A DNA stretch of 44,534 nt from Vectrevirus LI10P3: the sequence record OZ035807.1; one strand, given 5' to 3'. The position numbers and the translations under genes were made by a program. How positions within the stretch are numbered: the stretch's first letter is position 1; the number at the start of each line of letters is the position of its first letter. Under the pieces are notes generated by a model. It had not been told where the DNA came from and searched no databases. It saw nothing but the letters and a program-made list of their open reading frames with translations. Positions 1-44,534 of the stretch are shown here, piece after piece.

Positions 1-29
1 TGTAAAATACAAAGCTAGGAGAGATAAGC

Positions 30-329
30 GTGAGCGTACACAATAAACATGCAGCTACAGAGGATGAGGTTGGCATTCTGCATGGTGCTATTACCAAAAT
101 CTTCAATAAGAAAGCACAGGCAATACTGGACACTATAGAAGAAGACCCTGATGCAGCATTACATTTAGTGTCTGGTAAGGATATTGGTGCGATGTGTAAG
201 TGGGTTCTTGATAACGGCATTACCGCCACACCTGCTGCACAGCAGGAAGAGTCCAAGTTATCTAAGCGCCTCAAGGCTATCCGAGAGGCATCCAGTGGCA
301 AGATTATTCAGTTTACAAAAGAGGAGTGA
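30..329 (+). CDS. putative terminase small subunit (T7 gp18 position)
   Basis: 99-aa ORF with GTG start and AGGAGAG RBS about 6 nt upstream; lies immediately upstream of the HNH and large terminase genes. Call is by synteny only, no motif recognised. Confidence 0.45.
   Translation: MSVHNKHAATEDEVGILHGAITKIFNKKAQAILDTIEEDPDAALHLVSGKDIGAMCKWVLDNGITATPAAQQEESKLSKRLKAIREASSGKIIQFTKEE
122..144 (+). promoter_or_regulatory. phage RNAP promoter-like sequence inside small terminase gene
   Basis: ACTGGACACTATAGAAGAAG matches the core of the repeated promoter consensus; upstream ATTTAC part is not conserved (GCAATA). Confidence 0.35.
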
Positions 330-330
330 T

Positions 331-774
331 ATGCATAGATGGTGTGAATCTCAAGGTTATACCATCTTACCTTCTGGTGTCATCCTTTCAAAGGGTGGCA
401 CCCCTCTCAAACCATTCAAGGCGGGTAGGGGTTATTTAGCAGTTAAAATTAAAAATAAAGAAGGTAAATGGCGTAATGTCTATGTTCATCAATTAGTGGC
501 TTATAAGTATTTACCTAAAACTAATAATGAAGTAAACCACAAAGACGGCGATAAGCACAACAATGATGTTAGCAACTTGGAGTGGGTAACAAGAAGCGAG
601 AATAACTATTTAAAATGCAATGGAAATGATAGGAGTGCCTTAAATAGCTATTTAGCAAGATTAAAAGATTGCTTCTTGCAAGGTAAGGGTGTAGCAGAAA
701 CCGCTAGACTTACTGGTAAAAGTGAACCAAGAGTTTCTTCTCTCTTTAAGGAGTGGCGAAATGGCAAAGGCTAG
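331..774 (+). CDS. HNH homing endonuclease
   Basis: ATG at 331 with GAGGAG RBS 4 nt upstream; motif NHKDGDKHNNDVSNLEWVTRSENN is a typical HNH signature; sits between small and large terminase genes and overlaps both. Confidence 0.7.
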   Translation: MHRWCESQGYTILPSGVILSKGGTPLKPFKAGRGYLAVKIKNKEGKWRNVYVHQLVAYKYLPKTNNEVNHKDGDKHNNDVSNLEWVTRSENNYLKCNGNDRSALNSYLARLKDCFLQGKGVAETARLTGKSEPRVSSLFKEWRNGKG

Positions 775-2659
775 AGAATCACAGGCAGAGGCATTAAAGC
801 GGTGGGAAAACCTTAAAGAACTACAAGACACTTTTAAATATACAGCGGAAGGTTTGCTTCTCTTTGCAGATACAGTTATTCATAACTTAATTGCAGGCAA
901 CCCTCATCTGATTCGTATGCAGGCGGATATCTTGAAGTTCCTATTTTACGGACACAAGTACCGCCTCATCGAAGCGCCTCGTGGTATCGCTAAGACAACA
1001 CTATCAGCAATCTATACGGTATTCCGTATTATTCATGAACCGCATAAGCGTATCATGGTTGTGTCCCAAAACGCCAAGCGAGCAGAGGAAATCGCAGGTT
1101 GGGTAGTTAAAATCTTCCGTGGCTTAGACTTTCTTGAGTTTATGCTGCCGGATATCTACGCTGGGGACCGTGCATCAGTTAAGGCGTTTGAGATTCATTA
1201 CACCCTACGTGGTAGTGATAAGTCTCCTTCTGTATCCTGTTACTCAATCGAAGCAGGTATGCAGGGTGCTCGTGCTGATATTATTCTAGCGGATGACGTA
1301 GAGTCGATGCAGAATGCTCGTACGGCAGCGGGCCGTGCCTTGCTTGAGGAGCTGACTAAGGAGTTTGAATCTATCAACCAGTTTGGGGATATCATTTACC
1401 TTGGTACACCTCAGAACGTAAACTCTATCTACAACAACCTACCTGCTCGTGGTTACTCTGTTCGTATCTGGACTGCGCGTTACCCTTCAGTAGAGCAAGA
1501 GCAATGTTATGGCGACTTCCTTGCACCTATGATTGTGCAAGATATGAAGGACAACCCAGCACTTCGCTCAGGGTACGGGTTGGATGGTAATAGTGGTGCA
1601 CCTTGTGCCCCTGAAATGTATGATGATGAAGTCCTGATTGAGAAGGAAATCTCTCAGGGTGCTGCTAAGTTCCAGCTTCAGTTCATGCTTAACACTCGCA
1701 TGATGGATGCTGACAGATACCCATTACGCCTGAACAATCTAATCTTCACCTCGTTTGGTACAGAGGAAGTCCCTGTGATGCCTACGTGGAGTAATGATTC
1801 CATAAACATCATTGGTGATGCACCTAAGTATGGTAACAAGCCTACGGATTTCATGTACAGACCTGTAGCTCGCCCATACGAATGGGGTGCTGTCTCCCGC
1901 AAGATTATGTATATTGACCCTGCGGGTGGTGGTAAGAACGGAGACGAGACGGGTGTAGCCATCGTATTCCTGCACGGCACATTCATTTATGTGTATCAGT
2001 GCTTTGGTGTACCTGGCGGATACCGAGAGTCGTCCCTGAATCGCATTGTGCAGGCCGCAAAGCAGGCGGGTGTTAAAGAGGTATTCATTGAGAAGAACTT
2101 TGGTCATGGCGCGTTTGAGGCGGTAATTAAGCCGTACTTTGAACGAGAGTGGCCTGTAACTCTGGAAGAGGATTACGCCACCGGACAGAAAGAGTTGCGT
2201 ATCATTGAGACGCTGGAGCCGCTCATGGCAGCACATAGGCTTATCTTCAATGCAGAGATGGTGAAGTCAGACTTTGAGTCGGTACAGCACTATCCGCTTG
2301 AACTACGCATGTCCTACAGTCTTTTCAATCAAATGTCGAACATAACGATTGAGAAGAACAGCCTCCGGCACGATGACCGCCTAGACGCCCTGTATGGCGC
2401 TATACGGCAATTAACTTCTCAGATAGACTATGACGAGGTTACACGGATTAATCGCCTCAGAGCGCAGGAGATGCGCGATTACATCCATGCTATGAATACA
2501 CCTCATCTACGCAGGGCAATGCTATATGGAGATTACGGTACTGAGCGAAGAGTGACCAACACTTCCGTAGCGATGCAGCAGCGAGTTTACGGGCAGAACT
2601 ACCGAAATAAATCGGCAAGCAGAAATACACTTTCTGCAAGGATTTCAAGGACTTATTAA
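761..2659 (+). CDS. terminase large subunit (T7 gp19-like)
   Basis: 632 aa from ATG 761 with AAGGAG RBS; Walker-A-like EAPRGIAKTT near N-terminus; size and position conserved. Confidence 0.85.
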   Translation: MAKARESQAEALKRWENLKELQDTFKYTAEGLLLFADTVIHNLIAGNPHLIRMQADILKFLFYGHKYRLIEAPRGIAKTTLSAIYTVFRIIHEPHKRIMVVSQNAKRAEEIAGWVVKIFRGLDFLEFMLPDIYAGDRASVKAFEIHYTLRGSDKSPSVSCYSIEAGMQGARADIILADDVESMQNARTAAGRALLEELTKEFESINQFGDIIYLGTPQNVNSIYNNLPARGYSVRIWTARYPSVEQEQCYGDFLAPMIVQDMKDNPALRSGYGLDGNSGAPCAPEMYDDEVLIEKEISQGAAKFQLQFMLNTRMMDADRYPLRLNNLIFTSFGTEEVPVMPTWSNDSINIIGDAPKYGNKPTDFMYRPVARPYEWGAVSRKIMYIDPAGGGKNGDETGVAIVFLHGTFIYVYQCFGVPGGYRESSLNRIVQAAKQAGVKEVFIEKNFGHGAFEAVIKPYFEREWPVTLEEDYATGQKELRIIETLEPLMAAHRLIFNAEMVKSDFESVQHYPLELRMSYSLFNQMSNITIEKNSLRHDDRLDALYGAIRQLTSQIDYDEVTRINRLRAQEMRDYIHAMNTPHLRRAMLYGDYGTERRVTNTSVAMQQRVYGQNYRNKSASRNTLSARISRTY

Positions 2660-2680
2660 TTACTGGACACTATAGAAGGA
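2655..2680 (+). promoter_or_regulatory. phage RNAP promoter
   Basis: ATTAATTACTGGACACTATAGAAGGA directly after the terminase stop; matches 13-copy consensus. Confidence 0.7.
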
Positions 2681-2816
2681 AGGCCCAGATAATAAGAGAA
2701 AATAATAGGTAATATATAGTTTAACCTAGGTTATATAGGTATGCCTTAGTATGGGTGTACTCCTGTACACCCTATTCCTTACTACCTTACTATATTTACA
2801 TAATAGGAGAGAGACA

Positions 2817-3095
2817 ATGGCTAATGATTATAGTAGTCAACCATTAACAGGTAAGTCTAAGAGAAAGCAGGTACAACCTGTAAGTGAAGAACTAATGCTT
2901 CCGGTAATCAAAAAAGAGGAAGCTAGTAAGAAAAGCAATGTCATTAATGATGCCACCAAATCAGGTAAACAGAAAGGGGCCATGGTGTGCCTTGAAGTGG
3001 AAGGTGGTATATTGAAGATTGCTATCGCGGTTGATGGCAAAGAAGATTCAGAGTGGAAGTTAGTAACAGTGGAACCAGCTGTTAACCCAGTTTAA
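2817..3095 (+). CDS. hypothetical protein, paralog A
   Basis: ATG 2817 with AGGAGAGAG RBS; shares the block SGKQKGAMVxLE...L(K/H)IA(I/V)A with the next ORF. Confidence 0.6.
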   Translation: MANDYSSQPLTGKSKRKQVQPVSEELMLPVIKKEEASKKSNVINDATKSGKQKGAMVCLEVEGGILKIAIAVDGKEDSEWKLVTVEPAVNPV

Positions 3096-3113
3096 GATAA
3101 GGAGGAAGATTAC

Positions 3114-3401
3114 ATGGCTAAATATGGTACTACAGGTTCTGTTACTGGTCAGGCTTTTCGAGTAAAAGCAGTACAAACTATTGCAACGGCAATCCCGATG
3201 CCTGTTGTTAAAGAAGCAGACCTTAATAGTAAAGATCACCCTATCAACATCAAACATTTATCAGGTAAACAGAAAGGTGCAATGGTTGCTCTTGAGAAAA
3301 GTGACACAACCTTACATATTGCTGTTGCACGTGGTAGTGAACCAACAGACCCTTGGGATTTAACTGGCATGGAATCGCTCGCTGTCACTCCAGCAGGTTG
3401 A
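3114..3401 (+). CDS. hypothetical protein, paralog B
   Basis: ATG 3114 with TAAGGAGGAAG RBS; clear sequence similarity to 2817..3095 (LSGKQKGAMVALE). Confidence 0.6.
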   Translation: MAKYGTTGSVTGQAFRVKAVQTIATAIPMPVVKEADLNSKDHPINIKHLSGKQKGAMVALEKSDTTLHIAVARGSEPTDPWDLTGMESLAVTPAG

Positions 3402-3406
3402 GAATA

Positions 3407-3751
3407 ATGCTTAACAAATACTTCAAGCGCCGTGAGTTCGCTTGCCGATGTGGGTGCGGTACATCCACTGTTGATGCTGAGTTATTACAGGTAGTCACAG
3501 ATGTGCGTGAGCACTTTGGTGTTCCTGTGGTTATTACTTCTGGTCATCGCTGTGCTAAGCACAATGCTAATGTAGGAGGAGCTAAGAACTCCATGCATCT
3601 TACTGGTAAGGCTGCTGACATTAAGGCACGAGGCATCTTACCATCTGAAGTGCATAAGTATCTTACTGATAAGTACCAAGGCAAATATGGGATTGGTAAG
3701 TACAACTCCTTCACCCACATTGATGTACGGGATGGGTGTGCACGATGGTAG
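3407..3751 (+). CDS. endolysin, zinc peptidase M15 family
   Basis: 114 aa; motif SGHRCAKHNANVGGAKNSMHLTGKAADI ... FTHIDVR is the His/Asp/His zinc-ligand pattern of small M15 peptidases. Confidence 0.75.
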   Translation: MLNKYFKRREFACRCGCGTSTVDAELLQVVTDVREHFGVPVVITSGHRCAKHNANVGGAKNSMHLTGKAADIKARGILPSEVHKYLTDKYQGKYGIGKYNSFTHIDVRDGCARW

Positions 3752-3859
3752 GTTGTGTTGCATGGTGTGAACGCATGGTTGCTAAGGCTTCAGAGGAAGG
3801 CAACTATGAAGATTGGCAGAACTACTCAACTTTATTAGCTCAATGGAAAGGGAGATGCA

Positions 3860-4009
3860 ATGAAAAAGCTGTTCAAATCTAAGAAGGTTGTAGGTGCACT
3901 AGTTGCATTGGCAATTGCTCTTGTTTCTGTAGGTCTTGGTGTAGACCTTGGCTCTGGCACGGAATCCTCTGTGACAGACGTGGTCTGCCAAGTGATCACC
4001 TGTGAATAA
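3860..4009 (+). CDS. small secreted/membrane protein (lysis cassette)
   Basis: 49-aa ORF MKKLFKSKKVVGALVALAIALVSVG... with signal-peptide-like N-terminus; GGGAGA RBS; below ORF-track size cutoff. Confidence 0.4.
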   Translation: MKKLFKSKKVVGALVALAIALVSVGLGVDLGSGTESSVTDVVCQVITCE

Positions 4010-4223
4010 GTTTCTAGAAGTGCTGGCAGGTCTTATTGGCCTGCTTGTCTCTGCTAAGAAGAAACAAGAAGAGAAGGAGGCACAAAGTGAAGCGAATCAT
4101 GTTAGTGACAATCCTGCTGATTGGTTCGCTGACCACTTCCGGGTGTCAGCAGGCGTTACCAGAGAAAGCAATGGTGAAACCCCTGAGGCCGACGCTGACG
4201 GAAGTTTACGAGGTAGACGATAA
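4002..4223 (+). CDS. possible i-spanin-like membrane protein
   Basis: 73 aa, N-terminal hydrophobic segment then charged region; GTG start without clear RBS; contains the lipoprotein ORF in +1 frame. Confidence 0.3.
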   Translation: MNKFLEVLAGLIGLLVSAKKKQEEKEAQSEANHVSDNPADWFADHFRVSAGVTRESNGETPEADADGSLRGRR

Positions 4224-4296
4224 GGTCTGCTTTAGTAAGCCTGACGCTACAAAATTAGGTTTGTATATTCTTTCGCTAGAACGCGGATATAATTAA
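4099..4296 (+). CDS. putative o-spanin (outer-membrane lipoprotein)
   Basis: 65 aa from internal ATG; hydrophobic signal followed by LTTSGC lipobox-like motif and Pro-rich segment; embedded in / overlapping the 4002 ORF, the usual spanin arrangement. Confidence 0.45.
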   Translation: MLVTILLIGSLTTSGCQQALPEKAMVKPLRPTLTEVYEVDDKVCFSKPDATKLGLYILSLERGYN

Positions 4297-4325
4297 TACA
4301 TAGCTTTATGTATCAGTGTCTTACG

Positions 4326-4349
4326 ATTTACTGGACACTATAGAAGAGG
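4326..4349 (+). promoter_or_regulatory. phage RNAP promoter
   Basis: TTTACTGGACACTATAGAAGAG upstream of tailspike 1. Confidence 0.7.
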
Positions 4350-4427
4350 TAAGATAGCGCCGTTCTTTTGAGCGGCCTATTACTAGCCAATCTTCATAGG
4401 GAGGGTTGGAAAGTAATAGGAGATAGC

Positions 4428-6326
4428 ATGGCTAAATTAACCAAACCTAATACTGAAGGAATCTTGCATAAAGGACAATCTTTGTATGAGTACCTTGATG
4501 CGAGAGTTTTAACATCAAAGCCGTTTGGTGCTGTAGGTGACGCCACTACTGATGATACGGAGGTTATAGCTGCTTCATTAAACTCTCAGAAAGCTGTCAC
4601 AATCTCAGACGGTGTATTCTCTAGCTCTGGTATTAATAGTAATTACTGTAACTTAGACGGTAGAGGTAGTGGGGTGCTAAGTCACCGTTCCAGTACAGGT
4701 AATTACTTAGTATTTAACAATCCACGTACAGGTCGCTTAAGTAATATTACGGTAGAAAGTAATAAGGCGACTGATACAACTCAGGGACAGCAGGTATCTC
4801 TTGCCGGTGGAAGTGATGTTACTGTAAGTGACGTTAACTTCTCAAACGTTAAAGGTACTGGTTTCAGTTTAATCGCATACCCTAATGATGCGCCACCTGA
4901 TGGACTTATGATTAAAGGTATTCGAGGTAGCTATTCAGGCTATGCTACTAATAAGGCAGCTGGATGCGTACTTGCTGACTCCTCAGTTAACTCCCTCATA
5001 GATAACGTCATTGCTAAGAACTACCCTCAGTTCGGAGCAGTAGAGTTGAAAGGTACAGCCAGTTACAACATAGTCAGTAATGTTATAGGGACAGATTGCC
5101 AGCATGTAACTTACAACGGCACTGAAGGGCCAATAGCTCCTTCTAATAACCTTATCAAGGGGGTGATGGCTAATAACCCTAAGTATGCAGCGGTTGTTGC
5201 AGGCAAAGGAAGTACGAACTTAATCTCAGACGTGCTAGTAGATTACTCAACTTCTGATGCTAGGCAGGCTCATGGTGTTACCGTAGAAGGGTCTGATAAC
5301 GTCATAAATAATGTGCTTATGTCAGGATGTGATGGTACTAACTCTTTAGGACAAGGGCAGACTGCTACAATTGCACGCTTTATAGGTACAGCTAATAACA
5401 ACTATGCGTCTGTATTCCCTAGCTACAGTGCTACAGGTGTTATTACTTTCGAATCCGGCTCTACCCGTAACTTCGTAGAGGTAAAGCACCCTGGCAGGAG
5501 AAACGACCTTCTCAGTTCTGCTAGTACTATTGACGGTGCAGCTACTATTGACGGCACTAATAATAGTAACGTAGTGCACGCACCTGCCTTAGGGCAGTAC
5601 ATAGGTAGTATGTCAGGTAGGTTCGAATGGCGGATTAAGTCCATGTCACTCCCTTCAGGCGTTCTTACTTCTGCTGATAAGTACAGAATGCTTGGGGATG
5701 GTGCTGTATCATTAGCTGTAGGTGGTGGTACTTCTTCTCAAGTTCGCCTATTTACTTCTGATGGTACTTCTCGGACAGTGGCCCTCACCAACGGTAACGT
5801 GCGTCTTTCTACCAGTAGCACAGGCTATTTGCAGTTAGGTGCTGATGCAATGACCCCAGATAGTACTGGTACATACGCATTAGGTTCCGCCAGTCGAGCA
5901 TGGTCTGGCGGTTTTACTCAAGCAGCATTCACTGTTACCTCAGATGCTCGGTGTAAAACAGAACCTCTTACTATCTCAGATGCCTTACTGGATGCTTGGT
6001 CTGAAGTTGACTTTGTGCAGTTTCAGTATTTGGATCGTGTTGAGGAGAAGGGTGCAGACTCAGCTAGATGGCACTTCGGTATCATCGCTCAGCGAGCTAA
6101 GGAGGCTTTCGAACGTCACGGTATAGATGCACATCGCTATGGCTTCTTGTGCTTCGACAGTTGGGATGATGTATACGAGGAAGATGCCAATGGCTCTCGT
6201 AAACTGATTACACCAGCAGGTTCCCGCTACGGTATTCGTTACGAGGAAGTACTGATATTAGAGGCTGCGTTGATGCGGAGGACTATCAAGCGTATGCAGG
6301 AAGCACTAGCTTCCCTGCCTAAGTGA
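4428..6326 (+). CDS. tailspike 1: beta-helix depolymerase with C-terminal intramolecular chaperone (peptidase S74-like) domain
   Basis: ATG 4428 with GGAGA RBS; N-terminal FGAVGDATTDDTEVIAA is the pectate-lyase-fold signature; C-terminus has SDARCK followed by LDAWSEVDF...WHFGIIAQRAKEAF, as in endosialidase / tail-fibre chaperone domains. Confidence 0.8.
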   Translation: MAKLTKPNTEGILHKGQSLYEYLDARVLTSKPFGAVGDATTDDTEVIAASLNSQKAVTISDGVFSSSGINSNYCNLDGRGSGVLSHRSSTGNYLVFNNPRTGRLSNITVESNKATDTTQGQQVSLAGGSDVTVSDVNFSNVKGTGFSLIAYPNDAPPDGLMIKGIRGSYSGYATNKAAGCVLADSSVNSLIDNVIAKNYPQFGAVELKGTASYNIVSNVIGTDCQHVTYNGTEGPIAPSNNLIKGVMANNPKYAAVVAGKGSTNLISDVLVDYSTSDARQAHGVTVEGSDNVINNVLMSGCDGTNSLGQGQTATIARFIGTANNNYASVFPSYSATGVITFESGSTRNFVEVKHPGRRNDLLSSASTIDGAATIDGTNNSNVVHAPALGQYIGSMSGRFEWRIKSMSLPSGVLTSADKYRMLGDGAVSLAVGGGTSSQVRLFTSDGTSRTVALTNGNVRLSTSSTGYLQLGADAMTPDSTGTYALGSASRAWSGGFTQAAFTVTSDARCKTEPLTISDALLDAWSEVDFVQFQYLDRVEEKGADSARWHFGIIAQRAKEAFERHGIDAHRYGFLCFDSWDDVYEEDANGSRKLITPAGSRYGIRYEEVLILEAALMRRTIKRMQEALASLPK

Positions 6327-6333
6327 GAGACAG

Positions 6334-6358
6334 GCAGTGCGTAAGCACTGCTTTTCAC
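6334..6358 (+). terminator. hairpin between tailspike genes
   Basis: GCAGTGC-GTAA-GCACTGC perfect 7-bp stem followed by TTTTCAC. Confidence 0.4.
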
Positions 6359-6411
6359 GCAACTTTTCTTAAAGGTTATCATGGTGGTAGCCTTTCAGAA
6401 GAGGAGGTTAC

Positions 6412-8124
6412 ATGCTTCAAAGATTAAGTGCTTACTTGGTGAAGTACAAGAGTAAACTAACAGGTACTATTGAGCGCCTGCTATCTGATAAACTATCGGA
6501 TACAATAGATGTTGCGGATTTTGGAGTTACTCCATCTTCCAATGACAACAGGCAAGCACTTCAAGCTGCGTTCAATGCAGTCAGAGTGTTAGGCGGTGGC
6601 ACTGTATTAGTCACTAAAGCTGGCGAATATAAACTCAGTGGTACTGTTGAGATATTTGCTAATACACACTTCAAGGTTGCTAAAGGTGTAACATTTGTAC
6701 GTGACTACGAAACAGGAGATACGCTATTCAGATTATCACAAGGGCAAGCTAGTAATGTAACAGTCAGTGGAGGTATCTATGAAGGCAATGGTCACACTAA
6801 GGGAGATACACCTTTTGTAGTATTTGCATCTACTAGTAATAATGATTTGAAGTTTGAAGGCATAACAGTTAACAATGTAGTGGACTACCACGCCATAGAT
6901 TTAGCAGATTGGAACAACGTAGTTATTCGTGATTGTAAATTCCTAGGTTTTAAGAATACAGGCAGTCGTAACTTCTCAGAGGCTATACAGTTAGACCCAG
7001 GTCTTATTACAGTTGGTCACTATGTACAGTCAAGTGGTATGCTGGTGGAGAATTGCTATGCTGGTCCAAACACAGAATCAGGGTTTGGAGGTTATGGTGC
7101 ACTAATTGGAAATCACGCCTCAGCTTACGGTGTACAGGACAACAATATCCGTATCTTGAATTGCACTACAGATGGTGCTCTCTTTGCAGGTGTACGTGTA
7201 TTTAACTGGAAAAACTGGACAGTGCGTGGTTGCACATTTAGGAACTCTAATGCAAGAGGTGTTCATGTTACACCTGTTTCCTCTCAAACTAAACCGCAAG
7301 GAACTCGACAAGGTAGTATTGTAGATTGTACTTTTGATGGCGTAAGAACACCAGTGCTAATTGCTGCACCATCTTGGCCTTTTACCGATATTAGTGACAT
7401 TTGGCATGACCATATTGAAATTTCTAATAATACTATGATCCTCACAGAGGATGTATCCTATGGTGTAGATGCAAGGTGGTGTAAGAATTTAATTGTAAAA
7501 GGTAATACAGGCTCTGGTGGCTTAGGGTTAATCGGTTTACGCTTTGGGACAAAATACCACATCGAAGGTAATACTTGGGAAAACGGAAGAGGTAGTGGGA
7601 TTTGGTTAGGTGAGTCTGATGCTACTACATTCATTGGTACTGGATTATCGGGCGAAGGTATACTTAGTCGTAATATCCTCTCTAAATTAGGGCAATATGG
7701 TATTCATGTAAACTGCAAGGTTGGCGGTCTAGTGATTAAGGCTAATAATATGAAGGAAGTGTCTACAGCTGAAGCAGGTAGGCGCTTCATTAGCATAGAC
7801 ACAGGAGCTAACAACATCCTAGTAGAAGGTAATATTGGAGTAGATGGAGAAAGCCCTAACAAGCCAAGCCTTGGTATTCGTGTTACTTCTTCTTGTTCCA
7901 ATATTAAACTCATTGGCAATGATTGCTATGGTACACAGGCGCCTCAGAATAACCAAGGAGTCGGTTCTAGTACGGTGATTGTTTATGGACTAAATGGCAA
8001 TCCTACAACTTTAGGCGTAGGTGCACCTGTAGGCTCTTTAGCAACTGATATCAATGGGTCTGGTGGTAGTACATTGTACGTTAAAGAATCTGGTACATCT
8101 GCTCAAGGTTGGGTTGCAAAGTAG
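6412..8124 (+). CDS. tailspike 2: beta-helix depolymerase-like
   Basis: 570 aa, AGAGGAGG RBS; N-terminal VADFGVTPSSNDNRQALQAAFNA pattern typical of pectate-lyase-fold tailspikes; no C-terminal chaperone domain. Confidence 0.75.
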   Translation: MLQRLSAYLVKYKSKLTGTIERLLSDKLSDTIDVADFGVTPSSNDNRQALQAAFNAVRVLGGGTVLVTKAGEYKLSGTVEIFANTHFKVAKGVTFVRDYETGDTLFRLSQGQASNVTVSGGIYEGNGHTKGDTPFVVFASTSNNDLKFEGITVNNVVDYHAIDLADWNNVVIRDCKFLGFKNTGSRNFSEAIQLDPGLITVGHYVQSSGMLVENCYAGPNTESGFGGYGALIGNHASAYGVQDNNIRILNCTTDGALFAGVRVFNWKNWTVRGCTFRNSNARGVHVTPVSSQTKPQGTRQGSIVDCTFDGVRTPVLIAAPSWPFTDISDIWHDHIEISNNTMILTEDVSYGVDARWCKNLIVKGNTGSGGLGLIGLRFGTKYHIEGNTWENGRGSGIWLGESDATTFIGTGLSGEGILSRNILSKLGQYGIHVNCKVGGLVIKANNMKEVSTAEAGRRFISIDTGANNILVEGNIGVDGESPNKPSLGIRVTSSCSNIKLIGNDCYGTQAPQNNQGVGSSTVIVYGLNGNPTTLGVGAPVGSLATDINGSGGSTLYVKESGTSAQGWVAK

Positions 8125-8135
8125 TAGGAAGTTGA

Positions 8136-8285
8136 ATGCCATTAATCAAATCAGTTAAGCAAAGTGCTGTACACCAGAACACAGAAGAACTCATTCAATC
8201 AGGACGTGACCCTAAGCAAGCCTATGCGATTGCCAAGGATGTACAACGTCGTGCTATGAAGAAACCTTCTGCATCTTCTGCGTAA
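8136..8285 (+). CDS. hypothetical small protein
   Basis: 49-aa ORF (MPLIKSVKQSAVHQ...) with AGGAAG RBS; no recognisable motif. Confidence 0.3.
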   Translation: MPLIKSVKQSAVHQNTEELIQSGRDPKQAYAIAKDVQRRAMKKPSASSA

Positions 8286-9131
8286 GCAGGTTAATATCTT
8301 AGTGTACACAAGGGCAGACCTAGGTTTGCTCTTAGTGTATTTACAATGGAGGTCTTATGTATATACCTATGGAAGCAATAGTAGGTTGCCTATGCTTGTT
8401 GATAGGTTTCGTTATAGGCTTACTAGTAAATCCTTAGTCCTGTACAAGGATTAACCAAAGTCAAAATTTTAATATAGGCGTGTGTGAGGTGTCTCGCCCT
8501 CGCCCTCGCCGGATTTCCCCCATATGGGGCCGCGTTGCGGTTGGCTTGGGAATTGGGCTGGGCTGGTCCGTCTTCGACGGGTGGGCCGAGGTCTGCCGAG
8601 GCTTGCTCTTAGTGGGAGCACAAGGAGAACGCCTAGGAAGCGCTAGGGCACGCCTTAGTATTGGACAAGGTGATTGCCTTAGTGAAGCCTCTTAGTGCAT
8701 TCCTGAGGTCATTCAGGGCGCTTATGAGGGATTGACAGGGTGGATGGGCGTGGGCTATCTGTTCGTTTCGTTCACTCCGCTTGCGCTACGTTCACTCGCT
8801 CACGTGTACCTTAGGTTATTCCTTGATGGATAGCTTAGGTTAGCCTTAGTGGATTACCTTAGTTAAAGCCTTAGTGCTTCACTTAGTATCAGCTTAGTAG
8901 TGTACCTTAGTAAGTATTAGTGTCTTCTCTTAGTGATTGCACATGCAAGCATGTAAGATGCCATTAGGTCGCGGTCGGTAGACCGCTAAAGAAGGAGAAT
9001 AGTAATAAGATGCAGTAGGAGGAACACCAGAAACCTAGCCAACCTAGCCTATCCTAGCTCTGTATCTATTGCTTTTCCTTAGTCTAACATGTGAGACAAC
9101 CTAGATTTATCTTAGTGATGATATCTTAGTG

Positions 9132-9160
9132 TTGACAAGGCCATCTCAATATAATACTAT
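9132..9160 (+). promoter_or_regulatory. candidate host sigma70 early promoter
   Basis: TTGACA - 17 bp - TACTAT read directly. Confidence 0.4.
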
Positions 9161-9199
9161 TCATCACGTAGGCAGCACTGAGGTGCTTAGTAGCCAGCT

Positions 9200-9260
9200 A
9201 GTAAGGCATACGAAGAGACTAGCGCTTACATTGCTCTTTAACAATTTGCTTAGTGTAACC
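9200..9260 (+). promoter_or_regulatory. RNase III-like processing element
   Basis: Contains GCTCTTTAACAAT, a motif I recall from the T7 R0.3 RNase III site; recurs three times upstream of early genes. Confidence 0.35.
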
Positions 9261-9303
9261 TATGTATGCCGTGGTTAATTACTTATTGAATGAGGGATTA
9301 ACT

Positions 9304-9483
9304 ATGACATTAAACAACCGTGAACTATCCGTTCTCTTCACTCTGTTGTGCTACATGATTCGTAACAACAAATTGCTTACAGATGACGAGTTGGCACTGT
9401 ATCATCGCTTTCTTAACGAAGGTTGGACCGATACAGTTAATCAACACCGTAACATGATAGATGAGTTGAGGGAGGGTAAATAA
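9304..9483 (+). CDS. hypothetical early protein
   Basis: 59 aa from ATG 9304 with GAGGGA RBS. Confidence 0.5.
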   Translation: MTLNNRELSVLFTLLCYMIRNNKLLTDDELALYHRFLNEGWTDTVNQHRNMIDELREGK

Positions 9484-9707
9484 TGTATCAACATGAGGTA
9501 TTCTTTGAATCAGCTAGCGAAGCTATTCGCTTCTTTGAGGACATGCTGCGAAATGGTGTAGGTGTGCATGTACATAGCTTTCTACTAGATTATGACACTG
9601 AATATCACCGAGTTACCTTAGTATCTGAGTATGACAACCAAGTCATTACTGAGTATCTAGGCAGTGAAGATTACGATTACGATGAAGTAATCACGACAAA
9701 TCTCTAA
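9483..9707 (+). CDS. hypothetical early protein (acidic C-terminus)
   Basis: 74 aa; AGGGAGGG RBS; start overlaps upstream stop (TAAATG). Confidence 0.55.
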   Translation: MYQHEVFFESASEAIRFFEDMLRNGVGVHVHSFLLDYDTEYHRVTLVSEYDNQVITEYLGSEDYDYDEVITTNL

Positions 9708-9715
9708 ATTAACTG

Positions 9716-9744
9716 TTGACAGCCACGGCATACAAGGTTACATT
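9716..9744 (+). promoter_or_regulatory. candidate host sigma70 early promoter
   Basis: TTGACA - 17 bp - TACATT. Confidence 0.4.
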
Positions 9745-9835
9745 AAGCATCAAGACGGCGACGTCTTTAAACATCCCGCTCTTTAACAATACGGTTTGTG
9801 TCTTGATAGGCTAACTAACTAACTAAGGTAATTAT
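9745..9835 (+). promoter_or_regulatory. RNase III-like processing element
   Basis: GCTCTTTAACAAT plus long-range complementarity ATCAAGAC/GTCTTGAT and CTAACTAACTAA tail. Confidence 0.4.
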
Positions 9836-9836
9836 C

Positions 9837-9947
9837 ATGAAAGGTTTAATTTGTGTAGAACGTATGGTCAATGGTAAACTTGAAATATTACCACTGGAAA
9901 ACCAATCTAGCTTCAAAGAGTGGTATGGCTGTTTCTCACTGATTTAA
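9837..9947 (+). CDS. hypothetical small early protein
   Basis: 36-aa ORF (MKGLICVERMVNGK...) between two RNase III-like elements; weak RBS. Confidence 0.25.
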   Translation: MKGLICVERMVNGKLEILPLENQSSFKEWYGCFSLI

Positions 9948-9959
9948 GGTAAAGGCTGG

Positions 9960-10085
9960 CACTAGTCAGCCTATCAAGGCGCAAACCAAGCTCTTTAACA
10001 ATTTGGATGGTAGCTTCTTAGTCTGGATAGGTTAAACCTAGGGGATTCTCTTGAGTCTCCTATAATGTAACCTAACTAACTAAAT
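9960..10085 (+). promoter_or_regulatory. RNase III-like processing element upstream of ocr
   Basis: GCTCTTTAACAATTTGG nearly identical to the motif upstream of T7 gene 0.3 as I recall it; CCTATC/GATAGG complementarity. Confidence 0.45.
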
Positions 10086-10098
10086 GAGGATTAATAAC

Positions 10099-10452
10099 AT
10101 GGCTATGTCTAATATGACTTACTCTCAGGTTTACAACACCGCTCATGCTGCATTAGTTGAACGTATCTGGAATGATGATATTGATTGTATCGATAACGCA
10201 CATGATGCAATCCATGATGTGGCGGATAGCGCTGTACCAATCTATTATGCTGACATCTTCTCCGTGATGGCGAGTGAAGGAATTGATTATTTCTTCGAAG
10301 ACTCCGGCCTGATGCCAGACACTAAGGATGTAACCGTAGTATTGCAAGCCCGTATCTATGAGCAACTCACAATTGATCTATGGGAACATGTTCAGTATAT
10401 GATTGTTGAATACGTCAACTCCGCCGAATATTTAGAAGAAGAAGAGGAATAA
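10099..10452 (+). CDS. ocr: Ocr-like DNA-mimic anti-restriction protein (T7 gp0.3 homolog)
   Basis: MAMSNMTY N-terminus, [19 protein letters not shown], [13 protein letters not shown] and [14 protein letters not shown] blocks match T7 Ocr as I recall it; acidic EEEEE tail; TGAGGA RBS. Confidence 0.85.
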
Positions 10453-10454
10453 GA

Positions 10455-10568
10455 ATGGAAAAGCTATACAACTTCATCTTTTCAGACGGTGTAACCCTGA
10501 AGTGTTCCCTGCGTTTCGCACAAATTCGTGAGGAAGTACTAGGCACTACATACAAACTATTTAGCTGA
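10455..10568 (+). CDS. hypothetical small protein
   Basis: 37-aa ORF with GAGGAA RBS immediately after ocr. Confidence 0.25.
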   Translation: MEKLYNFIFSDGVTLKCSLRFAQIREEVLGTTYKLFS

Positions 10569-10584
10569 CACTATAAGAGAAGGC
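10564..10584 (+). promoter_or_regulatory. degenerate phage promoter-like sequence
   Basis: AGCTGACACTATAAGAGAAGG; core has GA/AG transposition (TATAAGAG vs TATAGAAG). Confidence 0.2.
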
Positions 10585-10644
10585 TTAACAAGGCGTTGCT
10601 ACGGTAGCGCCTGATTAAACTTTCACTTACTAAGAGTTTAGACT

Positions 10645-10872
10645 ATGGATTTAGATAGCATCATTATGGCATTTGCTCTTATTGGCTTAAGCTGGTGCTC
10701 CTATCACCTTTACCGTGAGTTCTTATTTGATAAAGCTAAACGCAAACTAAGAAAGGAAGGCGGTAATTACCTTTGTGTAAGAGGTGGGCTTGTAGAATAC
10801 ATTGCACCTAACGGCACGGAATGCTCCATTAGCAAAGATGCATTTATAGAAACGTGGCATTACATCAAGTAA
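10645..10872 (+). CDS. hypothetical early membrane protein
   Basis: 75 aa, N-terminal hydrophobic helix IIMAFALIGLSWCSY. Confidence 0.5.
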   Translation: MDLDSIIMAFALIGLSWCSYHLYREFLFDKAKRKLRKEGGNYLCVRGGLVEYIAPNGTECSISKDAFIETWHYIK

Positions 10873-10935
10873 CTAGCCTATAGCCTACCTGAGTGGGCTA
10901 TGTGATATTTACTTACACTATATAAGGTGACTATT

Positions 10936-11859
10936 ATGACTACTGAAAACATCCTCCTGTCTGTCCGTGAAGCTGCAACCGCTGAGATTAAGCAGCATTT
11001 GGATAATATCGGCACTTCTTACATCAAAGTTGGCGCTTGTCTGAATGAATTACGCGGTGATTTCGAAGGTCAAAAAGACTTTTTAGCTTATGTAGAATCA
11101 GAGTTCGGCATCAAGAAAGCACAATGCTACAAGCTGATGAGTGTAGCCCGTGTCTTTGAAGGAGACGAACGCTTTAAAGGTGTGGCTATGCGTGTAATGC
11201 TGGCGCTTGTTCCTTTCGCTGATGAAAATATAATCATGGAGAAGGCCGCAGAACTCGCCGCAGAGGGCAAGCTGGACACTAACGCCGTAAACGCCCTGAT
11301 TGATCCTAAGAAAGAGACAAAGGCCGAGACGGTACAATCTAAGGCTGAGGTGGTAAAACCGCAGGAGAATGCGACTGAGGCCGCAGAAACTATGCAAGGA
11401 CATGCGACCTTTGAGGATTTCATCTTAGAGAAGGCGAAAGAGGATTTACAAAGTGTGCCGCCAGTAAGTGAGTCGGGTAACGACGAATCCGCACCGTGGG
11501 AAGATGAAAGCAAGCCGGAAGCGCCTAAGGCCGCGCCACTGGACAACACGGCTAACACTGAAAACGCCGCTATGGCTGGCCTACTGGCACAAATTAAGGC
11601 ACTGACTGAGCAATTACAGGCAGCTAACGACCGCATCGCCGCCCTAACCAGTGCACGTGAAAGCAAGAAGGCAGCCGCGCCTATGCTTCCCCAATTCAAA
11701 TCTAAATGTTTCTATGCTCGCTTGGGTTTAAGCGCTGAGGAGGCAACGAAGAAAACAGCAGTTAACAAGGCACGCCGCGAACTGGTTAAGCTAGGCTATG
11801 GTGAAGGCCATGAAGCATGGGCCTTAATCTCTGAGGCAGTAGAAGAATTAACTAAGTAA
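10936..11859 (+). CDS. hypothetical early protein (T7 gene 0.7 position, no kinase motifs)
   Basis: 307 aa from ATG 10936 (AAGGTGA RBS); low-complexity A/E/K/P-rich centre; no GxGxxG or HRD kinase motifs seen. Confidence 0.6.
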   Translation: MTTENILLSVREAATAEIKQHLDNIGTSYIKVGACLNELRGDFEGQKDFLAYVESEFGIKKAQCYKLMSVARVFEGDERFKGVAMRVMLALVPFADENIIMEKAAELAAEGKLDTNAVNALIDPKKETKAETVQSKAEVVKPQENATEAAETMQGHATFEDFILEKAKEDLQSVPPVSESGNDESAPWEDESKPEAPKAAPLDNTANTENAAMAGLLAQIKALTEQLQAANDRIAALTSARESKKAAAPMLPQFKSKCFYARLGLSAEEATKKTAVNKARRELVKLGYGEGHEAWALISEAVEELTK

Positions 11860-11922
11860 CCTTATCGGTGGCATCTTCTTAGGTGTCACCTATTAAGGTT
11901 TCTTTCACTAGGAGTAAACAAG

Positions 11923-14550
11923 ATGCAAGACTTACACGCTATTCAACTTCAACTTGAAGAAGAAATGTTTAACGGCGGTATCCGTCGCTTTGAAGCGGAC
12001 CAACAGCGCCAGATTGCATCCGGTAATGAATCAGACACGGCATGGAATCGCCGCTTATTGTCCGAGTTAATTGCGCCAATGGCTGAAGGTATTCAGGCAT
12101 ACAAGGAAGAGTATGAAGGCAAGCGCGGTCGTGCACCACGTGCATTGGCTTTCATTAACTGCGTAGAAAATGAAGTGGCAGCGTATATCACGATGAAGAT
12201 CGTAATGGATATGCTTAACACTGATGTAACCTTGCAAGCTATCGCTATGAATGTAGCTGACCGCATCGAAGACCAAGTGCGCTTCAGTAAACTAGAAGGC
12301 CATGCAGCTAAATATTTTGAGAAGGTCAAGAAGTCACTTAAGGCAAGTAAGACTAAATCATATCGCCATGCGCACAACGTAGCGGTCGTGGCTGAGAAGT
12401 CAGTAGCTGACCGTGACGCTGATTTCTCCCGCTGGGAGGCATGGCCTAAAGACACCTTGCTGCAAATTGGGATGACCTTGCTTGAAATCTTAGAGAATAG
12501 CGTATTCTTCAACGGGCAACCTGTCTTCCTCCGCACCTTGCGCACTAATGGCGGCAAACATGGTGTTTACTACCTACAGACTAGTGAACACGTAGGTGAG
12601 TGGATAACTGCATTTAAAGAACATGTAGCGCAACTTAGTCCAGCCTATGCACCTTGCGTTATTCCTCCGCGTCCGTGGGTATCACCCTTTAACGGTGGGT
12701 TTCATACTGAGAAAGTAGCAAGCCGTATTCGTCTGGTAAAAGGCAATCGTGAGCACGTCCGCAAGCTGACCAAAAAGCAAATGCCAGCGGTTTACAAGGC
12801 TGTTAACGCTTTGCAGGCGACTAAGTGGCAGGTTAATAAAGAGGTTTTACAGGTTGTGGAGGACGTTATACGTCTAGACCTCGGCTATGGTGTACCTTCC
12901 TTTAAACCACTCATCGACCGTGAGAACAAGCCAGCTAATCCGGTGCCGTTAGAGTTCCAGCACCTGCGAGGCCGTGAACTGAAAGAAATGCTTACGCCGG
13001 AACAATGGCAAGCCTTTATCAACTGGAAAGGTGAATGTACTAAGCTGTACACCGCTGAAACTAAGCGCGGAAGCAAATCGGCGGCAACCGTTCGCATGGT
13101 TGGTCAGGCCCGTAAATATAGCCAGTTCGACGCAATCTACTTCGTGTATGCACTGGACAGCCGCAGCCGTGTATACGCGCAATCTAGCACACTCTCACCG
13201 CAATCAAATGACTTGGGCAAGGCCTTGCTCCGTTTTACCGAAGGGCAGCGTCTTGATAGCGCTGAGGCGCTTAAGTGGTTTTTGGTGAACGGGGCTAATA
13301 ACTGGGGTTGGGATAAGAAAACTTTTGACGTGCGCACTGCTAACGTGCTGGATAGTGAATTTCAAGACATGTGCCGCGACATTGCAGCGGATCCGCTGAC
13401 CTTCACTCAATGGGTAAATGCCGACTCCCCTTACGGCTTCCTTGCATGGTGCTTTGAATATGCGCGTTATCTGGATGCACTGGATGAAGGCACGCAAGAC
13501 CAATTCATGACGCACCTCCCAGTCCATCAAGATGGTAGTTGTTCTGGTATCCAGCACTACAGTGCTATGCTACGCGATGCAGTAGGTGCGAAAGCAGTAA
13601 ACCTTAAGCCCTCTGACTCTCCTCAAGATATTTATGGTGCCGTTGCGCAGGTAGTAATTCAGAAGAATTATGCATACATGAATGCAGAGGATGCGGAAAC
13701 CTTCACTTCTGGCAGCGTGACTTTAACAGGTGCGGAGCTGCGTAGTATGGCTAGTGCGTGGGATATGATAGGAATCACTCGCGGCCTGACCAAAAAGCCC
13801 GTAATGACACTACCTTATGGCAGCACACGTCTAACCTGCCGTGAGTCAGTGATTGATTATATCGTTGATTTAGAAGAAAAAGAGGCCCAACGGGCTATTG
13901 CGGAAGGGCGTACCGCCAATCCTGTACACCCTTTTGATAATGACCGTAAGGACAGCCTGACACCTAGCGCAGCTTATAACTATATGACAGCTTTAATCTG
14001 GCCTTCTATTTCGGAAGTGGTTAAAGCTCCTATAGTGGCAATGAAAATGATTCGTCAGCTTGCACGTTTCGCAGCTAAAAGGAATGAAGGCTTAGAGTAC
14101 ACCTTGCCTACTGGCTTCATCTTGCAACAAAAGATAATGGCGACAGATATGCTCCGCGTATCTACTTGCTTGATGGGAGAAATCAAGATGAGTCTACAGA
14201 TTGAAACGGACGTAGTGGATGAAACGGCTATGATGGGCGCTGCTGCCCCTAACTTTGTGCACGGTCATGATGCCAGTCACCTTATCTTAACGGTCTGCGA
14301 CCTTGTTGATAAAGGGATTACATCTATCGCAGTAATTCATGATTCTTTTGGCACTCATGCAGGTCGCACCGCAGACCTACGTGATAGTCTAAGGGCAGAA
14401 ATGGTGAAGATGTATCAAGGCCGTAATGCCCTGCAAAGCCTGTTAGATGAGCATGAAGAACGCTGGTTAGTAGACACCGGAATCCAAGTGCCAGAGCAAG
14501 GAGAGTTTGACCTTAACGAAATCTTAGTATCTGACTATTGCTTCGCATAA
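11923..14550 (+). CDS. single-subunit DNA-dependent RNA polymerase (SP6-type)
   Basis: 875 aa; N-terminus [30 protein letters not shown] and motifs [34 protein letters not shown] match the SP6 RNAP family as I recall it; C-terminal ...DYCFA. Confidence 0.95.
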
Positions 14551-14558
14551 TATTAATA

Positions 14559-14590
14559 GGCCATTCCTTCGGGAGTGGCCTTTCTTTTAC
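14559..14590 (+). terminator. early terminator hairpin after RNAP gene
   Basis: AGGCCATTCC-TTCG-GGAGTGGCCT stem-loop (one G-U pair) followed by TTTCTTTT. Confidence 0.55.
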
Positions 14591-14639
14591 CTACTACCGG
14601 TAACATTTCATTAACATAAAGTGTCTCACATGTGAGACT

Positions 14640-14664
14640 TATTTACCGGACACTATAGGATAGC
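14640..14664 (+). promoter_or_regulatory. phage RNAP promoter variant
   Basis: TATTTACCGGACACTATAGGATAG. Confidence 0.5.
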
Positions 14665-14825
14665 CGTCGGAGACGGGAAAGAAAAGGGAAGATAAAGGAT
14701 ATAAAAGGAAGTAATAGGTATTAAAGGCTATATAGGTTATCTAGGAATACCTATTACCTTCTTCCTTCCTCTTATTACTACTTAGAGGAAGGGCAGATCT
14801 AGGTTGTCTCACATGTGAGACTTCG

Positions 14826-14849
14826 TATTTACCGGACAGTATAGATAAG
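14826..14849 (+). promoter_or_regulatory. phage RNAP promoter variant
   Basis: TATTTACCGGACAGTATAGATAAG (two core substitutions). Confidence 0.4.
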
Positions 14850-14874
14850 ACTAACTTACTTTGGAGATTTAACC

Positions 14875-15003
14875 ATGCGTAACTTTGAGAAGATGACCCG
14901 TAAAGCTAACCGTTTTGACATGGAAGAAGGGCAGAAGAAAGGCAAGAAGCTGAATAAACCTGTCCGTGACCGTGCATCTAAACGCGCTGCGTGGGAGTTC
15001 TAA
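14875..15003 (+). CDS. T7 gp1.1-like small basic protein
   Basis: 42 aa MRNFEKMTRKANRF...KKLNKPVRDRASKRAAWEF resembles T7 gene 1.1 product as I recall it; GGAGA RBS. Confidence 0.5.
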   Translation: MRNFEKMTRKANRFDMEEGQKKGKKLNKPVRDRASKRAAWEF

Positions 15004-15006
15004 GTT

Positions 15007-16995
15007 ATGGCTATTATTCAGAATGTACCGTGTCCTGCTTGCCAAAAGAATGGACATGATATTACTGGCAACCATCTTATGATATTTGAGGATGGCGCTG
15101 GTTACTGTAACCGTGGTCACTTCCATGATAATGGGAAGCCTTATTACCATAAGCCAGAGGGTGGCATCGAGATAACCGAGTTACCTATTACTGGCAATAT
15201 CAAATATACACCTTCTCAATTCAAAGAAATGGAGAAGGAAGGGAAGATAAGCGACCCTAAGCTACGCGCCATCGCTCTTGGTGGTATGCGTATGAAAGAC
15301 CGTTGGGAGGTCATGAATGAGCAAGAAAGGGCAGACCAAGAAGCAGAGTGGAAACTTGATGTTGAATGGTTCCTCACGCTTAAGCGTAAGAACCTTGTAT
15401 CCCGTCACATTCGAGGTGACATCGCAGCAATGTACGATGTGCGCGTTGGACACGATGAAGAGGGAAGAGTCAACCGTCACTATTATCCACGATATGAAAA
15501 GGGTGTGCTTGTTGGGGCAAAATGCCGGACGTTGCCGAAGGATTTTAAGTTCGGACACCTAGGTAAACTCTTTGGTATGCAAGATCTTTTCGGTATGAAC
15601 ACTTTGTCTCACGTGTTAGACAAGGGGAGACGAAAGGATTGCTTGCTTATTGTAGGCGGTGAACTTGATGCACTAGCAGCGCAGCAGATGCTCCTTGATT
15701 CTGCCAAGGGTACTAAGTGGGAAGGCCAGCCATACCATGTATGGTCTGTCAACAAAGGCGAGTCTTGTCTTGAAGAGATAGTGCAAAACCGTGAGCATAT
15801 CGCCCAATTCAAGAAGATTATATGGGGTTTTGATGGAGATGAGGTAGGGCAGAAGCAGAATCAGCAAGCGGCTCGCCTGTTTCCTGGCAAATCCTATATC
15901 CTTGAATACCCCTCTGGTTGCAAAGATGCTAACAAGGCATTGATGGCTGGCAAGGCCAAAGAGTTTGTTGATGCATGGTTTAATGCCAAGTCATCTGATG
16001 AAGTCTTTGGTAGCCAGATTAAATCTATCGCCTCTCAAAGGGATAAGCTCAAGGCTGCACGTCCAGAGCAAGGACTATCATGGCCTTGGCCTAAGCTGAA
16101 CAAGGTAACGCTAGGTATTCGTAAGAACCAACTTATCATTGTAGGCGCAGGCTCTGGTGTAGGTAAGACTGAGTTCCTTCGTGAAGTAGTTAAGCACCTC
16201 ATTGAAGAACACGGTGAATCTGTAGGCATCATTTCTACAGAAGACCCGATGGTCAAGGTGTCCCGTGCTTTTATCGGCAAGTGGGTTGATAAGCGTATTG
16301 AGTTACCGCCAACCAACGACCCGAAAGAAGATGGATACCGTGAGGTGTTCGACTACACCGAGGAAGAGGCTAACGCCGCCATTGATTATGTAGCTGATAC
16401 AGGTAAGCTGTTTGTAGCTGACCTAGAGGGTGACTATTCGATGGAAAAGGTAGAGCAAACTTGCCTAGAGTTTGAGGCTATGGGCATTTCTAATATCATC
16501 ATTGATAACTTAACGGGGATTAAATTAGATGAGCGTGCTTTTGGTGGGAAGGTTGGTGCACTTGATGAATGCGTCAAGCGGATTGGTACTATCAAAGACC
16601 GACACCCGGTTACTATATTCCTTGTATCACACCTTACACGTCCTCCGGCAAACCGTACCCAACACGAAGAAGGTGGCGAAGTTATCCTTTCTGACTTCCG
16701 AGGCTCAGGCGCTATCGGATTCTGGGCATCTTACGCCTTGGGGATTGAGCGTAATACAAGAGCTGAAACGCTTGACGAAAGGACTACCACGTACATCTCA
16801 TGTGTCAAAGACCGCGACCAAGGTATCTACACTGGAACCAAGGTCATGCTTAAGGGTGACATTCAAACCGGACGTTTAATGGAACCACAAGCCCGTACTA
16901 AGTCATTTGATACAGGTGAAGCAAGGCAACAAGAAGTGCCGGATTTACCGGACACTATAGAAGAGACAACCTTTGACGATGAACAGGAGTTTTAA
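15007..16995 (+). CDS. DNA primase/helicase (T7 gp4-like)
   Basis: 662 aa; N-terminal zinc ribbon CPACQ...C..GH; Walker A GAGSGVGKTEF; DnaB-like C-terminal half. Confidence 0.9.
   Translation: MAIIQNVPCPACQKNGHDITGNHLMIFEDGAGYCNRGHFHDNGKPYYHKPEGGIEITELPITGNIKYTPSQFKEMEKEGKISDPKLRAIALGGMRMKDRWEVMNEQERADQEAEWKLDVEWFLTLKRKNLVSRHIRGDIAAMYDVRVGHDEEGRVNRHYYPRYEKGVLVGAKCRTLPKDFKFGHLGKLFGMQDLFGMNTLSHVLDKGRRKDCLLIVGGELDALAAQQMLLDSAKGTKWEGQPYHVWSVNKGESCLEEIVQNREHIAQFKKIIWGFDGDEVGQKQNQQAARLFPGKSYILEYPSGCKDANKALMAGKAKEFVDAWFNAKSSDEVFGSQIKSIASQRDKLKAARPEQGLSWPWPKLNKVTLGIRKNQLIIVGAGSGVGKTEFLREVVKHLIEEHGESVGIISTEDPMVKVSRAFIGKWVDKRIELPPTNDPKEDGYREVFDYTEEEANAAIDYVADTGKLFVADLEGDYSMEKVEQTCLEFEAMGISNIIIDNLTGIKLDERAFGGKVGALDECVKRIGTIKDRHPVTIFLVSHLTRPPANRTQHEEGGEVILSDFRGSGAIGFWASYALGIERNTRAETLDERTTTYISCVKDRDQGIYTGTKVMLKGDIQTGRLMEPQARTKSFDTGEARQQEVPDLPDTIEETTFDDEQEF
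16943..16965 (+). promoter_or_regulatory. phage RNAP promoter (inside 3' end of helicase gene)
   Basis: ATTTACCGGACACTATAGAAGAG. Confidence 0.6.
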
Positions 16996-17156
16996 TGGAA
17001 ATTATTAAACCAGTATTGAATATCGGTATTGAGATCCTATTCATGCTTGTGATCGCAGATTATGCTGCACGATATGGATTCAAGAAAGCTGTGAAACTTA
17101 TCGTTGCATCTGGTTTTCTTATGTCAATGTTCTTTATTGTAACACGCCTTATCTAG
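16995..17156 (+). CDS. small two-helix membrane protein
   Basis: 53-aa ORF MEIIKPVLNIGIEILFMLVIADYAARYGFKKAVKLIVASGFLMSMFFIVTRLI; start overlaps primase stop. Confidence 0.4.
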   Translation: MEIIKPVLNIGIEILFMLVIADYAARYGFKKAVKLIVASGFLMSMFFIVTRLI

Positions 17157-17228
17157 TGTATTTATCAGGGCTTGTCTCACATGTGAGACAGGCTCTTATT
17201 AAGTACATTAAATAACTGGAGATTGATT

Positions 17229-17912
17229 ATGTATAAATTAGTATTGAATGTAGGTGATTATGTTCGTAACATCAATGAAGCCTCACGTCGTTATCGTTGC
17301 CGTGGTGTAGTGGCTCGTGTAAGTGAGAACATGTATCATGTAGAATATGATGATGGTATTAAGGCTTCTTATCACAAGAAAACCGCACATAAATATCTTG
17401 AAAAGGTTGTAGAGGTAAACAATCAATGTAAGTGCATACATGATGAGGTTTGCGATAAATGTGCTCGCCAGATGCTTAAGAATTTCCTAGCCCCTCTTTA
17501 TTATGGTGCTGGTCCTCAAACACTAGCAGAGTACATGGCAGAAAAGAAAACCACACTCAAGAAAGAGCGTCGCAATGTAATCACTGGTAAGACTCAAAGT
17601 GAGATGATTAAGCAATGTGGCACTGCATTAGGTGTTACACAGTTCAATACTCGTGCATTGGGTAAATCCACAGGGCAAGCTATGGTGAAAATTGGTGAAG
17701 CTATGATGCAACCAAATGTACCTGTGCGAATCGTGGATATTGACCATGCAATCACAGAGCATGGTACACCACGCCGTGTAGCTAACAATCATTTTGCCGA
17801 CACTATAGAAGACATTATTCGTAAGCAAGGGTTGAAGGGTCTTCACATCTTAAATGGTGAAGAATTACTGTACCTACCTATCGTTACTGAAGAAACCTAC
17901 GTGAATATCTAA
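17229..17912 (+). CDS. hypothetical protein
   Basis: 227 aa from ATG 17229 with GGAGA RBS; Cys cluster CKCIHDEVCDKC; contains an internal phage promoter. Confidence 0.6.
   Translation: MYKLVLNVGDYVRNINEASRRYRCRGVVARVSENMYHVEYDDGIKASYHKKTAHKYLEKVVEVNNQCKCIHDEVCDKCARQMLKNFLAPLYYGAGPQTLAEYMAEKKTTLKKERRNVITGKTQSEMIKQCGTALGVTQFNTRALGKSTGQAMVKIGEAMMQPNVPVRIVDIDHAITEHGTPRRVANNHFADTIEDIIRKQGLKGLHILNGEELLYLPIVTEETYVNI
17791..17813 (+). promoter_or_regulatory. phage RNAP promoter (internal to CDS)
   Basis: ATTTTGCCGACACTATAGAAGAC. Confidence 0.45.
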
Positions 17913-17922
17913 GGAGTTAATC

Positions 17923-18141
17923 ATGACTAAAGTATTAATTTATATGCGTGGACCTCATAAATGCTATGCAGTTGTAGCACCAAATGGTGTTAAGCCCTAT
18001 AGTACTTCAAAAGGATTGGCATTAATAGGTGCTAGTAGTAGTGCAAGTTTCCAAATGGAACTTTTTGGTCATTGGACTGAATGGCAATTCCGTGAGGATT
18101 TTAAAGTCATTGGCAGCTTCATGGTGAAACATGCAGAATAA
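17923..18141 (+). CDS. hypothetical protein
   Basis: 72 aa, strong RBS TAAGGAG. Confidence 0.6.
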   Translation: MTKVLIYMRGPHKCYAVVAPNGVKPYSTSKGLALIGASSSASFQMELFGHWTEWQFREDFKVIGSFMVKHAE

Positions 18142-18307
18142 ACATAGTCTTAAAATGTTCGATGGTCATGAAGACCTGCAAGCCAAGATTACTAACCAAG
18201 CCTTCCTGTTCGCACAGTTAACTATGGCTGAAGCAAAGAAGAATAGCCTGACGCGTGAACAGGTTATCAAGGAAAGTGAAGTGAAACGTAAGATTCGCAG
18301 TCGATAA
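18131..18307 (+). CDS. hypothetical small protein
   Basis: 58-aa ORF overlapping upstream stop; no clear RBS. Confidence 0.25.
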   Translation: MQNKHSLKMFDGHEDLQAKITNQAFLFAQLTMAEAKKNSLTREQVIKESEVKRKIRSR

Positions 18308-18364
18308 GTCAAGGGTTGTCTCACACGTGAGACAGCCTTTCATCATATTGATTGGAGGTGCATT

Positions 18365-18472
18365 ATGCCACGTGATTATGATTCTGATTGGGATTTCCAA
18401 GATTCAATGAATCCAAAACCAGAACGTTCAGATGATTACTACGAAACAGAGGCAATGTATGAAGACTATTAA
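18365..18472 (+). CDS. hypothetical small acidic protein
   Basis: 35-aa ORF MPRDYDSDWDFQDS... with GGAGGTG RBS. Confidence 0.35.
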   Translation: MPRDYDSDWDFQDSMNPKPERSDDYYETEAMYEDY

Positions 18473-18677
18473 ATTAAGCAAGGTTTGCTCTTGCGGTAAA
18501 GGTTATCGCAGTCGTATTGATGGTAAGTGTGGGCATTGCAGGTCTAAGAAAGAGGCTGCTTTGTTTGATAAGTACCACAATGAATTAGCATATAACTATC
18601 CTCATCTAACACCTAATTCTTTATTAGGACTTGGTTATAGGGTTAAATACTTTGGAGCAATCTATGAAATCAATTGA
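18459..18677 (+). CDS. hypothetical zinc-ribbon protein
   Basis: 72 aa with CSCGKGYRSRIDGKCGHC motif; overlaps DNA polymerase start. Confidence 0.4.
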   Translation: MKTIKLSKVCSCGKGYRSRIDGKCGHCRSKKEAALFDKYHNELAYNYPHLTPNSLLGLGYRVKYFGAIYEIN

Positions 18678-21210
18678 TTGGAAGAAGGAGGCAGAAGGTC
18701 GTATCCTCGTGATGGATGCGGAAGCTAAAGGACTCCTTGACGCTATCCGATATGGACACCGTGAAGATGTGCATATCATTTGCTGCATGGATTTGCTTAC
18801 TACCGAGGAGTTTCTCTTCTTTGACCCGTATGAGATGCGTGACCCTGAAGCAAGAGAACGCCTGAAGGAATGGGAAGGTCATCAAGACGGAACCTTGGTT
18901 GATGGTGTTAACTTCCTGAAGCATTGTGAAGCTATTGTGTCACAGAACTTCCTAGGGTATGACGGACTTCTCTTTGAGAAAGCATTCCCTGATATTTGGA
19001 AAGGCTTTAACTATACCGAGAAGCGCGGTAAGGGCAGACTCCGTGCTGACCTGTGTCCGGTGCGAGTCATGGATACGCTGGTGATGAGTCGCCTGTTAAA
19101 CCCTGATAGACGCCTTCCTCCGCAAGCATATGCCAAAGGTATGGGTAACGTCGCCCCTCACTCAATTGAGGCGCACGGCATCCGTATAGGCCGCTATAAA
19201 CCGGAGAACGAGGACTGGTCTAAACTAACTGACCACATGGTTCACCGTGTACGTGAGGACGTGGCGATTGGTCGTGACTTGTTCCTCTGGCTCTTTAACG
19301 GGGAATGGATGGAGCACAAACGCCGTGGCGTGAATAAACGCACTGGCCTAGGTATTGAGACAGCCTTCCACATGGAGTCCATTGTGGCGCTGGAGATGAG
19401 CCGTCAGGCAGAGCGTGGATTCCGTCTGGATATTGACAAAGCACTAGCGCGATGCGAAGAACTGGACGCTAAGATTGATGAGACAGTCGCAGCGTTCCGC
19501 CCTCACATGCCTATGCGTATCAAGTCTAAACCTTTTAAACCGGAAGAAAAGAATGAAGTATGCCAACGCGCAAATGAGTATGGAGCTAGCAACAATATAC
19601 CTACTGTCCTTGACCCCTCACACTTTCTTCATGCCGAGAGACGAGGAGATCGCAAGACAGTATGGAGTGTCACTACTAAGTCTGGTGATTGGTCGGCTAG
19701 TGTCAAGAAAGACTTTCCTCACCTTAGAGGAAACCGTAATGACACGCCAAGCATCAAGTGGATTGGCGCTTACTCGCCTGTTACTTTCGAAGAGATTCCC
19801 TTGGGTAACAGGGATACAGTTAAGCAAGTGCTCTATGAGTATGGATGGAAAGGTGTTGAATTTAACGATACCGAGCAAGCTCATCTCGATGAGCACGGAG
19901 TGTTACCAAAACCTTGGAGTGGTAAGATAAATGAAAAGTCCCTCACTTTATGGCAAGAAAGAGCCGCACGTGAAGGTAAAACAGTCCCTGATTGGTGCTT
20001 GGGTATCGCTGCATGGTACATACTCGTATCCCGTCGTGGTCAGATACTCAACCGTGGTGACGTTGAAGCCTTCAACGAGAAGGGAACGTGGCCCTCGCAG
20101 GCTGGTGTACGAAAGTGTCGCGGCCTTGTACCTGTAGCATTCAACAAGGAGCTAGGAATCAATGCGCAGCAATACTACGAGAGGTACGGATGTTGGCCTA
20201 CGTCTGACAAAGATGACGGAGAGTGGCGTGTTCCAGCTGTTGCTATTAGTATTGGCACTTCTACGTTCCGTATGCGTCATCGTAACGTGGTTAATATTCC
20301 TGCCCGTGGCTTGTATCCTTTACGTGATTTATTCATAGCAGGGAAAGGCAAGCTAATCCTTGGTTGTGACGGTGCAGGTCTTGAACTGCGTGTCCTGTCT
20401 CACTTCATGAATGACCCTGAGTACCAAGAGATTGTACTGCACGGTGATATTCATACGCATAACCAGATGAAGGCTGGTCTTCCTAAGCGTGATATGGCGA
20501 AGACGTTTATATACGCCTTCCTCTATGGTTCTGGTATAGCCAACCTTGCAGCAGTCTGCGGTGTTACTGAGGAAGAAATGAAGGAAGTTGTGGCAAGATT
20601 CGAGATTGAACTACCGTCTCTTGCACGTCTTCGTGAGAATGTTATCGCACAAGGTAACAAGTTTGGCTACCTGCAAGCACCTGATGGGCATTGGGGTCGC
20701 ATCCGCATGTCTGGTGGTGAACTTAAAGAGCACACGATGCTTAACGTATTACTCCAGATGACTGGCTCTTTGTGTATGAAATATGCATTAGTCAAGGCAT
20801 TTGCAGTAATGCGCAAGGAAGGTGTAGCTTTGGATGCTATGGGAAATCCTTGTGGTGTGGCTAACGTGCATGATGAAATCCAGATGGAAGTTCCTGAAGA
20901 GGAGGTCTTGTATCTTAACTACGACCTACCTTTCACCTTAGATGGGTTCGAAACAGAGAAGGCTGCTGTGAAAGCAGTTTTCGATGCAGAGGAGAAACGT
21001 GTTCATGTGGATTCTGAAGGACGTATGTGGTCTGCTGCAAACCTCGTTAGCGTTGATGCTGATGCTGGTGTATTGCATTGCCAGCGCCGTTATCACCGTG
21101 CAGGTCATATCATTGCCGACGCCATGACTTGGGCAGGGCAGTATCTGAAGATGCGTTGCCCGATGGCAGGAGAATATAAGATTGGCGCAAGCTGGAAGGA
21201 AACACACTGA
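18664..21210 (+). CDS. DNA polymerase, family A (T7 gp5 / SP6-type)
   Basis: 848 aa from ATG 18664 (GGAGCAA RBS); exo motif VMDAEAKGL; pol motifs DGAGLELR, KTFIYAFLYGSG, VHDE. Confidence 0.9.
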   Translation: MKSIDWKKEAEGRILVMDAEAKGLLDAIRYGHREDVHIICCMDLLTTEEFLFFDPYEMRDPEARERLKEWEGHQDGTLVDGVNFLKHCEAIVSQNFLGYDGLLFEKAFPDIWKGFNYTEKRGKGRLRADLCPVRVMDTLVMSRLLNPDRRLPPQAYAKGMGNVAPHSIEAHGIRIGRYKPENEDWSKLTDHMVHRVREDVAIGRDLFLWLFNGEWMEHKRRGVNKRTGLGIETAFHMESIVALEMSRQAERGFRLDIDKALARCEELDAKIDETVAAFRPHMPMRIKSKPFKPEEKNEVCQRANEYGASNNIPTVLDPSHFLHAERRGDRKTVWSVTTKSGDWSASVKKDFPHLRGNRNDTPSIKWIGAYSPVTFEEIPLGNRDTVKQVLYEYGWKGVEFNDTEQAHLDEHGVLPKPWSGKINEKSLTLWQERAAREGKTVPDWCLGIAAWYILVSRRGQILNRGDVEAFNEKGTWPSQAGVRKCRGLVPVAFNKELGINAQQYYERYGCWPTSDKDDGEWRVPAVAISIGTSTFRMRHRNVVNIPARGLYPLRDLFIAGKGKLILGCDGAGLELRVLSHFMNDPEYQEIVLHGDIHTHNQMKAGLPKRDMAKTFIYAFLYGSGIANLAAVCGVTEEEMKEVVARFEIELPSLARLRENVIAQGNKFGYLQAPDGHWGRIRMSGGELKEHTMLNVLLQMTGSLCMKYALVKAFAVMRKEGVALDAMGNPCGVANVHDEIQMEVPEEEVLYLNYDLPFTLDGFETEKAAVKAVFDAEEKRVHVDSEGRMWSAANLVSVDADAGVLHCQRRYHRAGHIIADAMTWAGQYLKMRCPMAGEYKIGASWKETH

Positions 21211-21326
21211 TGGATAGGCTTGACATTATTTGCCTATTCTTCACTCTCTTTCTTACACTCCTTATGCTTGCTTGTTATGGGAGTCTGAGACTAGATATAC
21301 CTGATGAAGAAGAGGGTTACGACTAA
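21210..21326 (+). CDS. small hydrophobic peptide
   Basis: 38-aa ORF MDRLDIICLFFTLFLTLLMLACYG...; ATG overlaps DNA polymerase stop. Confidence 0.3.
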   Translation: MDRLDIICLFFTLFLTLLMLACYGSLRLDIPDEEEGYD

Positions 21327-21424
21327 TGCAAACTGCTTTTATTATTCTTGGTATCATATTATTTATGGTAGTACTCTGGGCCTTCTCTGGCATTGACCCG
21401 GATTGTGATGGTAACTACGACTGA
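21326..21424 (+). CDS. small hydrophobic peptide
   Basis: 32-aa ORF MQTAFIILGIILFMVVLWAF...; ATG overlaps previous stop (TAATG). Confidence 0.3.
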   Translation: MQTAFIILGIILFMVVLWAFSGIDPDCDGNYD

Positions 21425-21492
21425 GTTATACTCAAGGTCACTTACGAGTGGCCTTTATGGATAACTTATCCCTACTTATTTTGTCTAACATG

Positions 21493-21518
21493 ATTTACTG
21501 GACACTATAGAAGGAAAG
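21493..21518 (+). promoter_or_regulatory. phage RNAP promoter
   Basis: ATTTACTGGACACTATAGAAGGAAAG. Confidence 0.7.
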
Positions 21519-21579
21519 CCTAGACAATCTAGGTTTATAAGGTAGTATAGGTAATTAAGTAAATATAGGAGATATAAAC

Positions 21580-21957
21580 ATGTCTATGGTAACTACTCTG
21601 GTATTTGTAGCTCAATACTTTCGTGGTCTGGCTAATAAGTTCAAGTCCAAGGCTATCAAAGCTATTGAGTCTCGCATCGAGGCAGTACAGGCAGAGCAAG
21701 TTAAAGTTGAAGAACATCGTAGTTCTAAAATGATTGACTGCCATAACCGCTACTATGCATCTCGTGATGACCTTAATGCACGCCAAGTCAAAGAGGTTGA
21801 AGAGATGCTGGCACGTCACCAGCAAGAGCGCGACAGTCTGAAAGCTGAATTTGAAGAGAACAAGGCATCCATCGCCCTTGTACATCAAGCCGCATCTGAC
21901 AGCCTGAAGAAAGAGATTGTTATGCTTGAAATTGAGTTAGACAACCTGACCAAATAA
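21580..21957 (+). CDS. hypothetical coiled-coil protein
   Basis: 125 aa, RBS ATAGGAGA; heptad-like K/E-rich sequence. Confidence 0.55.
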   Translation: MSMVTTLVFVAQYFRGLANKFKSKAIKAIESRIEAVQAEQVKVEEHRSSKMIDCHNRYYASRDDLNARQVKEVEEMLARHQQERDSLKAEFEENKASIALVHQAASDSLKKEIVMLEIELDNLTK

Positions 21958-21979
21958 TTACTGGACACTATAGAACAAT
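21956..21979 (+). promoter_or_regulatory. phage RNAP promoter
   Basis: AATTACTGGACACTATAGAACAAT. Confidence 0.6.
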
Positions 21980-22119
21980 AGGTCGGCTTAGTTCGGCCTA
22001 TGATTGTAAAGTGTTGAACCTTATTGTGCATCTTGCACAACCCGATGCTATATCGGGCTTTCTAGTGAGTACATGCTTGTGCTCAGTACAAAGCTAACTG
22101 ACAATAGGAGACTAAATAA

Positions 22120-22926
22120 ATGGCACGTGGTGATTTTGATTTTGGTGCTCAGGTTACTAAGGCTGAAGGTAAAGTATTTAAGAACCCTGAAGTTGGTGAT
22201 CATGAAGCAGTAATCTCTGGCATCATTCATGTTGGTTCCTTCCAAGATATCTTTAAGAAAGGTAATACCACTGAAGTTAAGAAGCCAGCAAACTTTGTTC
22301 TTGTTAAGATTGTCCTGATGGGCGACGATGATAAGAACGAAGATGACTCTCGCATGGAACAATGGATGGCTGTGCCTCTGAAGTCTGGTGATAAGGCAAC
22401 ACTAACTAAGTTCCTGAATGCAGTTGACCCTAAAGAGTTGCTGGGTGGCTTCGATGATTTTATCGGTGAATGTCTGACTGCAACTATGGTTGGCTCTGGC
22501 GACAAGAATGATGATGGTACTTTCAAGTATGTTAACTGGAAAGGCTTTGGCGGTATGCCTGATAAGTTGAAGAAGCTTGTACTGGCTCAGGTAGAAGAGG
22601 AAGGTCTGTCTATGACAGGTCATATCACCTTCGACAAGCTGACCAAAGAAATCCTTGATGACATCCCAGCTAACTTGGTGCGTCAATACTTCCTTAATGA
22701 AACACCTCGTGGTAAGAACCTGTCTGTTGCTGGTTCTCACGTAGAAGCAATCATTAAAGCTGCTCGTGAAGAAGACCCAGAGTGGAAGAAAGCCAAGAAG
22801 AAAGATGACGAGGATGCTACTCCAGCTAATCGTAAATCTCTGGATACTGGTGAGTCTGTTCCACAGGAAGTACCTGAAGCAGAAGATACTCCTGCACCGG
22901 AGATGGATGAGGACGCGGAATATTAA
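22120..22926 (+). CDS. hypothetical protein with acidic C-terminal tail; possible ssDNA-binding protein
   Basis: 268 aa, codon usage of a highly expressed gene, C-terminus ...PEMDEDAEY; SSB call is by analogy to T7 gp2.5 only, no sequence match verified. Confidence 0.4.
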   Translation: MARGDFDFGAQVTKAEGKVFKNPEVGDHEAVISGIIHVGSFQDIFKKGNTTEVKKPANFVLVKIVLMGDDDKNEDDSRMEQWMAVPLKSGDKATLTKFLNAVDPKELLGGFDDFIGECLTATMVGSGDKNDDGTFKYVNWKGFGGMPDKLKKLVLAQVEEEGLSMTGHITFDKLTKEILDDIPANLVRQYFLNETPRGKNLSVAGSHVEAIIKAAREEDPEWKKAKKKDDEDATPANRKSLDTGESVPQEVPEAEDTPAPEMDEDAEY

Positions 22927-22935
22927 GGAGAAAGG

Positions 22936-23154
22936 ATGAAAGTACAAATCGTAACCCTGCACTGCAAGAAAGGTATCACAACGCTCGGAGGTAGCACTTT
23001 CCACTCTTTCTCCGAAGGGGAGATTTATGCTGACCTGCACTACATCTGGCGCGACGGACAGCACGTGGTGAACTACAGCGACCCAGCTACGGGGAAACGC
23101 CACGGCGTATCGCTTCCTGCGCATGACATTGCTCAGGTGAACACAGTTTTATAA
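22936..23154 (+). CDS. hypothetical protein
   Basis: 72 aa, RBS TAAGGAGAAAGG. Confidence 0.55.
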   Translation: MKVQIVTLHCKKGITTLGGSTFHSFSEGEIYADLHYIWRDGQHVVNYSDPATGKRHGVSLPAHDIAQVNTVL

Positions 23155-23186
23155 AGTCTCACATGTGAGACAAATCGGTGTCCGGT

Positions 23187-23210
23187 ATTTACTGGACACT
23201 ATAGAAGAGA
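23187..23210 (+). promoter_or_regulatory. phage RNAP promoter
   Basis: TATTTACTGGACACTATAGAAGAG, preceded by the GTCTCACATGTGAGAC palindrome. Confidence 0.7.
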
Positions 23211-23258
23211 AGAATTTTAATCGGCGATAATGCCACAACTAACAAAGGAGAATTTAAT

Positions 23259-23636
23259 ATGTTCAAGATTGAAACTATCGTAAACCGTGTTGTTAAAGGT
23301 GCTGCTCTGGTATCCGTTGAGTCTTTCATTATCGTCGATGAAGCTGATCAACTGGTAGCTGGTACTAAGGCTTATGATACTCGTGAAGAAGCTCAGGCTA
23401 AGATTGACAGCATGGGTAACTTCGCTGCGGGTCTGGAGTTCGCTCGTGCTTGCTTCCCTGAGCAGGCTGACAAAGCTCAGATTGGTAAGGCTAATATCGT
23501 AGCTGAATATCTGGATTGGATTGCTGCCGGTAAGCCGGTGAAAGAAGTTAAGTCTGCTGAAGAAGCTGAAGCTCAGGCAGTAGAAGAAGTAGCTGCACCG
23601 GTAGGTGCTCCGGTAAGCGAAGAAGAAGAGTTTTAA
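23259..23636 (+). CDS. highly acidic hypothetical protein (abundantly expressed)
   Basis: 125 aa, about 24 acidic vs 12 basic residues, C-terminus SEEEEF; strong RBS AAAGGAG; codon usage strongly biased to cgt/ctg/ggt/gct; own promoter and terminator. Confidence 0.7.
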   Translation: MFKIETIVNRVVKGAALVSVESFIIVDEADQLVAGTKAYDTREEAQAKIDSMGNFAAGLEFARACFPEQADKAQIGKANIVAEYLDWIAAGKPVKEVKSAEEAEAQAVEEVAAPVGAPVSEEEEF

Positions 23637-23641
23637 TTGAT

Positions 23642-23676
23642 GCCCTGTCTGCCTTAGTGTAGGCAGGGTCTTTTGC
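23642..23676 (+). terminator. terminator hairpin after acidic protein gene
   Basis: GCCCTGTCTGCC...TAGGCAGGG stem followed by TCTTTTG; near-identical in sequence to the hairpin after the capsid gene. Confidence 0.5.
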
Positions 23677-23700
23677 GTAATAGTTATTGGAGAATGAATT

Positions 23701-24006
23701 ATGCCGACTATTAAATCTCGTTTAGTAGCAGACTATGTGTATGGTCGTGACTTAAAGTTAATGCAAGATTACTTTAAAGTAATCATCCTGCTGGATGGAG
23801 AAGTGTTTCACACTAAAACATTCACCCTTCCTGAATTGTTTGATTTAGGTTATTGGGGTTATACATATCAGGCCATAGCAGACAAGGTGCTACTCAGTGT
23901 ATTAGAGGAGTGGCCTACATGCGACCAAACTTCGACTTCGGAGCTACAGTATCGGAAGACAATAACCTGTTGCTGTGGCCAACTGAAGGTAATAGAATCG
24001 CTTTAA
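23701..24006 (+). CDS. hypothetical protein
   Basis: 101 aa; 3' end overlaps the exonuclease gene by about 88 nt in another frame. Confidence 0.45.
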   Translation: MPTIKSRLVADYVYGRDLKLMQDYFKVIILLDGEVFHTKTFTLPELFDLGYWGYTYQAIADKVLLSVLEEWPTCDQTSTSELQYRKTITCCCGQLKVIESL

Positions 24007-24947
24007 TAGATGCTGACATGTTACCCTACATCGTAGGTTATACAATCAGTGACATGACTTATGTACGAGCCACAACTCGTGTTAAGTCAGGACAAGTCCC
24101 ATCAATCAAAGATACACCTGAGTGTAAGCAAGCGTGTGACCGTGTGAACTCCTTGCTCAACTCTTGGGTGTATGCAGCAGAGTGTGATGCAGCTAAGTTA
24201 TTCATGACGAAATCAGAAGCTAACTTCCGTGTTCGCCTAGCCTTCACCAAGCCTTATAAGGGTCAACGTAAGACCGAGAAGCCTCCGTTCTTCTATGAAT
24301 TGCGAGAGCATCTCTTAGAGGTTCATGGTGCAATCTTGGCAGATGGAGAAGAGGCTGATGACCTCATGAGCATTGCACAATGGGACAGCCACCGCCGCTT
24401 CCAGCAAGATACAGGTAACGAGTTCCCTATCGGTAGTCCAGAGCATAAAGCATTCTCTGATACTTGCATCGTTTCCTTAGATAAGGATTTGATGATTGTT
24501 CCCGGTTGGCATCTTCAGCCGGGTCAAGAGAAGAAATGGGTAGAGCCTATGGGTTGGCTTGAGCTACGCCGTAAGGCTAATGGTCAGGTTAAAGACCTTA
24601 AAGGTGCTGGCCTCATGTTTCATTATGCACAGATGATTATCGGTGATGATATTGATAACTATGCTGGCATACCTGGACGTGGTGCTAAATACGCCTATGA
24701 TCTTCTCAAAGATTGTAAGACAGAGAAAGAGTTGTACATGGCAGTGCTTGGTGCTTACAAGGCTAAGTTCGGACATGGACAAGTTAAGATTAAGAATTAC
24801 CGAGGTGGTTATCGTATCGGCAAGGCTTTTGACCTGATGCTCGAATGTGGTCGCCTAGCCCACATGGCAAGATTCAAAGGTGATATATGGCGAGCCGATA
24901 AGAACCCAATCTTGTGGGGAGATGATGCGAAATGGTTAGCAAATTAA
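23919..24947 (+). CDS. 5'-3' exonuclease (T7 gp6-like, FEN/PIN fold)
   Basis: ATG 23919 with GAGGAG RBS; acidic clusters LIDADMLPY, DGEEADDLM, VSLDKDLM typical of FEN-type nucleases; position after DNA polymerase. Confidence 0.75.
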   Translation: MRPNFDFGATVSEDNNLLLWPTEGNRIALIDADMLPYIVGYTISDMTYVRATTRVKSGQVPSIKDTPECKQACDRVNSLLNSWVYAAECDAAKLFMTKSEANFRVRLAFTKPYKGQRKTEKPPFFYELREHLLEVHGAILADGEEADDLMSIAQWDSHRRFQQDTGNEFPIGSPEHKAFSDTCIVSLDKDLMIVPGWHLQPGQEKKWVEPMGWLELRRKANGQVKDLKGAGLMFHYAQMIIGDDIDNYAGIPGRGAKYAYDLLKDCKTEKELYMAVLGAYKAKFGHGQVKIKNYRGGYRIGKAFDLMLECGRLAHMARFKGDIWRADKNPILWGDDAKWLAN

Positions 24948-25342
24948 AATCATCGGAGGTAGCAGCTTATAAGAGGGAATTGCTAGAGAAGCAAGGGTGG
25001 AAGTGCCCACTATGTGGCGGCAGTCTCAAGGCTGTTACTCCTATAAACCGTGTACTTGACCATGACCATGAGACAGGATTCTGCCGTGCTGTTGTATGCC
25101 GAGGCTGCAATGGTGCAGAAGGAAAGATTAAGGGTGTTATCTCTGGTTACGGTAAGGCTGGTAACAACCGTTACTTCCAGCTTCAATGGTTAGAGCGACT
25201 ATATGAATACTGGAAGTTACATAGTACGCCTCAGACAGATAAGTTATATCACAAACATCAAACGGAGGCAGAGAAGCGCGAGGCTAAGAACCGTAAGGCA
25301 CGCCTTGCTTATGCAAGAAAGAAGGAGGTTAAAGTTGGGTAA
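24932..25342 (+). CDS. endonuclease VII-type Holliday junction resolvase
   Basis: 136 aa; CPLCGG ... DHDHETGFCRAVVCRGCNGAEGK zinc/His-Me finger signature of T4 endo VII family. Confidence 0.75.
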   Translation: MVSKLKSSEVAAYKRELLEKQGWKCPLCGGSLKAVTPINRVLDHDHETGFCRAVVCRGCNGAEGKIKGVISGYGKAGNNRYFQLQWLERLYEYWKLHSTPQTDKLYHKHQTEAEKREAKNRKARLAYARKKEVKVG

Positions 25343-26342
25343 GCTTCGCAGCTTGTACAAAGACTCCGAGGTACTTGATGCAATCGAGCAAGCTACCGAC
25401 GAGAAAGGTAATGTTAATTATAATGAGATGGCACGTGTATTATCGTGTCACCCTGTGGGTAAGAAGATTACCCGCCAGTTGGCTCGATACTGGCATGGTC
25501 AATTCAAGAAGACCAAGAAGAATGGTGATTATTACCAGACCCTTCTGCAAGAAGATAAGCGTATCAAAGAAGAGCGTAAGCTCAGGACTCCTGACCGCTA
25601 CGAGGATTTGGCTATTGTACCATTGCCTGACTCGCCTCATCGAAGTGTACTGGTAATCCCTGATACTCATGCACCTTATGAGCATCCAGATACCTTAGAG
25701 TTCCTTGCAGCAGTCGCGGCACGTTACCGTCCAGATACAGTGGTTCACTTAGGAGATGAGGCAGATAAACACGCCCTCTCCTTCCATGACTCTGACCCTA
25801 ATCTGGATAGTGCTGGCATGGAGCTAGAGAAGGCTCGTGTCTTCATGCACAAGTTGCACAAGATGTTCCCTGTGATGCGCCTGTGTCATTCTAATCACGG
25901 CTCTATGCACTTCCGTAAGGCAAGCGCCAAGGGTATTCCAGTACAATATCTTCGCACCTACCGTGAAGTCTTTTTCCCAAATGGAGGTGGCGACCAGTGG
26001 GATTGGCAGCATACACATGTTCTTGAGTTGCCGAATGGTGAACAAGTGGCATTCAAGCATCAACCTGCTGGCTCTGTCCTAGCAGATGCAGCGCATGAGC
26101 GTATGAACCTTGTGTGTGGTCACTTGCACGGTAAGATGTCTGTGGAGTACGCACGTAATACACATGAACAGTATTGGGCTGTGCAAGGTGGCTGCTTAAT
26201 TGATGAGTCATCCCGTGCATTTGCCTATGGTCGTGAGTCTAAATACAAGCCAGCATTAGGTTGTGTGGTCATTCTGGAGGGTGTGCCTCACATTGTCCCG
26301 ATGCAAACCAATAGCGACAACCGTTGGATTGGCAAGATTTAG
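25335..26342 (+). CDS. calcineurin-like metallophosphoesterase
   Basis: TTG start preceded by GAAGGAGG RBS; motifs IPDTHAPYEHPD, HLGDEADKH, HSNHGSMHF match the metallophosphatase signature. Confidence 0.65.
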   Translation: MGKLRSLYKDSEVLDAIEQATDEKGNVNYNEMARVLSCHPVGKKITRQLARYWHGQFKKTKKNGDYYQTLLQEDKRIKEERKLRTPDRYEDLAIVPLPDSPHRSVLVIPDTHAPYEHPDTLEFLAAVAARYRPDTVVHLGDEADKHALSFHDSDPNLDSAGMELEKARVFMHKLHKMFPVMRLCHSNHGSMHFRKASAKGIPVQYLRTYREVFFPNGGGDQWDWQHTHVLELPNGEQVAFKHQPAGSVLADAAHERMNLVCGHLHGKMSVEYARNTHEQYWAVQGGCLIDESSRAFAYGRESKYKPALGCVVILEGVPHIVPMQTNSDNRWIGKI

Positions 26343-26361
26343 TTGACACTATAGAACAAAG
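26340..26361 (+). promoter_or_regulatory. phage RNAP promoter
   Basis: TAGTTGACACTATAGAACAAAG. Confidence 0.5.
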
Positions 26362-26442
26362 GGCTAGGTAAGACTTTATCGGCTGGCGTATCCAAATGAT
26401 ATTGCACTAGCCCTTGATTGTATAGTGAATGGAGGATTCAAT

Positions 26443-26946
26443 ATGTCACACTATGAATGTAAGAAGTGTCATAAGCGTTATGATTACTGTACTTGTGGTC
26501 AAGAGAAAACATCTTTTAAAGTTGGAGACAAGGTATTTCGTAATGAAAAAGATTCGATTCCTTGGAATCAATACTGCAAAGAAGCTGGTATTGACCCTGA
26601 TAGCCCTGTAACCATAGATGATATTGATGGCATTAACTTGTGCTTTCGTGAGGTGAGAGGTACAGGTTGGGATTCCAAAAAATTCAAACTTGCATCTGAT
26701 AAGTTAGACAACAATATGGTAACTCAGCCTAAGCACTACGAGTTCTTTGATGGTGTAGAGGCAATCACTATCATTGCCCGCAGTATGACTGAAAAGCAAT
26801 TCGCTGGGTACTGCATGGGTAATGCCCTTAAGTATCGCCTGCGTGCAGGTAAGAAGTTCAATACTGAAGAAGACTTGAAGAAGGCAGACTATTATAAAGA
26901 GTTATTCCAGAAGCATCGTCACGAATGTATTGATGAGGATATTTAA
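26443..26946 (+). CDS. hypothetical protein, DUF3310-like
   Basis: 167 aa from ATG 26443 (GGAGGA RBS); N-terminal Cys-rich CKKCHKRYDYCTCG; KHYEFFDGVEAITII...GNALKYRLRAGKK resembles the phage DUF3310 family as I recall it. Confidence 0.5.
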   Translation: MSHYECKKCHKRYDYCTCGQEKTSFKVGDKVFRNEKDSIPWNQYCKEAGIDPDSPVTIDDIDGINLCFREVRGTGWDSKKFKLASDKLDNNMVTQPKHYEFFDGVEAITIIARSMTEKQFAGYCMGNALKYRLRAGKKFNTEEDLKKADYYKELFQKHRHECIDEDI

Positions 26947-26947
26947 T

Positions 26948-27121
26948 ATGGAAGGTAAACTGTATAGAGGGTACTTCGGTAACTTATATAAAGTAAGCTC
27001 TCGCGGTTTTGTATTGACCTCTGATGATGAAGGTGCAATGTGGCACCTAAGTGCACATGGTTCTAACTTAGCATACTTTAAAGAGGCAATAGTCAAAGGT
27101 GTGATGAAGGAGGTGAAATGA
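26948..27121 (+). CDS. hypothetical small protein
   Basis: 57 aa, stop overlaps ligase start. Confidence 0.35.
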   Translation: MEGKLYRGYFGNLYKVSSRGFVLTSDDEGAMWHLSAHGSNLAYFKEAIVKGVMKEVK

Positions 27122-28065
27122 ACATCTTCCAATTCCTAGGTCTTCCAGAAGACCACCGCAATCATCCATTCATGCTGGTGAAGCATCGCGGTGAAGTTCC
27201 TGAGAAGAAACTTACTTTTCCATGTTATGCACAGGTGAAACGAGATGGAATATTCAGTGCTGTTGTGGTGCGTAATGATGGTGCTGTTGCCATCTTTGGT
27301 CGTACTGGTAAGAAGCTCGCAAATGTTGAATCCTTGGAAAAGACGTTTAGTGTATTTCCTGTCGGGTTGTATCTTGGTGAGTTGCAATCTATGGCTGTTG
27401 ATGTTTATCTTGAAGCTCTGTCAGGAGTGGTAAACCCTAATCGTACCGAGCCACTTGATTTCATAGGCCAGCAGATTAAAGACAACCTGTATATCGACTT
27501 CTTCGATATGTTAACCATTAAGGCATTCCATGATGGATTCACTGATGTTTCTTATCTCAAACGTTACGATGCTTTACATCGCCGCATCGGCGCTCATCTT
27601 AGCGGGTACAACGCTATCCTTCCTATTACTCCTTGCCATAATGAGCGAGAAGTTGAAGCGTTTGCGCAAGAGCAAATAGATGCAGGCCGAGAGGGTGCTG
27701 TGTTTAAACTTGACGTGGAGTATGAAAGTGGGCACAAGGGCTATCGTCAAACGAAGATCGTTCGTATGGTATCTTACGACCTCACCTGTATTGGGTGGGA
27801 GGAAGGAAAAGGTAAGTATAAAGGTAAAGTAGCTAATTTAATCTTTAAATGGAAAGGTGGTAAGTCCGTTAAGGCTATGCTGGGGCGTGGCTGGTCACAT
27901 GAGGATGCAGCACAGATGTATCACGATATTAAACACGGTGGCGAACTAAACGTCATTGGGAAAATCTTCGCTGTTAAGGCGTTACAGGAATCTAGTAAGG
28001 GAGTCCTGAGACTTCCCAAGGTTTCTGAACTTAGGTTTGATAAGGAAGTCCCTGATGTCTTCTAA
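27118..28065 (+). CDS. ATP-dependent DNA ligase
   Basis: 315 aa; adenylation motif KRDG (AQVKRDGIFSAVV); RBS GGAGGTG. Confidence 0.75.
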   Translation: MNIFQFLGLPEDHRNHPFMLVKHRGEVPEKKLTFPCYAQVKRDGIFSAVVVRNDGAVAIFGRTGKKLANVESLEKTFSVFPVGLYLGELQSMAVDVYLEALSGVVNPNRTEPLDFIGQQIKDNLYIDFFDMLTIKAFHDGFTDVSYLKRYDALHRRIGAHLSGYNAILPITPCHNEREVEAFAQEQIDAGREGAVFKLDVEYESGHKGYRQTKIVRMVSYDLTCIGWEEGKGKYKGKVANLIFKWKGGKSVKAMLGRGWSHEDAAQMYHDIKHGGELNVIGKIFAVKALQESSKGVLRLPKVSELRFDKEVPDVF

Positions 28066-28540
28066 TCCAAATTACCGAAAACCACCTCGTACACCGCCAA
28101 GACCACTTGCCTACTGTCCTTTTACTGGAAAGCTTTTCCGTAAGTTCAAAGATGGCTGGAGAGAAACAGGACTTAGCAGAAAGAGTGATGGATATTTACA
28201 GTGTAAAGTCGATGGTAAGACTGTAAGTGTTCATGTTTTAGCAATGAATATGATGGGTTATGACACTACCGGCTTTACAGTAGATCACATAAATCATATA
28301 CGCTGGGATAATAGGTTTATTAATCTACGTCTATTATCTCATAAAGATAATTGTTTAAATAGAGAGGCGATACATATAAGTAAGCTGCCGAGTGGTAACT
28401 ACAGAGCGCGATGTGGAAATGTTCATCTTGGCGTATTTGAGGATAAGTTACTTGCTCGTGGTGCTATCCTATGGTATCGCCATAGGAGATTTAATAATGT
28501 TAAATTCAATGAAGGCAACGCGTGCCGTAGAAGTAGCTGA
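28055..28540 (+). CDS. HNH homing endonuclease
   Basis: 161 aa from ATG 28055; motif VDHINHIRWDNRFINLRLLSHKDNCLN; overlaps ligase 3' end. Confidence 0.65.
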   Translation: MSSNPNYRKPPRTPPRPLAYCPFTGKLFRKFKDGWRETGLSRKSDGYLQCKVDGKTVSVHVLAMNMMGYDTTGFTVDHINHIRWDNRFINLRLLSHKDNCLNREAIHISKLPSGNYRARCGNVHLGVFEDKLLARGAILWYRHRRFNNVKFNEGNACRRSS

Positions 28541-28691
28541 AGCTATATTTGAAACTTTATCCTGTGGCATGGAAGTGCCATATACTTTACTTGCTGATGC
28601 AGAAGAACTTGGTCTTTCTGTAGAAGCTATCCAAGAGAAGGTTGACGAATTATATGGTACAGACGAAGAAGAAACCGACGATTTCATTTGA
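28497..28691 (+). CDS. hypothetical small acidic protein
   Basis: 64 aa from ATG 28497 with AGGAGA RBS; C-terminus TDEEETDDFI. Confidence 0.45.
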   Translation: MLNSMKATRAVEVAEAIFETLSCGMEVPYTLLADAEELGLSVEAIQEKVDELYGTDEEETDDFI

Positions 28692-28695
28692 AGGA

Positions 28696-28824
28696 ATGGA
28701 GATGCTTGAGATGATTCTCAAGCCTTCTTCTCCGAAGGTGACTAAGACTCATGAAGAGTTAATCGTTGATGAAGTGAAGCGTTACATCATGGATTGTGTC
28801 AGAGCACAACTGGTGGTCCAATGA
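28696..28824 (+). CDS. hypothetical small protein
   Basis: 42 aa; stop overlaps GNAT start (ATGA). Confidence 0.3.
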   Translation: MEMLEMILKPSSPKVTKTHEELIVDEVKRYIMDCVRAQLVVQ

Positions 28825-29282
28825 TACGTCCAGCTTCCTTCCTAGATATTCCTGAGATTATAAACCTTGGGAATAAATATGTGGAAGAGGAAGTCAAGGT
28901 AGTGGCCCATCACTCAGCATCATGGAATGCAGAACAAAGCGCACATAACCTTTGCGCATCTCTTAGTAGAGAAGATTTATTCCTATGGGTTGCTGTAGAT
29001 GAAGGGCGGATTGTAGGGTTCCTGTGGGCTGGCTATCACGAGTTGGCCCCTTGGACACCTGTAAGGGTTGCCTCTGACATTCTCTTTTATATTATACCAG
29101 AGAAGCGAGGAACCCTACTTGGTATGCGTCTCATCAAAGCCCTAAAGCAATGGGCTAGTGATAATGAATGCTCTGAGGTTCGCCTGTCTATCGCCTCTGG
29201 TATCAATGAAGAACGTGTCGGACGTATGTATAAGCGACTTGGCTTTGAACCGTTTGGCACTGTGTATAACCTGAAGTTCTAA
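28821..29282 (+). CDS. GNAT-family N-acetyltransferase
   Basis: 153 aa; RIVGFLWAGY and EKRGTLLGMRLIKALKQWA resemble GNAT acetyl-CoA-binding motifs; ends ...YKRLGFEPFG. Confidence 0.6.
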   Translation: MIRPASFLDIPEIINLGNKYVEEEVKVVAHHSASWNAEQSAHNLCASLSREDLFLWVAVDEGRIVGFLWAGYHELAPWTPVRVASDILFYIIPEKRGTLLGMRLIKALKQWASDNECSEVRLSIASGINEERVGRMYKRLGFEPFGTVYNLKF

Positions 29283-29291
29283 GGAGATAAC

Positions 29292-29501
29292 ATGGGTGTT
29301 GTAAAGAAAGCATTTAAGGCTATCGGTCTTGCTCAAGATGCACCACGTATTGAAGCGAAAGTGCCAGCACAGCAGCTTGAGCGTAAGCCAGAGACTGAAG
29401 CTGAAGATATTCAGATTGGTGCAGGAGATGATGATGCTACTGCATCTGCAAAAGGCAAGCGTGGCCTTGTCCGTCCGGTAGCTTCTAGCTTGAAGGTGTA
29501 A
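29292..29501 (+). CDS. hypothetical small protein upstream of portal
   Basis: 69 aa, RBS AAGGAGA. Confidence 0.5.
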   Translation: MGVVKKAFKAIGLAQDAPRIEAKVPAQQLERKPETEAEDIQIGAGDDDATASAKGKRGLVRPVASSLKV

Positions 29502-29502
29502 T

Positions 29503-31053
29503 ATGAAACAGAGCACAGATTTGGAGTATGGAGGTAAGCGGTCTAAGATACCTAAGCTATGGGAGAAATTCTCCACTAAACGTAGCTCTTTCCTTGATAG
29601 GGCGAAGCATTACTCCAAATTAACCTTGCCCTATCTGATGAATGACAAAGGTGATAACGAGACTTCGCAGAATGGATGGCAAGGTGTAGGTGCTCAGGCA
29701 ACCAACCATCTAGCCAACAAGCTAGCGCAAGTACTATTCCCTGCACAGCGTTCCTTCTTCCGTGTAGACTTAACTGCACAAGGTGAGAAGGTTCTTAATC
29801 AGCGTGGCCTGAAGAAGACAGAGCTAGCTACCATCTTTGCTCAAGTGGAAACACGGGCAATGAAAGAGTTAGAGCAACGTCAATTCCGGCCTGCTGTAGT
29901 AGAAGCATTTAAGCATCTTATTGTTGCTGGCAGCTGTATGCTATACAAGCCGAGCAAAGGTGCAATCAGTGCTATCCCAATGCATCACTACGTAGTTAAC
30001 CGTGATACCAATGGCGACCTGTTAGACATTATCTTGCTACAAGAGAAAGCCTTACGTACCTTTGACCCAGCTACACGTGCTGTAGTAGAGGTTGGCCTGA
30101 AAGGTAAGAAGTGCAAAGAAGATGACAGCGTTAAGCTGTACACACATGCTAAGTATCTTGGTGATGGATTTTGGGAACTCAAGCAATCTGCTGATGATAT
30201 CCCTGTGGGTAAGGTGAGTAAAATCAAATCAGAAAAGCTACCTTTCATCCCATTAACTTGGAAGCGAAGCTATGGTGAGGATTGGGGTCGCCCTCTTGCA
30301 GAGGATTACTCCGGTGATTTATTCGTTATCCAATTCTTATCTGAAGCGGTTGCCCGTGGTGCTGCGCTGATGGCAGATATCAAGTACCTGATTCGTCCGG
30401 GTGCTCAAACTGATGTTGACCACTTTGTTAACTCTGGCACTGGTGAGGTTATCACTGGTGTAGAAGAAGACATCCATATTGTACAGCTAGGTAAGTATGC
30501 AGACCTCACACCTATTAGCGCGGTTCTAGAGGTATACACTCGCCGTATCGGTGTTGTCTTCATGATGGAGACAATGACACGCCGTGACGCCGAACGTGTT
30601 ACTGCTGTAGAAATCCAGCGAGATGCGTTAGAGATTGAGCAGAACATGGGTGGTGTATACTCCCTCTTTGCTACCACTATGCAATCGCCAGTAGCGATGT
30701 GGGGTCTGCTGGAGGCGGGGGAGTCCTTCACTAGTGACCTAGTGGATCCTGTGATTATCACAGGTATTGAAGCTTTAGGACGCATGGCTGAGTTGGATAA
30801 ACTGGCTAACTTTGCTCAGTATATGTCACTGCCATTACAATGGCCTGAGCCTGTCCTAGCTGCTGTGAAATGGCCTGACTATATGGATTGGGTGCGTGGT
30901 CAAATCTCTGCTGAACTGCCGTTCCTTAAATCGGCTGAAGAGATAGCACAAGAACAGGAAGCACAGATGCAAGCACAGCAAGCACAGATGCTTGAAGAAG
31001 GTGTGGCTAAGGCCGTGCCGGGTGTAATTCAACAAGAACTTAAGGAGGCGTAA
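29503..31053 (+). CDS. portal / head-tail connector protein (T7 gp8-like)
   Basis: 516 aa directly upstream of scaffold and capsid; size and synteny. Confidence 0.8.
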   Translation: MKQSTDLEYGGKRSKIPKLWEKFSTKRSSFLDRAKHYSKLTLPYLMNDKGDNETSQNGWQGVGAQATNHLANKLAQVLFPAQRSFFRVDLTAQGEKVLNQRGLKKTELATIFAQVETRAMKELEQRQFRPAVVEAFKHLIVAGSCMLYKPSKGAISAIPMHHYVVNRDTNGDLLDIILLQEKALRTFDPATRAVVEVGLKGKKCKEDDSVKLYTHAKYLGDGFWELKQSADDIPVGKVSKIKSEKLPFIPLTWKRSYGEDWGRPLAEDYSGDLFVIQFLSEAVARGAALMADIKYLIRPGAQTDVDHFVNSGTGEVITGVEEDIHIVQLGKYADLTPISAVLEVYTRRIGVVFMMETMTRRDAERVTAVEIQRDALEIEQNMGGVYSLFATTMQSPVAMWGLLEAGESFTSDLVDPVIITGIEALGRMAELDKLANFAQYMSLPLQWPEPVLAAVKWPDYMDWVRGQISAELPFLKSAEEIAQEQEAQMQAQQAQMLEEGVAKAVPGVIQQELKEA

Positions 31054-31973
31054 TGTCTTTCTCATTTACTGAACCGTCAACCACTCACCCTACTGCTGAA
31101 GAGGGTCCGGTAGAAACCAAGGAGGTAACAACTGATGCTGCTACTACTGATGCTACTGCTGACGCTGGCACTGCTGTACAAGATGACAATGCTGGTGCAC
31201 AACCTACTGAAGACACCGGAGGAGAGGCTTCTGGACAGCCTTCAGAAAAAGGAGACAATGGCGGAGAGAATGGTGAATCTAAGCCAGATGATACCGCGAC
31301 CGACACTGAGGAAGTGCAATACTTCTTCGGAGAACATGAAGTAACAATAGACATCCCACAGGATGTAACTGACAGCCTTAAAGAGAAAGGCATTGATGCC
31401 AAGCAGGTTGCCAAGGAACTCTATTCCAAAGGTGGCAAGTTTGAACTGTCAGATGCAACCAAGCAGAAATTGTATGATGCTTTTGGCAAGTTTGCGGTAG
31501 ATGCTTACCTGTCAGGTCTTAAGGCTCAAAATGAAGCCTTCTTCCTGAAAGAAGCCAACGCAGCTAAAGAGTTGGAAGCAGCTAACACCCAACGCTTCTC
31601 TGATGTTTCTAAGGAAATTGGTGGCGAAGAAGGTTGGTCCCGTCTTGAGGAGTGGGCGCTTGAAACGCTATCCGATGACGAACTCACGGCATTCAATGCT
31701 GTGATGGAGTCTGGCAACCAGTACCTCCAGCAGTACGCTGTGCGTGAACTGGAGAGCCGCCGTAAGACTGCACAGGGTGATGATAGGCCATCCCTGATTG
31801 AGCCATCAGCACCTGCTAAGGCTAATGAAGAGAATGGCCCACTGACGCGAGATCAGTACGTTCAAGCAATCGCAACTCTTAGCCAGAAGTACGGCAATGA
31901 CCGTAAAGCTATGGCAGAAGCTCAGGCTAAACTGGACGCCCGTCGCCGTGCTGGCATGGCTCGCGGTATCTAA
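31053..31973 (+). CDS. scaffolding protein (T7 gp9-like)
   Basis: 306 aa, acidic low-complexity N-terminus; between portal and capsid. Confidence 0.7.
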   Translation: MSFSFTEPSTTHPTAEEGPVETKEVTTDAATTDATADAGTAVQDDNAGAQPTEDTGGEASGQPSEKGDNGGENGESKPDDTATDTEEVQYFFGEHEVTIDIPQDVTDSLKEKGIDAKQVAKELYSKGGKFELSDATKQKLYDAFGKFAVDAYLSGLKAQNEAFFLKEANAAKELEAANTQRFSDVSKEIGGEEGWSRLEEWALETLSDDELTAFNAVMESGNQYLQQYAVRELESRRKTAQGDDRPSLIEPSAPAKANEENGPLTRDQYVQAIATLSQKYGNDRKAMAEAQAKLDARRRAGMARGI

Positions 31974-31977
31974 TTCA

Positions 31978-32004
31978 GTATTTACTGGACACTATAGAAG
32001 GGAG
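31978..32004 (+). promoter_or_regulatory. phage RNAP promoter upstream of capsid gene
   Basis: GTATTTACTGGACACTATAGAAGGGAG. Confidence 0.75.
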
Positions 32005-32052
32005 AAAAGTTCTCCCTAGTTATCAATTTGATTTATAAGGAGATTATAATAC

Positions 32053-33264
32053 ATGTCTACACCGAATACTCTGACTAACGTTGCTGTATCTGCATCCGGT
32101 GAGGTTGACAGCCTTCTCATTGAGAAGTTTAATGGTAAGGTCAATGAGCAGTACCTGAAAGGTGAGAACATTCTGTCCTACTTTGATGTACAAACTGTTA
32201 CTGGCACTAACACAGTGAGCAACAAATATTTGGGCGAAACTGAGTTGCAGGTGCTAGCACCGGGTCAGTCTCCTAATGCCACCCCTACTCAGGCGGATAA
32301 AAACCAGTTGGTAATTGATACCACTGTCATTGCTCGTAACACTGTGGCTCACATCCACGATGTACAAGGTGACATCGATAGCCTGAAACCAAAATTGGCT
32401 ATGAACCAAGCCAAGCAACTGAAACGTCTGGAAGACCAGATGGCAATTCAGCAGATGCTGTTAGGCGGTATTGCTAACACCAAGGCCAAACGTAACAAGC
32501 CGCGTGTTAAAGGGCATGGCTTCTCTATCAACGTTAACGTAACTGAGAGTGAAGCACTGGCTAACCCTCAGTATGTTATGGCTGCGGTAGAGTATGCTCT
32601 GGAGCAACAGCTTGAGCAGGAAGTGGACATCTCTGATGTAGCTATCATGATGCCGTGGAAGTTCTTCAATGCTCTGCGTGATGCAGACCGAATTGTAGAT
32701 AAGACTTACACTATCAGCCAGTCTGGTGCAACCGTTAATGGCTTCGTTCTCTCTTCTTATAACTGCCCTGTGATTCCGTCTAACCGATTCCCTACCTTCG
32801 CTCAGAATCAGGCTCACCACCTGTTGTCTAATGAAGATAATGGCTATCGTTATGACCCTATCGCAGAGATGAATGGTGCAGTTGCTGTTCTGTTCACTGC
32901 CGACGCACTGCTGGTGGGTCGTACCATTGAAGTGACTGGTGACATCTTCTATGAGAAGAAAGAGAAGACTTATTACATTGACACCTTCATGGCTGAGGGT
33001 GCAATCCCTGACCGTTGGGAAGCAGTGTCTGTAGTTACCACTAAACGTAATGCAACTACTGGTGCTGCTGAAGGTTCTGGTGGTGATGATCACGCAACCG
33101 TACTGGCTCGTGCACAGCGTAAGGCTGTATATGTCAAAACCGAAGGTGCTGCGGCTGCATTCTCTTCTACCCCAGCAGGTATCCAAGCGGAAGACCTTGT
33201 AGCGGCGGTACGTGCTGTAATGGCAAATGACATCAAGCCGACTGCAATGAAACCTGCTGAGTAA
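32053..33264 (+). CDS. major capsid protein
   Basis: 403 aa; highly biased codon usage; strong promoter upstream and terminator downstream, as for T7 gene 10. Confidence 0.85.
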   Translation: MSTPNTLTNVAVSASGEVDSLLIEKFNGKVNEQYLKGENILSYFDVQTVTGTNTVSNKYLGETELQVLAPGQSPNATPTQADKNQLVIDTTVIARNTVAHIHDVQGDIDSLKPKLAMNQAKQLKRLEDQMAIQQMLLGGIANTKAKRNKPRVKGHGFSINVNVTESEALANPQYVMAAVEYALEQQLEQEVDISDVAIMMPWKFFNALRDADRIVDKTYTISQSGATVNGFVLSSYNCPVIPSNRFPTFAQNQAHHLLSNEDNGYRYDPIAEMNGAVAVLFTADALLVGRTIEVTGDIFYEKKEKTYYIDTFMAEGAIPDRWEAVSVVTTKRNATTGAAEGSGGDDHATVLARAQRKAVYVKTEGAAAAFSSTPAGIQAEDLVAAVRAVMANDIKPTAMKPAE

Positions 33265-33271
33265 TACCTAT

Positions 33272-33306
33272 GCCCTATCTACCTTGCGTAGGTAGGGTTC
33301 TTTTTG
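33272..33306 (+). terminator. late terminator hairpin after capsid gene
   Basis: GCCCTATCTACC-TTGCG-TAGGTAGGG stem-loop followed by TTCTTTTTGTT. Confidence 0.6.
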
Positions 33307-33318
33307 TTAGGAGGATTC

Positions 33319-34056
33319 ATGCCTGTTATTAAACAACAAAGTTACACTGGCTATACTGTCTCAGATGTAGCCTTTCAAGTGATTGATAGTAAGCTGGAGG
33401 CTGTTAACCTTTGTATGCGAGCCATTGGTCGTGAGGGTGTGGATTCTCTCGACTCAGGCGACCTTGATGCTGAAGATGCTAGCAAAATGATTGATATCGT
33501 CTCCCAACGTTTCCAATACAACAAAGGCGGTGGCTGGTGGTTCAATCGTGAACCTAACTGGCAGCTTGCACCAGACACGAACGGTGAGATTAACTTGCCT
33601 AATAACTGCCTAGCTGTATTGCAGTGCTACGCATTGGGTGAGAAGAAAGTGCCTATGACTATGCGTGCAGGTAAGCTCTACTCTACTTGGAGTCACACCT
33701 TTGATATGCGTAAGCATGTTAATGCTAATGGTATGATTCGTCTTACCTTACTCACCTTACTACCCTACGAGCATTTACCTACAAGTGTAATGCAGGCTAT
33801 TGCCTATCAAGCTGCTGTAGAGTTTATTGTGTCTAAGGATGCAGATCAGACTAAGCTAGCCACTGCGCAGCAGATAGCCACTCAGCTTCTTATGGATGTA
33901 CAATCTGAGCAAATGTCACAGAAGCGATTAAACATGCTGGTACATAACCCCACTCAGCGTCAGTTTGGTATCATGGCTGGTGGCTCTCAGAATGTACCTG
34001 CTTACTCTCATTCACCTTATGAGAGTTGGGCGCTCCGTCCGTGGGAGGATCGTTAA
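33319..34056 (+). CDS. tail tubular protein A (T7 gp11-like)
   Basis: 245 aa from ATG 33319 with AGGAGGA RBS; position after capsid. Confidence 0.7.
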   Translation: MPVIKQQSYTGYTVSDVAFQVIDSKLEAVNLCMRAIGREGVDSLDSGDLDAEDASKMIDIVSQRFQYNKGGGWWFNREPNWQLAPDTNGEINLPNNCLAVLQCYALGEKKVPMTMRAGKLYSTWSHTFDMRKHVNANGMIRLTLLTLLPYEHLPTSVMQAIAYQAAVEFIVSKDADQTKLATAQQIATQLLMDVQSEQMSQKRLNMLVHNPTQRQFGIMAGGSQNVPAYSHSPYESWALRPWEDR

Positions 34057-36458
34057 TGGAAGTACAAGGTTCATTAGGTAGACAAATCCAAGGGATTAGC
34101 CAGCAGCCGCCAGCGGTACGCTTGGATGGTCAGTGCACAGCTATGGTTAATATGATACCTGATGTAGTGAATGGTACTCAATCACGCATGGGTACAACTC
34201 ATATTGCAAAGATACTTGATGCTGGGACTGATGACATGGCTATTCATCATTATCGCAGAGGTGATGGTGATGAAGAGTATTTCTTCACGTTGAAGAAAGG
34301 ACAAGTTCCTGAGATATTTGATAAGTATGGGCGCAAATGTAATGTGACTTCACAAGATGCACCTATGACCTACCTCTCTGAGGTTGTTAATCCAAGGGAA
34401 GATGTACAATTCATGACGATAGCTGATGTTACTTTCATGCTTAATCGTAGGAAAGTAGTTAAAGCTAGTAACAGGAAGTCACCTAAAGTTGGAAACAAAG
34501 CCATTGTGTTTTGTGCGTATGGTCAATATGGTACATCTTATTCCATTGTAATTAATGGGACCAACGCTGCTAGTTTTAAAACACCGGATGGTGGAAGTGC
34601 AGACCATGTTGAACAAATTCGAACTGAACGTATCACTTCTGAATTGTACTCTAAGTTGCAGCAATGGAGCGGTGTGAGTGACTATGAAATACAAAGAGAC
34701 GGTACTAGTATATTTATCGAGAGACGGGATGGTGCTAGCTTTACAATAACAACCACCGATGGTGCAAAAGGTAAGGACTTAGTGGCTATCAAGAATAAAG
34801 TTAGCTCTACTGACCTACTCCCTTCTCGTGCGCCTGCTGGTTATAAAGTACAAGTGTGGCCTACTGGCAGCAAACCTGAGTCTCGTTACTGGCTGCAAGC
34901 TGAGCCTAAAGAGGGAAACCTTGTATCTTGGAAAGAAACAATAGCTGCCGATGTATTACTTGGGTTTGATAAAGGCACAATGCCTTATATCATTGAACGT
35001 ACAGGTATCGTAGACGGCATAGCTCAATTCAAGATAAGACAAGGCGATTGGGAAGATCGTAAAGTAGGAGATGACCTGACTAACCCTATGCCTTCTTTTA
35101 TTGATGAAGAAGTACCTCAGACAATAGGTGGGATGTTCATGGTGCAGAACCGCCTATGCTTTACAGCAGGTGAAGCTGTTATTGCTTCTCGTACATCATA
35201 CTTCTTCGATTTCTTTCGTTATACGGTTATCTCTGCATTGGCGACTGACCCATTTGATATTTTCTCAGATGCTAGTGAAGTCTACCAGCTAAAACATGCA
35301 GTGACCTTAGATGGCGCTACCGTGTTGTTCTCTGATAAGTCACAATTCATACTGCCAGGAGATAAGCCTTTAGAGAAGTCAAATGCATTGCTTAAGCCTG
35401 TTACAACATTTGAAGTGAACAATAAAGTGAAGCCAGTAGTAACTGGTGAATCGGTAATGTTTGCCACTAATGATGGTTCTTACTCTGGTGTACGAGAGTT
35501 CTATACAGACTCTTATAGTGACACTAAGAAGGCACAAGCAATCACAAGTCATGTGAATAAACTCATCGAAGGTAACATTACCAACATGGCAGCAAGCACC
35601 AATGTCAACAGGTTACTTGTCACTACCGATAAGTATCGTAACATAATCTACTGCTACGATTGGTTATGGCAAGGAACAGACCGTGTACAATCAGCATGGC
35701 ATGTGTGGAAGTGGCCTATAGGTACAAAGGTGCGAGGTATGTTTTATTCTGGCGAATTACTTTATCTGCTCCTTGAGAGAGGCAATGGTGTCTATCTGGA
35801 GAAGATGGATATGGGTGATGCATTAACCTATGGTTTAAATGATCGCATCCGAATGGATAGACAGGCAGAGTTAATCTTCCAGCATTTCAAAGCAGAAGAT
35901 GAATGGGTATCTGAACCACTCCCTTGGGTTCCTACTAACCCAGAACTTTTAGATTGCATCTTAATCGAGGGTTGGGATTCATATATTGGTGGTTCTTTCC
36001 TATTCAAATACAACCCCGGTGATAACACCTTGTCTACAACCTTTGATATGCATGATGATAGCCACGTAAAAGCGAAGGTTATTGTTGGTCAGATTTACCC
36101 TCAAGAGTTTGAACCAACACCTGTAGTTATCAGAGATAGGCAAGACCGTGTATCCTATATTGATGTACCTGTTGTGGGATTAGTTCACCTTAATCTTGAT
36201 ATGTATCCTGATTTCTCCGTGGAGGTTAAGAATGTGAAGAGTGGTAAAGTACGCAGGGTGCTAGCGTCAAACCGTATAGGTGGTGCTCTCAACAATACAG
36301 TAGGTTATGTTGAACCAAGAGAAGGTGTCTTCAGATTCCCACTGAGAGCTAAGAGTACGGATGCTGTTTATCGTATTATTGTAGAATCACCTCACACATT
36401 CCAGCTTCGTGATATTGAGTGGGAAGGGAGCTACAATCCAACCAAAAGGAGGGTCTAA
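34056..36458 (+). CDS. tail tubular protein B (T7 gp12-like)
   Basis: 800 aa; N-terminal GISQQP motif shared with T7 gp12 as I recall it; start overlaps upstream stop (TAATG). Confidence 0.8.
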   Translation: MEVQGSLGRQIQGISQQPPAVRLDGQCTAMVNMIPDVVNGTQSRMGTTHIAKILDAGTDDMAIHHYRRGDGDEEYFFTLKKGQVPEIFDKYGRKCNVTSQDAPMTYLSEVVNPREDVQFMTIADVTFMLNRRKVVKASNRKSPKVGNKAIVFCAYGQYGTSYSIVINGTNAASFKTPDGGSADHVEQIRTERITSELYSKLQQWSGVSDYEIQRDGTSIFIERRDGASFTITTTDGAKGKDLVAIKNKVSSTDLLPSRAPAGYKVQVWPTGSKPESRYWLQAEPKEGNLVSWKETIAADVLLGFDKGTMPYIIERTGIVDGIAQFKIRQGDWEDRKVGDDLTNPMPSFIDEEVPQTIGGMFMVQNRLCFTAGEAVIASRTSYFFDFFRYTVISALATDPFDIFSDASEVYQLKHAVTLDGATVLFSDKSQFILPGDKPLEKSNALLKPVTTFEVNNKVKPVVTGESVMFATNDGSYSGVREFYTDSYSDTKKAQAITSHVNKLIEGNITNMAASTNVNRLLVTTDKYRNIIYCYDWLWQGTDRVQSAWHVWKWPIGTKVRGMFYSGELLYLLLERGNGVYLEKMDMGDALTYGLNDRIRMDRQAELIFQHFKAEDEWVSEPLPWVPTNPELLDCILIEGWDSYIGGSFLFKYNPGDNTLSTTFDMHDDSHVKAKVIVGQIYPQEFEPTPVVIRDRQDRVSYIDVPVVGLVHLNLDMYPDFSVEVKNVKSGKVRRVLASNRIGGALNNTVGYVEPREGVFRFPLRAKSTDAVYRIIVESPHTFQLRDIEWEGSYNPTKRRV

Positions 36459-37204
36459 TGGCTATAGGTTCAGCCGTTATGGCTGGTATGTCTTCTATTG
36501 GTAGTATGTTTGCAGGTAGCGGTGCAGCAGCCGCTGTTGGTGGTACTGCCGCAGCAGCAGGAGGGACAGCCGCCGCAGGTGGCGGAGGTTTGCTTGGCTC
36601 CCTTGGTAGTTTCTTAGGAGGTTCTTCTGCTGGCTTCTCTAATGCAGGACTGCTTAGTGCAGGTATGCAAGGTCTTGGTCTTCTAGGCAATCTTTTTGGT
36701 GGAAGTGATGAAGCCAAAGCTATGAAGAAAGCTCAGGAGGAGCAATGGCGGCAGCAGTTAATTGCTACACAAGAAGCATATAAGACAGTAACAGATGCAG
36801 AACGCTCTGCTGCTAAACAGTATCATGCAGATGCAATCAGTAATCAGGCTTCACTGCTACAGCAAAGAGCACAGGTTGCATTACTTGCTGGTGCTACTGG
36901 TACTGGTGGTAACTCTGTGTCTTCTATGCTGAATGACTTAGCAGCAGAAGGCGGAAGGAACCAGAGTACAATTATCGATAACTATGAGAATCAGAAGATT
37001 AACTTCACCAACCAGCTTAAGTCCATCCAACGGGGTGGTCAGATGCAGATGCGTGAGTTTAAGAAACCTTCTGCCGTGAGCACCTTGGTGCAAGGTATAC
37101 CGAGTCTGGCATCTGCCTATGTAACAGGTAGTAAGTCCGGCATGGCTTTAGGTAAAGCTTTAACTGATTCTCGTACATATTCATCTGGAACAAGAGGTAT
37201 TTAA
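36458..37204 (+). CDS. internal virion protein (small, Gly/Ala-rich)
   Basis: 248 aa from ATG 36458 with AGGAGGG RBS; Gly/Ala-rich N-terminal half; first of three ejection-protein genes. Confidence 0.6.
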   Translation: MAIGSAVMAGMSSIGSMFAGSGAAAAVGGTAAAAGGTAAAGGGGLLGSLGSFLGGSSAGFSNAGLLSAGMQGLGLLGNLFGGSDEAKAMKKAQEEQWRQQLIATQEAYKTVTDAERSAAKQYHADAISNQASLLQQRAQVALLAGATGTGGNSVSSMLNDLAAEGGRNQSTIIDNYENQKINFTNQLKSIQRGGQMQMREFKKPSAVSTLVQGIPSLASAYVTGSKSGMALGKALTDSRTYSSGTRGI

Positions 37205-40152
37205 TGGCAATTGAGCGACAAGCAGTACAAGGTCTGCCACAAGTGCAGGCCACTTCTCCTAATGTCATGACCTTTGCACCTCAGCGAGTTGGAGGTGTGG
37301 AGGCTGGCGTAGCTTCTACCTCCGGTAGTCGATTTATCGAAGACCTTATTCGAGCAGCCAGTAGTGTAGCTGATGTAACCACTGGTATCCTTAATCAAAA
37401 GATTGAGGAAGATAAGGTTGTTCAAATGGAGCGGGCATATAACGGATTAATGCCTTCTGAGGATGCAACTCGTGGTGGCGCTCGTGCTAACATGCTTGTC
37501 AAAGCTCAACTGCTAGCTAATGATGAAGCAGCACGAATGAAAGACATGGCTACTCGTTTCCAAGGAACGGATGACGAGTGGACACAACTTATGGTTAATT
37601 CTCGTAATGAGATGCAGAATAAGCTGTTCCAGCAATACCCTGAGTTGCAAGGTGACAAAGATACTATGCGTATGGTCACTAATGTCTTCCAAGAACAGCA
37701 GCCTCAGATTTGGGCGACACGAACCCAGCATAAACTTGACCGTGAACAAGCAGACCGTGAGGATACCTTTGACGGGCGAGTGGCTTCTACTTGGGATTCT
37801 AATATTGACCCTGAAGCATCTGGCTATGCTTTACAGGAACGAATCCGCGAAGGTCTTACTCAAGGATTACTACCTGAACAGATGCACAAGAAGTTAGTCC
37901 AGCGAGCAATTTCACTTGCACAAGGCGGTGATGTTAGCATGGCTGAAGCCCTGAAGTATGTGAAGGACGATAAGGGTGTTTCTGTTTATGCTAAGAATCC
38001 ACAGCTTATCACAGCCATCACTAGTGGTAATGCAGTTTGGGCTAGGAATAATGTAGCTGATGTAACTCGTATGTCTTTCGAAGTTAAAGAATCCTACCTT
38101 GCAGGGGATTTAACTGATGAAGAATTGTTGGAACGAGCACAGCACATTAATAATCTGACAGGTAACTCTGTCTTCTCTAATCCAGAGCTAGAGGTACTGA
38201 TGCGCCAACGGGCTAAGCAGAATGCAGAGCTAGGTGCAATGCAGGATATGCGACGTGAGCTTTACTCCGACCGCCTGACTGGCTTCCAAGGTAAGACTGA
38301 TAAAGAGAAGAAGGCTTACATTGATGTTATCAAACAGGATAGCCAACTTTATGCAGACCAGCAAATCAAACAACGTGGCTTGGACCCTTATAGTCAAGAG
38401 GCTGAAGCTATTCGTGGTGCAGTGGAAGTGCAGCGCCTACAATTCATGAACTCCAAAGGCTTAGTGGATGATACCTTTGAGTCTCGTATCAAAGCCATGG
38501 AATCTATGCTATCTCCTGAGCACTTTGCCAAGGGCGAACCACAAGAGTTGATGACTATTCGCCAGTTGTGGGAACAGTTGCCAGAAGAGGGCCGAGGTGT
38601 CTTTGGTGACACGGTGAATGGCTACATGGATAACTACAACACTGCACTACAAATGGGAGAGACACCTTTGCAGTCTGCAAGGTTTGCGCGTGAAGCACAG
38701 CAGAAATTCTCTCGTACTGAGAAGGAAACCAAGAAGTTCAACTCAGCTATTGGAGATGCACTGGATGAGGTATCTGGTGCTGGCTGGTTCGATGGTAAAA
38801 CCGAAGTGTCAGACTTAGGTAAAGCTATTGCAGAAGAGGAGTTACGAGCTAAGGCTAATATGCTGTGGTCTAGTGGTATGCGTAACATGGATTCCATCAA
38901 GAAGGCTTTAATTACTTGGGGCAATAAACGCTACACTCAAACAGAGGATGCAAAGACTTCCGGTGGCTATTTCATTAAAGGTGATTACACTTCTGCATCT
39001 GATATGCTTATGTCAGTTGGGAAAGGCGTAAATCCTACCGATGTACCTCTGGCGCTTGGTAGGTATGTAGAAACACAGATGCCAGAATTGAAGAAGGAGC
39101 TTCAAGAGTGGGAAACTAAAGATGATATATACATTGATTACAATGAACAGAAAGGTACTTTCGTGATTCGTGCTGGTGCAGCAGGTCGCCCTCTTTCTGG
39201 AGTAATCCCTGTAACCTCTTTAGATACCACTTCACTACTAGATTCTGCCTATCAGAAGAAAGTAGAGGAACGAGATAAAGGCGAGTATGTTCACCCTTAT
39301 CGTACAGATATTGGTGCACAAGAGCCTATGCCAGCTAAACCAACTGCCAAAGATATTGGTAAATTTGGACTAGCTAACTTCCTCATGTCTTCTGCTTTTG
39401 CTTCTGGTGAGAATCTGCCTTCTAACTTCGAGATTAACTATCGAGGTAATATGCAACAATTCTATGACAAGCTAGCTATGGATGAGAATAAAGATAAAGT
39501 TGGCTTTAATAAGGCAACTGGAACCTTTACTCCATATAAAGATGCTCACGGTGAGTCTATCGGTTACGGTCATTTCTTAACGGAAGAAGAGAAGCGAAAC
39601 GGGTATATTAAGATTGGTGATGAACTAGTTCCCTATCGAGGGTCTATGTCTCAGCTTACAGAGAGCAAGGCTCGCGCTCTTATGGAGCAAGATGCCAAGA
39701 AGCATGTGCCTCCTACTCGTGACTGGAAGATTCCGTTTGACCAGATGCATCCTGCACAGCAACGTGGCTTGATGGATTTAACCTACAATTTAGGTAAAGG
39801 TGGAATCCAGAACTCACCGCGTGCTCTTGCTGCATTCAAAGCTGGTAAGCTTACGGAAGGCTTTATCGAAATGCTGGGCACTGCATCAAGTGAAGGTAAG
39901 CGTATCCCTGGTCTACTGAAGCGACGCGCTGAGGCATACAATATGGCATCTGCTGGTGGTGTGCCTAAGATTACCGAAGTGGAGACTCGTGAAGATGGCT
40001 CCATGTGGGTTAGGTTTGGTGGACCTATGCCAACAGGTTCTGTCTCGGCATGGACTCATAAACGTATTGGCGCGGATGGTTGGTATCAGGTTTATGAGGC
40101 TGCACCTACCAAGTTAGCTAAAGGTTCTAAGGTAGGTAAATTTAAGTTGTAG
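37204..40152 (+). CDS. internal virion protein with C-terminal lysozyme-like domain
   Basis: 982 aa; C-terminal TPYKDAHGESIGYGHFLT resembles the T4-lysozyme YKDTEGYYTIGIGH block; GLLKRRAEAYNM further downstream. Confidence 0.65.
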   Translation: MAIERQAVQGLPQVQATSPNVMTFAPQRVGGVEAGVASTSGSRFIEDLIRAASSVADVTTGILNQKIEEDKVVQMERAYNGLMPSEDATRGGARANMLVKAQLLANDEAARMKDMATRFQGTDDEWTQLMVNSRNEMQNKLFQQYPELQGDKDTMRMVTNVFQEQQPQIWATRTQHKLDREQADREDTFDGRVASTWDSNIDPEASGYALQERIREGLTQGLLPEQMHKKLVQRAISLAQGGDVSMAEALKYVKDDKGVSVYAKNPQLITAITSGNAVWARNNVADVTRMSFEVKESYLAGDLTDEELLERAQHINNLTGNSVFSNPELEVLMRQRAKQNAELGAMQDMRRELYSDRLTGFQGKTDKEKKAYIDVIKQDSQLYADQQIKQRGLDPYSQEAEAIRGAVEVQRLQFMNSKGLVDDTFESRIKAMESMLSPEHFAKGEPQELMTIRQLWEQLPEEGRGVFGDTVNGYMDNYNTALQMGETPLQSARFAREAQQKFSRTEKETKKFNSAIGDALDEVSGAGWFDGKTEVSDLGKAIAEEELRAKANMLWSSGMRNMDSIKKALITWGNKRYTQTEDAKTSGGYFIKGDYTSASDMLMSVGKGVNPTDVPLALGRYVETQMPELKKELQEWETKDDIYIDYNEQKGTFVIRAGAAGRPLSGVIPVTSLDTTSLLDSAYQKKVEERDKGEYVHPYRTDIGAQEPMPAKPTAKDIGKFGLANFLMSSAFASGENLPSNFEINYRGNMQQFYDKLAMDENKDKVGFNKATGTFTPYKDAHGESIGYGHFLTEEEKRNGYIKIGDELVPYRGSMSQLTESKARALMEQDAKKHVPPTRDWKIPFDQMHPAQQRGLMDLTYNLGKGGIQNSPRALAAFKAGKLTEGFIEMLGTASSEGKRIPGLLKRRAEAYNMASAGGVPKITEVETREDGSMWVRFGGPMPTGSVSAWTHKRIGADGWYQVYEAAPTKLAKGSKVGKFKL

Positions 40153-40216
40153 TATCTAACTCAAGGCTTGTCTCACATGTGAGACAGGTCTTTATGATAG
40201 GCACTATGGAGGAATT

Positions 40217-43200
40217 ATGGAACAAGACATTAAGACTAATTGGGCTGGATATGTCCAGTCTACTCCTGAGCCGTTTTCTATTGAGGCGGCTCCGGTATCG
40301 GCTCCTACGATACGCCAGCGTAATGAGTTACAAGAGCAAGTTCTTGAAGCTAAAGCTGATGCTGATATCTTAGGTGCTGTAGGTGCTGCCTTCCAGAATG
40401 AGTGGTTGGCATTCGGAGGCAAGCGGTGGTATGACCGTGCCACTGCTGATTTCACACCTCAACCAGACTTCGAGATACAACCTGAGCAACGTGAAGCACT
40501 ACGTTTCAAATATGGTACAGATATGATGCAGACAATCACTGAGGGTGTTCGTTCTGAGGATGAATTGAACTTCCGTATTCAGAATGCTGATGAAGACCTT
40601 GAGCGCAATAAGCGCATTGCTCAGGCTGGCTGGGTTGGCTCTGTGGCGACGATTGGCGCTGCTGTGCTTGACCCAGTGGGTTGGGTTGCCTCTATCCCAA
40701 CTGGCGGTGCAGCCAAAGTCGGCCTCGTAGGTCGTGCCGTGCGTGGCGCTATCGCCGCTGGCGTGAGCAATGCCGCTATTGAATCCGTATTGGTCCAAGG
40801 TGACATGACTCGTGATTTAGATGACATTATGGTAGCACTAGGTTCCGGTATGGCTATGGGTGGCGTTATTGGCGCTGTAGCGCGTGGTAGGGCCACTAAG
40901 CTCAGTGAGCAAGGGGATGACAGGGCTGCGAGCATTGTGCGCAGTGCAGACGCAGGGGACCGCTATGTGCGTGCTGTTGCTGATGACAGTATCGGTGCGA
41001 TGCGTGTTAAGGGCGAAGAGGTACTCACTGAGGGCGCATTTGATATATCTAGTAAAGGCGAAGACTTGCTGAAAACATTGCAGAGGGAGGGGAACTCTAT
41101 TGATATGACCCCTCGCCGCTGGGCCGGAACCATGTCTGCCCTTGGGACTGTCGTGCACTCCTCTCATGATGCTAGTGTTCGTGGCCTCGGTGCTCGCCTG
41201 TTTGAGTCTCCGCAAGGTTTAGGTATGCAAAAGGCATCTGCCAGTCTTATGCAGAATACCAACTTGAATCGACTGAAGTCTGCTGATATGAACCGTTTCA
41301 ATGACGGGTTTGACTTATGGCTCAAAGAAAATAATATCAATCCAGTTGCAGGCCATACTAACTCTCACTATGTGCAGCAATATAATGAGAAGGTATGGGA
41401 AGCTGTACGCATCGGTATGGATGAGTCTACGCCTAAGTCTATCCGTATGGCAGCAGAGGGGCAGCAAGCTATGTACCGAGAAGCCTTAGCTTTAAGGAAG
41501 CGCTCCGGTGAAGCTGGCTTTGAAAACATTAAAGCAGATAGTAAGTATATGCCTGATATCTTTGACACTATGAAAGCTCGCCGTCAATTTGATAGGATAG
41601 GAAAGGATATAGATAAAGAAGATATCATTGAGTTATTCTCTCGTGCTTATCAGAACGGCGCTCGTAAAATTCCAAAAGAAGTAGCGGATGAAATTGCACG
41701 AGCACAAGTAAACCGTGTTGTGGATGCCACTCTGACAGGACGTATGAGTTTCGAAAAGGCTATGTCTGGTCAGACTAAAGCCGAGTATGAAGCAATAATG
41801 CGCAAGGCAGGCTTCAGTGATGAAGAAATTGAAAAGATGGTAGAAGCTCTGGATAACAAAGAAACCAGAGATAACATCTCTAACCGAGCTAAAATGAGTT
41901 TAGGACTAGATGTTACTCAAGAATACAATGGTATTCGTATGCGTGACTTCATGAATACCAACGTGGAAGAGCTAACAGATAACTATATGAAGGAGGCAGC
42001 AGGTGGCGCTGCATTGGCCCGTCAAGGATTCTCTACCTATCAGGCTGCACTTAATGCAATTGACCTTGTAGAGCGAAATGCACGAAACGCGGCTAAGGAT
42101 AGCAAGGCTAGCTTAGCACTAGATGAAGAGATTCGTCAAATGCGAGAAGGGCTTCGCTTGATTATGGGTAAATCTATCGATGTAGACCCACAGGCTTTGT
42201 CTACTAAAATGCTGCGACGTGGTCGTGACATTACAGGTGTACTTCGCTTAGGTCAGATGGGCTTCGCACAGCTAGGCGAACTTGCTAACTTCATGGGTGA
42301 GTTTGGTATTGCTGCAACCACTATAGCTTTAGGTAAGCAATTCCGCTTTACATCTAAGGCTTTGCGGAGCGGTGATGGCTTCTTTCGAGATAAGAACTTG
42401 GCAGAAGTAGAGAGAATGGTAGGTTACATTGGTGAGGATAACTGGCTAACAACCAAGGGTGCACGTCCAGATGAGTTTGGTGATGTAACCACAGTAAAAG
42501 GAATGATGGCTCACTTTGACCAATCCATGAACTCAATACGTCGTGCTCAGACCAACCTATCACTTTTCCGCATGGCACAGGGTTCTCTGGAGCGAATGAC
42601 CAATAGGCAAATAGCTTTGTCTTTCATTGACCACCTTGAAGGCAAGAAGATTATTCCTCAGAAGAAACTGGAGGAACTTGGTCTTACTCAGGAGTTCGTG
42701 ACTAATCTACAGAAGCACTATGATGCTAACTCTAAAGGTTCTGGCTTGCTTGGCTTTGATACAATGCCTTATGCCATGGGTGAAACTTTAGCTAATGCTA
42801 TTCGTCGTAAGTCAGGTCTAATTATCCAACGTAACTTCATTGGTGATGAAGGTATCTGGATGAACAAAGCACTAGGTAAGACATTTGCACAGCTTAAGTC
42901 ATTCTCTCTTGTATCTGGTGAGAAGCAATTTGGTCGAGGGATTCGCCACGATAAAATTGGTCTTGCTAAGAAGACAGCTTACGGGTTTGCTTTGGGTTCA
43001 ATAGTGTATGCGGCAAAAGCCTATGTGAACTCTATTGGGCGAGAAGACCAAGATGAATATTTGGAAGAGAAGTTATCTCCTAAAGGGTTGGCCTTTGGTG
43101 CAATGGGTATGATGAGTACAACTGCTGTATTTAGTCTAGGTGGAGATTTCTTAGGTGGCCTAGGTGTTCTACCTTCTGAGTTAGTACAATCCCGTTATGA

Positions 43201-43414
43201 GGCTGGCTTTCAGACTAAGGGTTTGATAGACCAAATACCACTAGTAGGTGTTGGTCAAGATGCATATCGTTTAGCAGATTCTATAACTAAATATGCAGAG
43301 GGTGATACAGAAGGTGTAGATGTGGCACGTAGGGCTTTACGCTTAGTGCCTCTAACTAATGTAATAGGAATCCAGAACGCATTGCGTTATGGCTTAGATG
43401 AACTGGAGGATTGA
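40217..43414 (+). CDS. internal virion protein (large, T7 gp16-like)
   Basis: 1065 aa; last of the three ejection-protein genes before the tail-fibre adaptor. Confidence 0.7.
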   Translation: MEQDIKTNWAGYVQSTPEPFSIEAAPVSAPTIRQRNELQEQVLEAKADADILGAVGAAFQNEWLAFGGKRWYDRATADFTPQPDFEIQPEQREALRFKYGTDMMQTITEGVRSEDELNFRIQNADEDLERNKRIAQAGWVGSVATIGAAVLDPVGWVASIPTGGAAKVGLVGRAVRGAIAAGVSNAAIESVLVQGDMTRDLDDIMVALGSGMAMGGVIGAVARGRATKLSEQGDDRAASIVRSADAGDRYVRAVADDSIGAMRVKGEEVLTEGAFDISSKGEDLLKTLQREGNSIDMTPRRWAGTMSALGTVVHSSHDASVRGLGARLFESPQGLGMQKASASLMQNTNLNRLKSADMNRFNDGFDLWLKENNINPVAGHTNSHYVQQYNEKVWEAVRIGMDESTPKSIRMAAEGQQAMYREALALRKRSGEAGFENIKADSKYMPDIFDTMKARRQFDRIGKDIDKEDIIELFSRAYQNGARKIPKEVADEIARAQVNRVVDATLTGRMSFEKAMSGQTKAEYEAIMRKAGFSDEEIEKMVEALDNKETRDNISNRAKMSLGLDVTQEYNGIRMRDFMNTNVEELTDNYMKEAAGGAALARQGFSTYQAALNAIDLVERNARNAAKDSKASLALDEEIRQMREGLRLIMGKSIDVDPQALSTKMLRRGRDITGVLRLGQMGFAQLGELANFMGEFGIAATTIALGKQFRFTSKALRSGDGFFRDKNLAEVERMVGYIGEDNWLTTKGARPDEFGDVTTVKGMMAHFDQSMNSIRRAQTNLSLFRMAQGSLERMTNRQIALSFIDHLEGKKIIPQKKLEELGLTQEFVTNLQKHYDANSKGSGLLGFDTMPYAMGETLANAIRRKSGLIIQRNFIGDEGIWMNKALGKTFAQLKSFSLVSGEKQFGRGIRHDKIGLAKKTAYGFALGSIVYAAKAYVNSIGREDQDEYLEEKLSPKGLAFGAMGMMSTTAVFSLGGDFLGGLGVLPSELVQSRYEAGFQTKGLIDQIPLVGVGQDAYRLADSITKYAEGDTEGVDVARRALRLVPLTNVIGIQNALRYGLDELED

Positions 43415-44376
43415 TGAGTTATACTTTCACAGAACATATAGCCAACGGTACGCAAGTAACCTATCCCTTTAGATTTGCTGGCAGGGATAAAGGCTATCTT
43501 CGTGCCTCAGATGTGATAGTGGAATCTCTTCAAGGTAACACTTGGATTGAGGTTACATCTGGCTGGCAACTAACTGGCACGCACCAGATTACTTTTGATG
43601 TAGCACCAGTTGCAGGTTTGAAGTTCCGTATTCGAAGGGAAGTACAAAAGGAGTATCCATACGCTGAGTTTGACCGTGGTGTTACCTTGGATATGAAGTC
43701 TTTAAATGGTTCTTTCATTCATATACTGGAGATTACACAGGAGTTACTTGACGGGTTTTATCCAGAAGGATACTTCATTAAACAGAATGTAAGCTGGGGC
43801 GGCAATAAGATTACTGATTTGGCTGATGGCACAAATCCTGGAGATGCAGTAAATAAAGGGCAGCTTGATGCCATCGACAAGAAGCATACAGATTGGAACG
43901 CCAAACAGGATATTGAGATTGCTGGCCTTAAGGCTGGTATGACTTCTGGTATTGCGCACAGAACTGTTCCTTGGTACACGATAGCCAAAGGTGGTGAGAT
44001 TTCCGTAAAACCACCTTATGAATTTCAAGATGCACTAGTTTTCCTTAATGGGGTATTGCAGCACCAAATTGTAGGCGCATACTCTATAAGCAACAACACT
44101 ATCACTTTCGCAGAGCCGCTTGTGGCGGGTACAGAGGTGTATGTGCTGATGGGTAGTCGTGTGGCTACATCTGAACCTAATATTCAGTTAGAGTTGAACT
44201 TTGACTTAGTAGAAGGCCAACAAGTAGTACAGATTGGCTCTGCATTTAAGTACATTGAGGTCTACCTTGATGGATTATTACAACCTAAACTTGCTTATCA
44301 GGTAGACGGTGACATTGTTACTTTCTCAGAGGGAGTGCCAGAATGCCGGATGACTGCTAAGATTATCACAGCATAA
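43414..44376 (+). CDS. tail-fibre N-terminal adaptor protein (T7 gp17 N-domain-like)
   Basis: 320 aa; N-terminus MSYTFTEHIANGTQVTYPFRFAGRDKGYLRASDVIV resembles the T7 gp17 tail-attachment domain pattern; lacks a receptor-binding C-terminal part. Confidence 0.65.
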   Translation: MSYTFTEHIANGTQVTYPFRFAGRDKGYLRASDVIVESLQGNTWIEVTSGWQLTGTHQITFDVAPVAGLKFRIRREVQKEYPYAEFDRGVTLDMKSLNGSFIHILEITQELLDGFYPEGYFIKQNVSWGGNKITDLADGTNPGDAVNKGQLDAIDKKHTDWNAKQDIEIAGLKAGMTSGIAHRTVPWYTIAKGGEISVKPPYEFQDALVFLNGVLQHQIVGAYSISNNTITFAEPLVAGTEVYVLMGSRVATSEPNIQLELNFDLVEGQQVVQIGSAFKYIEVYLDGLLQPKLAYQVDGDIVTFSEGVPECRMTAKIITA

Positions 44377-44385
44377 GGAGGTAGG

Positions 44386-44534
44386 ATGATTAACTCCGAA
44401 CTGGTAGATAGTGGTGTGAAGCTTGCGCCACCTGCATTAGTCTCAGGTGGGTACTTCCTCGGTATCAGTTGGAATGATTGGGTTCTTATAGCTACATTCA
44501 TTTATACTGTATTACAAATTGGCGATTGGTTTTA
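44386..44534 (+). CDS. class II holin (T7 gp17.5-like), truncated by window end
   Basis: RBS TAAGGAGG; ...GISWNDWVLIATFIYTVLQIGDWF resembles the T7 holin transmembrane segment; reading frame continues into positions 1-46 if the sequence is circularised. Confidence 0.55.
   Translation, partial: MINSELVDSGVKLAPPALVSGGYFLGISWNDWVLIATFIYTVLQIGDWF

Follow-up and report, generated by a model that had tools for sequence, protein, structure and literature searches.

The 44,534-nucleotide sequence of Vectrevirus LI10P3 (sequence record OZ035807.1), which was analysed over its whole length and is referred to here as the window, almost certainly represents the full unique sequence of an SP6/K1-5-like coliphage of the Autographiviridae (genus Vectrevirus), in which the direct terminal repeat (DTR) has been collapsed and the circular assembly has been opened near the small-terminase gene terS, leaving a holin gene split over the two ends of the record and the genome ends in its interior at approximately positions 8494 and 8757. 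The initial annotation had described the window as a rotated complete genome. The rotation was borne out by colinearity with phage K1-5 and by the recovery of the junction in independent contigs; completeness holds for the unique sequence, but not for the second copy of the DTR. The features on which this reading is based are listed in Table 1, together with neighbouring genes and the lysis cassette.

Table 1. Positions of features in the 44,534-nucleotide window.
Feature	Position	Strand	Evidence or remark
Holin gene, 5' part	44386-44534	+	Codons 1-49 and the two leading bases of codon 50
Holin gene, 3' part	1-46	+	Final base of codon 50, codons 51-64, TAA at 44-46; charged tail VKYKARRDKRERTQ
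terS, small terminase subunit (99 aa, GTG start)	30-329	+	PF11123, E=3.6e-16; phrog_891; 99% amino acid identity to K1-5 terS, residues 1-99
HNH endonuclease ORF	331-774	+	PF13392 (HNH_3), E=2.6e-11; between terS and terL, overlapping the terL start
terL, T7-type large terminase	761-2659	+	PF22530, E=1.6e-35; 99.2% amino acid identity to K1-5 terL
M15 endolysin	3407-3751		Lysis cassette
49-aa ORF, labelled second holin in relatives	3860-4006		Without Pfam match
Rz-like ORF	4087-4296		Lysis cassette
CTTAGTR heptamer cluster	8298-9255	+	16 same-strand copies in and around the DTR homolog; marks the genome-end region
Putative direct terminal repeat, single copy	8493-8757		Homology to K1-5 and Mt1B1_P10; left end 8493/8494, right end 8757
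Tail-fibre/adaptor gene	43414-44376	+	98.4% amino acid identity to K1-5 gp37; directly precedes the holin gene here and in all relatives

The holin ORF, the ATG of which is directly preceded by the Shine-Dalgarno sequence AGGAGGT, reads off the window end in frame, with 149 nucleotides (49 codons and 2 nucleotides) between its start and position 44534. When position 44534 is joined to position 1, codon 50 is completed as TAT (Y) by base 1, and the frame proceeds through V K Y K A R R D K R E R T Q to the TAA stop, giving a joined ORF (44386-44534 plus 1-46) of 195 nucleotides that encodes 64 amino acids followed by the stop. The in-frame extension was therefore found as the initial annotation had described it, whereas the lengths given there, a protein of 65 amino acids and 16 more codons, had counted in the stop codon. 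Of the six frames examined over the junction, no more than two are open, namely that of the holin and, from base 6 onwards, that of terS, and the continuation of the holin frame across the junction is not due to chance. The terS frame contains a TAA at positions 3-5 and its sole start is the GTG at position 30, which lies inside the 3' end of the holin gene. The overlap between the two genes that had been pointed out earlier thus amounts to 17 nucleotides, and a 195-nucleotide holin gene with the same 17-nucleotide terS overlap is annotated in phages AAPEc6, 101101UKE1, and K1-5, the records of which are opened elsewhere.

The contiguity of positions 44534 and 1 is not provable from the window by itself, and the genome might be regarded as incomplete, with sequence missing between its end and its start and a merely coincidental continuation of the reading frame. 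The probability of this reading is negligible in view of the occurrence of both the exact junction and the exact protein in independent contigs. The identical 64-aa protein, residue for residue, was encountered on at least 24 independent contigs, in which the holin gene is uninterrupted and is flanked by a tail-fibre gene of 320 aa and a terS gene of 99-100 aa, with conservation of the 17-nucleotide overlap. The exact 42-nucleotide junction sequence was present in all five contigs that were fetched among those carrying the identical holin, as well as in an IMG/VR contig of 44,747 bp, and a comparison of 3000 nucleotides centred on the junction with one contig (L014) extended over 3000 of 3000 nucleotides at 99.87% identity with 0 gaps. 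Moreover, a junction query for relatives that consisted of the last 1000 and the first 1000 nucleotides of the window (2000 nucleotides) aligned without gaps over all 2000 positions to 101101UKE1 (98.05% identity) and AAPEc6 (97.25% identity), and the 17 divergent nucleotides at the window start correspond to exactly 17 nucleotides in K1-5. These findings leave practically no room for lost or additional bases at the junction.

The holin tail and the terS leader are more variable than their surroundings. The segment composed of positions 44477-44534 and 1-60 displays 83% identity to 101101UKE1 over 118 nucleotides, against approximately 98% in its flanks, and the holin C-terminal tail plus terS leader exists in the genus as two alleles, YVKYKARRDKRERTQ and YNKFKIWREKRERTQ. 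This low-identity patch may be a small recombination tract.

The joined sequence is colinear with the 44,385-bp record of K1-5 (NC_008152, Vectrevirus K15) in two blocks: window positions 8494 to 44534 correspond to K1-5 positions 1 to 35367, and window positions 18 to 8757 to K1-5 positions 35385 to 44385, the two blocks being separated by 17 divergent nucleotides of the window versus 17 nucleotides of K1-5. Counterparts of 47 of the 52 K1-5 coding sequences are present in the window in the same order under rotation, and no gene other than that of the holin extends across the window boundary. Most of these counterparts share 85-100% amino acid identity with the K1-5 proteins, including the RNA polymerase (99.8%) and TerL. 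The gaps relative to K1-5 are local replacements, the main ones being the insertion of the HNH ORF at 331-760 and, at 6466-8129, a second tailspike that differs from that of K1-5; four small K1-5 ORFs are missing from the window. The HNH endonuclease ORF, which K1-5 lacks, also occurs in AAPEc6 and VEc3 as well as in some metagenomic contigs. The gene order is of the Vectrevirus type, with a single-subunit RNA polymerase, a DNA polymerase, a T7-like structural module, and a terminase, and the nearest relatives all belong to the Molineuxvirinae, genus Vectrevirus. K1-5, AAPEc6, VEc3, ULINTec6, and 101101UKE1 share with the window an identical gene order under rotation, the 17-nucleotide holin/terS overlap, and the DTR boundaries; the window differs from K1-5 in being opened inside the holin gene rather than at the DTR, and in containing one DTR copy.

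Two further observations concern the gene content of the window. The first tailspike, encoded at 4428-6326, is 98.9% identical to K1-5 gp46. The second tailspike (6412-8124), a Beta_helix protein of 570 aa, bears no relationship to the endosialidase of K1-5, a finding that suggests a swapped host-range module. In addition, nine exact copies of GGACACTATAG occur on the plus strand, at positions 128, 2665, 4333, 14648, 16950, 21500, 21963, 23194, and 31987, most of them embedded in the longer motif (A/T)TTAC(T/C)GGACACTATAGAAG; the copy at position 128 is located inside terS and has a poorer upstream half. These copies look like candidate promoters for the phage RNA polymerase.

The position of the genome ends can be approached through the terminal repeats of related phages. 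An exact repeat of 234 bp is present at either end of the K1-5 record, and the annotated 267-bp DTR of phage Mt1B1_P10 aligns to window positions 8493-8757 at 86.9% identity. Both repeat boundaries are conserved, with GTGAGGTG directly followed by TCTCGCCCTCGCCC at the left boundary, and GGGCGTGGGCTA directly followed by TCTGTTC at the right boundary. On basis of this homology of approximately 87% to two relatives, the true left end of the genome is predicted to lie at about 8493/8494 and the true right end at 8757. The virion DNA would then measure approximately 44.8 kb, with a repeat of approximately 264 bp (8494-8757) at both ends, and would run through the 44534/1 junction. A search of the window for another copy of the DTR homolog was negative; because the homolog is single-copy, the window is complete for the unique sequence only and falls approximately 264 bp short of the virion DNA predicted here. 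The region of the DTR homolog is also marked by a cluster of CTTAGTR heptamers. In the whole window this heptamer occurs 38 times versus 15.7 times expected, a count that was reached in 0 of 100 shuffled sequences, and similar short repeat arrays are known beside the terminal repeat of T7.

These data bear on the reading that the virion DNA physically terminates where the window does, in which case the holin gene would be truly interrupted or re-formed only in concatemers. Apart from the cut being common to many records, nothing specific speaks for this reading, and its probability is close to nil. The window ends lack a terminal repeat; the large terminase belongs to the T7 type, a kind that is associated with short direct terminal repeats; the exact DTRs of K1-5 and Mt1B1_P10 have their homolog internally at 8493-8757; and in other records of the genus, which have been opened at many other positions, the holin gene is located internally. 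Moreover, a suffix/prefix overlap of at least 6 nucleotides, of the assembler type, was not found between the window end and its start. True termini at the window ends were consequently rejected, based on end features without overlap and the internal DTR homolog, and the proposal in the initial annotation that the sequence had been linearised inside the holin gene rather than at its true termini was upheld.

The organisation of the record would be explained by the way in which such genomes are assembled. When a genome that carries direct terminal repeats is assembled, both copies of the repeat would merge into a single one and the sequence would close to a circle, which would subsequently have been opened 29 nucleotides upstream of the terS start codon, at a point that is either arbitrary or set by convention. 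Because the holin and terS genes overlap in this genus, a cut near terS inevitably bisects the holin gene, and rejoining of the ends restores a 64-aa holin of the T7 gp17.5 type. The cut is shared by other records: all 17 records named 'Vectrevirus' in the OZ0357xx/OZ0358xx series are in the register of the window, with their base 1 at window position 1 and their end at window position 44534. None of these records is identical to the window. For example, the first and last 40 nucleotides of OZ035816 are identical to those of the window, and a comparison over its full length gave 93.7-98.6% identity by block. Other submitters have started their records at the terS GTG, corresponding to window position 30 (OL362272 and PQ476009), or at the holin ATG, corresponding to window position 44386 (OL362273).

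Nextera libraries do not define DNA ends. The names of the OZ035xxx phages match those of a collection (bioRxiv 10.1101/2023.11.22.567924) that was sequenced from Nextera libraries and assembled with SPAdes, plus the use of Bandage and Prokka; a rotation step was looked for in that paper and is not mentioned in it. Base 1 of the window is not a gene start, and neither a gene start nor an in-frame start codon that would explain the exact cut was found at this base. The shared register points to a project-wide rotation convention of starting near terS, the reason for the exact cut being a guess; owing to the 17-nucleotide overlap with terS, any cut of this kind splits or truncates the holin gene. 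It is very improbable that the shared cut has a physical cause at the holin/terS boundary, for example a site of secondary cleavage or nicking, or a break in coverage, at which assemblers open the sequence, or that the divergent patch described above marks a recombination hot spot.

By sequence, the joined protein belongs to the family of T7 gp17.5-type holins, and a holin function is predicted on this basis. Its match to Pfam PF10746 (T7 holin family, Phage_holin_2_2) scored 87.5 bits (E=4.8e-25), in comparison to a curated gathering cut-off of 25.4 bits for this family, and covers residues 4-55, thereby spanning the junction. The protein also matched the holin family phrog_920 (E=5e-27, residues 1-63). 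Its gene follows the tail-fibre adaptor gene, which ends at 44376, and precedes terS, and its length of 64 aa is within the approximately 60-70 aa expected of the family. The T7 gp17.5 family (PF10746; phrog_920) shares with the window holin a length of approximately 64-67 aa, the position between a tail-fibre gene and terS, and a basic tail, and there is no notable difference between them. The charged C-terminal tail that had been noted earlier was confirmed, as the last 15 residues include 7 K/R and 2 D/E. The accompanying class II designation is a label that is applied to the T7 holin family and denotes two membrane spans with a charged cytoplasmic C-terminus. Kyte-Doolittle analysis of the joined protein revealed a strong hydrophobic segment at approximately residues 32-49 (peak 2.45) and a weak segment at approximately residues 13-25 (peak 1.6), and a two-span class II topology is plausible. 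The exact 64-aa protein is present in a collection of 15 billion proteins, where one of the source names is the class II holin of phage ULINTec6; going by this identity, the holin is already known and has been deposited under the name of another phage.

A separate lysis cassette is located at 3407-4296. It holds a small second ORF of 49 aa, which is annotated as a holin in relatives and is situated between the M15 endolysin and the Rz-like gene, and this ORF could perform the lysis function, in which case the split gene would be as described above but would not be the functional holin, the gp17.5 homolog acting otherwise or in an auxiliary role. This alternative is considered unlikely: the 64-aa protein strongly matches the T7 holin family, whereas a search of Pfam with the 49-aa ORF yielded no match. 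The alternative touches function alone, and the conclusion on rotation of the record is therefore unaffected by it.

Taken together, the split holin gene, predicted to encode a T7 gp17.5-type holin, is ordinary bookkeeping of a rotated record, and everything fits the known biology of Vectrevirus, with no new biology. Its importance is confined to annotation hygiene. On the linear record, the holin gene will be overlooked or shortened by gene callers, and statements on genome length and termini that are derived from the record would be off by one terminal repeat of approximately 264 bp. The record is best re-oriented to start at approximately position 8494 ahead of annotation or comparative work.

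Follow-up and report, generated by a model that had tools for sequence, protein, structure and literature searches.

The open reading frame at positions 331-774 of the stretch of DNA analysed here (44,534 nucleotides of Vectrevirus LI10P3, sequence record OZ035807.1, called the window below) is very likely an I-HmuI-like, free-standing HNH homing endonuclease gene, which together with its flanks makes up a mobile cassette of ~540 bp (about 299-841) located between the small (terS) and the large (terL) terminase genes. The cassette is probably active or was active recently, and the way in which phages that carry it differ from those that lack it makes terL the probable target gene of the endonuclease, with codons about 2-28 of HNH-less alleles as the part that is probably attacked.

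The HNH gene, its product and its genomic surroundings

The genome is that of a Vectrevirus (Autographiviridae, Molineuxvirinae; the K1-5/K1E/SP6-like group), and the first 3 kb of the window are 98.9-99.3% identical to KMB47, VEc3 and K1-5. The record is circularly permuted: the class II holin gene is divided between the two ends of the window (44386-44534 and 1-46), which means that the window begins just upstream of terS. The C-terminal part of the holin reads …FYVKYKARRDKRERTQ in the window and …FYNKFKIWREKRERTQ in K1-5, and in the bin from -170 to 29 the window is just ~82-87% identical to every relative compared.

The positions of the features are collected in Table 1. The terS gene, which is annotated as such in relatives, ends with TGA at 327-329 and is separated by a 1-nt spacer from the ATG of the HNH gene, whose Shine-Dalgarno sequence GAGGAG (321-326) lies within terS. 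At the other end, the HNH gene and the start of terL overlap by 14 nt (761-774), and the window terL continues uninterrupted from its ATG at 761. In carriers and non-carriers alike, terS and terL each form a complete ORF of their own; the HNH ORF thus lies between genes and interrupts no spliced coding sequence, which qualifies it as free-standing. An upstream in-frame HNH ATG, which would make the gene overlap terS, is found in the PhiNW-E1 variant alone. The first-pass annotation of this DNA had recognized an HNH gene between the terminase genes and had described it as overlapping both of them. The exact coordinates and the Pfam and PHROG HNH matches agree with the gene call and with the overlap at the terL start, but the supposed overlap with the terS stop is in fact a gap of one nucleotide. 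The same annotation had pointed out that T7 carries its spanin genes in the terminase interval, which is correct (the Rz-like 18.5/18.7 lie between T7 genes 18 and 19), and that in the present phage the spanins are found downstream of the endolysin, where an Rz-like ORF is indeed located after the M15 endolysin gene.

Table 1. Positions of the features discussed (window coordinates unless another phage is named)
Feature	Position	Strand	Basis or remark
terS, small terminase, 99 aa, left flank of the insertion site	30..329	+	PF11123 3.6e-16; phrog_891 9.5e-26
SP6-type phage RNA-polymerase promoter core GACACTATAGAAG (presumed)	129..141	+	in terS, ~190 nt upstream of the HNH start
Left patch (putatively co-converted), last 10 terS codons	299..326	+	7 substitutions vs HNH-less alleles
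HNH gene, free-standing, 147 aa	331..774	+	ATG 331, TAG 772-774
Beta-strand DNA-binding region, predicted	HNH residues 1-51		AF2 model
HNH catalytic core (beta-beta-alpha-metal motif)	484..618 (residues 52-96)	+	phmmer alignment to 1u3e_M; conservation
C-terminal HTH DNA-binding domain, predicted	631..759 (residues 101-143)	+	AF2 three-helix bundle
terL, large terminase, 632 aa, right flank	761..2659	+	phrog_17672 2.2e-238; PF22530 1.5e-35
Recoded terL 5' patch, codons 2-27	766..841	+	28/76 nt and 5 aa changed relative to all HNH-less alleles
M15 endolysin	3407-3751		upstream of the spanin ORFs
ORF with N-terminal TMD, overlapping the Rz-like spanin ORF	4002-4223		downstream of the endolysin
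Rz-like spanin ORF	4099-4296		phrog_8971, E=1.3e-38
Second, paralogous HNH gene in K1E	4514-4945 of K1E	-	
Second, paralogous HNH gene in EC120	3583-4011 of EC120		

The SP6-type core GACACTATAGAAG inside terS is taken by us to be a promoter on the grounds of the SP6 consensus. The core GACACTATAGAA(G/C) occurs in 10 copies in the window, where 0.09 would be expected by chance, and all of them are on the + strand (129, 2666, 4334, 16951, 17799, 21501, 21964, 23195, 26345 and 31988). By its sequence, the copy at 129-141 probably contributes to late transcription of the HNH gene and terL; it belongs to the context of the insertion and lies outside the mobile cassette. Further downstream, two tandem paralogous small ORFs (2815-3095 and 3114-3401) have the motif SGKQKGAMV-LE in common. 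The name 'acetyl-CoA acetyltransferase' that these ORFs bear in RefSeq relatives is apparently an artefact of annotation, and a probable duplication is noted for them in the LL11 record. In KAW1A4500 and in the metagenomic contig L018, an extra ORF of 225-233 aa (phrog_32357) is present between the tandem ORFs and the endolysin.

The HNH protein matches the Pfam family HNH_3 (PF13392, E=2.6e-11, 43.4 bits at a cut-off of 24.8) and the PHROG HNH families phrog_59 (1.3e-29) and phrog_959. Among solved structures, the sole significant match by sequence is I-HmuI (PDB 1U3E; phmmer, E=5.4e-6, residues 11-92). The same structure is the only significant PDB match in a Foldseek search (E=7.6e-7, prob 1.00, 30% identity over 115 columns) with an AlphaFold2 model built from 46 homologues (mean pLDDT 93, pTM 0.78). 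In the alignment, N69-H70 of the HNH protein corresponds to D74-H75 of I-HmuI, N82 to N87 and N91 to N96, and H53, H70, D72, N77 and N82 are invariant among the 46 homologues. The ββα-metal motif of HNH_3/I-HmuI-like enzymes, with its general-base histidine and its asparagines, is therefore present; the catalytic roles of the aligned residues are presumed to be those assigned in the I-HmuI structure paper.

In the model, the nuclease is preceded by a predicted N-terminal beta region and followed by helices 101-116, 121-128 and 132-143. The C-terminal bundle shows weak similarity to HTH domains (ECF sigma region 4, 6dxo, E=0.5; HetR/ArdK/recombinase HTH), and HTH_23 matches are found in variants and paralogues of the protein. 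The match to I-HmuI combined with the HTH bundle indicates the modular architecture of a sequence-specific homing endonuclease and not that of a bare HNH nuclease. I-HmuI has an aspartate at the position equivalent to N69, and metal coordination in the HNH protein may therefore differ. Moreover, I-HmuI is a nickase, which means that a double-strand break by the HNH protein is not assured. Among three allelic variants of the gene (those of the window, AAPEc6 and PhiNW-E1), dN/dS is 0.12-0.15, indicating that the protein is kept by selection. GenBank records of close relatives already label the ORF 'HNH (homing) endonuclease', and we found no paper analysing the HNH gene in Vectrevirus or AAPEc6. 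A tblastn search revealed no second HNH copy in the window.

Distribution of the cassette and its recoded flanks

At the DNA level, the HNH gene is present in 17 of ~79 related phage records, all of them Vectrevirus and all with the gene at the terS|terL junction, and the HNH-less terL 5' allele is present in 62 Vectrevirus-type records, these counts being inflated by RefSeq/GenBank duplicates and by repeat isolates of one study (the OZ0357xx-OZ0358xx series). Carriers include 14 records at ≥99% identity, AAPEc6 at 96.5% and PhiNW-E1 at 91%; the closest proteins of other phage genomes fall below 60% identity to the HNH protein. The empty site, found in K1-5, LL11, KMB14, G9, KAW1A4500, K1E and many others, is a terS/terL overlap, TGATG. 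Comparison of the terminase locus across relatives, which the first-pass annotation had proposed as a check, thus reveals an insert that is polymorphic, being sporadically present or absent at one precise site among close relatives. IMG/VR, searched for close relatives, yielded a contig equivalent to AAPEc6 and otherwise only distant homologues (38-45%). Klebsiella phage cp4, suggested by a short DNA match as a same-site carrier, was rejected because its homologue sits in the early region in another context; cp4 belongs to the Klebsiella lineage with an intron-bearing terL.

Two assemblies both named 'Vectrevirus T145P2' differ in the presence of the gene, OZ035747.1 being HNH+ and OZ035802.1 HNH-. 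Their first 1.2 kb are identical apart from the cassette and its patches, and the scattered differences beyond this region show that the two phages are not the same. Both may have been present in a single sample, a situation in which homing could occur naturally. Another copy of the cassette, at 4001-4743 of the Logan contig ERR4564195_3579, has two single-base deletions in A-runs (at about window positions 317 and 451) that join terS to the N-terminal part of the HNH protein and break the HNH ORF in two. The copy represents either a decaying endonuclease gene or a homopolymer sequencing error and, since an assembly error is possible, it was not used as evidence of decay.

The carriers do not form a group of their own. 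In a terS-terL alignment of 12 carriers and 8 non-carriers, the mean identity of terL outside the cassette is 96.25% between HNH+ and HNH- phages, 95.9% within HNH+ and 96.7% within HNH-; between-class identity is thus about the same as within-class identity, and the carriers are scattered over backbones and intermixed with non-carriers. The window terL itself is 99.6% identical to that of the HNH-less K1-5 and only 91.9% identical to that of the HNH+ Mt1B1_P10. The cassette behaves differently: carriers whose remaining terL differs at 62-154 of 1818 nt have 0-2 mismatches to each other in 331-841. Between the window and Mt1B1_P10 there are 148 differences in the remaining 1818 nt of terL and none in the 511 nt of the cassette, where co-divergence at the flank rate (8.1%) would have produced ~42. 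Overall, the cassette is ~5-fold less diverse than its flanks, and the tracts that carriers have in common end at 871-952 on the right, 30-110 nt past the patch described below. A cassette that is less diverged than its flanks, incongruent with them and accompanied by co-converted flanking sequence points to horizontal spread.

The first-pass annotation had called the gene a likely recent mobile insertion. Its mobility, and the recency of its spread over the present Vectrevirus backbones, agree with these data. The gene is not new at the site, which is also occupied by the 91% variant of PhiNW-E1 and, in a lineage of Klebsiella phages, by a variant with 59% amino acid identity. The outcome that would have spoken against mobility, namely the gene in all relatives with a divergence like that of its flanks, was not encountered; the opposite was found, a sporadic gene in a near-invariant cassette.

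The boundaries of the exchanged segment are sharp. When the window is compared with HNH-less alleles, identity is 99.6% in terS 30-298 and in terL 842-1100, 75% in 299-326 and 63% in 766-841 (for K1-5, 63.2% in 766-841 and 99.6% in 842-1100). All 27 fixed differences between the 12 carriers and the 8 non-carriers in 2.6 kb are located next to the gene, 3 at 317-326 and 24 at 766-837. In the left patch, which includes the HNH ribosome-binding site, 3 of the 7 substitutions are fixed (317, 320 and 326). The synonymous sites of the right patch are saturated (18 synonymous differences over 16.8 synonymous sites). The patch changes five TerL residues (A13K, M17N, Q19K, Q23D and P26K) and is farther from both K1-5 and the Klebsiella lineage than K1-5 is from that lineage. 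A search for its donor returned no phage outside the carriers that matches nt 1-87 of the window terL.

Linkage between the right patch and the HNH gene is complete: the patch is ≥95% identical in 17 records and 80-86% identical in all others. An HNH-less genome with the recoded patch, i.e., an 'immune, empty' allele, was not found among the phage records (the counts for gene and patch agree at 17), and scanning metagenome contigs for the exact pattern of the recoded patch without HNH gave 0 matches. The left boundary, on the other hand, varies among carriers. The first position of the left patch is 299 for the window, KMB47, UKE1 and EC120, 311 for VEc3 and Mt1B1_P10 and 314 for AAPEc6; in PhiNW-E1 it begins at the stop codon, and the end of terS is essentially of the HNH-less type. 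These at least 3-4 classes of boundary indicate several separate recombination events. We propose that the sequence at 766-841 may be a cleavage-resistant ('immune') version of the endonuclease target that moves together with the gene.

A parallel case is found in Klebsiella SP6-like phages (pKP-M186-2.1, IME184, K1-ULIP33, cp4 and others). The HNH homologue with 59% amino acid identity is located at the terS|terL junction of two metagenomic contigs of this lineage, L018 (45.4 kb) and L019; among the matches listed, the GenBank members of the lineage are without the gene (coverage ≤85%, no HNH annotated). When HNH+ and HNH-less phages of the lineage are compared, terL again contains a sharply bounded block, at about nt 4-90, with ~69% identity followed by 97-98%. 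The HNH-less versions of the block are 78% identical between the E. coli and Klebsiella lineages, and the next 210 nt are 69% identical, whereas the two HNH+ versions (window and Klebsiella) are just 56% identical. These comparisons suggest that terL codons about 2-28 of HNH-less alleles may be the recognition region of the whole family, with each carrier possessing its own resistant version.

The packaging module has other homing elements as well. In some relatives terL is split by an insert of ~700 bp, in which a group I intron is followed by an ORF of 177 aa; in PhiNW-E1, the intron is at 1826-2074 (Rfam RF00028, 61 bits at a gathering score of 50, E=9e-15) and the ORF at 2119-2652. The ORF product has weak GIY-YIG and I-HmuI NUMOD-like matches. 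The insert is also present in L019 and, by annotation, in Klebsiella phages K1-ULIP33, KpnP_VR702 and Kpp-61 and in Salmonella phage PST_H2; PhiNW-E1 and L019 contain both the terL intron and the terS|terL HNH gene. A second, paralogous HNH_3+HTH gene, which is absent from the window, is located between holin and terS in K1E and EC120. Its 143-aa product is 35% identical to the window HNH protein and matches phrog_59 (1.6e-38). In EC120, terS is thus flanked by an HNH gene on either side, and with the terS|terL HNH, the holin|terS HNH and the terL intron, the packaging module contains at least 3 sites at which homing elements occur sporadically.

Homing and alternative explanations

The sequence data lead us to infer that the HNH gene spreads by homing, that is, by endonuclease-driven conversion. 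The gene would be transcribed late, together with the packaging genes, and when an HNH-less Vectrevirus infects the same cell, its terS/terL junction would be nicked or cut by the enzyme, most probably within terL codons about 2-28; the target is placed there because this is the only block of systematic difference between carriers and non-carriers. The break would be repaired by recombination with the HNH+ genome as the template, and the repair would transfer the endonuclease gene into the rival genome together with the diverged patch beside it. The diverged patch would shield the carrier from its own enzyme, and it would also block crossover inside the patch, which would always be co-inherited with the gene as a result. 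It is established that free-standing homing endonuclease genes (HEGs) home with co-conversion of their flanks and cause marker exclusion (PMC2988022), and that HEGs cluster beside essential genes, the terminase genes included (PMC10448857). Collaborative homing with the group I intron in the terL of relatives was considered and rejected, because the window terL is intron-less and would not be protected.

It is possible, though improbable in our estimate, that interference is the main selected role of the enzyme and that conversion is a by-product: late damage to the terL of a rival would cut the yield of that rival. The presumed target is indeed an essential gene, expression downstream of the phage promoter in terS would be late, and T-even phages offer an established case of marker exclusion by HEGs (PMC2988022). 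However, the population signature of such a role is the same as that of homing, so that sequence data cannot separate the two, and an I-HmuI-like enzyme may only nick. A role in interference competition is a variant of the homing explanation and is compatible with all the data. A related and likewise tentative proposal, which we consider rather unlikely, is that the HNH gene and the recoded terL patch constitute a 'weapon plus immunity' module selected for inter-phage interference, and that this arrangement arose, or was maintained, in parallel in the SP6-like phages of E. coli and of Klebsiella. The late enzyme would then disable the terminase gene of the rival and block packaging of its genome, and the patch, with five changed residues at the TerL N-terminus, would be held maximally diverged by selection for resistance.

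A passive passenger is a poorer alternative to homing. According to this explanation, the HNH protein is inactive or domesticated and the cassette has spread through general homologous recombination without endonuclease-driven homing. Identity among Vectrevirus-type phages varies from 52 to 100% per bin, and in such mosaic genomes ordinary recombination could move a neutral cassette. We nevertheless regard it as a doubtful explanation, since the HNH ORF is under purifying selection and its catalytic residues are intact, the fixed differences between carriers and non-carriers are all confined to the immediate flanks, and the cassette is so much less diverse than its surroundings. The recurrence of the gene with a recoded patch in a second lineage is also not something that a neutral passenger predicts.

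An immobile gene that was present in the common ancestor and was deleted many times is less probable still. In its favour, occupancy of the site is old, as the Klebsiella homologue and the PhiNW-E1 variant (91% at the nucleotide level) show. Yet the perfect match between the cassettes of the window and Mt1B1_P10 contradicts co-divergence with the flanks, and the HNH-less alleles are not simple deletions, for they have a different ~76-nt terL 5' sequence and the precise TGATG overlap. The empty allele is, moreover, conserved across the E. coli and Klebsiella lineages (the 78% in the patch region against 69% downstream), and the carriers are the minority. The least credible explanation is that, like HK97 gp74, the HNH protein assists the terminase when the genome is cut and packaged and owes its position to this function: it is encoded inside the packaging operon, HNH proteins of the HK97 type enhance cleavage by the terminase (discussed in PMC10448857) and one paralogue has a weak Terminase_5-like HTH match, but most Vectreviruses, K1-5 and K1E included, have no HNH gene at the site and are viable, TerL has an RNaseH-like nuclease domain of its own (PF22530), and HNH_3 with I-HmuI-type DNA-binding modules is the architecture of a homing endonuclease.

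Significance and comparison with known systems

As a gene, the HNH gene of the window is an ordinary one; HNH endonuclease genes of the free-standing kind are often found near terminase genes. Its interest lies in a well-resolved natural experiment, in which dozens of near-identical coliphages that are candidates for therapy (K1-5, K1E, VEc3, LL11 and others) come with or without a cassette of ~0.5 kb. The cassette has exact boundaries, ~76 nt remain as the putative target and immunity region, and there is a parallel in Klebsiella phages. Homing or interference competition in phages of the T7 supergroup is therefore directly testable with existing isolates. For phage cocktails, mixtures of HNH+ and HNH- Vectreviruses may bring about allele conversion or exclusion.

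The closest known enzyme is I-HmuI of the Bacillus phage SPO1, which has a beta DNA-binding region, an HNH motif and a C-terminal helical/HTH region in the same order as the HNH protein. The I-HmuI gene resides in a group I intron that interrupts the DNA polymerase gene, while the window HNH gene stands free between two genes, and the proteins differ in length (147 aa in the window, 174 aa in I-HmuI) and in the residue before the catalytic histidine (Asn in place of the Asp of I-HmuI). In its genetic organization, the gene is similar to segF, segG and mobE of T-even phages, the agents of 'intronless homing', which are also free-standing between conserved essential genes and sporadic, with co-inherited flanks and a carrier allele that differs at the presumed target (PMC2988022, PMC2790892). 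Seg enzymes, however, belong to the GIY-YIG family and MobE to another HNH subfamily, while the window protein is HNH_3, and the cleavage sites and biased inheritance that were measured for SegF, SegG and MobE are inferred for the window HNH from population data only.

The presence of HEGs beside terminase genes is a documented pattern, described in a survey of T5orf172 and IPA-HNH genes of ICP1 (Barth et al. 2023, PMC10448857). There too, the nuclease gene adjoins terL and marks a boundary of genetic exchange (PMC10448857); the window protein differs in being an HNH_3 protein with an HTH and no AP2 domain, and its exchanged tract is ~0.55-0.65 kb in contrast to the >10-kb 'HEG island' of that survey. 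Proteins of the HK97 gp74 type are likewise HNH nucleases encoded in a packaging gene cluster. They are conserved and required for cos cleavage, whereas the window HNH is dispensable and absent from K1-5, K1E, LL11 and most other records of the phage group, and, unlike them, it has the DNA-binding modules of a homing endonuclease.

Follow-up and report, generated by a model that had tools for sequence, protein, structure and literature searches.

The genome of Vectrevirus LI10P3 (sequence record OZ035807.1), analysed here as one window of 44,534 nucleotides, carries a short sequence many times over. A first-pass annotation read these repeats as phage promoters with an SP6-like core and a distinct upstream triplet, and proposed that together with the encoded RNA polymerase (RNAP) they form a distinct, possibly orthogonal, pair. 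This raises the question of whether the repeats are promoters, to which class they belong, and how far they and their polymerase are separated from the SP6 system.

Thirteen co-oriented repeats upstream of phage genes

The window is the circularly permuted genome of a Vectrevirus, an E. coli phage of the K1E/K1-5 group; across 98% of its first 25 kb it is 97% identical to Vectrevirus LI10P3. ATTTACYGGACACTATAGAAG recurs in it in 13 strong copies, every one on the + strand, with none expected by chance. A consensus search allowing ≤3 mismatches returned nine matches (0 expected from 100 shuffles), the core GACACTATAGAAG matched 15 times in the window against 1.4 expected, and an iterated weight-matrix scan of the window gave 13 promoter sites on the + strand and none on the − strand; GACACTATAG, with 11 copies, is the commonest 10-mer of the genome. 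The repeated element is about 23 bp long (−17 to +6), with the core CACTATAG at −7 to +1, and its −17 base is the first coordinate given for each of the 13 sites below. Every copy runs in the same direction as the genes and lies just upstream of one, either in an intergenic gap or over a gene's last bases, with the next start codon 31–217 nt downstream. A search of the whole window against Rfam matched no family, and the GenBank/RefSeq records of K1E, K1-5, and SP6 (NC_007637, NC_008152, AY370674, NC_004831, AY288927) carry no annotated promoter features.

Unless a weight matrix is named as the only source, the sites, all on the + strand, were recovered by both the consensus search and the weight matrix. 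The site at 121–143 (CAATACTGGACACTATAGAAGAA; weight matrix, 31.2 bits), whose transcript is predicted to begin with the G at 138, falls within the small terminase gene, 5′ of an HNH ORF and the large terminase gene, and is identical to K1E 37182 and K1-5 35488. At the end of the large terminase gene and 5′ of gene 41 we found 2658–2680 (AATTACTGGACACTATAGAAGGA), identical to K1-5 37593, while the K5-lyase tailspike gene is preceded by the consensus promoter ATTTACTGGACACTATAGAAGAG (4326–4348), identical to K1E 41717 and K1-5 39265; the same consensus sequence recurs 5′ of gene 18 (23187–23209). A weak variant with the triplet GCT and A at +1 (ATTTAGCTGACACTATAAGAGAA, 10559–10581; weight matrix) stands 5′ of ORF75, gene 6, and the RNA polymerase gene and is also present in K1E, K1-5 and, as a variant, at SP6 2104. 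Just past the RNAP gene and its terminator comes a pair of sites, 14641–14663 (ATTTACCGGACACTATAGGATAG) and 14827–14849 (ATTTACCGGACAGTATAGATAAG), with gene 8 beginning 31 nt downstream of the latter. Further along, 16943–16965 (ATTTACCGGACACTATAGAAGAG) falls within the 3′ end of the primase/helicase gene, and a variant with the triplet GCC (ATTTTGCCGACACTATAGAAGAC, 17791–17813; weight matrix) is located inside gene 10, 5′ of gene 10.5. Genes 15 and 16 follow 21493–21515 (ATTTACTGGACACTATAGAAGGA) and 21956–21978 (AATTACTGGACACTATAGAACAA), respectively, and the nucleotide kinase gene follows a variant with the triplet GTT (ATTTAGTTGACACTATAGAACAA, 26337–26359; weight matrix), whose counterpart in the genome encoding RNAP No. 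2049 (see below) has GGT. Finally, 31980–32002 (ATTTACTGGACACTATAGAAGGG) has the major capsid gene 56 nt downstream; published K1E expression systems use this promoter type, the promoter of each phage having been taken from upstream of its major capsid gene (PMC6412113).

The first-pass annotation had placed 13 promoters within 2655–32004. The number holds for strong sites, but only 12 fall inside that range, the other being the one at 121–143, and the thirteenth site of that annotation may be a degenerate promoter-like sequence, ATTTACTTACACTATATAAGG (ATTTACTT-ACACTATATAAGG), at 10906–10927 on the + strand. This sequence scores below the threshold of the weight-matrix scan, has T at +1, and carries a 1-nt deletion when compared with K1-5 site 2323.

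The promoter set and polymerase are those of K1E and K1-5

A cognate polymerase is encoded in the same genome. The gene at 11923–14550 (+ strand) specifies a single-subunit RNAP of 875 aa (Pfam RNA_pol, 9.5e-90; RPOL_N, 1.5e-31) that is 99.8% identical to the K1-5 enzyme, 99.1% to K1E, 85.5% to SP6, and 35% to T7. Directly 3′ of it lies a terminator-like hairpin followed by TTCTTTT (14558–14581, + strand), and a terminator-like 11-bp hairpin followed by TCTTTTTGTT is found directly 3′ of the major capsid gene (33272–33298, + strand). A conserved 16-bp palindrome/hairpin family was also met in passing and may merit separate study.

In copy number, in orientation and placement, and in the presence of a cognate single-subunit RNAP in the same genome, the repeats belong to the T7-supergroup promoter class. 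Within it, the consensus ATTTACYGGACACTATAGAAG, the pyrimidine at −11, the syntenic sites, and a Ser at the T7 N748 equivalent of the RNAP place them in the K1E/K1-5 class, with whose consensus the window consensus is identical. All 13 window promoters have one-to-one counterparts at syntenic positions in K1-5 and K1E: Against K1-5, ten match exactly and three show a single-base difference; against K1E, ten match exactly, two show a single-base difference, and one has three. The specificity loop, AT-rich loop, and hairpin region of the RNAP are likewise identical in these phages. Differences are at strain level only and include, besides the degraded counterpart of K1-5 site 2323, an HNH ORF inserted downstream of promoter 121, a different second tailspike, and the absence of gene 15.5, so that promoter 21956 directly follows gene 15.

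What had been put forward as a new promoter–polymerase pair is therefore the K1E/K1-5 pair, with an RNAP 99.1–99.8% identical and promoters at the same places. This pair already serves as a tool and has been classified separately from SP6 (PMC6412113, PMC12231593, PMC12400119, PMC11880802): In E. coli and mammalian cells, the RNAPs of K1E and K1.5 transcribe from their own promoters (PMC6412113, PMC12231593, PMC12400119), and K1E and SP6 fall into different specificity clusters, distinguished by the residues at T7 positions 748/756/758 and the bases at −12 to −8 (PMC11880802). Another close relative is the metagenome-derived RNAP No. 2049, which is 98.1% identical to the window RNAP and is encoded in a genome with almost the same 13 promoters (Godel et al, 2026; PMC13029058). 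Its working promoter is TATTTACTGGACACTATAGGAGGA, and it transcribes TATTTACTGGACACTATAG... templates in vitro (PMC13029058). The enzyme has Gly, not Ser, at the T7 Q758 equivalent (S757G), and its genome contains two GGT-type promoters, unlike the window, which has none.

SP6 (Zindervirus) shares the 23-bp promoter architecture, the number of sites, and their gene neighbourhoods with the window, and its consensus, correctly stated in the first-pass annotation and given as ATTTAGGTGACACTATAGAAG by our census of the SP6 genome, is identical to that of the window at −17 to −13 and −9 to +4. The two diverge in the consensus triplet, GGT in SP6 versus CYG in the window (compare the SP6-type promoter ATTTAGGTGACACTATAGAAGAG with the window consensus promoter ATTTACTGGACACTATAGAAGAG). 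The SP6 class is marked by G at −11 (consensus ATTTAGGTGACACTATAG) and an RNAP with Arg746, and the window lacks both.

Position −11 co-varies with one residue of the specificity loop

In the window, the −12 to −10 triplet is CTG at seven sites and CCG at three, as the first-pass annotation had it, but GCT, GCC, and GTT at one site each; GGT occurs at none of the 13, and −11 is T or C in 13/13 and G in 0/13. We extended the comparison to a census of promoter sites in 23 genomes and contigs. Sites of Ser-type enzymes carry T (43), C (58), or G (2) at −11, that is, a pyrimidine in 101/103, and those of Arg-type (SP6-type) enzymes carry G in 65/65, counts that come from orthologous copies in close relatives and represent in effect one evolutionary switch, not ~100 independent events. 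At −12 and −10 the two types overlap. The difference from SP6 is thus located within the −12 to −10 segment, as originally proposed, but only −11 discriminates.

The polymerase had been described as SP6-like with a divergent specificity loop, and the alignments bear this out. The 34-residue loop (14131–14232, + strand), delimited by MAFFT alignments, a phmmer alignment to T7 RNAP (1aro), and translation, differs from that of SP6 at six positions (E741D, R746S, D752E, V759I, I763V, and A767T in SP6 numbering), namely the replacement of Arg746 by Ser747 and five further conservative changes. Ser747 (codon TCT, 14161–14163) aligns with T7 N748 and SP6 R746, and this register agrees between MAFFT and the independent phmmer alignment. 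The same Ser is present in K1E, K1-5, and 10/10 IMG/VR Vectrevirus loci in which the loop is covered; the IMG/VR scan with the RNAP yielded 17 loci, close relatives only (84–100% identical), and wider RNAP and promoter diversity was drawn from GenBank phage genomes. The −11 base tracks this one loop residue, Arg746 in SP6 and Ser747 here, a co-variation that we observed directly.

Among more distant phages, Erwinia phage Era103, whose RNAP is 60% identical, likewise combines Ser at the T7 N748 equivalent with C at both −12 and −11. In Proteus PM85 and Klebsiella F5M1D, Arg occupies this position, yet −11 is A or T; since Arg pairs with −11 A or T in other genera, there is no simple residue–base code, and the rule that Arg specifies −11 G is ruled out. 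The homologous loop position, N748 in T7 and D749 in T3, sets −11/−10 specificity in those phages. There, too, one homologous loop residue co-varies with −11, but the T7/T3 switch is a residue–base contact, whereas its SP6-group counterpart is a putative one, and the T7/T3 pair is strongly orthogonal both ways, whereas the Ser-type enzyme still uses the Arg-type (SP6) promoter in published data. The proposed contact of Ser747 with −11 is based on the alignment to T7 RNAP at 35% identity, because our PDB search retrieved no SP6-group RNAP structure; T7 RNAP is the closest solved relative (E 4e-111). The T7 RNAP contacts made by R746, N748, R756, and Q758 are summarised in PMC11880802, where an evolved T7 RNAP with 748S recognises CCTGA at −12 to −8 (Table 2). 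In the same study, K1E or SP6 residue combinations grafted into T7 RNAP gave no activity, and the K1E/SP6 enzymes may depart from the T7 recognition rules (PMC11880802).

Reading of the repeats and specificity relative to SP6

We give next to no credence to the repeats being a signal other than promoters, such as a packaging, recombination, or replication element. Their start sites are predicted from the sequence, and two copies flank the region past the RNAP gene, which in T7 is the region of the replication origin. However, the core (−9 to +4) is identical to that of the experimentally defined SP6 promoter, all copies point along the genes and lie immediately upstream of them, the cognate polymerase is encoded in the same genome, and sequences almost identical to them act as promoters both in vitro and in cells (PMC13029058, PMC6412113, PMC12231593). 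It is highly probable that the 13 repeats serve as middle and late promoters in a K1E/K1-5-like Vectrevirus and are read by the phage's own single-subunit RNAP, and the original description of phage RNAP promoters with an SP6-type core is supported. The number, strand, and placement of the sites and their identity with those of K1E/K1-5 are direct observations; that near-identical enzymes start transcription from such sequences is taken from the literature (PMC13029058, PMC6412113, PMC12231593).

On the model of T7 and SP6, transcription of the early region and of the RNAP gene, as far as the terminator at 14558–14581, would fall to the host RNA polymerase. The phage RNAP would then initiate at the G of TATAG (+1) in each 23-bp promoter and read rightward across the replication, structural, and lysis genes, the second terminator lying past the capsid gene. 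The AT-rich recognition loop is expected to bind ATTTA at −17 to −13, and the specificity loop (residues 737–770) to read −12 to −7 in the major groove. What chiefly sets the class apart from SP6 is −11, T/C here and G in SP6, together with the single loop substitution Ser747 versus Arg746. Most likely, the preference of the Ser enzyme is shifted but relaxed, favouring a pyrimidine at −11 while still using SP6-type promoters, and the SP6 Arg enzyme probably requires G at −11. We infer both the residue–base contact and this asymmetry.

Could the two systems instead be orthogonal in both directions, with neither enzyme using the other's promoters? The consensus triplets differ (CYG versus GGT), −11 G is found in 65/65 SP6-type versus 2/103 K1E-type sites, and the residue at T7 N748, the classic T7/T3 specificity determinant, is Arg versus Ser. 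Against this, RNAP No. 2049, which has Ser747, uses the SP6 promoter in vitro (PMC13029058), natural GGT promoters occur in the No. 2049 phage genome and in IMG/VR locus L010, and, with GCT, GCC, and GTT among the window triplets, the RNAP must tolerate variation at −12 and −10. Relative to the T7 signal, the No. 2049 enzyme reached 3.5% on the SP6 promoter and ~2% on its own consensus, with templates differing solely at −12 to −10 and +6; its in vitro signals are low (2–10% of T7), and its loop differs at S757G (PMC13029058). For SP6 RNAP acting on K1E-type promoters, we found no test in the literature searched. Orthogonality to SP6 is unlikely, and in its strict two-way form very much so: One direction is contradicted by No. 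2049 (PMC13029058). The opposite reading, in which the triplets drifted neutrally and both RNAPs read both classes about equally with no real difference in specificity, appears improbable, if less so. No. 2049, a K1E-type enzyme, does read the SP6 promoter no less well than its own, the two classes overlap at −12 and −10, and the K1E-type genomes in the comparison are closely related, so that the shared −11 pyrimidine could in part be inherited. Yet in each genome the 11–13 paralogous sites all keep G (SP6-type) or all have T/C (K1E-type) at −11, and T and C interchange freely there in K1E-type sites while G and A are avoided, a pattern resembling selection. Moreover, the −11 change is accompanied by a substitution at the loop residue that sets T7/T3 specificity, and Era103 independently pairs Ser with −11 C.

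We tentatively consider it possible that SP6 and K1E represent a natural, essentially single-residue switch (Arg746 to Ser747) at −11 that may be asymmetric, which is compatible with the co-variation and with the one-direction in vitro data.

Implications

The finding is real but ordinary, as the promoters of this group have already been described and engineered; with the K1E/K1-5 polymerase–promoter pair already in cytoplasmic expression systems and promoter-design studies, it carries little weight as a discovery. The useful gain is a sharper statement of the difference from SP6, in which −11 is paired with Arg746/Ser747. Because a K1E-type enzyme reportedly reads the SP6 promoter, orthogonality should not be assumed where SP6 and K1E-type systems are used side by side. 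If the asymmetric switch is true, the Ser enzyme would read both classes, whereas SP6 RNAP would strictly need G at −11 and reject K1E-type promoters, and the two systems would form a one-way, hierarchical pair open to exploitation or to sharpening by engineering.

Phage promoters and genome layout

The promoter repeats described in the first-pass annotation occur far above chance, and the observation is correct. The annotated consensus, with up to three mismatches, matches nine times on the plus strand (none expected from 100 dinucleotide-preserving shuffles), and the core GACACTATAGAAG matches 15 times in the window versus 1.4 expected. When the exact copies were turned into a weight matrix and the scan of both strands was iterated three times, 13 sites emerged on the plus strand and none on the minus strand, with first bases (-17) at 121, 2658, 4326, 10559, 14641, 14827, 16943, 17791, 21493, 21956, 23187, 26337, and 31980. 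Thirteen sites had been placed between 2655 and 32004; 13 strong sites do exist, but 12 lie inside that range and one outside it, at 121-143. What was counted instead may be a degenerate sequence at about 10906, which corresponds to a weak K1-5 site but has decayed, with 1 nt deleted and T at +1. Every promoter lies between genes or at the very end of one, and all 13 are 31-217 nt from the next downstream start codon. At -12 to -10, seven sites carry CTG and three CCG, as annotated, but the remaining three have GCT, GCC, and GTT (one each); the SP6 triplet GGT is present in none of the 13.

According to mapped K1-5 proteins, the window is a complete, circularly permuted K1-5-like genome starting in the small terminase gene, with K1-5 position 1 at about 8620. 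Its first 25 kb share 92-97% identity with Vectrevirus genomes across most of their length. Each of the 13 promoters has a single counterpart in K1E, which has 13 such sites, and in K1-5, which has 14. Compared with K1-5, ten are unchanged and three have one base changed; compared with K1E, ten are unchanged, two have one base changed, and one has three. Terminator-like hairpins with T-runs directly follow the RNA polymerase (RNAP) gene (14558-14581) and the major capsid gene (33272-33298), and this promoter/terminator layout is that known from T7 and SP6. Two good sigma-70-like promoters, TTGACA-17 nt-TACTAT (9132-9160) and TTGACA-17 nt-TACATT (9716-9744), are located in the early region, and a 23-nt direct repeat beginning ATATCTTAGTGT occurs at 8294 and 9121.

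At 10559-10581, ahead of gene 6 and the RNAP gene, the promoter is a weak variant whose +1 base is A (TATAA). It is kept in K1E, K1-5, SP6, Klebsiella K44PH129C1, Salmonella PST_H2, Lelliottia phD2B, Pectobacterium PP1, and Klebsiella F5M1D, and it could allow the phage polymerase to boost expression of its own gene. In this respect the window differs from T7, which has no phage promoter ahead of gene 1.

Other features of the gene layout concern the terminase and tailspike regions. Between the small (30-326) and large (761-2656) terminase genes, which adjoin in K1-5, the plus strand carries an inserted ORF (about 330-774, listed as 184-774) with an HNH endonuclease domain (Pfam HNH_3, E 4e-11); in K1E, by contrast, a homing endonuclease lies inside the large terminase gene. 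The first tailspike gene (4428-6323) shares 98.9% identity with the K5 lyase of K1-5, and the second (6412-8124) encodes a beta-helix protein (Pfam Beta_helix) where the K1 endosialidase would be. This second tailspike is common to about 20 other Vectrevirus genomes (98-99.6% identity).

Position -11 and the polymerase specificity loop

The RNAP ORF (875 aa, 11923-14550; Pfam RNA_pol and RPOL_N) is 100% identical to that of Vectrevirus T205P5, 99.8% to K1-5, 99.1% to K1E, 85.5% to SP6, and 35% to T7. The annotation rightly described it as SP6-like with a differing specificity loop, where Ser747 stands in place of SP6 Arg746. By MAFFT and, independently, by phmmer alignment to PDB 1aro, R745, S747, K755, and S757 fall at R746, N748, R756, and Q758, the T7 contact residues as summarised in PMC11880802; the SP6 residues at these positions are R744, R746, K754, and S756. 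In the T7/T3 pair, the T7 N748 position is what sets specificity at -11/-10. Its equivalent is Arg in SP6 and the six further SP6-type sequences compared, and Ser in the window, K1E, K1-5, and 10 of 10 IMG/VR Vectrevirus loci in which the loop is covered. Ser is also found in the more distant lineage of Erwinia phage Era103, whose promoters carry C at -12 and -11. An evolved T7 RNAP carrying 748S reads CCTGA at -12 to -8 (Table 2 of PMC11880802). The PDB holds no structure of an SP6-group RNAP, and contact of this residue with the promoter is thus inferred from the alignments.

The same scan of the SP6 genome yielded 13 sites with the consensus ATTTAGGTGACACTATAGAAG, which bears out the SP6 promoter given in the annotation. 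The difference had been assigned to -12 to -10, and the two promoter types do differ there, but only -11 separates them cleanly. In a census of 23 genomes and contigs, SP6-type (Arg) promoters carry G at -11 in 65 of 65 cases, with G 49, T 7, C 6, and A 3 at -12 and T 41, G 16, A 7, and C 1 at -10; K1E-type (Ser) promoters carry T 43, C 58, and G 2 at -11, C 77, G 25, and T 1 at -12, and G 69, T 18, C 9, and A 7 at -10. The sites counted are orthologues from closely related genomes, so the counts record one evolutionary switch and not a hundred independent events. The bases at -12 and -10 are shared between the classes: some of SP6's own promoters have C or A at -12 and others G at -10, and among the promoters of K1E-type genomes some likewise show G at -12 or T at -10. 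The modest addition made here is that, in these sequence comparisons, the discriminating base is -11 alone, paired with Arg746/Ser747. A simple residue-base code was considered and rejected, as Proteus PM85 and Klebsiella F5M1D have Arg yet carry A or T at -11.

A known promoter/polymerase pair

The annotation was right in outline, but the pair that it proposed as distinct and possibly orthogonal is a known system. Capping-enzyme fusions of the K1E and K1.5 RNAPs, each paired with its cognate promoter, have already been employed in mammalian cells (PMC6412113; PMC12400119), and the K1.5 pair has served as an insulated system for which over 1000 promoter variants were measured (PMC12231593). 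A genome-mining study separates "K1E" and "SP6" as specificity clusters on the basis of residues 748/756/758 (T7 numbering) together with bases -12 to -8 (PMC11880802).

Orthogonality to SP6 is contradicted for the K1E-type enzyme acting on the SP6 promoter. The metagenomic RNAP "No. 2049" (Godel et al, 2026; PMC13029058) is, in its printed sequence, 98.1% identical to the window RNAP, retaining Ser747 and having one loop change (S757G). In a fluorescent-aptamer assay, it gave 3.5% of the T7 signal on the SP6 promoter TATTTAGGTGACACTATAGAAGAG and about 2% on its own consensus TATTTACTGGACACTATAGAAGAA (PMC13029058); therefore, this K1E-type enzyme does not disfavour the SP6 promoter. The promoter list of its genome is a near duplicate of that of the window, except that the No. 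2049 phage has two natural GGT promoters and the window none. For the reverse combination, SP6 RNAP on K1E-type promoters, we found no assay in the literature searched; that SP6-type genomes never depart from G at -11 suggests SP6 RNAP may be the more selective of the two.

A conserved palindrome family

The 16-bp perfect palindrome GTCTCACATGTGAGAC occurs in five exact copies (14623-14638, 14806-14821, 17174-17189, 23156-23171, and 40170-40185) and three copies with 1-2 changes (9082, 15606, and 18318). Three copies lie 18-31 nt upstream of the promoters at 14641, 14827, and 23187. Variants of the form GTCYMAC-RY-GTKRGAC, whose halves co-vary between genera, are present in syntenic positions at 7-9 per genome in nine of ten related genomes examined, spanning six genera (K1E, K1-5, SP6, Klebsiella K44PH129C1 and F5M1D, Salmonella PST_H2, Lelliottia phD2B, Pectobacterium PP1, and Erwinia Era103).

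The copies at 17174, 18318, and 40170 extend, on the sense strand only, to 13-bp stems with two G·U pairs each, followed by U-rich tails. RNA folding gave -20.3 kcal/mol sense versus -12.4 antisense for 17167-17196 (after gene 9.5), -18.5 versus -12.1 for 18312-18339 (after gene 11), and -18.3 versus -10.0 for 40163-40192 (between genes 35 and 36). Across the 10 genomes, at least four extra pairs form on the plus strand in 27 of 81 copies and on the minus strand in 4 of 81. These extended hairpins may act in RNA processing, termination, or stability. The family has no Rfam match, and none of six sequence variants looked for was found in any paper of the literature searched.

Promoter/polymerase pairs across the Molineuxvirinae

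Each of the further Molineuxvirinae genera compared has a separate promoter consensus and a separate specificity-loop sequence. The consensus is AATTAGGGGCTACTATAG in Lelliottia phD2B, AATTAAAGACCACTATAG in Proteus PM85, AATTAGGGCGGACTATAG in Pectobacterium PP1, TAATAGTGGCGAGTATAG in Klebsiella F5M1D, and ATTAACCACCCAGTATAG in Erwinia Era103. Promoter and loop pair as GGGGCTACTATAG with RVRTVLSGDIKMA in phD2B, GGGCGGACTATAG with VVKTQLMGRIEMS in PP1, and CCACCCAGTATAG with RVSSYLMGRVRMS in Era103. The Molineuxvirinae pairs constitute a ready-made natural series of SP6-group polymerases and their promoters.

Follow-up and report, generated by a model that had tools for sequence, protein, structure and literature searches.

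Which of the small genes behind a phage endolysin provide its spanin is the question raised by positions 3407–4296 of the DNA analysed here, a stretch of 44,534 nucleotides from Vectrevirus LI10P3 (sequence record OZ035807.1) that we refer to, at its full length, as the window. A preliminary description of the region had listed an endolysin gene followed by a 49-residue ORF, a 73-residue ORF and a lipoprotein ORF. It had left two explanations for the last three, either a compact overlapped spanin pair or a single i-spanin gene whose first two ORFs are joined by a frameshift. We read the region as a standard late lysis cassette of SP6/K1-5-like podophages, the last two genes of which would encode a minimal two-component spanin, and give this reading a probability of roughly 0.55. 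The cassette is that of an ordinary, well-known phage genus, and its arrangement is already catalogued in a spanin database. All features described below lie on the plus strand.

Five linked genes and a holin encoded elsewhere

The window is a complete Vectrevirus (K1-5-like) genome, rotated and cut inside a T7-family holin gene. Its cassette shows 97% identity to Vectrevirus phages and is matched by at least 88 phage records, 82 of which cover at least 80% of the query. The cassette contains five real, conserved and translationally linked genes. The endolysin, the 49- and 73-residue ORFs and the end of the lipoprotein ORF at 4296 were all found in the sequence where the preliminary description had placed them, although its list of four genes had overlooked a fifth (3745–3882). 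No cassette ORF is disrupted in 22 IMG/VR relatives or in about 10 more distant phage records examined, and because pooled dN/dS values are also low, sequence comparison indicates that they are more than chance ORFs. Scans of 3300–4500 for sigma-70 promoters and terminators gave none above shuffled sequences. The four small cassette proteins had no match in Pfam, and word-indexed homologue searches with the 49-residue protein, the 73-residue protein and the lipoprotein returned close SP6-like relatives only. A literature search found no experimental paper on the small genes of the cassette.

The first gene (3407–3751) encodes a 114-residue M15_3-type zinc peptidase, which scores 111.3 bits against the Pfam Peptidase_M15_3 model (PF08291, gathering cut-off 23.2, E = 3.3e-32) and bears out the earlier M15 assignment. 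It also matches PHROG 894, ‘endolysin’, with an E-value of 5e-45, and by these family matches the peptidase is the endolysin of the phage. It has no signal sequence and would therefore be holin-dependent. The overlooked gene follows at 3745–3882 and encodes a small soluble protein rich in Cys that carries a CxxWC motif (phrog_1312, E = 4e-18) and is 45 residues long when read from ATG 3745, or 48 residues from GTG 3736. This ORF overlaps both the endolysin stop codon (ATGGTAG) and the start of the 49-residue gene; its dN/dS is 0.14, and relatives such as Reminis, JSF38 and L041 keep it intact.

The holin of the phage is a T7-type protein encoded outside the cassette, upstream of the terminase genes. 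The 5′ part of its gene (codons 1–49 and two bases of codon 50) occupies 44386–44534, and the 3′ part, ending in YVKYKARRDKRERTQ and a stop codon, occupies 1–46. When joined across the ends of the window, the 64-residue product scores 87.5 bits against Pfam PF10746 (cut-off 25.4, E = 4.8e-25) and corresponds to SP6 gp39, annotated as ‘putative holin’. It clearly belongs to the T7 gp17.5 family, and its gene precedes the terminase genes just as in T7 and SP6, outside the flagged region. A holin gene adjoining the endolysin is therefore unnecessary.

The third cassette gene (3860–4009) has its own GGAG Shine–Dalgarno sequence and a pooled dN/dS of 0.18. Its hydrophobicity points to a 49-residue type-II membrane protein, with a basic N-terminus (five Lys), one strong transmembrane domain at residues 10–28 (19 uncharged residues) and an acidic tail of 21 residues carrying CxxxxC. 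The predicted topology is N-in/C-out.

The junction of the 49- and 73-residue genes

The fourth gene (4002–4223) encodes a 73-residue protein of family phrog_9219 and occupies the position of an i-spanin gene. Its GTG start overlaps the upstream stop codon and, as had been remarked earlier, is preceded by no ribosome-binding site. The start codon lies inside a junction with the stop of the 49-residue gene, TGTGA(A/G)TAA, which is invariant, with the Cys codon TGT present in 23/23 sequences. The conserved sequence of this junction fits translational coupling of the 73-residue gene to the 49-residue gene. An extended anti-Shine–Dalgarno match, GTGATC (3992–3997), was also considered and was rejected since it is not conserved.

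Only the 8-nucleotide overlap and the missing Shine–Dalgarno sequence before GTG 4002 favour a single gene, broken by a sequencing indel or expressed by programmed frameshifting. Comparative data refute this second explanation of the preliminary description, the likelihood of which we regard as negligible. The case against it lies in the intactness of the 73-residue ORF, its ATG starts in relatives, its variable frame offset and its dN/dS. The two ORFs are separate in each of the 22 IMG/VR relatives, and likewise in those independently sequenced phages that were examined out of at least 88 related records. In Pantoea, Vibrio, Ralstonia and metagenomic relatives the second gene starts with ATG, and its frame offset from the 49-residue gene is 0 in Nufs112, 1 in the window and Pm5460, and 2 in JSF38, Reminis and L041. 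The family gene moreover follows a different upstream gene in many phages, and a fusion product would have two hydrophobic helices, unlike any known i-spanin. Pooled dN/dS for the 73-residue ORF is 0.25 in the non-overlapped N-terminal part and 0.13 in its conserved motif, while the same non-overlapped DNA read in the +1 frame gives 1.56; minimum substitutions by codon position in the segment specific to this gene are 24/9/39.

The lipoprotein and its overlapping partner

The last gene (4087–4296) encodes a putative outer-membrane lipoprotein (o-spanin) of 69 residues, which matches phrog_8971, ‘Rz-like spanin’, with an E-value of 1e-38. Its Shine–Dalgarno sequence, AAGGAGG (4074–4080), lies inside the 73-residue gene and is conserved in 21/23 aligned sequences. 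That the lipoprotein ORF begins within the second ORF and ends 73 nucleotides past the stop of the 73-residue gene was correctly described before; its start had been put at ATG 4099, for which GTG 4087 (MKRIMLV..., 69 residues) is the likelier codon. Sequence comparison makes GTG 4087 the most likely start, because AAGGAGG lies six nucleotides upstream, one relative has ATG as this codon, and another has ACG in place of the ATG at 4099. Counted from GTG 4087, the two genes overlap by 137 nucleotides.

Read directly, the signal peptide MKRIMLVTILLIGSLTTSG has K/R in its n-region, an uncharged h-region and the features of a PROSITE PS51257-type rule. The lipobox reads T-S-G-C and the mature 50 residues include 4 Pro, in agreement with the lipobox and Pro content reported earlier. 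The lipobox Cys (4144–4146) is invariant in alignment A3, and the +2 residue is Gln, with no Asp, as would be predicted for sorting to the outer membrane. The mature protein consists of a Pro-containing linker, a β-hairpin (VYEVDDKVCF) and a C-terminal amphipathic helix, DATKLGLYILSLERGY; an AlphaFold2 model from close relatives was of low confidence (pLDDT 60) and was used for secondary structure only. The C-terminal motif is ...C-F-x3-D-A-x2-L-G-x-Y-I-x2-L-E-R-G-Y, and dN/dS in the non-overlapped part of the gene is 0.10. Membership in annotated o-spanin families (phrog_8971, the UniRef name ‘O-spanin’ and SpaninDB) holds at the annotation level only. The unimolecular spanin T1 gp11 is likewise a small outer-membrane lipoprotein with a predicted β element in its periplasmic part. 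The lipoprotein here differs from a unimolecular spanin in that no hydrophobic segment follows the signal peptide; it has no C-terminal transmembrane domain and ends instead in the 12-residue amphipathic helix (residues 54–65).

The conserved core of the 73-residue protein comprises residues 1–48, made up of a hydrophobic or amphipathic helix, a KKK patch, a charged helix and the motif DNPADWFADHF. Residues 49–73 form a neutrally evolving tail (dN/dS 0.96) that is present only through the overlap. Where the gene shares its DNA with the lipoprotein signal peptide, it is the 73-residue frame that is more constrained (dN/dS 0.13 versus 0.57). AlphaFold2 predicts a helix at residues 2–36 (pLDDT 85–92), a short helix at 38–45 and a disordered tail, consistent with the earlier remark that a coiled coil is absent; a coiled-coil periplasmic domain with a C-terminal end for o-spanin binding is thus not seen in this protein.

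The 73-residue and lipoprotein genes recur together. The 73-residue family comprises 51 representative clusters at ≤50% identity, and 47/47 aligned members match phrog_9219. The same 47 members had no match in Pfam, and two family members match PHROG Rz-like families weakly and below threshold (E = 0.005–0.03). In tblastn searches against isolated phages, the distant member P0113 found no match and P0083 found one; gene contexts of the distant members were taken from metagenome contigs. A +1 overlap of the family gene with a homologous lipoprotein gene was found in 14/14 of the overlapping loci that were checked, which represent SP6-like podophages as well as unrelated phages from metagenomes (including L026–L030, L033, L035, L037, L039, L041, L043, L044 and L046). 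In Vibrio phage X29 an inserted gene separates the two genes, and the family protein there has 58 residues and no tail. The adjoining endolysins are of four types (M15, GH108, lysozyme and transglycosylase). Within the cassettes examined, no other candidate of Rz-like architecture was seen except a 90-residue ORF with a transmembrane domain and a coiled coil in L044. These gene arrangements indicate that the two genes form a deeply conserved +1-frame overlapped module in many unrelated phages. Its +1 overlap (with X29 as the separated case) and constant location near an endolysin are the gene architecture of an i-spanin gene. At this level the data support the compact overlapped spanin pair of the preliminary description. 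Homologues are annotated as Rz/Rz1 or i-/o-spanin in UAB_Phi78 (SpaninDB), KBNP1315 and Nufs112.

Comparison with lambda Rz/Rz1 and P2 LysB/LysC shows the same organisation, in which the pair comes last in the lysis cassette and the lipoprotein gene begins, in the +1 frame, within the gene before it, beyond whose end it extends as it does in P2. As with the lambda and P2 spanins, a small lipoprotein contains Pro and a signal for sorting to the outer membrane, and the part of the upstream gene overlapping the mature lipoprotein is mutationally permissive. The upstream proteins differ, however. Those of lambda and P2 have about 130–150 residues rather than 73, and the 73-residue protein lacks their coiled-coil domains and the C-terminal interaction domain after the overlap. 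Its putative transmembrane domain is marginal, its charge bias is ‘wrong’ and it lacks a periplasmic Cys. No sequence similarity between the 73-residue protein and the lambda or P2 spanins was detected.

The N-terminal helix of the 73-residue protein has a hydrophobic core of 15 residues and a longest uncharged run of 12, so that on sequence it appears to be a marginal membrane anchor only. Across 52 family members the median longest run is 10 and 2/52 reach 18, whereas runs of 19–29 are found in lambda Rz, T7 18.5, Era103 Rz and the 49-residue protein; anchor strength was judged by run length, as crude 19-residue hydrophobicity sums failed to separate T7 gp18.5 from the 73-residue protein. 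In family members L041, P0113 and JSF38 the helix looks amphipathic rather than transmembrane. Family members have 0–1 K/R before the helix and mostly 3–5 after it, and the positive-inside rule therefore predicts N-out/C-in, the opposite of an i-spanin.

These properties raise the question of whether the 73-residue protein instead remains cytoplasmic or at the inner face of the membrane, having no direct involvement with the lipoprotein until the holin triggers, or no role in lysis at all. The lipoprotein would then work through another partner or have another function, such as exclusion. The charged residues spaced along the family helix, the high hydrophobic moments of many members and the cytoplasmic C-terminus predicted by the positive-inside rule are compatible with such a placement, and PHROG lists phrog_9219 as ‘unknown function’. 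We nevertheless consider it quite improbable. Strict co-occurrence of the two families was seen at each locus examined, across widely differing phages and without exception next to endolysins; the codons for the conserved 73-residue motif interlock with those of the lipoprotein signal peptide and dominate them; and the lipoprotein gene is in the lysis cassette and not in an early or moron position.

Candidate inner-membrane components and a proposed mechanism

The other candidate i-spanin is the 49-residue protein, for which existing labels conflict. It is a ‘holin’ in RefSeq and an ‘i-spanin’ in SpaninDB and in the annotation of phage LL11 (CPT). It matches phrog_4712, ‘holin’, yet its C-terminus is acidic and predicted to be periplasmic. 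The RefSeq label is doubtful because a T7-type holin is encoded elsewhere, and the view of this ORF as a bystander or holin, implicit in the preliminary description, is not secure. SpaninDB gives the 49-residue protein as i-spanin of a ‘separated’ pair in K1-5, K1E and SP6, flagging this i-spanin ‘Too small?’ (Kongari et al. 2018, PMC6139136). For UAB_Phi78 it lists an ‘overlapped’ pair of a 69-residue i-spanin and a 61-residue o-spanin (PMC6139136), which corresponds to the 73-residue/lipoprotein pair here; the pairs carry the flag ‘Too small?/Too short’. SpaninDB is thus internally inconsistent, as the i-spanin differs between K1-5, K1E and SP6 on the one hand and UAB_Phi78 on the other; one and the same group made different i-spanin assignments for sister phages. 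The 49- and 69-residue proteins of K1-5 are 98% and about 97% identical to those of the window, and nothing structural differs.

If the 49-residue protein were the i-spanin, it would form a ‘separated’ pair with the lipoprotein, and the 73-residue protein might be, for example, a cytoplasmic or membrane-peripheral lysis regulator. We consider this unlikely, although the 49-residue protein has the textbook i-spanin topology (strong transmembrane domain, basic N-terminus, a tail with two conserved Cys) and is the choice of Kongari et al. and of the CPT annotators, while the 73-residue family has a marginal helix with charges that predict a cytoplasmic C-terminus. A look-alike and probable homologue of 47 residues in the Vibrio phages ICP3 and VP4 (the SpaninDB ‘VP4 family’) shares its basic N-terminus, transmembrane domain, GVDL and CxxxxC tail. 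A family HMM scored it at 27.8 bits, a value reached by 0/10,000 shuffles, whereas BLASTP gave no alignment between the 49-residue and ICP3 proteins. The ICP3 gene directly precedes a lipoprotein gene, the pair lying between terminase genes (18 and 19) as T7 18.5/18.7 do, that is, in the Rz/Rz1 position of T7; ICP3 has a separate 17.5 holin and no gene of the 73-residue family. However, the lipoprotein of ICP3 is unrelated and lacks both the LERGY motif and a second Cys, and since the 47- and 49-residue tails are alike all the same, the tail does not co-vary with the lipoprotein. The predicted periplasmic part of the 49-residue protein is moreover only 21 residues long. Its type is missing at many loci with the 73-residue family and lipoprotein pair, among them L031, L033, L036, L037, L039, L043, L044 and X29, where the upstream gene encodes a different holin-like protein, often with two transmembrane domains. 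SpaninDB itself used the homologue of the 73-residue protein as i-spanin in UAB_Phi78.

Alternatively, all three proteins of SP6-like phages may act in one envelope-disrupting complex, for example with the 49-residue protein as the firm inner-membrane anchor and the 73-residue protein contributing a fusogenic amphipathic helix or an adaptor. In these phages the three genes always lie side by side and are linked in translation, with stop/start overlap in 23/23 sequences, and in every context seen a gene for a small membrane protein directly precedes the family gene, its stop overlapping or abutting the start. In the metagenome protein P0106 a strong transmembrane domain is fused in front of the family domain, and neither small protein alone appears sufficient to span the periplasm. 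On the other hand, the upstream partners are non-homologous between phages, some having both termini predicted to be cytoplasmic, and unrelated phage genes are often neighbours and coupled. We know of no precedent for a three-part spanin, and consider this arrangement quite unlikely.

For the two-component spanin that we favour, the following sequence of events is proposed. The 73-residue gene would be translated by coupling to the 49-residue gene, its GTG lying inside TGTGAATAA, and the lipoprotein from its own strong ribosome-binding site within the 73-residue gene. The lipoprotein would take the lipoprotein export pathway, become acylated at Cys20 and, with Gln at +2, be sorted to the outer membrane, while the N-terminal hydrophobic helix would hold the 73-residue protein at the inner membrane. 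The conserved charged helix and DNPxDWFxxHF motif of the latter may make contact with the C-terminal end of the lipoprotein, at its conserved hairpin and helix. After holin action, the endolysin would destroy the cell wall, and the complexes could then draw the two membranes together until the outer membrane ruptures. The last 25 residues of the 73-residue protein would be a by-product of the overlap, and the 49-residue protein would play an accessory part in the inner membrane, perhaps as a second anchor or as a regulator resembling a holin. Against a minimal spanin stands its length, as the functional periplasmic part of the 73-residue protein, about 30 residues, and the mature lipoprotein of 50 residues are short for the periplasm.

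The phrog_9219/LERGY-lipoprotein module could also be a distinct class of outer-membrane disruption system and not a shrunken Rz/Rz1, its inner component being other than an integral N-in/C-out protein. We hold this to be rather unlikely; if it were so, the apparent smallness of both ‘i-spanin’ candidates would be accounted for. The inner component may then be a protein with a short, amphipathic, fusion-peptide-like helix, which may be anchored N-out/C-in or peripherally, or may reach the periplasm only after holin triggering. Otherwise it may work only with the upstream small membrane protein, as a three-part spanin.

For the window itself, the finding matters little. The wider value is in annotation and in a mechanistic question, the 73-residue family being widespread and always linked to one lipoprotein family. 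If functional cores of about 50 residues suffice to breach the outer membrane, these would be among the smallest spanins, and a convenient minimal system for studies of spanin-mediated membrane fusion. As for current records, the 73-residue gene is missing from the K1-5 RefSeq entry, and over the same stretch the K1E and SP6 records carry ‘holin’ and ‘Rz-like spanin’/gp48 only.

Lysis cassette and genomic setting

The flagged stretch (3407–4296) shares 97% identity with Escherichia phages of Vectrevirus, a K1-5-like genus (Autographiviridae, Molineuxvirinae); query coverage is at least 80% in 82 of the 88 matching phage records. Annotated relatives share one gene order, running from the large terminase through two small paralogous genes, the endolysin and small genes to the tailspike. 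Between the small terminase gene (30–329) and the large terminase gene, an ORF at ~331..774 (+) carries HNH-endonuclease-like motifs (…NHKDGDKHNN…LEWVTRSEN…) and probably represents an inserted homing endonuclease gene. The large terminase ORF as listed, with GTG 722 as start, overlaps this one; its true start is therefore probably further downstream. The tandem paralogues of 92 and 95 aa (2817..3095 and 3114..3401, +; phrog_2725) are labelled 'acetyl-CoA acetyltransferase' in public records; at this size the label is implausible, and it is probably a propagated misannotation. Directly past the lipoprotein stop and upstream of the K5-lyase-like tailspike gene (4420–6326), ATTTACTGGACACTATAGAAGAG (4326..4348, +) strongly resembles the promoter consensus of the SP6/K1-5 phage RNA polymerase.

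The ORFs of the preliminary description were all recovered at the coordinates it gave, but it had overlooked a fifth conserved one. The endolysin (3407–3751, +) matches Peptidase_M15_3 (E 3.3e-32). The additional ORF, 3745 (or 3736)..3882 (+), encodes a Cys-rich soluble protein of 45–48 aa with a CxxWC motif (phrog_1312, unknown function; M-V-x-C-x2-W-C...N-Y-x2-L-L-x2-W), overlaps the endolysin stop and the start of the next gene, and is present in every SP6-like cassette seen, those of Ralstonia, Vibrio and Edwardsiella phages included. It is followed by the 49-aa protein (3860–4009, +; phrog_4712, 'holin'), in which a single strong hydrophobic segment separates a Lys-rich N-terminus from an acidic, CxxxxC-containing tail, then by the GTG-initiated 73-aa protein (4002–4223, +; phrog_9219, 'unknown') and the lipoprotein frame (+; phrog_8971, 'Rz-like spanin'), which ends at 4296, 73 nt past the 73-aa stop. 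PHROG profiles cover the full length of each small ORF.

The lipoprotein had been assigned an ATG start at 4099; GTG 4087 (MKRIMLV...) is very probable instead, with a conserved AAGGAGG six nt upstream. Codon 4087 is ATG in one relative, codon 4099 is ACG in another, and the upstream start adds the basic n-region needed by a signal peptide. GTG 4002 does lack a Shine-Dalgarno sequence, as first described, and sits within an invariant TGTGA(A/G)TAA junction (Cys codon TGT in 23/23 sequences), as would be needed for its translation to be coupled to that of the upstream gene.

Published work on SP6 and UAB_Phi78 describes gp39 (64 aa), encoded upstream of the terminase genes, as a 'putative holin'. 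Joined, the last 149 and first 46 bases of the window (44386..44534 and 1..46, +) encode MINSELVDSG...DWFYVKYKARRDKRERTQ, a T7-family holin (PF10746, E 4.8e-25). Because this gene is split by the window ends, the 44.5 kb window is a rotated complete genome that starts inside a gene. The true holin lies far from the endolysin, and the cassette beside the endolysin therefore need not supply one; we found no basis for the 'holin' label that RefSeq and PHROG attach to the 49-aa protein.

Coding status and selection

All cassette ORFs are intact in 22/22 IMG/VR relatives (lipoprotein identity 63–100%). The suggestion that the 49-aa and 73-aa ORFs are one i-spanin gene joined by a biological or sequencing frameshift is excluded by relatives, and we give it next to no probability. 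Each of the independently sequenced relatives examined has the same two-ORF structure. An ATG start codon is used for the second gene in Pantoea Nufs112, Vibrio JSF38, Ralstonia Reminis and metagenomic relatives; depending on the relative, the frames of the two genes are offset by 0, 1 or 2; and in many phages a quite different gene lies upstream of the 73-aa family gene.

In the non-overlapped part of the 73-aa ORF (4010–4086), minimum substitutions at codon positions 1/2/3 were 24/9/39, and pooled dN/dS was 0.25 in the 73-aa frame versus 1.56 in the +1 frame. The corresponding values were 0.18 for the 49-aa ORF, 0.14 for the phrog_1312 ORF and 0.10 for the non-overlapped end of the lipoprotein. 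Where the 73-aa motif DNPADWFADHFRV coincides with the lipoprotein signal peptide, variation is low at all positions, with the 73-aa frame more constrained (0.13) than the lipoprotein frame (0.57); where the 73-aa tail coincides with the mature lipoprotein, the values are 0.96 (neutral) for the 73-aa frame and 0.51 for the lipoprotein frame. As direct inspection of the codons shows, the Gly conserved midway along the signal peptide is a shadow of the 73-aa Trp codon (TGG-TTY giving GGT), and the lipobox Cys (NTG|T) in turn casts its shadow on the 73-aa family as the V/M/L that follows 'HFxG'. The pattern across segments therefore indicates that the functional 73-aa protein comprises residues 1–48, the last 25 residues being a likely by-product of the overlap.

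The 73-aa family and the linked lipoprotein family

A word-indexed search with the 73-aa protein returned SP6-like relatives only; a profile search of 1.8 billion representatives gave a family of 51 clusters at 50% identity or less. From N to C, members display a hydrophobic/amphipathic helix, a basic patch, a K-E-Q-x2-A-Q-x-E-A-D helix, [DN]-P-x2-W-F-x2-H-F and a variable polar tail. All 47 aligned members match phrog_9219, none of the 47 has a Pfam match, and two family members weakly match PHROG Rz-like families (E 0.005–0.03). AlphaFold2, run with the family alignment, predicts a continuous helix over residues 2–36 (pLDDT 85–92), a short helix at 38–45 and disorder past ~50.

In the window protein the N-terminal helix has a hydrophobic core of 15 residues and an uncharged run of 12. 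Across 52 family members the longest uncharged run has a median of 10 and reaches at least 18 in only two; it is 19–29 in lambda Rz, T7 gp18.5, Era103 Rz and the 49-aa protein. The helix is thus a doubtful membrane anchor. With 0–1 K/R before it and mostly 3–5 after, the positive-inside rule favours an N-out/C-in orientation. A cytoplasmic or peripheral 73-aa protein with some other role appears rather improbable.

Gene context was read at 13 overlapping loci outside the close Vectrevirus set, from isolates (Proteus Pm5460, Klebsiella H01, Pantoea Nufs112, Vibrio JSF38, Edwardsiella WAG25P1, Ralstonia Reminis) and metagenomes (L033/34, L035, L037, L039/40, L041, L043, L044). A homologous lipoprotein gene overlaps the 73-aa family gene in 13/13, in the +1 frame every time, with the common pattern P-x-[KR]-P-x-[LIV]...G-x-C-[FML]-x3-D-A-x2-L-G-x-Y-I-x2-L-E-R-x-Y (lipoprotein alignment A3). 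Two incomplete contigs (L031, L036) show the same lipoprotein frame running past the contig end, and the annotated gene order of Aeromonas Aer_P220 is identical. For the lipoprotein, AlphaFold2 gave a low-confidence model that suggests a beta-hairpin (VYEV-DD-KVCF) between a disordered linker and an amphipathic helix at the C-terminus.

Temperate Vibrio phage X29 (L045, NC_024369.2) holds a natural 'separated' version of this module: an opposite-strand 158-aa gene sits between the family gene (988..1164) and the homologous lipoprotein gene (1717..1923), the 58-aa family protein has no tail and AF in place of WF, and the signal peptide is without the 'shadow' Gly. Searching by tblastn with a distant lipoprotein retrieved essentially the same ~160 phages as the 73-aa protein. 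This shared occurrence, together with the overlapped and separated layouts, which Rz/Rz1 pairs have too, indicates that the two families form a mobile module; its bearers include lambdoid-like and myovirus-like genomes, and four unrelated endolysin types lie near it.

The metagenomic family protein P0106 (95 aa; L035, 329..616) has a strong holin-like TMD (TVWGALLAITATISQLFGW) fused ahead of the 73-aa family domain, and its gene also overlaps a homologous lipoprotein gene. Either a natural fusion giving a firm anchor or an assembly artefact could account for it.

Candidate spanin components

Alongside the observed gene set, its conservation and selection, the separate holin and the lipoprotein features, we propose, with a probability of roughly 0.55, a minimal two-component spanin. 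The T7-type holin would permeabilise the inner membrane and the M15 peptidase would degrade the wall; the outer membrane would then be disrupted by the 73-aa protein at the inner membrane together with the lipoprotein at the outer one, which their conserved motifs would have brought together beforehand. The identity of the anchoring protein, and the way in which proteins so small could bridge the periplasm, are questions for the entire family rather than for the window in particular.

We found no experiments on the 49-aa or 73-aa proteins or the lipoprotein in the literature. In the distant SP6-like phage KBNP1315, a T7-type holin, SAR endolysin, Rz and Rz1 are annotated at conserved positions, with experimental tests covering holin and endolysin only. 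The authors of Nufs112 named the pair inner and outer spanins; in LL11 (CPT) the 49-aa protein is a 'putative I-spanin'. The cassette arrangement is already catalogued, and the window is one more member: the spanin database SpaninDB (Kongari et al., 2018, PMC6139136) assigns the i-spanin role to the 49-aa protein in K1-5, K1E and SP6 (entered as 'separated' with a 77-nt gap and flagged 'Too small?') and to a 69-aa homologue of the 73-aa protein in UAB_Phi78 ('overlapped'); for Vibrio phages VP4 and ICP3 it has a 47-aa 'i-spanin' entry.

An HMM of the 49-aa family gives the 47-aa protein 27.8 bits (shuffle maxima 12.0 for 5,000 full and 26.9 for 5,000 segment-preserving shuffles). In ICP3 the gene of the 47-aa protein is followed immediately by that of a lipoprotein, the pair lying between genes 18 and 19 at the Rz/Rz1 position of T7; a separate 17.5 holin is present and a 73-aa family gene is absent. 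This is real support for the 49-aa protein as i-spanin. However, the ICP3 lipoprotein is unrelated to that of the window, so the similar 47- and 49-aa tails do not track the lipoprotein, and the 49-aa type is absent at many loci that have the module; we consider this assignment unlikely, and cooperation of all three proteins improbable. The ICP3 47-aa gene (L025, 5265..5408) is unannotated in RefSeq, where the record instead has a 30-aa orf51 (5267–5359) in another frame.

Follow-up and report, generated by a model that had tools for sequence, protein, structure and literature searches.

A K1-5-like tailspike pair of a Vectrevirus: a K5 capsule lyase homologue and a probable K2 capsule spike

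Two-spike systems of K1-5-like phages

The two-spike system of the coliphage K1-5, which reportedly goes back to the work of Scholl in 2001 and Leiman in 2007, includes the gp37 adapter, the gp46 K5 lyase and the gp47 endosialidase of 811 aa. K1-5 is known to carry both spikes on each virion adapter (Leiman 2007, as cited in PMC5380687). The phages related to the locus described here include: (i) LL11, vB_EcoP-101101UKE1, vKMB47, Sem1-4, 6948/6949, EEc2/EEc4, EC120, vB_Ec-G9 and LI10_P3/P5, which keep the same pair of spikes at 96-98% nucleotide identity over 3.9 kb and show point differences only, (ii) the T147_P1, P7, P9 and P10 Vectreviruses, which have the same adapter/slot system and cassette borders and keep the second spike (spike 2), but hold an O6-type spike of 630 aa in slot 1, and (iii) the T205-type Vectreviruses, which also share the adapter/slot system and cassette borders and keep the K5 lyase, but have another slot-2 spike and a host range of K5 and K7.

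The pair of spike 1 and spike 2 is found in 17 records of phages and spike 2, with or without this partner, in 21, across which it is 93-99.6% conserved. The papers on LL11, vKMB47 and Sem1-4 describe two K1-5-like tail proteins or depolymerases (PMC6687929, PMC11162368 and PMC13005862), and the LL11 genome announcement (PMC6687929) reads the pair in the same way as is done here; a receptor of spike 2 is not assigned in any of the three. As the pair has been sequenced and published as K1-5-like, the two-spike arrangement and this exact pair of spikes are already known. The finding as originally put, in a sequence-only reading of the locus, is the textbook K1-5 adapter with two spikes, and the receptor of spike 2 is the useful remainder.

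Organization of the locus

The window, which is the whole stretch of 44,534 nt that was analysed (OZ035807.1), is a circularly permuted genome of a Vectrevirus (K1-5-like). An adapter gene and two adjacent spike genes are found near the right genome end (Table 1), and the genus, the gene order near this end and an SP6-type promoter are shared with K1-5. The adapter and spike 1 are 98% and 99% identical to their K1-5 counterparts, respectively, and the slot-2 N-terminal peptide is conserved. By contrast, the endosialidase that occupies slot 2 of K1-5 is replaced in the window by a 570-aa beta-helix spike without a Peptidase_S74 (S74) domain. The interval from 4326 to 8124 is considered likely to be an exchangeable receptor-recognition module of the K1-5 type, in which the KflA spike is paired with a spike most likely directed at K2.

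Table 1. Features of the spike locus and its adapter, with positions in the window.
Feature	Position	Strand	Remarks
SP6/K1-5-type phage RNA polymerase promoter	4326..4348	+	perfect ATTTACTGGACACTATAGAAGAG match, upstream of spike 1
Spike 1, K5 capsule (heparosan) lyase KflA / K1-5 gp46 homologue, 632-aa precursor	4428..6326	+	
Intramolecular chaperone Peptidase_S74, C-terminus of spike 1	5940..6326	+	PF13884
Stable hairpin and U-run, terminator-like	6332..6356	+	between the spike genes; also the right-hand limit of the slot-1 cassette
Spike 2, LL11-type right-handed beta-helix tailspike, 570 aa	6412..8124	+	probable K2-capsule spike
Slot-2 address peptide of spike 2, ~30 residues	6412..6510	+	putative adapter-docking segment
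Small conserved ORF, 49 aa	8136..8285	+	3' of spike 2, K1-5 gp48 position
Terminal direct repeat, single collapsed copy	8494..8757	.	marks the physical genome ends
Adapter, K1-5 gp37 homologue, 320 aa	43414..44376	+	315/320 identical to K1-5 gp37; would carry both spikes

The interval starts at the first base of the promoter (position 4326), and SP6/K1-5-type promoter matches number 8 in the window (<=3 mismatches) compared to 0 in 100 shuffles. The hairpin between the spike genes has a folding energy of -16.8 kcal/mol (z -3.6), with equally stable structures in 0 of 200 shuffles, and is annotated as a terminator in the LL11 record; homology to the T147 phages restarts at its first base (6332). 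A 150-nt CDS follows spike 2 at the matching place in LL11, K1-5 and KMB47. K1-5 aligns with its left end from 8494 onward and with its right end up to 8757, boundaries that are approximate as mapped, with the K1-5 terminal repeat itself being 234 bp. The linear relatives EC120 and EEc2 begin at ~8758 and ~8632, respectively. Based on the terminal repeat and on these starts, the spike genes stop ~630 bp before the right end; thus, the earlier placement of the spikes at the genome end is correct for the physical genome and incorrect for the window.

The adapter and its two slots

The adapter has a Phage_T7_tail domain (the T7 gp17-type N-terminal domain) at residues 3-153 and no receptor-binding body. 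Among the three proteins, this domain is found only on the adapter, with no Phage_T7_tail match in spike 1 or spike 2 by Pfam search. The separate adapter gene and the two spikes devoid of a T7 gp17-type attachment domain, both of which had been read from the letters of the DNA, are in this way borne out.

Comparison to K1-5 and the T147 phages reveals slot-specific N-terminal peptides that are conserved while the spike bodies swap. In spike 2, this peptide is the sole stretch shared with the endosialidase gp47 of K1-5 (MLQRLSAYLVKYKSKLTGTIERLLSDKL vs MIQRLGSSLVKFKSKIAGAIWRNLDDKL), and the DNA homology to K1-5 reaches 6465 and restarts at 8130. As the endosialidase is replaced within this break, the second specificity is not K1. 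The locus is a clean natural example of a system in which each of two slots is exchanged independently. By analogy with K1-5, the gp37-type adapter would reside on the tail and provide two docking sites, into which the spikes may plug by short N-terminal address peptides (MAKLTKP... for slot 1 and MLQRLSAYLVKYKSK... for slot 2), such that both spikes would be displayed on the virion.

Spike 1, a K5 lyase with an S74 chaperone

The spike 1 gene starts at the ATG at 4428, while the TTG at 4368 merely extends the mechanical ORF. The encoded protein is identical to K1-5 gp46 at 625 of 632 residues (99%) and is matched by phrog_14895 from end to end. Comparison to known depolymerases, which the sequence-only reading had proposed, reveals a match of residues 1-505 to the PDB entry 2X3H, 'K5 lyase' (E=0, 1074 bits). 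2X3H is said to be KflA of the coliphage K5A, reported by Thompson in 2010; nothing notable differs between the two, and the window gene encodes the uncleaved precursor. By these matches, spike 1 is the K5 heparosan lyase KflA, and the mature spike would degrade the heparosan K5 capsule via beta-elimination.

The C-terminus of spike 1 includes a PF13884 domain at residues 505-565 (E 1.5e-14, 54.4 bits vs the 22-bit gathering cut-off). The motif SDARCK forms residues 505-510, with the TCA codon of Ser505 at 5940-5942 and the codon of Lys510 at 5955-5957. The domain aligns to the chaperones of phi29 gp12 (3GUD), endoNF (C-terminal domain, 3GW6) and T5 pb1 (4UW8), which are of the same type and have a Ser and a Lys five residues apart at the domain start, after a C-terminal stalk. 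The phi29 gp12 chaperone chain starts at SDERHK, which is homologous to SDARCK, and S505-D-A-R-C-K510 is also aligned with the corresponding positions of endoNF (S911A chain). In 2X3H, the solved structure of mature KflA, the chain has Ser505 as its very last residue. This end, the PF13884 match and the Ser505/Lys510 pair agree with the S74-like chaperone, SDARCK motif and serine codon at about 5940 that had been predicted. The Ser-Lys pair of spike 1 presumably has the role of Ser911/Lys916 of endoNF. The spike 1 trimer would fold with the aid of this chaperone, which may then cleave itself after Ser505 via the Ser505/Lys510 pair to form a mature spike of ~52 kDa. For K1-5 ORF46, a protein of 67 kDa with a mature form of 52 kDa is described (review PMC5380687). 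S74 is on a lyase body in spike 1, compared to a sialidase in endoNF, an appendage that degrades teichoic acid in phi29 gp12 and a fibre in T5 pb1.

Spike 2, a beta-helix spike with P22-type relatives

Spike 2 matches the Pfam Beta_helix domain (E 4e-10), which together with the 2X3H match of spike 1 upholds the claim of two distinct beta-helix tailspikes. Spike 2 appears unrelated to spike 1 and would fold without an S74 chaperone; PF13884 has no match in spike 2 even at E up to 1. The pectate-lyase N-terminal signature that had been ascribed to both spikes is apparent by eye (FGAVGDATTDDT; DFGVTPSSNDNRQALQAAF) but does not score as PF12708 (Pectate_lyase_3), which is not detected in spike 1 (E<=0.01) or spike 2 (E<=1); of 13 spike 2 relatives, 3 match this model, all of them distant.

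A PDB sequence search with spike 2 gives nothing beyond PfbA (E 2e-9) and a borderline match to a pectate lyase, neither of which indicates function; residues 33-86 are a weak match to the pectate lyase 5OLP (E 0.56). PfbA of Streptococcus pneumoniae (3ZPP/4MR0), the AlgE4 A-module (2PYG) and the tailspike of the cyanophage Pam1 (7EEA) are 14-23% identical to spike 2, are of other biology and do not act on a glycerol-phosphate capsule. The nearest relatives outside the Vectreviruses (45-52% identity) bear P22 Head_binding or Tail_spike_N domains, and a C-terminal motif of ~40 residues (GAPVGS...LYVKESGT..GWVAK) is common to spike 2 and its P22-type relatives. The distant relatives are found in phages of Bacillus, Staphylococcus, Streptomyces and Arthrobacter, where they are tailspikes. 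Across relatives of 24-52% identity, the polar residues H160, D163, E190, Q193, D195 and H235 are (near-)invariant, and this cluster suggests a catalytic site in spike 2.

Host range and the receptor of spike 2

LI10_P3 and LI10_P5, the closest relatives, were isolated on LI10 (ST131, O25:H4, K2, not K5), and the isolation hosts of the spike-2 carriers are K2-capsulated, namely LI10 (O25:K2) and CFT073 (O6:K2). vKMB47, which has the K5 lyase and spike 2, lyses CFT073 (K2), whereas vKMB14, which has the same K5 lyase and another second spike, does not; in the vKMB47 record as deposited, a 55-nt tandem duplication breaks spike 2 and makes the vKMB47 evidence weaker, unless the duplication is an assembly artefact.

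A host-range panel of ~400 strains, with K types assigned in silico and scores tallied by eye, provides counts for the T147 and T205 relatives, not for the phage in hand: T147_P10 and T147_P9 score on 9 of 10 K2 strains vs 28 of 391 others (Fisher p 1.7e-9), or on 7 of 10 vs 5 of 391 (p 2.9e-10) when strains that the O6-type Kayfunavirus T147_P5 lyses as well are left out. The T205 phages, which have a 98.5% identical K5 lyase gene and another second spike, score on 15 of 19 K5 strains vs 8 of 382 others and, as phages with the K5 lyase but without spike 2, on 0 of 10 K2 strains. Several points weigh against a K2 assignment. Of the seven K2 positives that are not confounded, five are at the lowest score (1), which could represent clearing without productive infection. 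The K2 strain NILS75 is negative, and five non-K2 strains show the same scoring signature (B49, IAI74, BE and two ST131 strains of the untyped ABC class '5'). The Sem1-4 phages have identical spikes and can be plated on Klebsiella aerogenes ATCC 13048. A further caveat is possible cross-contamination among phage stocks propagated on the same host.

Among these relatives, K2 strains are infected by spike-2 carriers, whatever the O type, and not by phages that lack this spike, with many of the scores weak. Based on the K2 isolation hosts, the T147 scores on K2 strains and the lack of such scores for K5-lyase phages without spike 2, the second spike is probably a K2 capsule spike. The proposal of two polysaccharide receptors and a K1-5-like dual specificity is supported in that spike 1 is the K5 lyase of K1-5 and the published host data point to K5 and, most likely, K2. 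Spike 2 would most likely bind and depolymerise the K2 capsule, and the phage would reach K5 and K2 extraintestinal E. coli.

Alternative readings of spike 2

Most P22-type beta-helix spikes recognise O-antigen/LPS, and the Head_binding and Tail_spike_N domains of the closest non-Vectrevirus relatives are typical of the O-antigen spikes of P22-like prophages; thus, spike 2 could recognise an O-antigen or LPS (e.g., O25b or O6) and not a capsule. CFT073 and T147 are both O6, and the T147 phages lyse several O6 strains. However, LI10 is O25 and not O6, the O6 range of the T147 phages follows the Kayfunavirus T147_P5 and a slot-1 spike family from O6-isolated phages, and the K2 strains that score are O1, O4, O75, O107, O25 or untypable. 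These points make an O-antigen or LPS receptor quite unlikely. O6 specificity is rejected, as the slot-1 spike of the T147 phages is not the K5 lyase and has kin in phages of O6 hosts. O25 specificity is also rejected: LI10_P3 has a score of 0 on BDX19 and LM36, two further strains of ST131 O25:H4, both of which are lysed by the O25b phage LM33_P1, and the O25 strains ECOR-15, ECOR-52 and ECOR-54, which have no capsule, are not lysed by the T147 phages.

That spike 2 targets another polysaccharide that co-occurs with in silico K2, or is a binding-only adhesin, is unlikely but conceivable given that the association signal consists mostly of low scores and that spike-2 carriers also hit K. aerogenes and the two strains of ABC type '5'. 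Against this stand the conserved polar cluster, suggestive of catalysis, and the haloed plaques of vKMB47 and Sem1-4, although these halos could stem from the K5 lyase on K5 hosts. A vestigial, non-functional spike 2 that rides along while the K5 lyase alone is used has a precedent in K1E, in which one slot holds an inactive remnant, a truncated slot-1 protein (PMC5380687). Such a passenger role is highly improbable for spike 2, which is full length, shows 93-99.6% conservation in 21 records with differences at other places, persists where slot 1 holds another spike (T147 phages) and is carried by phages isolated on the non-K5 hosts LI10 and CFT073.

Spike 2 and the K2 polymer

Assignment of spike 2 to K2 would aid host-range prediction from phage genomes as well as the choice or engineering of therapeutic phages, by cassette swaps at the mapped borders, and would provide an enzyme that strips a teichoic-acid-like capsule. 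K2 is among the commonest capsules of uropathogenic and bloodstream E. coli and is found in CFT073 and part of ST131. The literature searched yielded no characterised depolymerase for E. coli K2; the review PMC12488582 does not include K2 in its list of E. coli K antigens for which phage depolymerases are known, and spike 2 is not covered in this review or in PMC9913540. The K2 polymer is composed of glycerol-phosphate and resembles wall teichoic acid (PMC10156666, PMC8262930), with which a K2 spike whose distant relatives are on Gram-positive phages is consistent. It is possible, if tentative, that spike 2 is the first coliphage depolymerase for K2/K2ab poly(galactosyl-glycerol-phosphate) and is kin to the teichoic-acid-directed tailspikes of Gram-positive phages; unlike the lyase or classical glycanase of the known E. 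coli capsule spikes, such an enzyme may use a phosphodiesterase-type or unusual glycosidase mechanism based on His160/His235 and the Asp/Glu cluster.

Relationship to known adapter and spike systems

In every feature tested, the tail system of the window is a member of the K1-5/SP6 family, in which an adapter carries two spikes. The spike 1 and spike 2 pair, encoded in slots 1 and 2, has already been described as two K1-5-like tail proteins or depolymerases by Markuskova et al. (PMC11162368) and in the Sem1-4 paper (PMC13005862); thus, the two-spike finding is correct but known. The useful point that remains is the probable specificity of spike 2 for K2, a teichoic acid-like capsule of Escherichia coli. 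While slot 2 of K1-5 encodes the endosialidase gp47, slot 2 of the window encodes a beta-helix spike without a Peptidase_S74 (S74) chaperone domain.

The sequence-only reading placed two distinct beta-helix spikes within 4326-8124, one of them ending in an S74 chaperone domain, and a separate adapter gene elsewhere in the window. All of these are located where it put them (table below). Promoters of the SP6/K1-5 type, one of which opens the interval, number eight in the window versus none expected.

Features of the spike region and adapter (window coordinates unless stated otherwise)
Feature	Coordinates	Description
SP6/K1-5-type promoter	starts 4326	perfect match
Spike 1	4428-6326	632 aa
Hairpin and U-run	6332-6356	stem 6332-6353, then UUUUC; between the spike genes
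Spike 2	6412-8124	570 aa; Beta_helix match
Conserved small ORF after spike 2	8136-8285	49 aa
Adapter	43414-44376	T7 tail-fibre N-terminal domain; 315/320 identical to K1-5 gp37
T147 slot-1 spike	1136-3028 of record L005 (OZ035774.1), likewise in L004 and L006	replaces window 4441-6332

Genome and physical ends

The 44,534-bp window corresponds to the whole genome, circularly permuted, of a podophage of the K1-5 type (Autographiviridae, Molineuxvirinae, Vectrevirus). In total, 101 phage records match 4300-8200, and 17 of them cover this interval in full at 96-98% identity (including LL11, 101101UKE1, vKMB47, Sem1-4, 6948/6949, EEc2/EEc4, EC120, vB_Ec-G9, LI10P3 and LI10P5). Outside the interval the closest genomes are Vectrevirus LI10P3 and LI10P5 (~97%), and OZ035735, a record labelled Vectrevirus LI10P3, has spike 2 at 6412-8121, with coordinates as in the window. 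The terminal repeat of K1-5 is 234 bp; the left end of K1-5 aligns from window 8494 onward and the right end up to 8757; thus, the window contains the repeat as a single collapsed copy. The first bases of the linear relatives EC120 and EEc2 correspond to window 8758 and 8632. From these mapped ends, the spike genes stop ~630 bp short of the physical right end, and their earlier description as lying at the genome end is biologically correct. Around the collapsed terminal repeat (8294-9143), short (C)TCTTAGTG-type repeats recur and are possible components of the concatemer junction or early region. A G+C-rich stretch lies nearby at ~8480-8700. Two neighbouring small ORFs upstream of the peptidase gene (2751-3095 and 3114-3401; 114 and 95 aa) are paralogous and have a common SGKQKGAMV..E motif; in LL11, the annotation of their counterparts is a likely duplication.

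Spike 1

Judged by its sequence, spike 1 is a K5 heparosan lyase: it is identical to K1-5 gp46, the KflA-type K5 lyase, at 625 of 632 residues, and the solved KflA structure 2X3H matches residues 1-505 (E=0). The newer PDB entry 9VVR has the same body with ~240 additional N-terminal residues, and its alignment begins at residue 31 of spike 1; thus, spike 1 is without a tail-attachment domain of its own. The C-terminus classifies as a bona fide S74 chaperone, with a Pfam Peptidase_S74 match at residues 505-565 (E 1.5e-14), and its last 127 residues align to 3GUD (phi29 gp12), 3GW6 (endoNF) and 4UW8 (T5 pb1). The SDARCK motif, noted earlier with its serine codon at about 5940, comprises residues 505-510, with the Ser505 codon at 5940-5942. 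The chaperone domain 3GUD begins with SDERHK, and Ser505 is the last residue of the mature 2X3H chain. Ser505 and Lys510 are spaced by five residues as in the S74 catalytic pair, and presumably form that pair by correspondence to endoNF Ser911/Lys916. By analogy, spike 1 would cleave itself in this phage. A review gives K1-5 ORF46 as a 67 kDa protein with a mature form of 52 kDa (PMC5380687), a difference consistent with loss of the 127 residues.

Spike 2

Spike 2 resembles the K1-5 endosialidase gp47 in its first ~30 residues only, and DNA homology between the window and K1-5 ends at 6465 and restarts at 8130. Across the 17 full-interval records and four T147 records (21 in all), the body of spike 2 is 93-99.6% identical. 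Its family is large (819 clusters, E up to 1e-3). Spikes 45-52% identical to it bear P22 Head_binding or HK620-type N-terminal domains, and tailspikes of Bacillus, Staphylococcus, Streptomyces and Arthrobacter phages have 24-33% identity to its N-terminal half. The AlphaFold2 model is a right-handed beta-helix (pLDDT 84, pTM 0.86) with the last ~60 residues poorly defined. The pectate-lyase N-terminal Pfam model is reached via distant relatives only, and no S74 domain was found in spike 2 by Pfam. H160, D163, E190, Q193, D195 and H235 are invariant or almost so among relatives and form a candidate active site.

Modularity of the spike slots

Both slots are modular. The T147 Vectreviruses keep spike 2, but their homology to the window breaks off at 4441, in codon 5 of spike 1, and restarts at 6332, and their slot 1 encodes an unrelated 630-aa spike with the N-terminus MARLTRP. 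This swap is a clean cassette exchange at one slot. Each slot thus combines a conserved address peptide of its own at the spike N-terminus with conserved flanks, in agreement with the two attachment sites presented by gp37 (PMC5380687). The T147 slot-1 spike is probably an O6-antigen spike: its relatives occur in phages whose isolation hosts are O6 strains (536, CFT073, ATCC 25922 and LF31), and the Kayfunavirus T147_P5 bears a relative of 43% identity. The strong hairpin between the spike genes (-16.8 kcal/mol, z -3.6) is a terminator in the LL11 annotation. It lies at the border where the slot-1 cassette recombines and could set the ratio of spike 1 to spike 2 expression.

Receptor of spike 2

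No receptor assignment for spike 2 was found in the literature searched. Published host data were used instead. The strain counts for the T147 and T205 phages come from the 403 x 96 matrix published by Gaborieau et al. (bioRxiv 10.1101/2023.11.22.567924), tallied by eye and with K types assigned in silico. LI10_P3, P4 and P5 were isolated on LI10, an ST131 O25:H4 strain with an ABC capsule typed as K2, not K5. The O25 antigen is ruled out as the receptor of spike 2, since LI10_P3 scores zero on two further strains of ST131 O25:H4, both lysed by the O25b phage LM33_P1.

The K2 range goes with spike 2 rather than with the K5 lyase. CFT073 (O6:K2) is lysed by vKMB47, which has the K5 lyase and spike 2, and is not lysed by vKMB14, which has the same lyase and another second spike. 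T147_P10 and T147_P9 both score on 9 of 10 K2 strains versus 28 of 391 non-K2 strains (Fisher p 1.7e-9). The T147 phages and T147_P5 have a set of O6 hosts in common; limited to strains that T147_P5 fails to lyse, the tally is 7/10 K2 versus 5/391 others (p 2.9e-10). The scoring K2 strains are O1, O4, O75, O107, O25 or O-untypable and of phylogroups B2 and D. The T205 phages, with the K5 lyase and another second spike, lyse 15 of 19 K5 strains (p 3e-18), five of six K7 strains and none of the ten K2 strains. These T147, T205 and vKMB patterns indicate that each spike brings its own host set. Spike 2 is therefore probably K2-specific; any particular chemistry for it is much less probable. K2 is a galactose/glycerol-phosphate polymer (PMC10156666), a type that agrees with the distant kinship of spike 2 to spikes of Gram-positive phages and serves as a lead rather than a test.

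Several observations weaken the K2 reading. Of the seven unconfounded K2 positives, five are at the lowest score; NILS75, although of type K2, is negative, and the same signature is seen in five strains of other types. The matrix counts come from the T147 and T205 relatives, the columns of the LI10 phages being truncated, and cross-contamination of phage stocks grown on one host is possible. In the vKMB47 record (L008; vB-Eco-KMB47, OR424385.1), spike 2 is broken into ORFs of 57 and 556 aa by an exact tandem duplication of 55 nt at 2540-2649, which corresponds to window 6515; this is either an assembly artefact or a true frameshift in a phage for which lysis of CFT073 is reported. The spikes of the Sem1-4 phages (PV717788, PV775410, PV775411 and PV775413) are 98-99% identical to the window spikes, and these phages also plate efficiently on Klebsiella aerogenes ATCC 13048; such plating suggests either a polymer similar to K5 or K2 on the surface of this strain or another route of entry.

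Although strain T147 is typed as K5, T205_P4 and T205_P5, which have the K5 lyase, fail to lyse it (Supplementary Table 3 of Gaborieau et al.). On several K5 strains that are not O6, the T147 phages and T147_P5, all without the K5 lyase, have weak scores of 1-2 (rows T147, IAI72 and K5 strains).

Follow-up and report, generated by a model that had tools for sequence, protein, structure and literature searches.

A T7-type concatemer junction with a single collapsed terminal repeat predicted in the genome record of Vectrevirus LI10P3

Comparison with related phage genomes indicates that the interval 8290-9260 of the Vectrevirus LI10P3 record (OZ035807.1) is very probably the concatemer junction of a T7-type Vectrevirus phage as it was circularised by the assembler. 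The window, meaning the whole stretch of 44,534 nt that was analysed, contains in this interval right-unique DNA (to 8491), one copy of a 266-bp repeat (8492-8757) and left-unique DNA (from 8758), in that order, and the interval sits between the last late genes and the first early gene (Table 1). The real ATG of that early gene is placed at 9304, because the PHROG match of the open reading frame 9262-9483 starts only at residue 15. The original prediction, made from the sequence letters, had put a physical genome terminus here, and the match of 8492-8757 to the exact end repeats of linear relatives argues that it was right.

By nucleotide identity and collinearity, the phage is assigned to Vectrevirus, in the K1E/K1-5 group of the Autographiviridae. 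The region is matched by 111 phage records that span Vectrevirus (K1E, K1-5), Zindervirus (SP6), and related Klebsiella and Citrobacter phages, with Vectrevirus T147P1 as the best match (94.7% identity over 1.3 kb). Many Vectrevirus records are 90-97% identical both over the region and over the window's own end-to-start junction. When the last 500 nt and the first 500 nt of the window were joined, they were contiguous, as a single aligned piece, in many relatives, and the joint falls inside the tail-fibre/holin/terminase genes of those phages; the window is thus a complete, circularly permuted genome. Its first base lies 29 nt ahead of the small-terminase gene, a starting point that re-orientation software typically gives, and the relatives' records also annotate terminase at the homologous genes. 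Ten phage-type promoters of the SP6/K1E type (TTACTGGACACTATAGAAG) are present in the window, all on the + strand, and the genome carries both a terminase pair and promoters for its own single-subunit RNA polymerase, as would a phage with a T7-like junction.

Table 1. Features at and around the predicted concatemer junction, with positions in the window.
Feature	Position (nt)	Strand	Remarks
Small terminase gene, terS	30-329		phrog_891, E = 9.5e-26
HNH endonuclease gene	184-774		
Large terminase gene, terL	722-2659		phrog_17672, E = 2.3e-238
Tailspike gene	6412-8124		Late gene left of the junction
gp48-like ORF	8136-8285		Late gene left of the junction
Scattered right-unique heptamers	8298, 8331, 8433	+	Only 8298 and 8331 conserved in relatives
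Stem-loop	8304-8340	+	Just 3' of the gp48-like gene; RNA fold -20 kcal/mol
26-aa hydrophobic micro-protein (gp49-like)	8357-8437	+	Last ORF before the right end; phrog_37692, E = 6.7e-12
Conserved right-unique block AACCAAAGTCAAAATTTTAATATAGGCGTGTGTGAGGTG	8453-8491	+	Adjoins the predicted cut site on its left
ORF-track ORF	8480-8695	+	71 aa, GTG start
Predicted direct terminal repeat, single collapsed copy	8492-8757	+	266 bp, 60% G+C; homologous to relatives' terminal repeats
(CTCGCC)x3, CTCGCCCTCGCCCTCGCC	8493-8510	+	Left-terminal repeat motif
Palindrome CCCCATATGGGG	8518-8529	+	Left-terminal repeat motif
Heptamers within the terminal repeat	8608, 8654, 8678, 8691 (8608-8697)	+	CTTAGTR; kept in most Vectrevirus relatives; SP6 keeps one
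Right-boundary element	8731-8770	+	Invariant TTGACAG, then GGGCGTGGGCTA / TCTGTTCGTTTCG; repeat predicted to end between A8757 and T8758
Main phased heptamer array, left-unique	8810-8935	+	Ten units: CTTAGG x2, CTTAGT x7, ATTAGT x1
Highly conserved non-coding block	8936-9072	+	137 bp between the array and the first host promoter; identity 0.92
Heptamers	9078, 9111, 9125	+	9125 copy adjoins the promoter -35 hexamer
Palindrome GTCTAACATGTGAGAC	9082-9097	+	
First sigma-70-type early promoter	9132-9160	+	TTGACA, 17 nt, TACTAT; 10/12 consensus matches
Last two heptamers	9186, 9249	+	Leader of the first early gene
Invariant GCTCTTTAACAAT	9233-9245	+	Early-gene leader; recurs at 9778 and 9990

Exact terminal repeats were measured from both ends of the linear reference records of T7 (160 bp), SP6 (174 bp), K1-5 (234 bp), Mt1B1_P10 (267 bp, annotated as a DTR), and K1E (AM084415; 288 bp); for mutPK1A2 the length is that of its annotated 'redundant repeat' (286 bp). 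The 266-bp segment aligns boundary for boundary with the terminal repeats of K1E, K1-5, Mt1B1_P10, mutPK1A2, and SP6, and the variation in repeat length among the relatives consists of internal indels. In all SP6-group genomes the repeat starts with (TC)TCGCC or TCTCTCGG directly after the conserved block CCAAAGTCAAAATTTTGATATAGGCGTGTGT, and ends with GGGCGTGGGCTA, followed by TCTGTTCG. The corresponding junctions in the window (boundary marked by a slash) are gtgaggtg/TCTCGCCC between 8491 and 8492 and GGGCTA/tctgttcg between 8757 and 8758. In BLAST alignments, the homologue of 8757 is the last base of at least seven records and that of 8492 the first base of two; position 8492 corresponds to the first base in the records of K1E, fTuEco01, and ACG-C91, and position 8757 to the last in those of K1E, K1-5, Mt1B1_P10, mutPK1A2, KAW1A4500, AAPEc6, and EC120. 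Two separately deposited SP6 records share the same first base, and the best ungapped register with nt 1-40 of T7 is found at 8492 (23/40 identities, vs 11-15 for shifts of 1-2 nt). For the SP6-like phage UAB_Phi78, Bal31 digestion combined with run-off sequencing located the ends experimentally (PMC4837284), and its annotated repeat is displaced 12-15 nt leftward of the SP6 boundaries. Because of this offset, and because the deposited left ends of the relatives vary by 1-2 nt (TCTCGCC, CTCGCC, TCGCC), the cut positions 8492 and 8757 carry an uncertainty of a few nucleotides.

The G+C-rich block that had been proposed at 8480-8700 is a real island (0.602 at 8492-8757 vs 0.449 in the window and 0.37-0.42 in the flanks), with limits that were slightly off those of the repeat. 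No second copy of the 266-bp segment is present in the window. One copy, together with an end-to-start junction that is contiguous in relatives, points to a circularised assembly with a collapsed repeat, as had been suspected; the loss of terminal repeats from short-read assemblies of T7-like genomes has been documented (PMC10438801). On the homology with linear records, the virion DNA should be a linear molecule that begins with TCTC at 8492 and ends with GGGCTA at 8757, carries the repeat at both ends, and measures approximately 44,800 bp. An IMG/VR scan for CTCGCCCTCGCCCTCGCCGG returned 39 loci, many of them unrelated G+C-rich matches and none at a contig end. The terminal repeat, although correctly identified, is already known and ordinary, the same element being carried by roughly 100 deposited genomes.

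The (CTCGCC)x3 motif and the palindrome named in the original prediction are both present at the left end of the repeat, in a segment (8492-8530) with an identity of 0.89 across 9 relatives. The right-unique block that adjoins it has an identity of 0.90 over 9 relatives, vs 0.53-0.59 just upstream, and is also found in SP6 and in Klebsiella phage HY. From this conservation, the block, together with the ~40 nt that open the repeat, is likely the recognition context, or a candidate for it, of the left-end cut by terminase. The six bases before the predicted cut are GAGGTG here and in Mt1B1_P10 and CAGCTC in K1E and K1-5.

Farther to the left, the stem-loop behind the gp48-like gene (z = -3.5; 0/200 shuffles as stable) was flagged as terminator-like, and SP6 preserves the stem despite changes on both arms. 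It is flanked and overlapped by the CTTAGTG copies at 8298 and 8331 and is possibly a hairpin terminator or attenuator of late transcripts. RNA folding of the cut-site region, the right boundary, 8930-9075, and the early leader gave z values of -1.3 to +0.1, none of them a significant gain in stability over the shuffled sequences; among the RNA folds computed, only the 8304-8340 hairpin stands out. The micro-ORF that follows it has a GGAGG ribosome-binding site upstream and a stop codon within a heptamer (CCTTAGT, 8432-8438); its SP6 homologue could be aligned, and in other relatives the segment is variable or replaced (identity 0.53).

At the right edge of the repeat the sequence is GGGCTATCTGTTCGTTTCG, in which TATCTGTT (8756-8763) fits the class II signal HATCTGTT of T7-type RNA polymerases. 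In full, this signal consists of HATCTGTT and a T-rich tract (PMC11347151). The core ATCTGTT occurs once on the + (transcribed) strand of the 44.5 kb, at 8757-8763, and is followed by the moderately T-rich stretch CGTTTCGTT. The same ATCTGTT stands at the same repeat boundary in SP6, K1-5, K1E, Mt1B1_P10, Klebsiella phage HY, and T7, and 8758-8770 is the best-conserved piece of the region (identity 0.96). At the T7 concatemer-junction site the polymerase is reported to pause rather than terminate. Compared with the class II signals of the PTH terminator and the T7 concatemer junction, TATCTGTT matches the consensus but has no uninterrupted U-run after it, and pausing, not termination, is therefore to be expected. 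By analogy, TATCTGTT is a predicted pause site of the phage RNA polymerase. A sigma-70 promoter directed outward from the repeat was also weighed for the TTGACAG at 8731 and rejected as unsupported: the only -10 candidates, CTATCT and TATCTG, are each missing the key A2 or T6, and the promoter scan made no call there.

The literature places the class II signal at the T7 concatemer junction, where the polymerase-lysozyme complex is reported to pause, to interact with gp18/gp19, and to start maturation and packaging (PMC3276506). A T7-like mechanism would, by the same analogy, be the best-supported account of the junction described here. Replication would produce concatemers in which adjacent genomes share one repeat, and late transcription by the phage RNA polymerase, running rightward through the junction, would pause at TATCTGTT. 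The paused complex would recruit the terminase encoded near the start of the window (30-329 and 722-2659), which would cut sequence-specifically at both repeat boundaries; DNA synthesis would duplicate the repeat, and DNA would be packaged from the right end. We infer the pausing, the cutting and its chemistry, and the duplication of the repeat from T7, and likewise infer a role for the heptamers.

The original prediction counted about 20 heptamers, in good agreement with the 16 exact CTTAGTR and 19 CTTAGT found on the + strand of 8290-9260, or 22 with near variants (CTTAGG x2, ATTAGT x1). There are none on the - strand, and the rate in the rest of the window gives an expectation of 0.40 CTTAGT per strand (Poisson P ~1.6e-25). 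Near variants included, three copies lie in right-unique DNA, four in the repeat, and 15 in left-unique DNA, so that heptamers do occur within the repeat as well as to its left and right; the two flanking arrays that had been described are, however, three scattered copies on the left, four inside the block, and one true phased array on the right, with five further copies beyond it as far as 9249. This array occupies nt 319-444 from the left end, with a spacing of 10-13 bp, one gap of 24, and a mean period of 11.9 bp. Its 6-nt cores are 96% conserved vs 83% for the spacers in nine relatives, and homologous arrays exist in K1-5, SP6 (exact 12-bp period), and Klebsiella phage HY. Most single heptamer copies are invariant even in SP6. 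Because the cores are better conserved than the spacers, strand-specific, and paralleled in T7, the co-oriented heptamers are, on comparative evidence, selected cis-elements of the chromosome ends that are strand-specific and under purifying selection. The reverse complement of the heptamer, CACTAAG, resembles the promoter core CACTATAG, a very short match.

Between the array and the first host promoter, the conserved non-coding block (8936-9072) contains a palindrome (ACATGCAAGCATGT), the hairpin GCGGTC-GGTA-GACCGC, two copies of TAAGATGC, and three of CCTAGC. The palindrome is swapped for ATAGCTAAAGCTAT or ATAGCTACGCTAT in other phages with palindromy retained. Approximately 100 phage records match the block and, among those listed, only hypothetical-protein calls are annotated under the match. 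An Rfam scan of 8100-9900, with E up to 10, gave only chance-level snoRNA and lncRNA matches. The early promoter stands 641 nt from the predicted left end, a position that agrees with that of T7 A1-A3, and an extra CTTAGTG in the promoter spacer of K1-5, Mt1B1_P10, and T147P1 is lost here.

The junction shares its layout with that of the SP6/K1-5/K1E group (Molineuxvirinae: Zindervirus, Vectrevirus): the boundaries (TCTC at the start, GGGCTA/TCTGTT at the end), CTTAGT heptamers, pre-cut block, and conserved left-unique block are all the same, and Klebsiella Molineuxvirinae phage HY is laid out likewise. Similarity to T7 is low overall outside the motifs. The T7 repeat motif cited in the original prediction, CCCCCATAGGGGG, is indeed present at nt 26-38 of NC_001604, and the analogy extends beyond what had been claimed: both phages have TCTC at nt 1-4 and, in the same register, TTCCCCCATA at nt 24-33, ATCTGTT stands at the right repeat boundary of both, and host promoters A1-A3 are found at nt 498-750 of T7. 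The proposed parallel in heptamers also holds, as CTAAAG occurs in T7 on one strand only, inside its repeat and on both sides (NC_001604), with three exact copies in the repeat, eight to its right (nt 176-333, 13-bp period), two left of the right repeat, and none on the other strand; in both phages a phased array with a 12-13 bp period lies just right of the left repeat. The two phages differ in the heptamer itself (CTTAGTR vs CTAAAG), in the repeat, which is longer here, G+C-rich, and provided with (CTCGCC)x3, and in the boundary, which is shifted by one base (CTA/TCTGTT here vs CCCT/ATCTGTT in T7, where the record has the repeat ending in CCCT/ATCTGTTACAG). The CCTAAAG arrays flanking the T7 repeat are named SRL and SRR in the T7 literature. 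T7 (Teseptimavirus) also has phiOL at 405 and phiOR at 39229, whereas no phage promoter stands beside the junction here: none was found between 4346 and 14643 with up to 3 mismatches, and the nearest upstream is at 4328. In this respect the SP6 group does not differ from LI10P3.

Other explanations of the island concern its ends and its coding capacity. The region could be an ordinary intergenic or regulatory island in a phage that packages by the headful, with permuted ends and no fixed terminus here, as a circularly permuted window with one copy of the sequence would also look. This is very improbable, since many independent linear records of relatives begin and end with exact copies of this sequence whose boundaries agree, SP6-like ends have been mapped experimentally in UAB_Phi78, the terminase genes belong to PHROG families and are annotated as terminase in relatives, and the point at which the window opens is a typical result of software re-orientation. 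Still less credible, to the point of being nearly negligible, is that the island encodes a small protein, either the ORF 8480-8695 or an opposite-strand ORF annotated in some relatives. A frame of 71 codons is open, and several GenBank records annotate hypothetical proteins in the segment. The frame is intact, however, only in the two closest of nine aligned relatives; in the other seven, stop codons or indels (1, 4, 8, 22, 25, 26, and 32 nt) break it. Each of the six frames of the segment has runs of 40 or more codons free of stops, as would be expected of stop-poor, G+C-rich DNA; no PHROG family was matched by the ORF, whereas the flanking micro-ORFs do match; and the start codon lies outside the repeat, which would truncate the ORF at the left genome end. 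Because the frame is broken in 7/9 relatives and has no PHROG family, the ORF is judged non-coding, as had been supposed, its openness coming from the stop-poor G+C-rich repeat.

A further alternative accepts the terminal repeat and reads the heptamers as sites of the iteron or operator kind, through which a factor for replication or transcription would control the leading ~760 bp, for example at early host promoters or a left-end origin. The copies do extend over nt 117-758, which takes in the first sigma-70 promoter and the DNA upstream of it, one of them adjoins the -35 hexamer and another lies in the promoter spacer of relatives, and direct repeats phased at ~12 bp resemble iterons. As far as is known, however, replication origins of the T7 group are promoter-primed, no initiator or repressor gene was identified, and copies are also found in right-unique DNA and in the repeat, so that heptamers stand to either side of the junction, as they do in T7. 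On balance we regard iterons or operators as an unlikely explanation. Most likely, the heptamers would serve as phased sites to which a protein of packaging or end recognition binds. To our knowledge, no function has been established for the heptamer arrays of T7 or for those of any T7-like phage, and no paper on heptamer-array function was found in the open-access literature. [quoted passage not shown]

The value of these results is mainly practical and lies in annotation. We recommend that the record be re-oriented to begin at 8492 and given back the second repeat copy, for a true length of ~44,800 bp, and that ORFs predicted within the repeat be removed; several GenBank relatives list ORFs of this kind as hypothetical proteins. 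Having the right ends is important when a genome is rebooted or synthesised, when taxonomic identity is calculated, and when a phage-therapy dossier is prepared. Judged from the genomes compared, the analysis shows that the whole junction architecture, with the TCTC end, CCCCCATA in register, one-strand heptamer arrays, and ATCTGTT at the repeat edge, is conserved across Studiervirinae and Molineuxvirinae. From the sequencing of the T7 genome onward, we know of no function that has been assigned to these arrays in T7-like phages, and a binding array for a factor that marks the chromosome ends, if the tentative proposal is true, would assign them one.

Between the main phased array of CTTAGTR heptamers and the first host promoter (a sigma-70-type early promoter) lies a non-coding block that is 92% conserved among nine relatives, SP6 among them, exceeding the conservation of the neighboring genes. 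The block contains the palindrome ACATGCAAGCATGT, in whose place other phages carry ATAGCTAAAGCTAT or ATAGCTACGCTAT; four pairs are altered on both sides relative to these replacements, and palindromy is retained. The palindrome is followed on its 3' side by an invariant hairpin (GCGGTC-GGTA-GACCGC), two copies of TAAGATGC and three of CCTAGC in 10-bp phase. An Rfam search of the block returned no match, and only hypothetical-protein calls are annotated under it among the records listed. Coordinates of the features are collected in the table.

Features of the LI10P3 window outside and around the concatemer junction
Feature	Coordinates	Remarks
Small terminase gene	30-329	
HNH endonuclease ORF	184-774	between small and large terminase genes, overlapping both
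Large terminase gene	722-2659	
Stable stem-loop	8304-8340	directly after gp48-like gene; RNA fold z = -3.5
Hydrophobic micro-ORF	8357-8437	26 aa (MYIPMEAIVGCLCLLIGFVIGLLVNP); GGAGG ribosome-binding site
Conserved non-coding block	8936-9072	about 137 bp; between heptamer array and first host promoter
Palindrome GTCTAACATGTGAGAC	9082-9097	upstream of early promoter
GGCTTGTCTCACATGTGAGACAGGC family	17154-17199, 18298-18343, 40150-40195	three copies
GCTCTTTAACAAT	9233-9245, 9778-9790, 9990-10002	three early-region copies; a small early gene lies downstream of every one

The palindrome GTCTAACATGTGAGAC is related to the GGCTTGTCTCACATGTGAGACAGGC family found elsewhere in the genome, and has a compensatory variant, GTCCAACACGTTGGAC, in SP6-type relatives. 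It is a possible hairpin terminator or regulatory site.

Long homopolymer runs, aligned to the window at about 8520 and 9072, occur in the records of two relatives: vB_EcoP_B (KY295891) has a poly-T run 3' of TCTATTGC as well as a duplicated segment, and 101101UKE1 (MZ234012) has a poly-C run at the palindrome. These runs have the appearance of artefacts of assembly or sequencing at the genome ends.

The window opens 29 nt 5' of the small terminase gene, and its two ends (1 and 44534) are contiguous in relatives; the assembly is circularised and then re-oriented to this gene rather than to the physical end. The nearby HNH endonuclease ORF is absent from some relatives.

The stem-loop after the gp48-like gene, with the heptamer at 8331 forming part of its 3' arm, is retained in SP6 despite changes on both arms, and is possibly a terminator or attenuator of late transcripts ahead of the junction. 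The micro-ORF matches phrog_37692 and SP6 gp49, and unrelated small ORFs take the place of this segment in other Vectrevirus genomes.

On the early side, the start called at 9262 for ORF 9262-9483 is probably wrong. The phrog_9275 family match starts only at residue 15, and an alternative ATG with a GAGGG ribosome-binding site is located at 9304, from which the reading agrees with gene 1 of phage K1-5 (59 aa). The first copy of GCTCTTTAACAAT is invariant across all relatives examined, including SP6, and the motif might serve in early mRNA as a signal for processing or regulation.

Follow-up and report, generated by a model that had tools for sequence, protein, structure and literature searches.

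The 26-codon reading frame at the right end of the Vectrevirus LI10P3 genome is, with high probability, a genuine and conserved accessory gene. Comparison with related phages points to an ortholog of SP6 gene 52, whose product would be essentially one transmembrane helix. The stretch analysed, called the window below, is the whole 44,534-nucleotide record OZ035807.1. Since its DNA matches Vectrevirus phages, K1E and SP6, we read it as the circularly permuted genome of an SP6/K1E-like podophage (Vectrevirus; Autographiviridae, Molineuxvirinae).

The original prediction described a 26-residue hydrophobic frame preceded by GGAGG, and both the sequence and the list of open reading frames bear this out (Table 1). 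It had also judged the peptide to be the size of a single transmembrane helix. In agreement with this, the Kyte-Doolittle mean over 19 residues is 2.63 for residues 7-25, a transmembrane-sized value, and the GRAVY is 1.93; a 6-residue head (MYIPME) is followed by an 18-residue apolar core and a 2-residue tail. The claimed proximity to the genome terminus held as well, the frame being the last ORF of the genome and ending 54 nt before the terminal repeat mapped below. The similar small ORFs that had been pointed out elsewhere (16995..17156, 21210..21326 and 21326..21424) each match a PHROG family (E 2e-16 to 2.5e-38), and all of these families are annotated as of unknown function.

Taken alone, a hydrophobic mini-ORF is not beyond chance in the window. 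Among the 509 six-frame ORFs of 20-60 aa, the 26-residue frame ranks 7th by its most hydrophobic 19-mer, and several of these small ORFs are obvious chance frames within large genes. We accept it as a gene because its conservation across genera, with a coding signature, exceeds chance. By itself this is a modest result, in which a guess from raw sequence becomes a well-supported small gene. SP6 gp52 was already annotated, though uncharacterised; what is added is the E. coli-phage members of the same family, a correction of their frame, the cassette structure of the right-end slot and a small-residue helix face that offers a mutational handle. Phage micro-proteins of fewer than 30 aa are routinely missed by gene callers, and this one shows clear purifying selection; the two phage genera that carry it are used in therapy and biocontrol.

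Table 1. Features of the right-end locus, the late transcription unit and the lysis cluster (window coordinates unless records are named)
Feature	Position	Strand	Remarks
M15 endolysin gene	3353..3751		Lysis cluster (~3353..4296)
49-aa ORF, phrog_4712 'holin'	3860..4009	+	Profile match E=3e-27; between M15 endolysin and spanin pair
Spanin pair	4002..4223 and 4036..4296		Lysis cluster
Phage-RNA-polymerase promoter ATTTACTGGACACTATAGAAG	4326..4346	+	Nearest 5' of the 26-aa ORF; presumed origin of its transcript
49-aa basic soluble protein gene, SP6 gp51-like	8136..8285	+	phrog_2423; left border of the variable slot
16-bp RNA hairpin, loop CTAG	8304..8340	+	Between gp51-like gene and cassette
Left CTTAGTGTA repeat	8331..8339	+	Bounds cassette; also 3' arm of the hairpin; further copy at 8298..8306
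Shine-Dalgarno GGAGG	8348..8352	+	4 nt 5' of the ATG
26-aa ORF, probable SP6 gp52 ortholog	8357..8437 (stop included)	+	Predicted single-pass membrane micro-protein MYIPMEAIVGCLCLLIGFVIGLLVNP; ATG at 8357, TAG at 8435..8437
Right CCTTAGT repeat	8432..8438	+	Bounds cassette; contains the ORF stop
Conserved box AACCAAAGTCAAAATTTTAATATAGGCGTGTGTG, ~34 bp	8453..8486		Right border of the slot; near-unchanged in SP6 and K1E
Direct terminal repeat, one collapsed copy	8492..8757		Inferred from K1E and SP6 ends
Alternative slot mini-ORFs	Loci L018, L020, L023, L027, L031 (IMG/VR); GenBank KY295891, MW394389, PQ197423, OP413828, MK373771		Same slot in relatives

Conservation, reading frame and family of the peptide

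The DNA flanking the 26-aa ORF is matched by 137 phage records, the best matches being E. coli Vectrevirus phages (94-96% identity), with K1E, SP6 and their relatives lower. A tblastn search found the peptide itself in 25 phage records, namely 13 E. coli Vectrevirus and 12 Salmonella Zindervirus phages including SP6. The frame is intact, with its ATG and Shine-Dalgarno sequence kept (AAAGGAGATAAC or AAAGGAGGTAAC at the latter position in relatives), in 15 of 15 aligned sequences from the two genera, at a nucleotide identity to the SP6 group of only ~72%. Variable alignment columns are distributed over codon positions 1, 2 and 3 as 12/4/17, and the first-position changes are I/V/L swaps. Between the window and SP6, the ORF frame gave a pS of 0.62 and a pN of 0.17 (dN/dS ~0.15), whereas dN/dS was ~2.7-3.7 in the other open frame. 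A simulation was performed in which the observed 21-27 nucleotide differences were placed at random in 20,000 trials and amino-acid changes without a stop were scored. Equally few changes were obtained in 0 to 2 of the 20,000 trials for the comparisons with SP6 and Kenya-K30 (P ~1e-4 or less), and in 0.2% of trials for GRNsp51 (P 0.002). Twelve residues are invariant among the variants. On these sequence comparisons, purifying selection acts on the 26-residue frame only, and does so across two genera.

The frame that competes for this DNA is a 50-aa ORF with a GTG start (8302..8454), which is free of stops in the window and several close relatives. It is the one picked by gene callers, and it is annotated in GenBank records OR594179 (SHAK7163_0060) and MZ234012 (101101UKE1_052), our loci L006 and L009. 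If it were the real gene, however, one would not expect the dN/dS of ~2.7-3.7 given above or the stops that break it in SP6, BP12B, UAB_Phi78, GRNsp51, Kenya-K30, T147P9 and T205P4; in addition, it matches no PHROG or Pfam family, and its start would fall inside the hairpin. Because stops interrupt it in these seven relatives, and in view of the comparative data, we reject the 50-aa ORF as a mis-call and give it practically no chance of being the gene. Most other Vectrevirus GenBank records have nothing annotated at the locus of the 26-aa ORF. Public annotation is thus corrected for the E. coli-phage orthologues, which were either missing or called in the wrong frame. As a separate observation, SHAK7163 is filed under Studiervirinae/Kayfunavirus and named vB_EcoM, yet its locus is Vectrevirus-like.

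The peptide matches the profile of phrog_37692 (25 positions, unknown function) with E=6.7e-12 and 46 bits, residues 1-23 aligning on positions 1-23. SP6 gp52 (NP_853612.2, UniRef100_Q7Y5L8) is the 25-residue peptide MYIPMEAVVGIACLLVGFVIGLIAQ, of which 18 residues are identical to the 26-residue window peptide. In SP6 the gene has the same surroundings: it follows the gp51-like gene, is the last ORF before the right terminal repeat, and has the same Shine-Dalgarno arrangement and the same hairpin. The profile match, the synteny and the conservation of the frame together place the window peptide in this family. The two differ at the C-terminus (IAQ in SP6, LVNP in the window), in the host of the phage (Salmonella for the Zindervirus SP6, E. 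coli for the Vectrevirus of the window) and in their annotation, gp52 being annotated in SP6 whereas the Vectrevirus versions are unannotated or mis-framed in GenBank. In a 15-billion-sequence protein collection, only the SP6 sequence was present, under the name 'hypothetical protein', and the Vectrevirus versions were absent. The UAB_Phi78 genome paper gives the ORF as 'Unknown' (PMC4837284), and our literature search found no functional statement on gp52; a genome-reduction paper dealt with T7 and a Skatevirus rather than with an SP6-like phage.

Searches beyond the family gave little. There was no match to the peptide in NCBIfam or the PDB, none above threshold in Pfam (a sub-threshold match to the glycine-zipper family DUF883_C had E=0.35) and none in Rfam for the region. 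Scans of viral, genome and metagenome collections confined the true members to SP6-like phage contigs, the metagenome scan adding only two. The genome-collection scan found no prophage or bacterial homologues, only chance transmembrane matches. The two matches dismissed as chance were a Halobacillus frame that shares MYIPMEAIV and an unrelated Thiohalomonadaceae protein of ~230 aa, whose C-terminal membrane anchor shares 76% of the transmembrane string. Five high-GC IMG/VR viral contigs (L046-L050, ~1489..1635) encode a 47-aa single-pass protein, MGKLEIPDVVAVGCVCLLVGFVIGLV…, just 5' of a terminase-small-subunit-like gene or overlapping its start. In the 47-aa protein, the core VAVGCVCLLVGFVIGLV gives a match to phrog_37692 (E=4e-4), and this transmembrane core is nearly identical to that of the gp52 family. 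Because the same transmembrane string anchors an unrelated bacterial protein at 76% identity, we do not accept homology here; the 47-aa protein may be distantly related or may have converged on a similar core, and its neighbours in these contigs gave no functional clue.

The right-end locus and its variable slot

The terminal repeat was mapped by homology to K1E and SP6, for which genome ends are on record with repeats of 288 bp and 174 bp, respectively. For K1E the left-end alignment starts at 8492, and at the right both phages terminate in ...GTGGGCTA, which corresponds to 8757. The conserved box, set between diverged flanks, ends a few bases 5' of this repeat; as a candidate cis site, it may serve terminase cutting or concatemer processing. 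At the other border, the K1E counterpart of the gp51-like gene (NC_007637, ~1517..1560; our locus L002) is unannotated and has an in-frame TAA at codon 16 (…CAGAACACATAAGAACTT…), which reflects either a pseudogene or a sequencing error.

The hairpin 3' of the gp51-like gene folds at -20 kcal/mol and is found in carriers and non-carriers of the peptide alike. Its 10-bp core pairs in 8/8 distinct sequences: at two pairs both partners have changed, and there are many G.U pairs as well as several alternations between G.U and G.C. Such reliance on G.U pairs suggests a structure formed in the RNA of the + sense transcript. The hairpin was flagged as terminator-like in the window, and we set aside its reading as an intrinsic terminator since the SP6 version has no T-run. 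It is likely to be an mRNA processing or stability element, or else a weak terminator, and possibly an RNase III site or mRNA 3'-stabiliser.

Between the gp51-like gene and the box, the peptide gene occupies a cassette of ~100 bp with CTTAGT repeats at its two ends. The expected number of CTTAGTG heptamers in the window is 7.8, whereas 20 are present; 11 of them are clustered on the + strand within 8298..9255, where they flank the terminal repeat on both sides. The terminal repeat of T7 is flanked by short repeat arrays, to which the CTTAGTG repeats of the window may be analogous. The content of the slot varies among relatives. In phage EC120 the hairpin is followed by the peptide module, then by a second one, which contains an 8-codon ORF (MQEENWDV), and finally by the box, whereas this second module is missing from the window. 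In K1E it is the peptide module that is missing, with the 8-codon ORF in its place, and the IMG/VR contig L021 lacks both modules and retains an orphan Shine-Dalgarno sequence. All slot junctions in K1E, EC120 and L021 lie at CTTAGT(GTA) repeats. We regard the peptide gene as accessory because the slot is modular and only 25 of the 137 records with matching flanks carry the peptide.

Further relatives have different mini-ORFs in this slot, mostly unannotated and with strong Shine-Dalgarno sites. One product is a soluble protein of 51 aa (phrog_3955); the others are three unrelated hydrophobic peptides, 29-32 aa long (MKDLLLALLCTACIYGPLLVYLYLAGRILV, MDKITIDKLTYYLLWAGCILNVTGFILGLFMK and MLYIMVGSLWVIMAFFFLAWLLGWRPSCS), and two of these were met again in GenBank phages that infect E. 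coli, Klebsiella and Raoultella. The repeat-bounded slot lends itself as a compact natural model for studying the function of single-helix phage peptides, and the window, K1E, EC120 and L021 types form natural isogenic-like pairs.

Late transcription and other elements of the genome

Thirteen SP6-type phage promoters (ATTTACTGGACACTATAGAAG and variants) were found in the window, all on the + strand. No phage promoter was found between that at 4326 and the 26-aa ORF, and no sigma-70-like site just 5' of the ORF. The absence of a phage promoter after 4326 places the gene, by position, in the last late transcription unit; it would be the final gene of the last-entering unit, transcribed late by the phage RNA polymerase. 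In the proposed sequence of events, the polymerase would start from the 4326 promoter, or further upstream, and read through the tailspike gene, the gp51-like gene and the hairpin, and the peptide would then be translated using its own GGAGG.

Several other elements of the genome were noted in passing. Between the terminase genes, an ORF (184..774, + strand) encodes an HNH_3 endonuclease domain (PF13392, E=4e-11); it overlaps, at its ends, the frames of the small terminase (30..329, PF11123) and the large terminase (722..2659). Two tandem paralogous ORFs on the + strand (2751..3095 and 3114..3401) have a 36-nt repeat in common (2960, 3260). Both match phrog_2725, labelled 'acetyl-CoA acetyltransferase', over only the first ~100 of 238 profile positions. 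The palindrome TGTCTCACATGTGAGACA occurs in eight intergenic copies (9081, 14622, 14805, 15605, 17173, 18317, 23155 and 40169), of which those at 14622, 14805 and 23155 lie directly 5' of phage promoters and one lies immediately 3' of ORF 16995..17156. These palindromes are probably transcript hairpins for processing or termination.

Predicted mode of action and candidate roles

Along the predicted helix, five positions are always occupied by small residues (A7, G10, C/S13, G17 and G21; G/A/S/C), and they fall within a 120-degree arc flanked by the invariant L14 and F18. Substitutions point to the opposite face of the helix. Because a permutation among these closely related sequences gave p=0.07, this asymmetry is only suggestive. 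The G17xxxG21 motif is invariant in all variants, but GxxxG is common in transmembrane helices and on its own is no sign of oligomerisation; the extended (G,A,S)xxxGxxxG form is canonical only in Kenya-K30 (S13xxxG17xxxG21), the others having C13. In the head, Y2 and P4 are invariant and E6 is replaced by K in one variant. The tail after the hydrophobic core consists of one or two residues (N-P, or Q, K-P, H-P, R-P, D-P), and no polar residue was found in the core of the peptide. Given such a short head and tail and no soluble domain, the action of the peptide would be confined to the bilayer of the inner membrane. The small-residue face could pack tightly against another helix, either of its own copies or of a partner protein. 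We put at about even the chance that the peptide acts inside the inner membrane through such helix-helix packing, as its sequence suggests.

The bacterial small membrane proteins AcrZ, MgtR, KdpF and CydX and the type I toxins TisB, Ibs and ShoB, of ~19-50 aa, are essentially one transmembrane helix each. Such regulators and toxins work either by packing their helix against a partner or through oligomerisation in the membrane. The window peptide resembles them in size and architecture only, no sequence relationship having been detected in Pfam or NCBIfam. It differs from them in being phage-encoded and, by position, late, with no antisense-RNA control evident. A polar face is attributed to pore-forming toxins such as TisB, whereas the core of the window peptide is fully apolar; this speaks for a peptide that docks or regulates rather than for one that forms a water-filled pore. 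Like holins and antiholins, the peptide would be a small, phage-encoded, late inner-membrane protein with at least one predicted transmembrane segment. Unlike holins, it has no hydrophilic charged C-terminal domain, and its gene is not beside the endolysin and spanin genes, which lie ~4 kb upstream. To our knowledge, known holins are ~57 aa or longer, and the window peptide is much shorter. A holin identity is rejected by the usual criteria, the charged C-terminal domain being absent and the gene standing outside the lysis cluster.

A positional parallel is T7 gp19.5, a short, membrane-spanning and non-essential protein that experimental evolution implicates in lysis timing (PMC2680503). Like gp19.5, the peptide would be a small, late single-span protein, and its gene likewise comes last before the right terminal repeat in a genome of the T7 supergroup; the two proteins have no sequence similarity, and gp19.5, with 49 aa, is about twice as long. 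By this analogy, the peptide could, late in infection, modulate the lysis machinery or the state of the inner membrane and so fine-tune lysis timing. We tentatively give this role, a guess with clearly less than an even chance, a slight preference and weigh it about equally with binding of a host protein. Against it stands the position of the ORF outside the lysis cluster, and a slot filled by such different, unrelated peptides would be expected of accessory genes in an arms race more than of a housekeeping lysis function. As most relatives lack the gene, any effect is probably subtle or host-specific. The whole explanation, in which an accessory late gene orthologous to gp52 would encode a helix-packing peptide with a role in lysis timing, has in our estimate slightly less than an even chance of being correct.

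It is also possible, though on balance unlikely, that the helix docks on a host inner-membrane protein, such as an abortive-infection or defence effector, a transporter or a protease, and thereby protects late infection or excludes other phages, in line with the original prediction, which had named superinfection-exclusion and host-inhibitor factors. AcrZ, MgtR, KdpF and the viral E5 protein act in this way, by docking on membrane partners. The accessory status and patchy distribution of the gene would fit such a target. So would the alternative unrelated hydrophobic ORFs of the slot in phages of E. coli, Klebsiella and Raoultella, a pattern typical of host-interaction genes, and this arms-race-like diversity fits host-protein binding better than lysis modulation; a helix face conserved in both Salmonella and E. 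coli phages would suit an enterobacteria-wide target. However, the failure to match Pfam, NCBIfam or the PDB and the lack of prophage or bacterial homologues, the genome-collection matches being chance transmembrane segments, count against a host target. Superinfection-exclusion proteins such as T4 Imm and Sp and HK97 gp15 are expressed early or from prophages, whereas the window peptide appears late by position; because the gene is last in the late, last-entering unit, classical superinfection exclusion is less likely. A more elaborate version, to which we assign a low probability, would make the slot a dedicated CTTAGT-bounded exchange site where mini-cassettes of ~100 bp, each with its own ribosome-binding site, are swapped and supply different single-helix membrane micro-proteins, the gp52-like peptide acting late in infection to neutralise a defence effector in the host inner membrane or some other membrane protein conserved among enterobacteria.

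Two further readings dispense with a function for the peptide. It might be translated and yet be a neutral passenger on a repeat-bounded DNA cassette, as the lack of the gene in most relatives, the 8-codon ORF in its place in K1E and the Shine-Dalgarno sequence without an ORF in L021 would allow; strong purifying selection over two genera at ~72% nucleotide identity, with 12 invariant residues, makes this quite improbable. That the stretch is not a gene at all, and serves as a cis-acting DNA or RNA element in concatemer processing, packaging or transcription termination, is suggested by its place, with a conserved hairpin on one side, a conserved box on the other and the terminal repeat 54 nt away, and by the precedent of a T7 hairpin near gene 19.5 that affects concatemer processing, according to a citation in PMC2680503. 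A cis element would not, however, account for substitutions that concentrate at third codon positions, with I/V/L swaps at first positions, or for the viability of K1E and L021 without the whole segment, and apart from the upstream hairpin the region has neither structure nor an Rfam match. Given the codon-position pattern and the absence of the segment from K1E, we reject a purely cis-acting element as very improbable.

The sequence relative of T7 gp19.5 lies elsewhere in the window. The peptide did not match phrog_2193 or phrog_4712, the families of T7 gp19.5. ORF 3860..4009 has the same length as gp19.5, 34% identity to it (BLASTP pairwise E=5e-5) and a shared C-terminal VVCxxxTC motif, so the T7 analogy of the 26-aa peptide is one of position and architecture, not of family. 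The location of this gp19.5 relative inside the lysis cluster lends support to the role in lysis that is suspected for T7 gp19.5.
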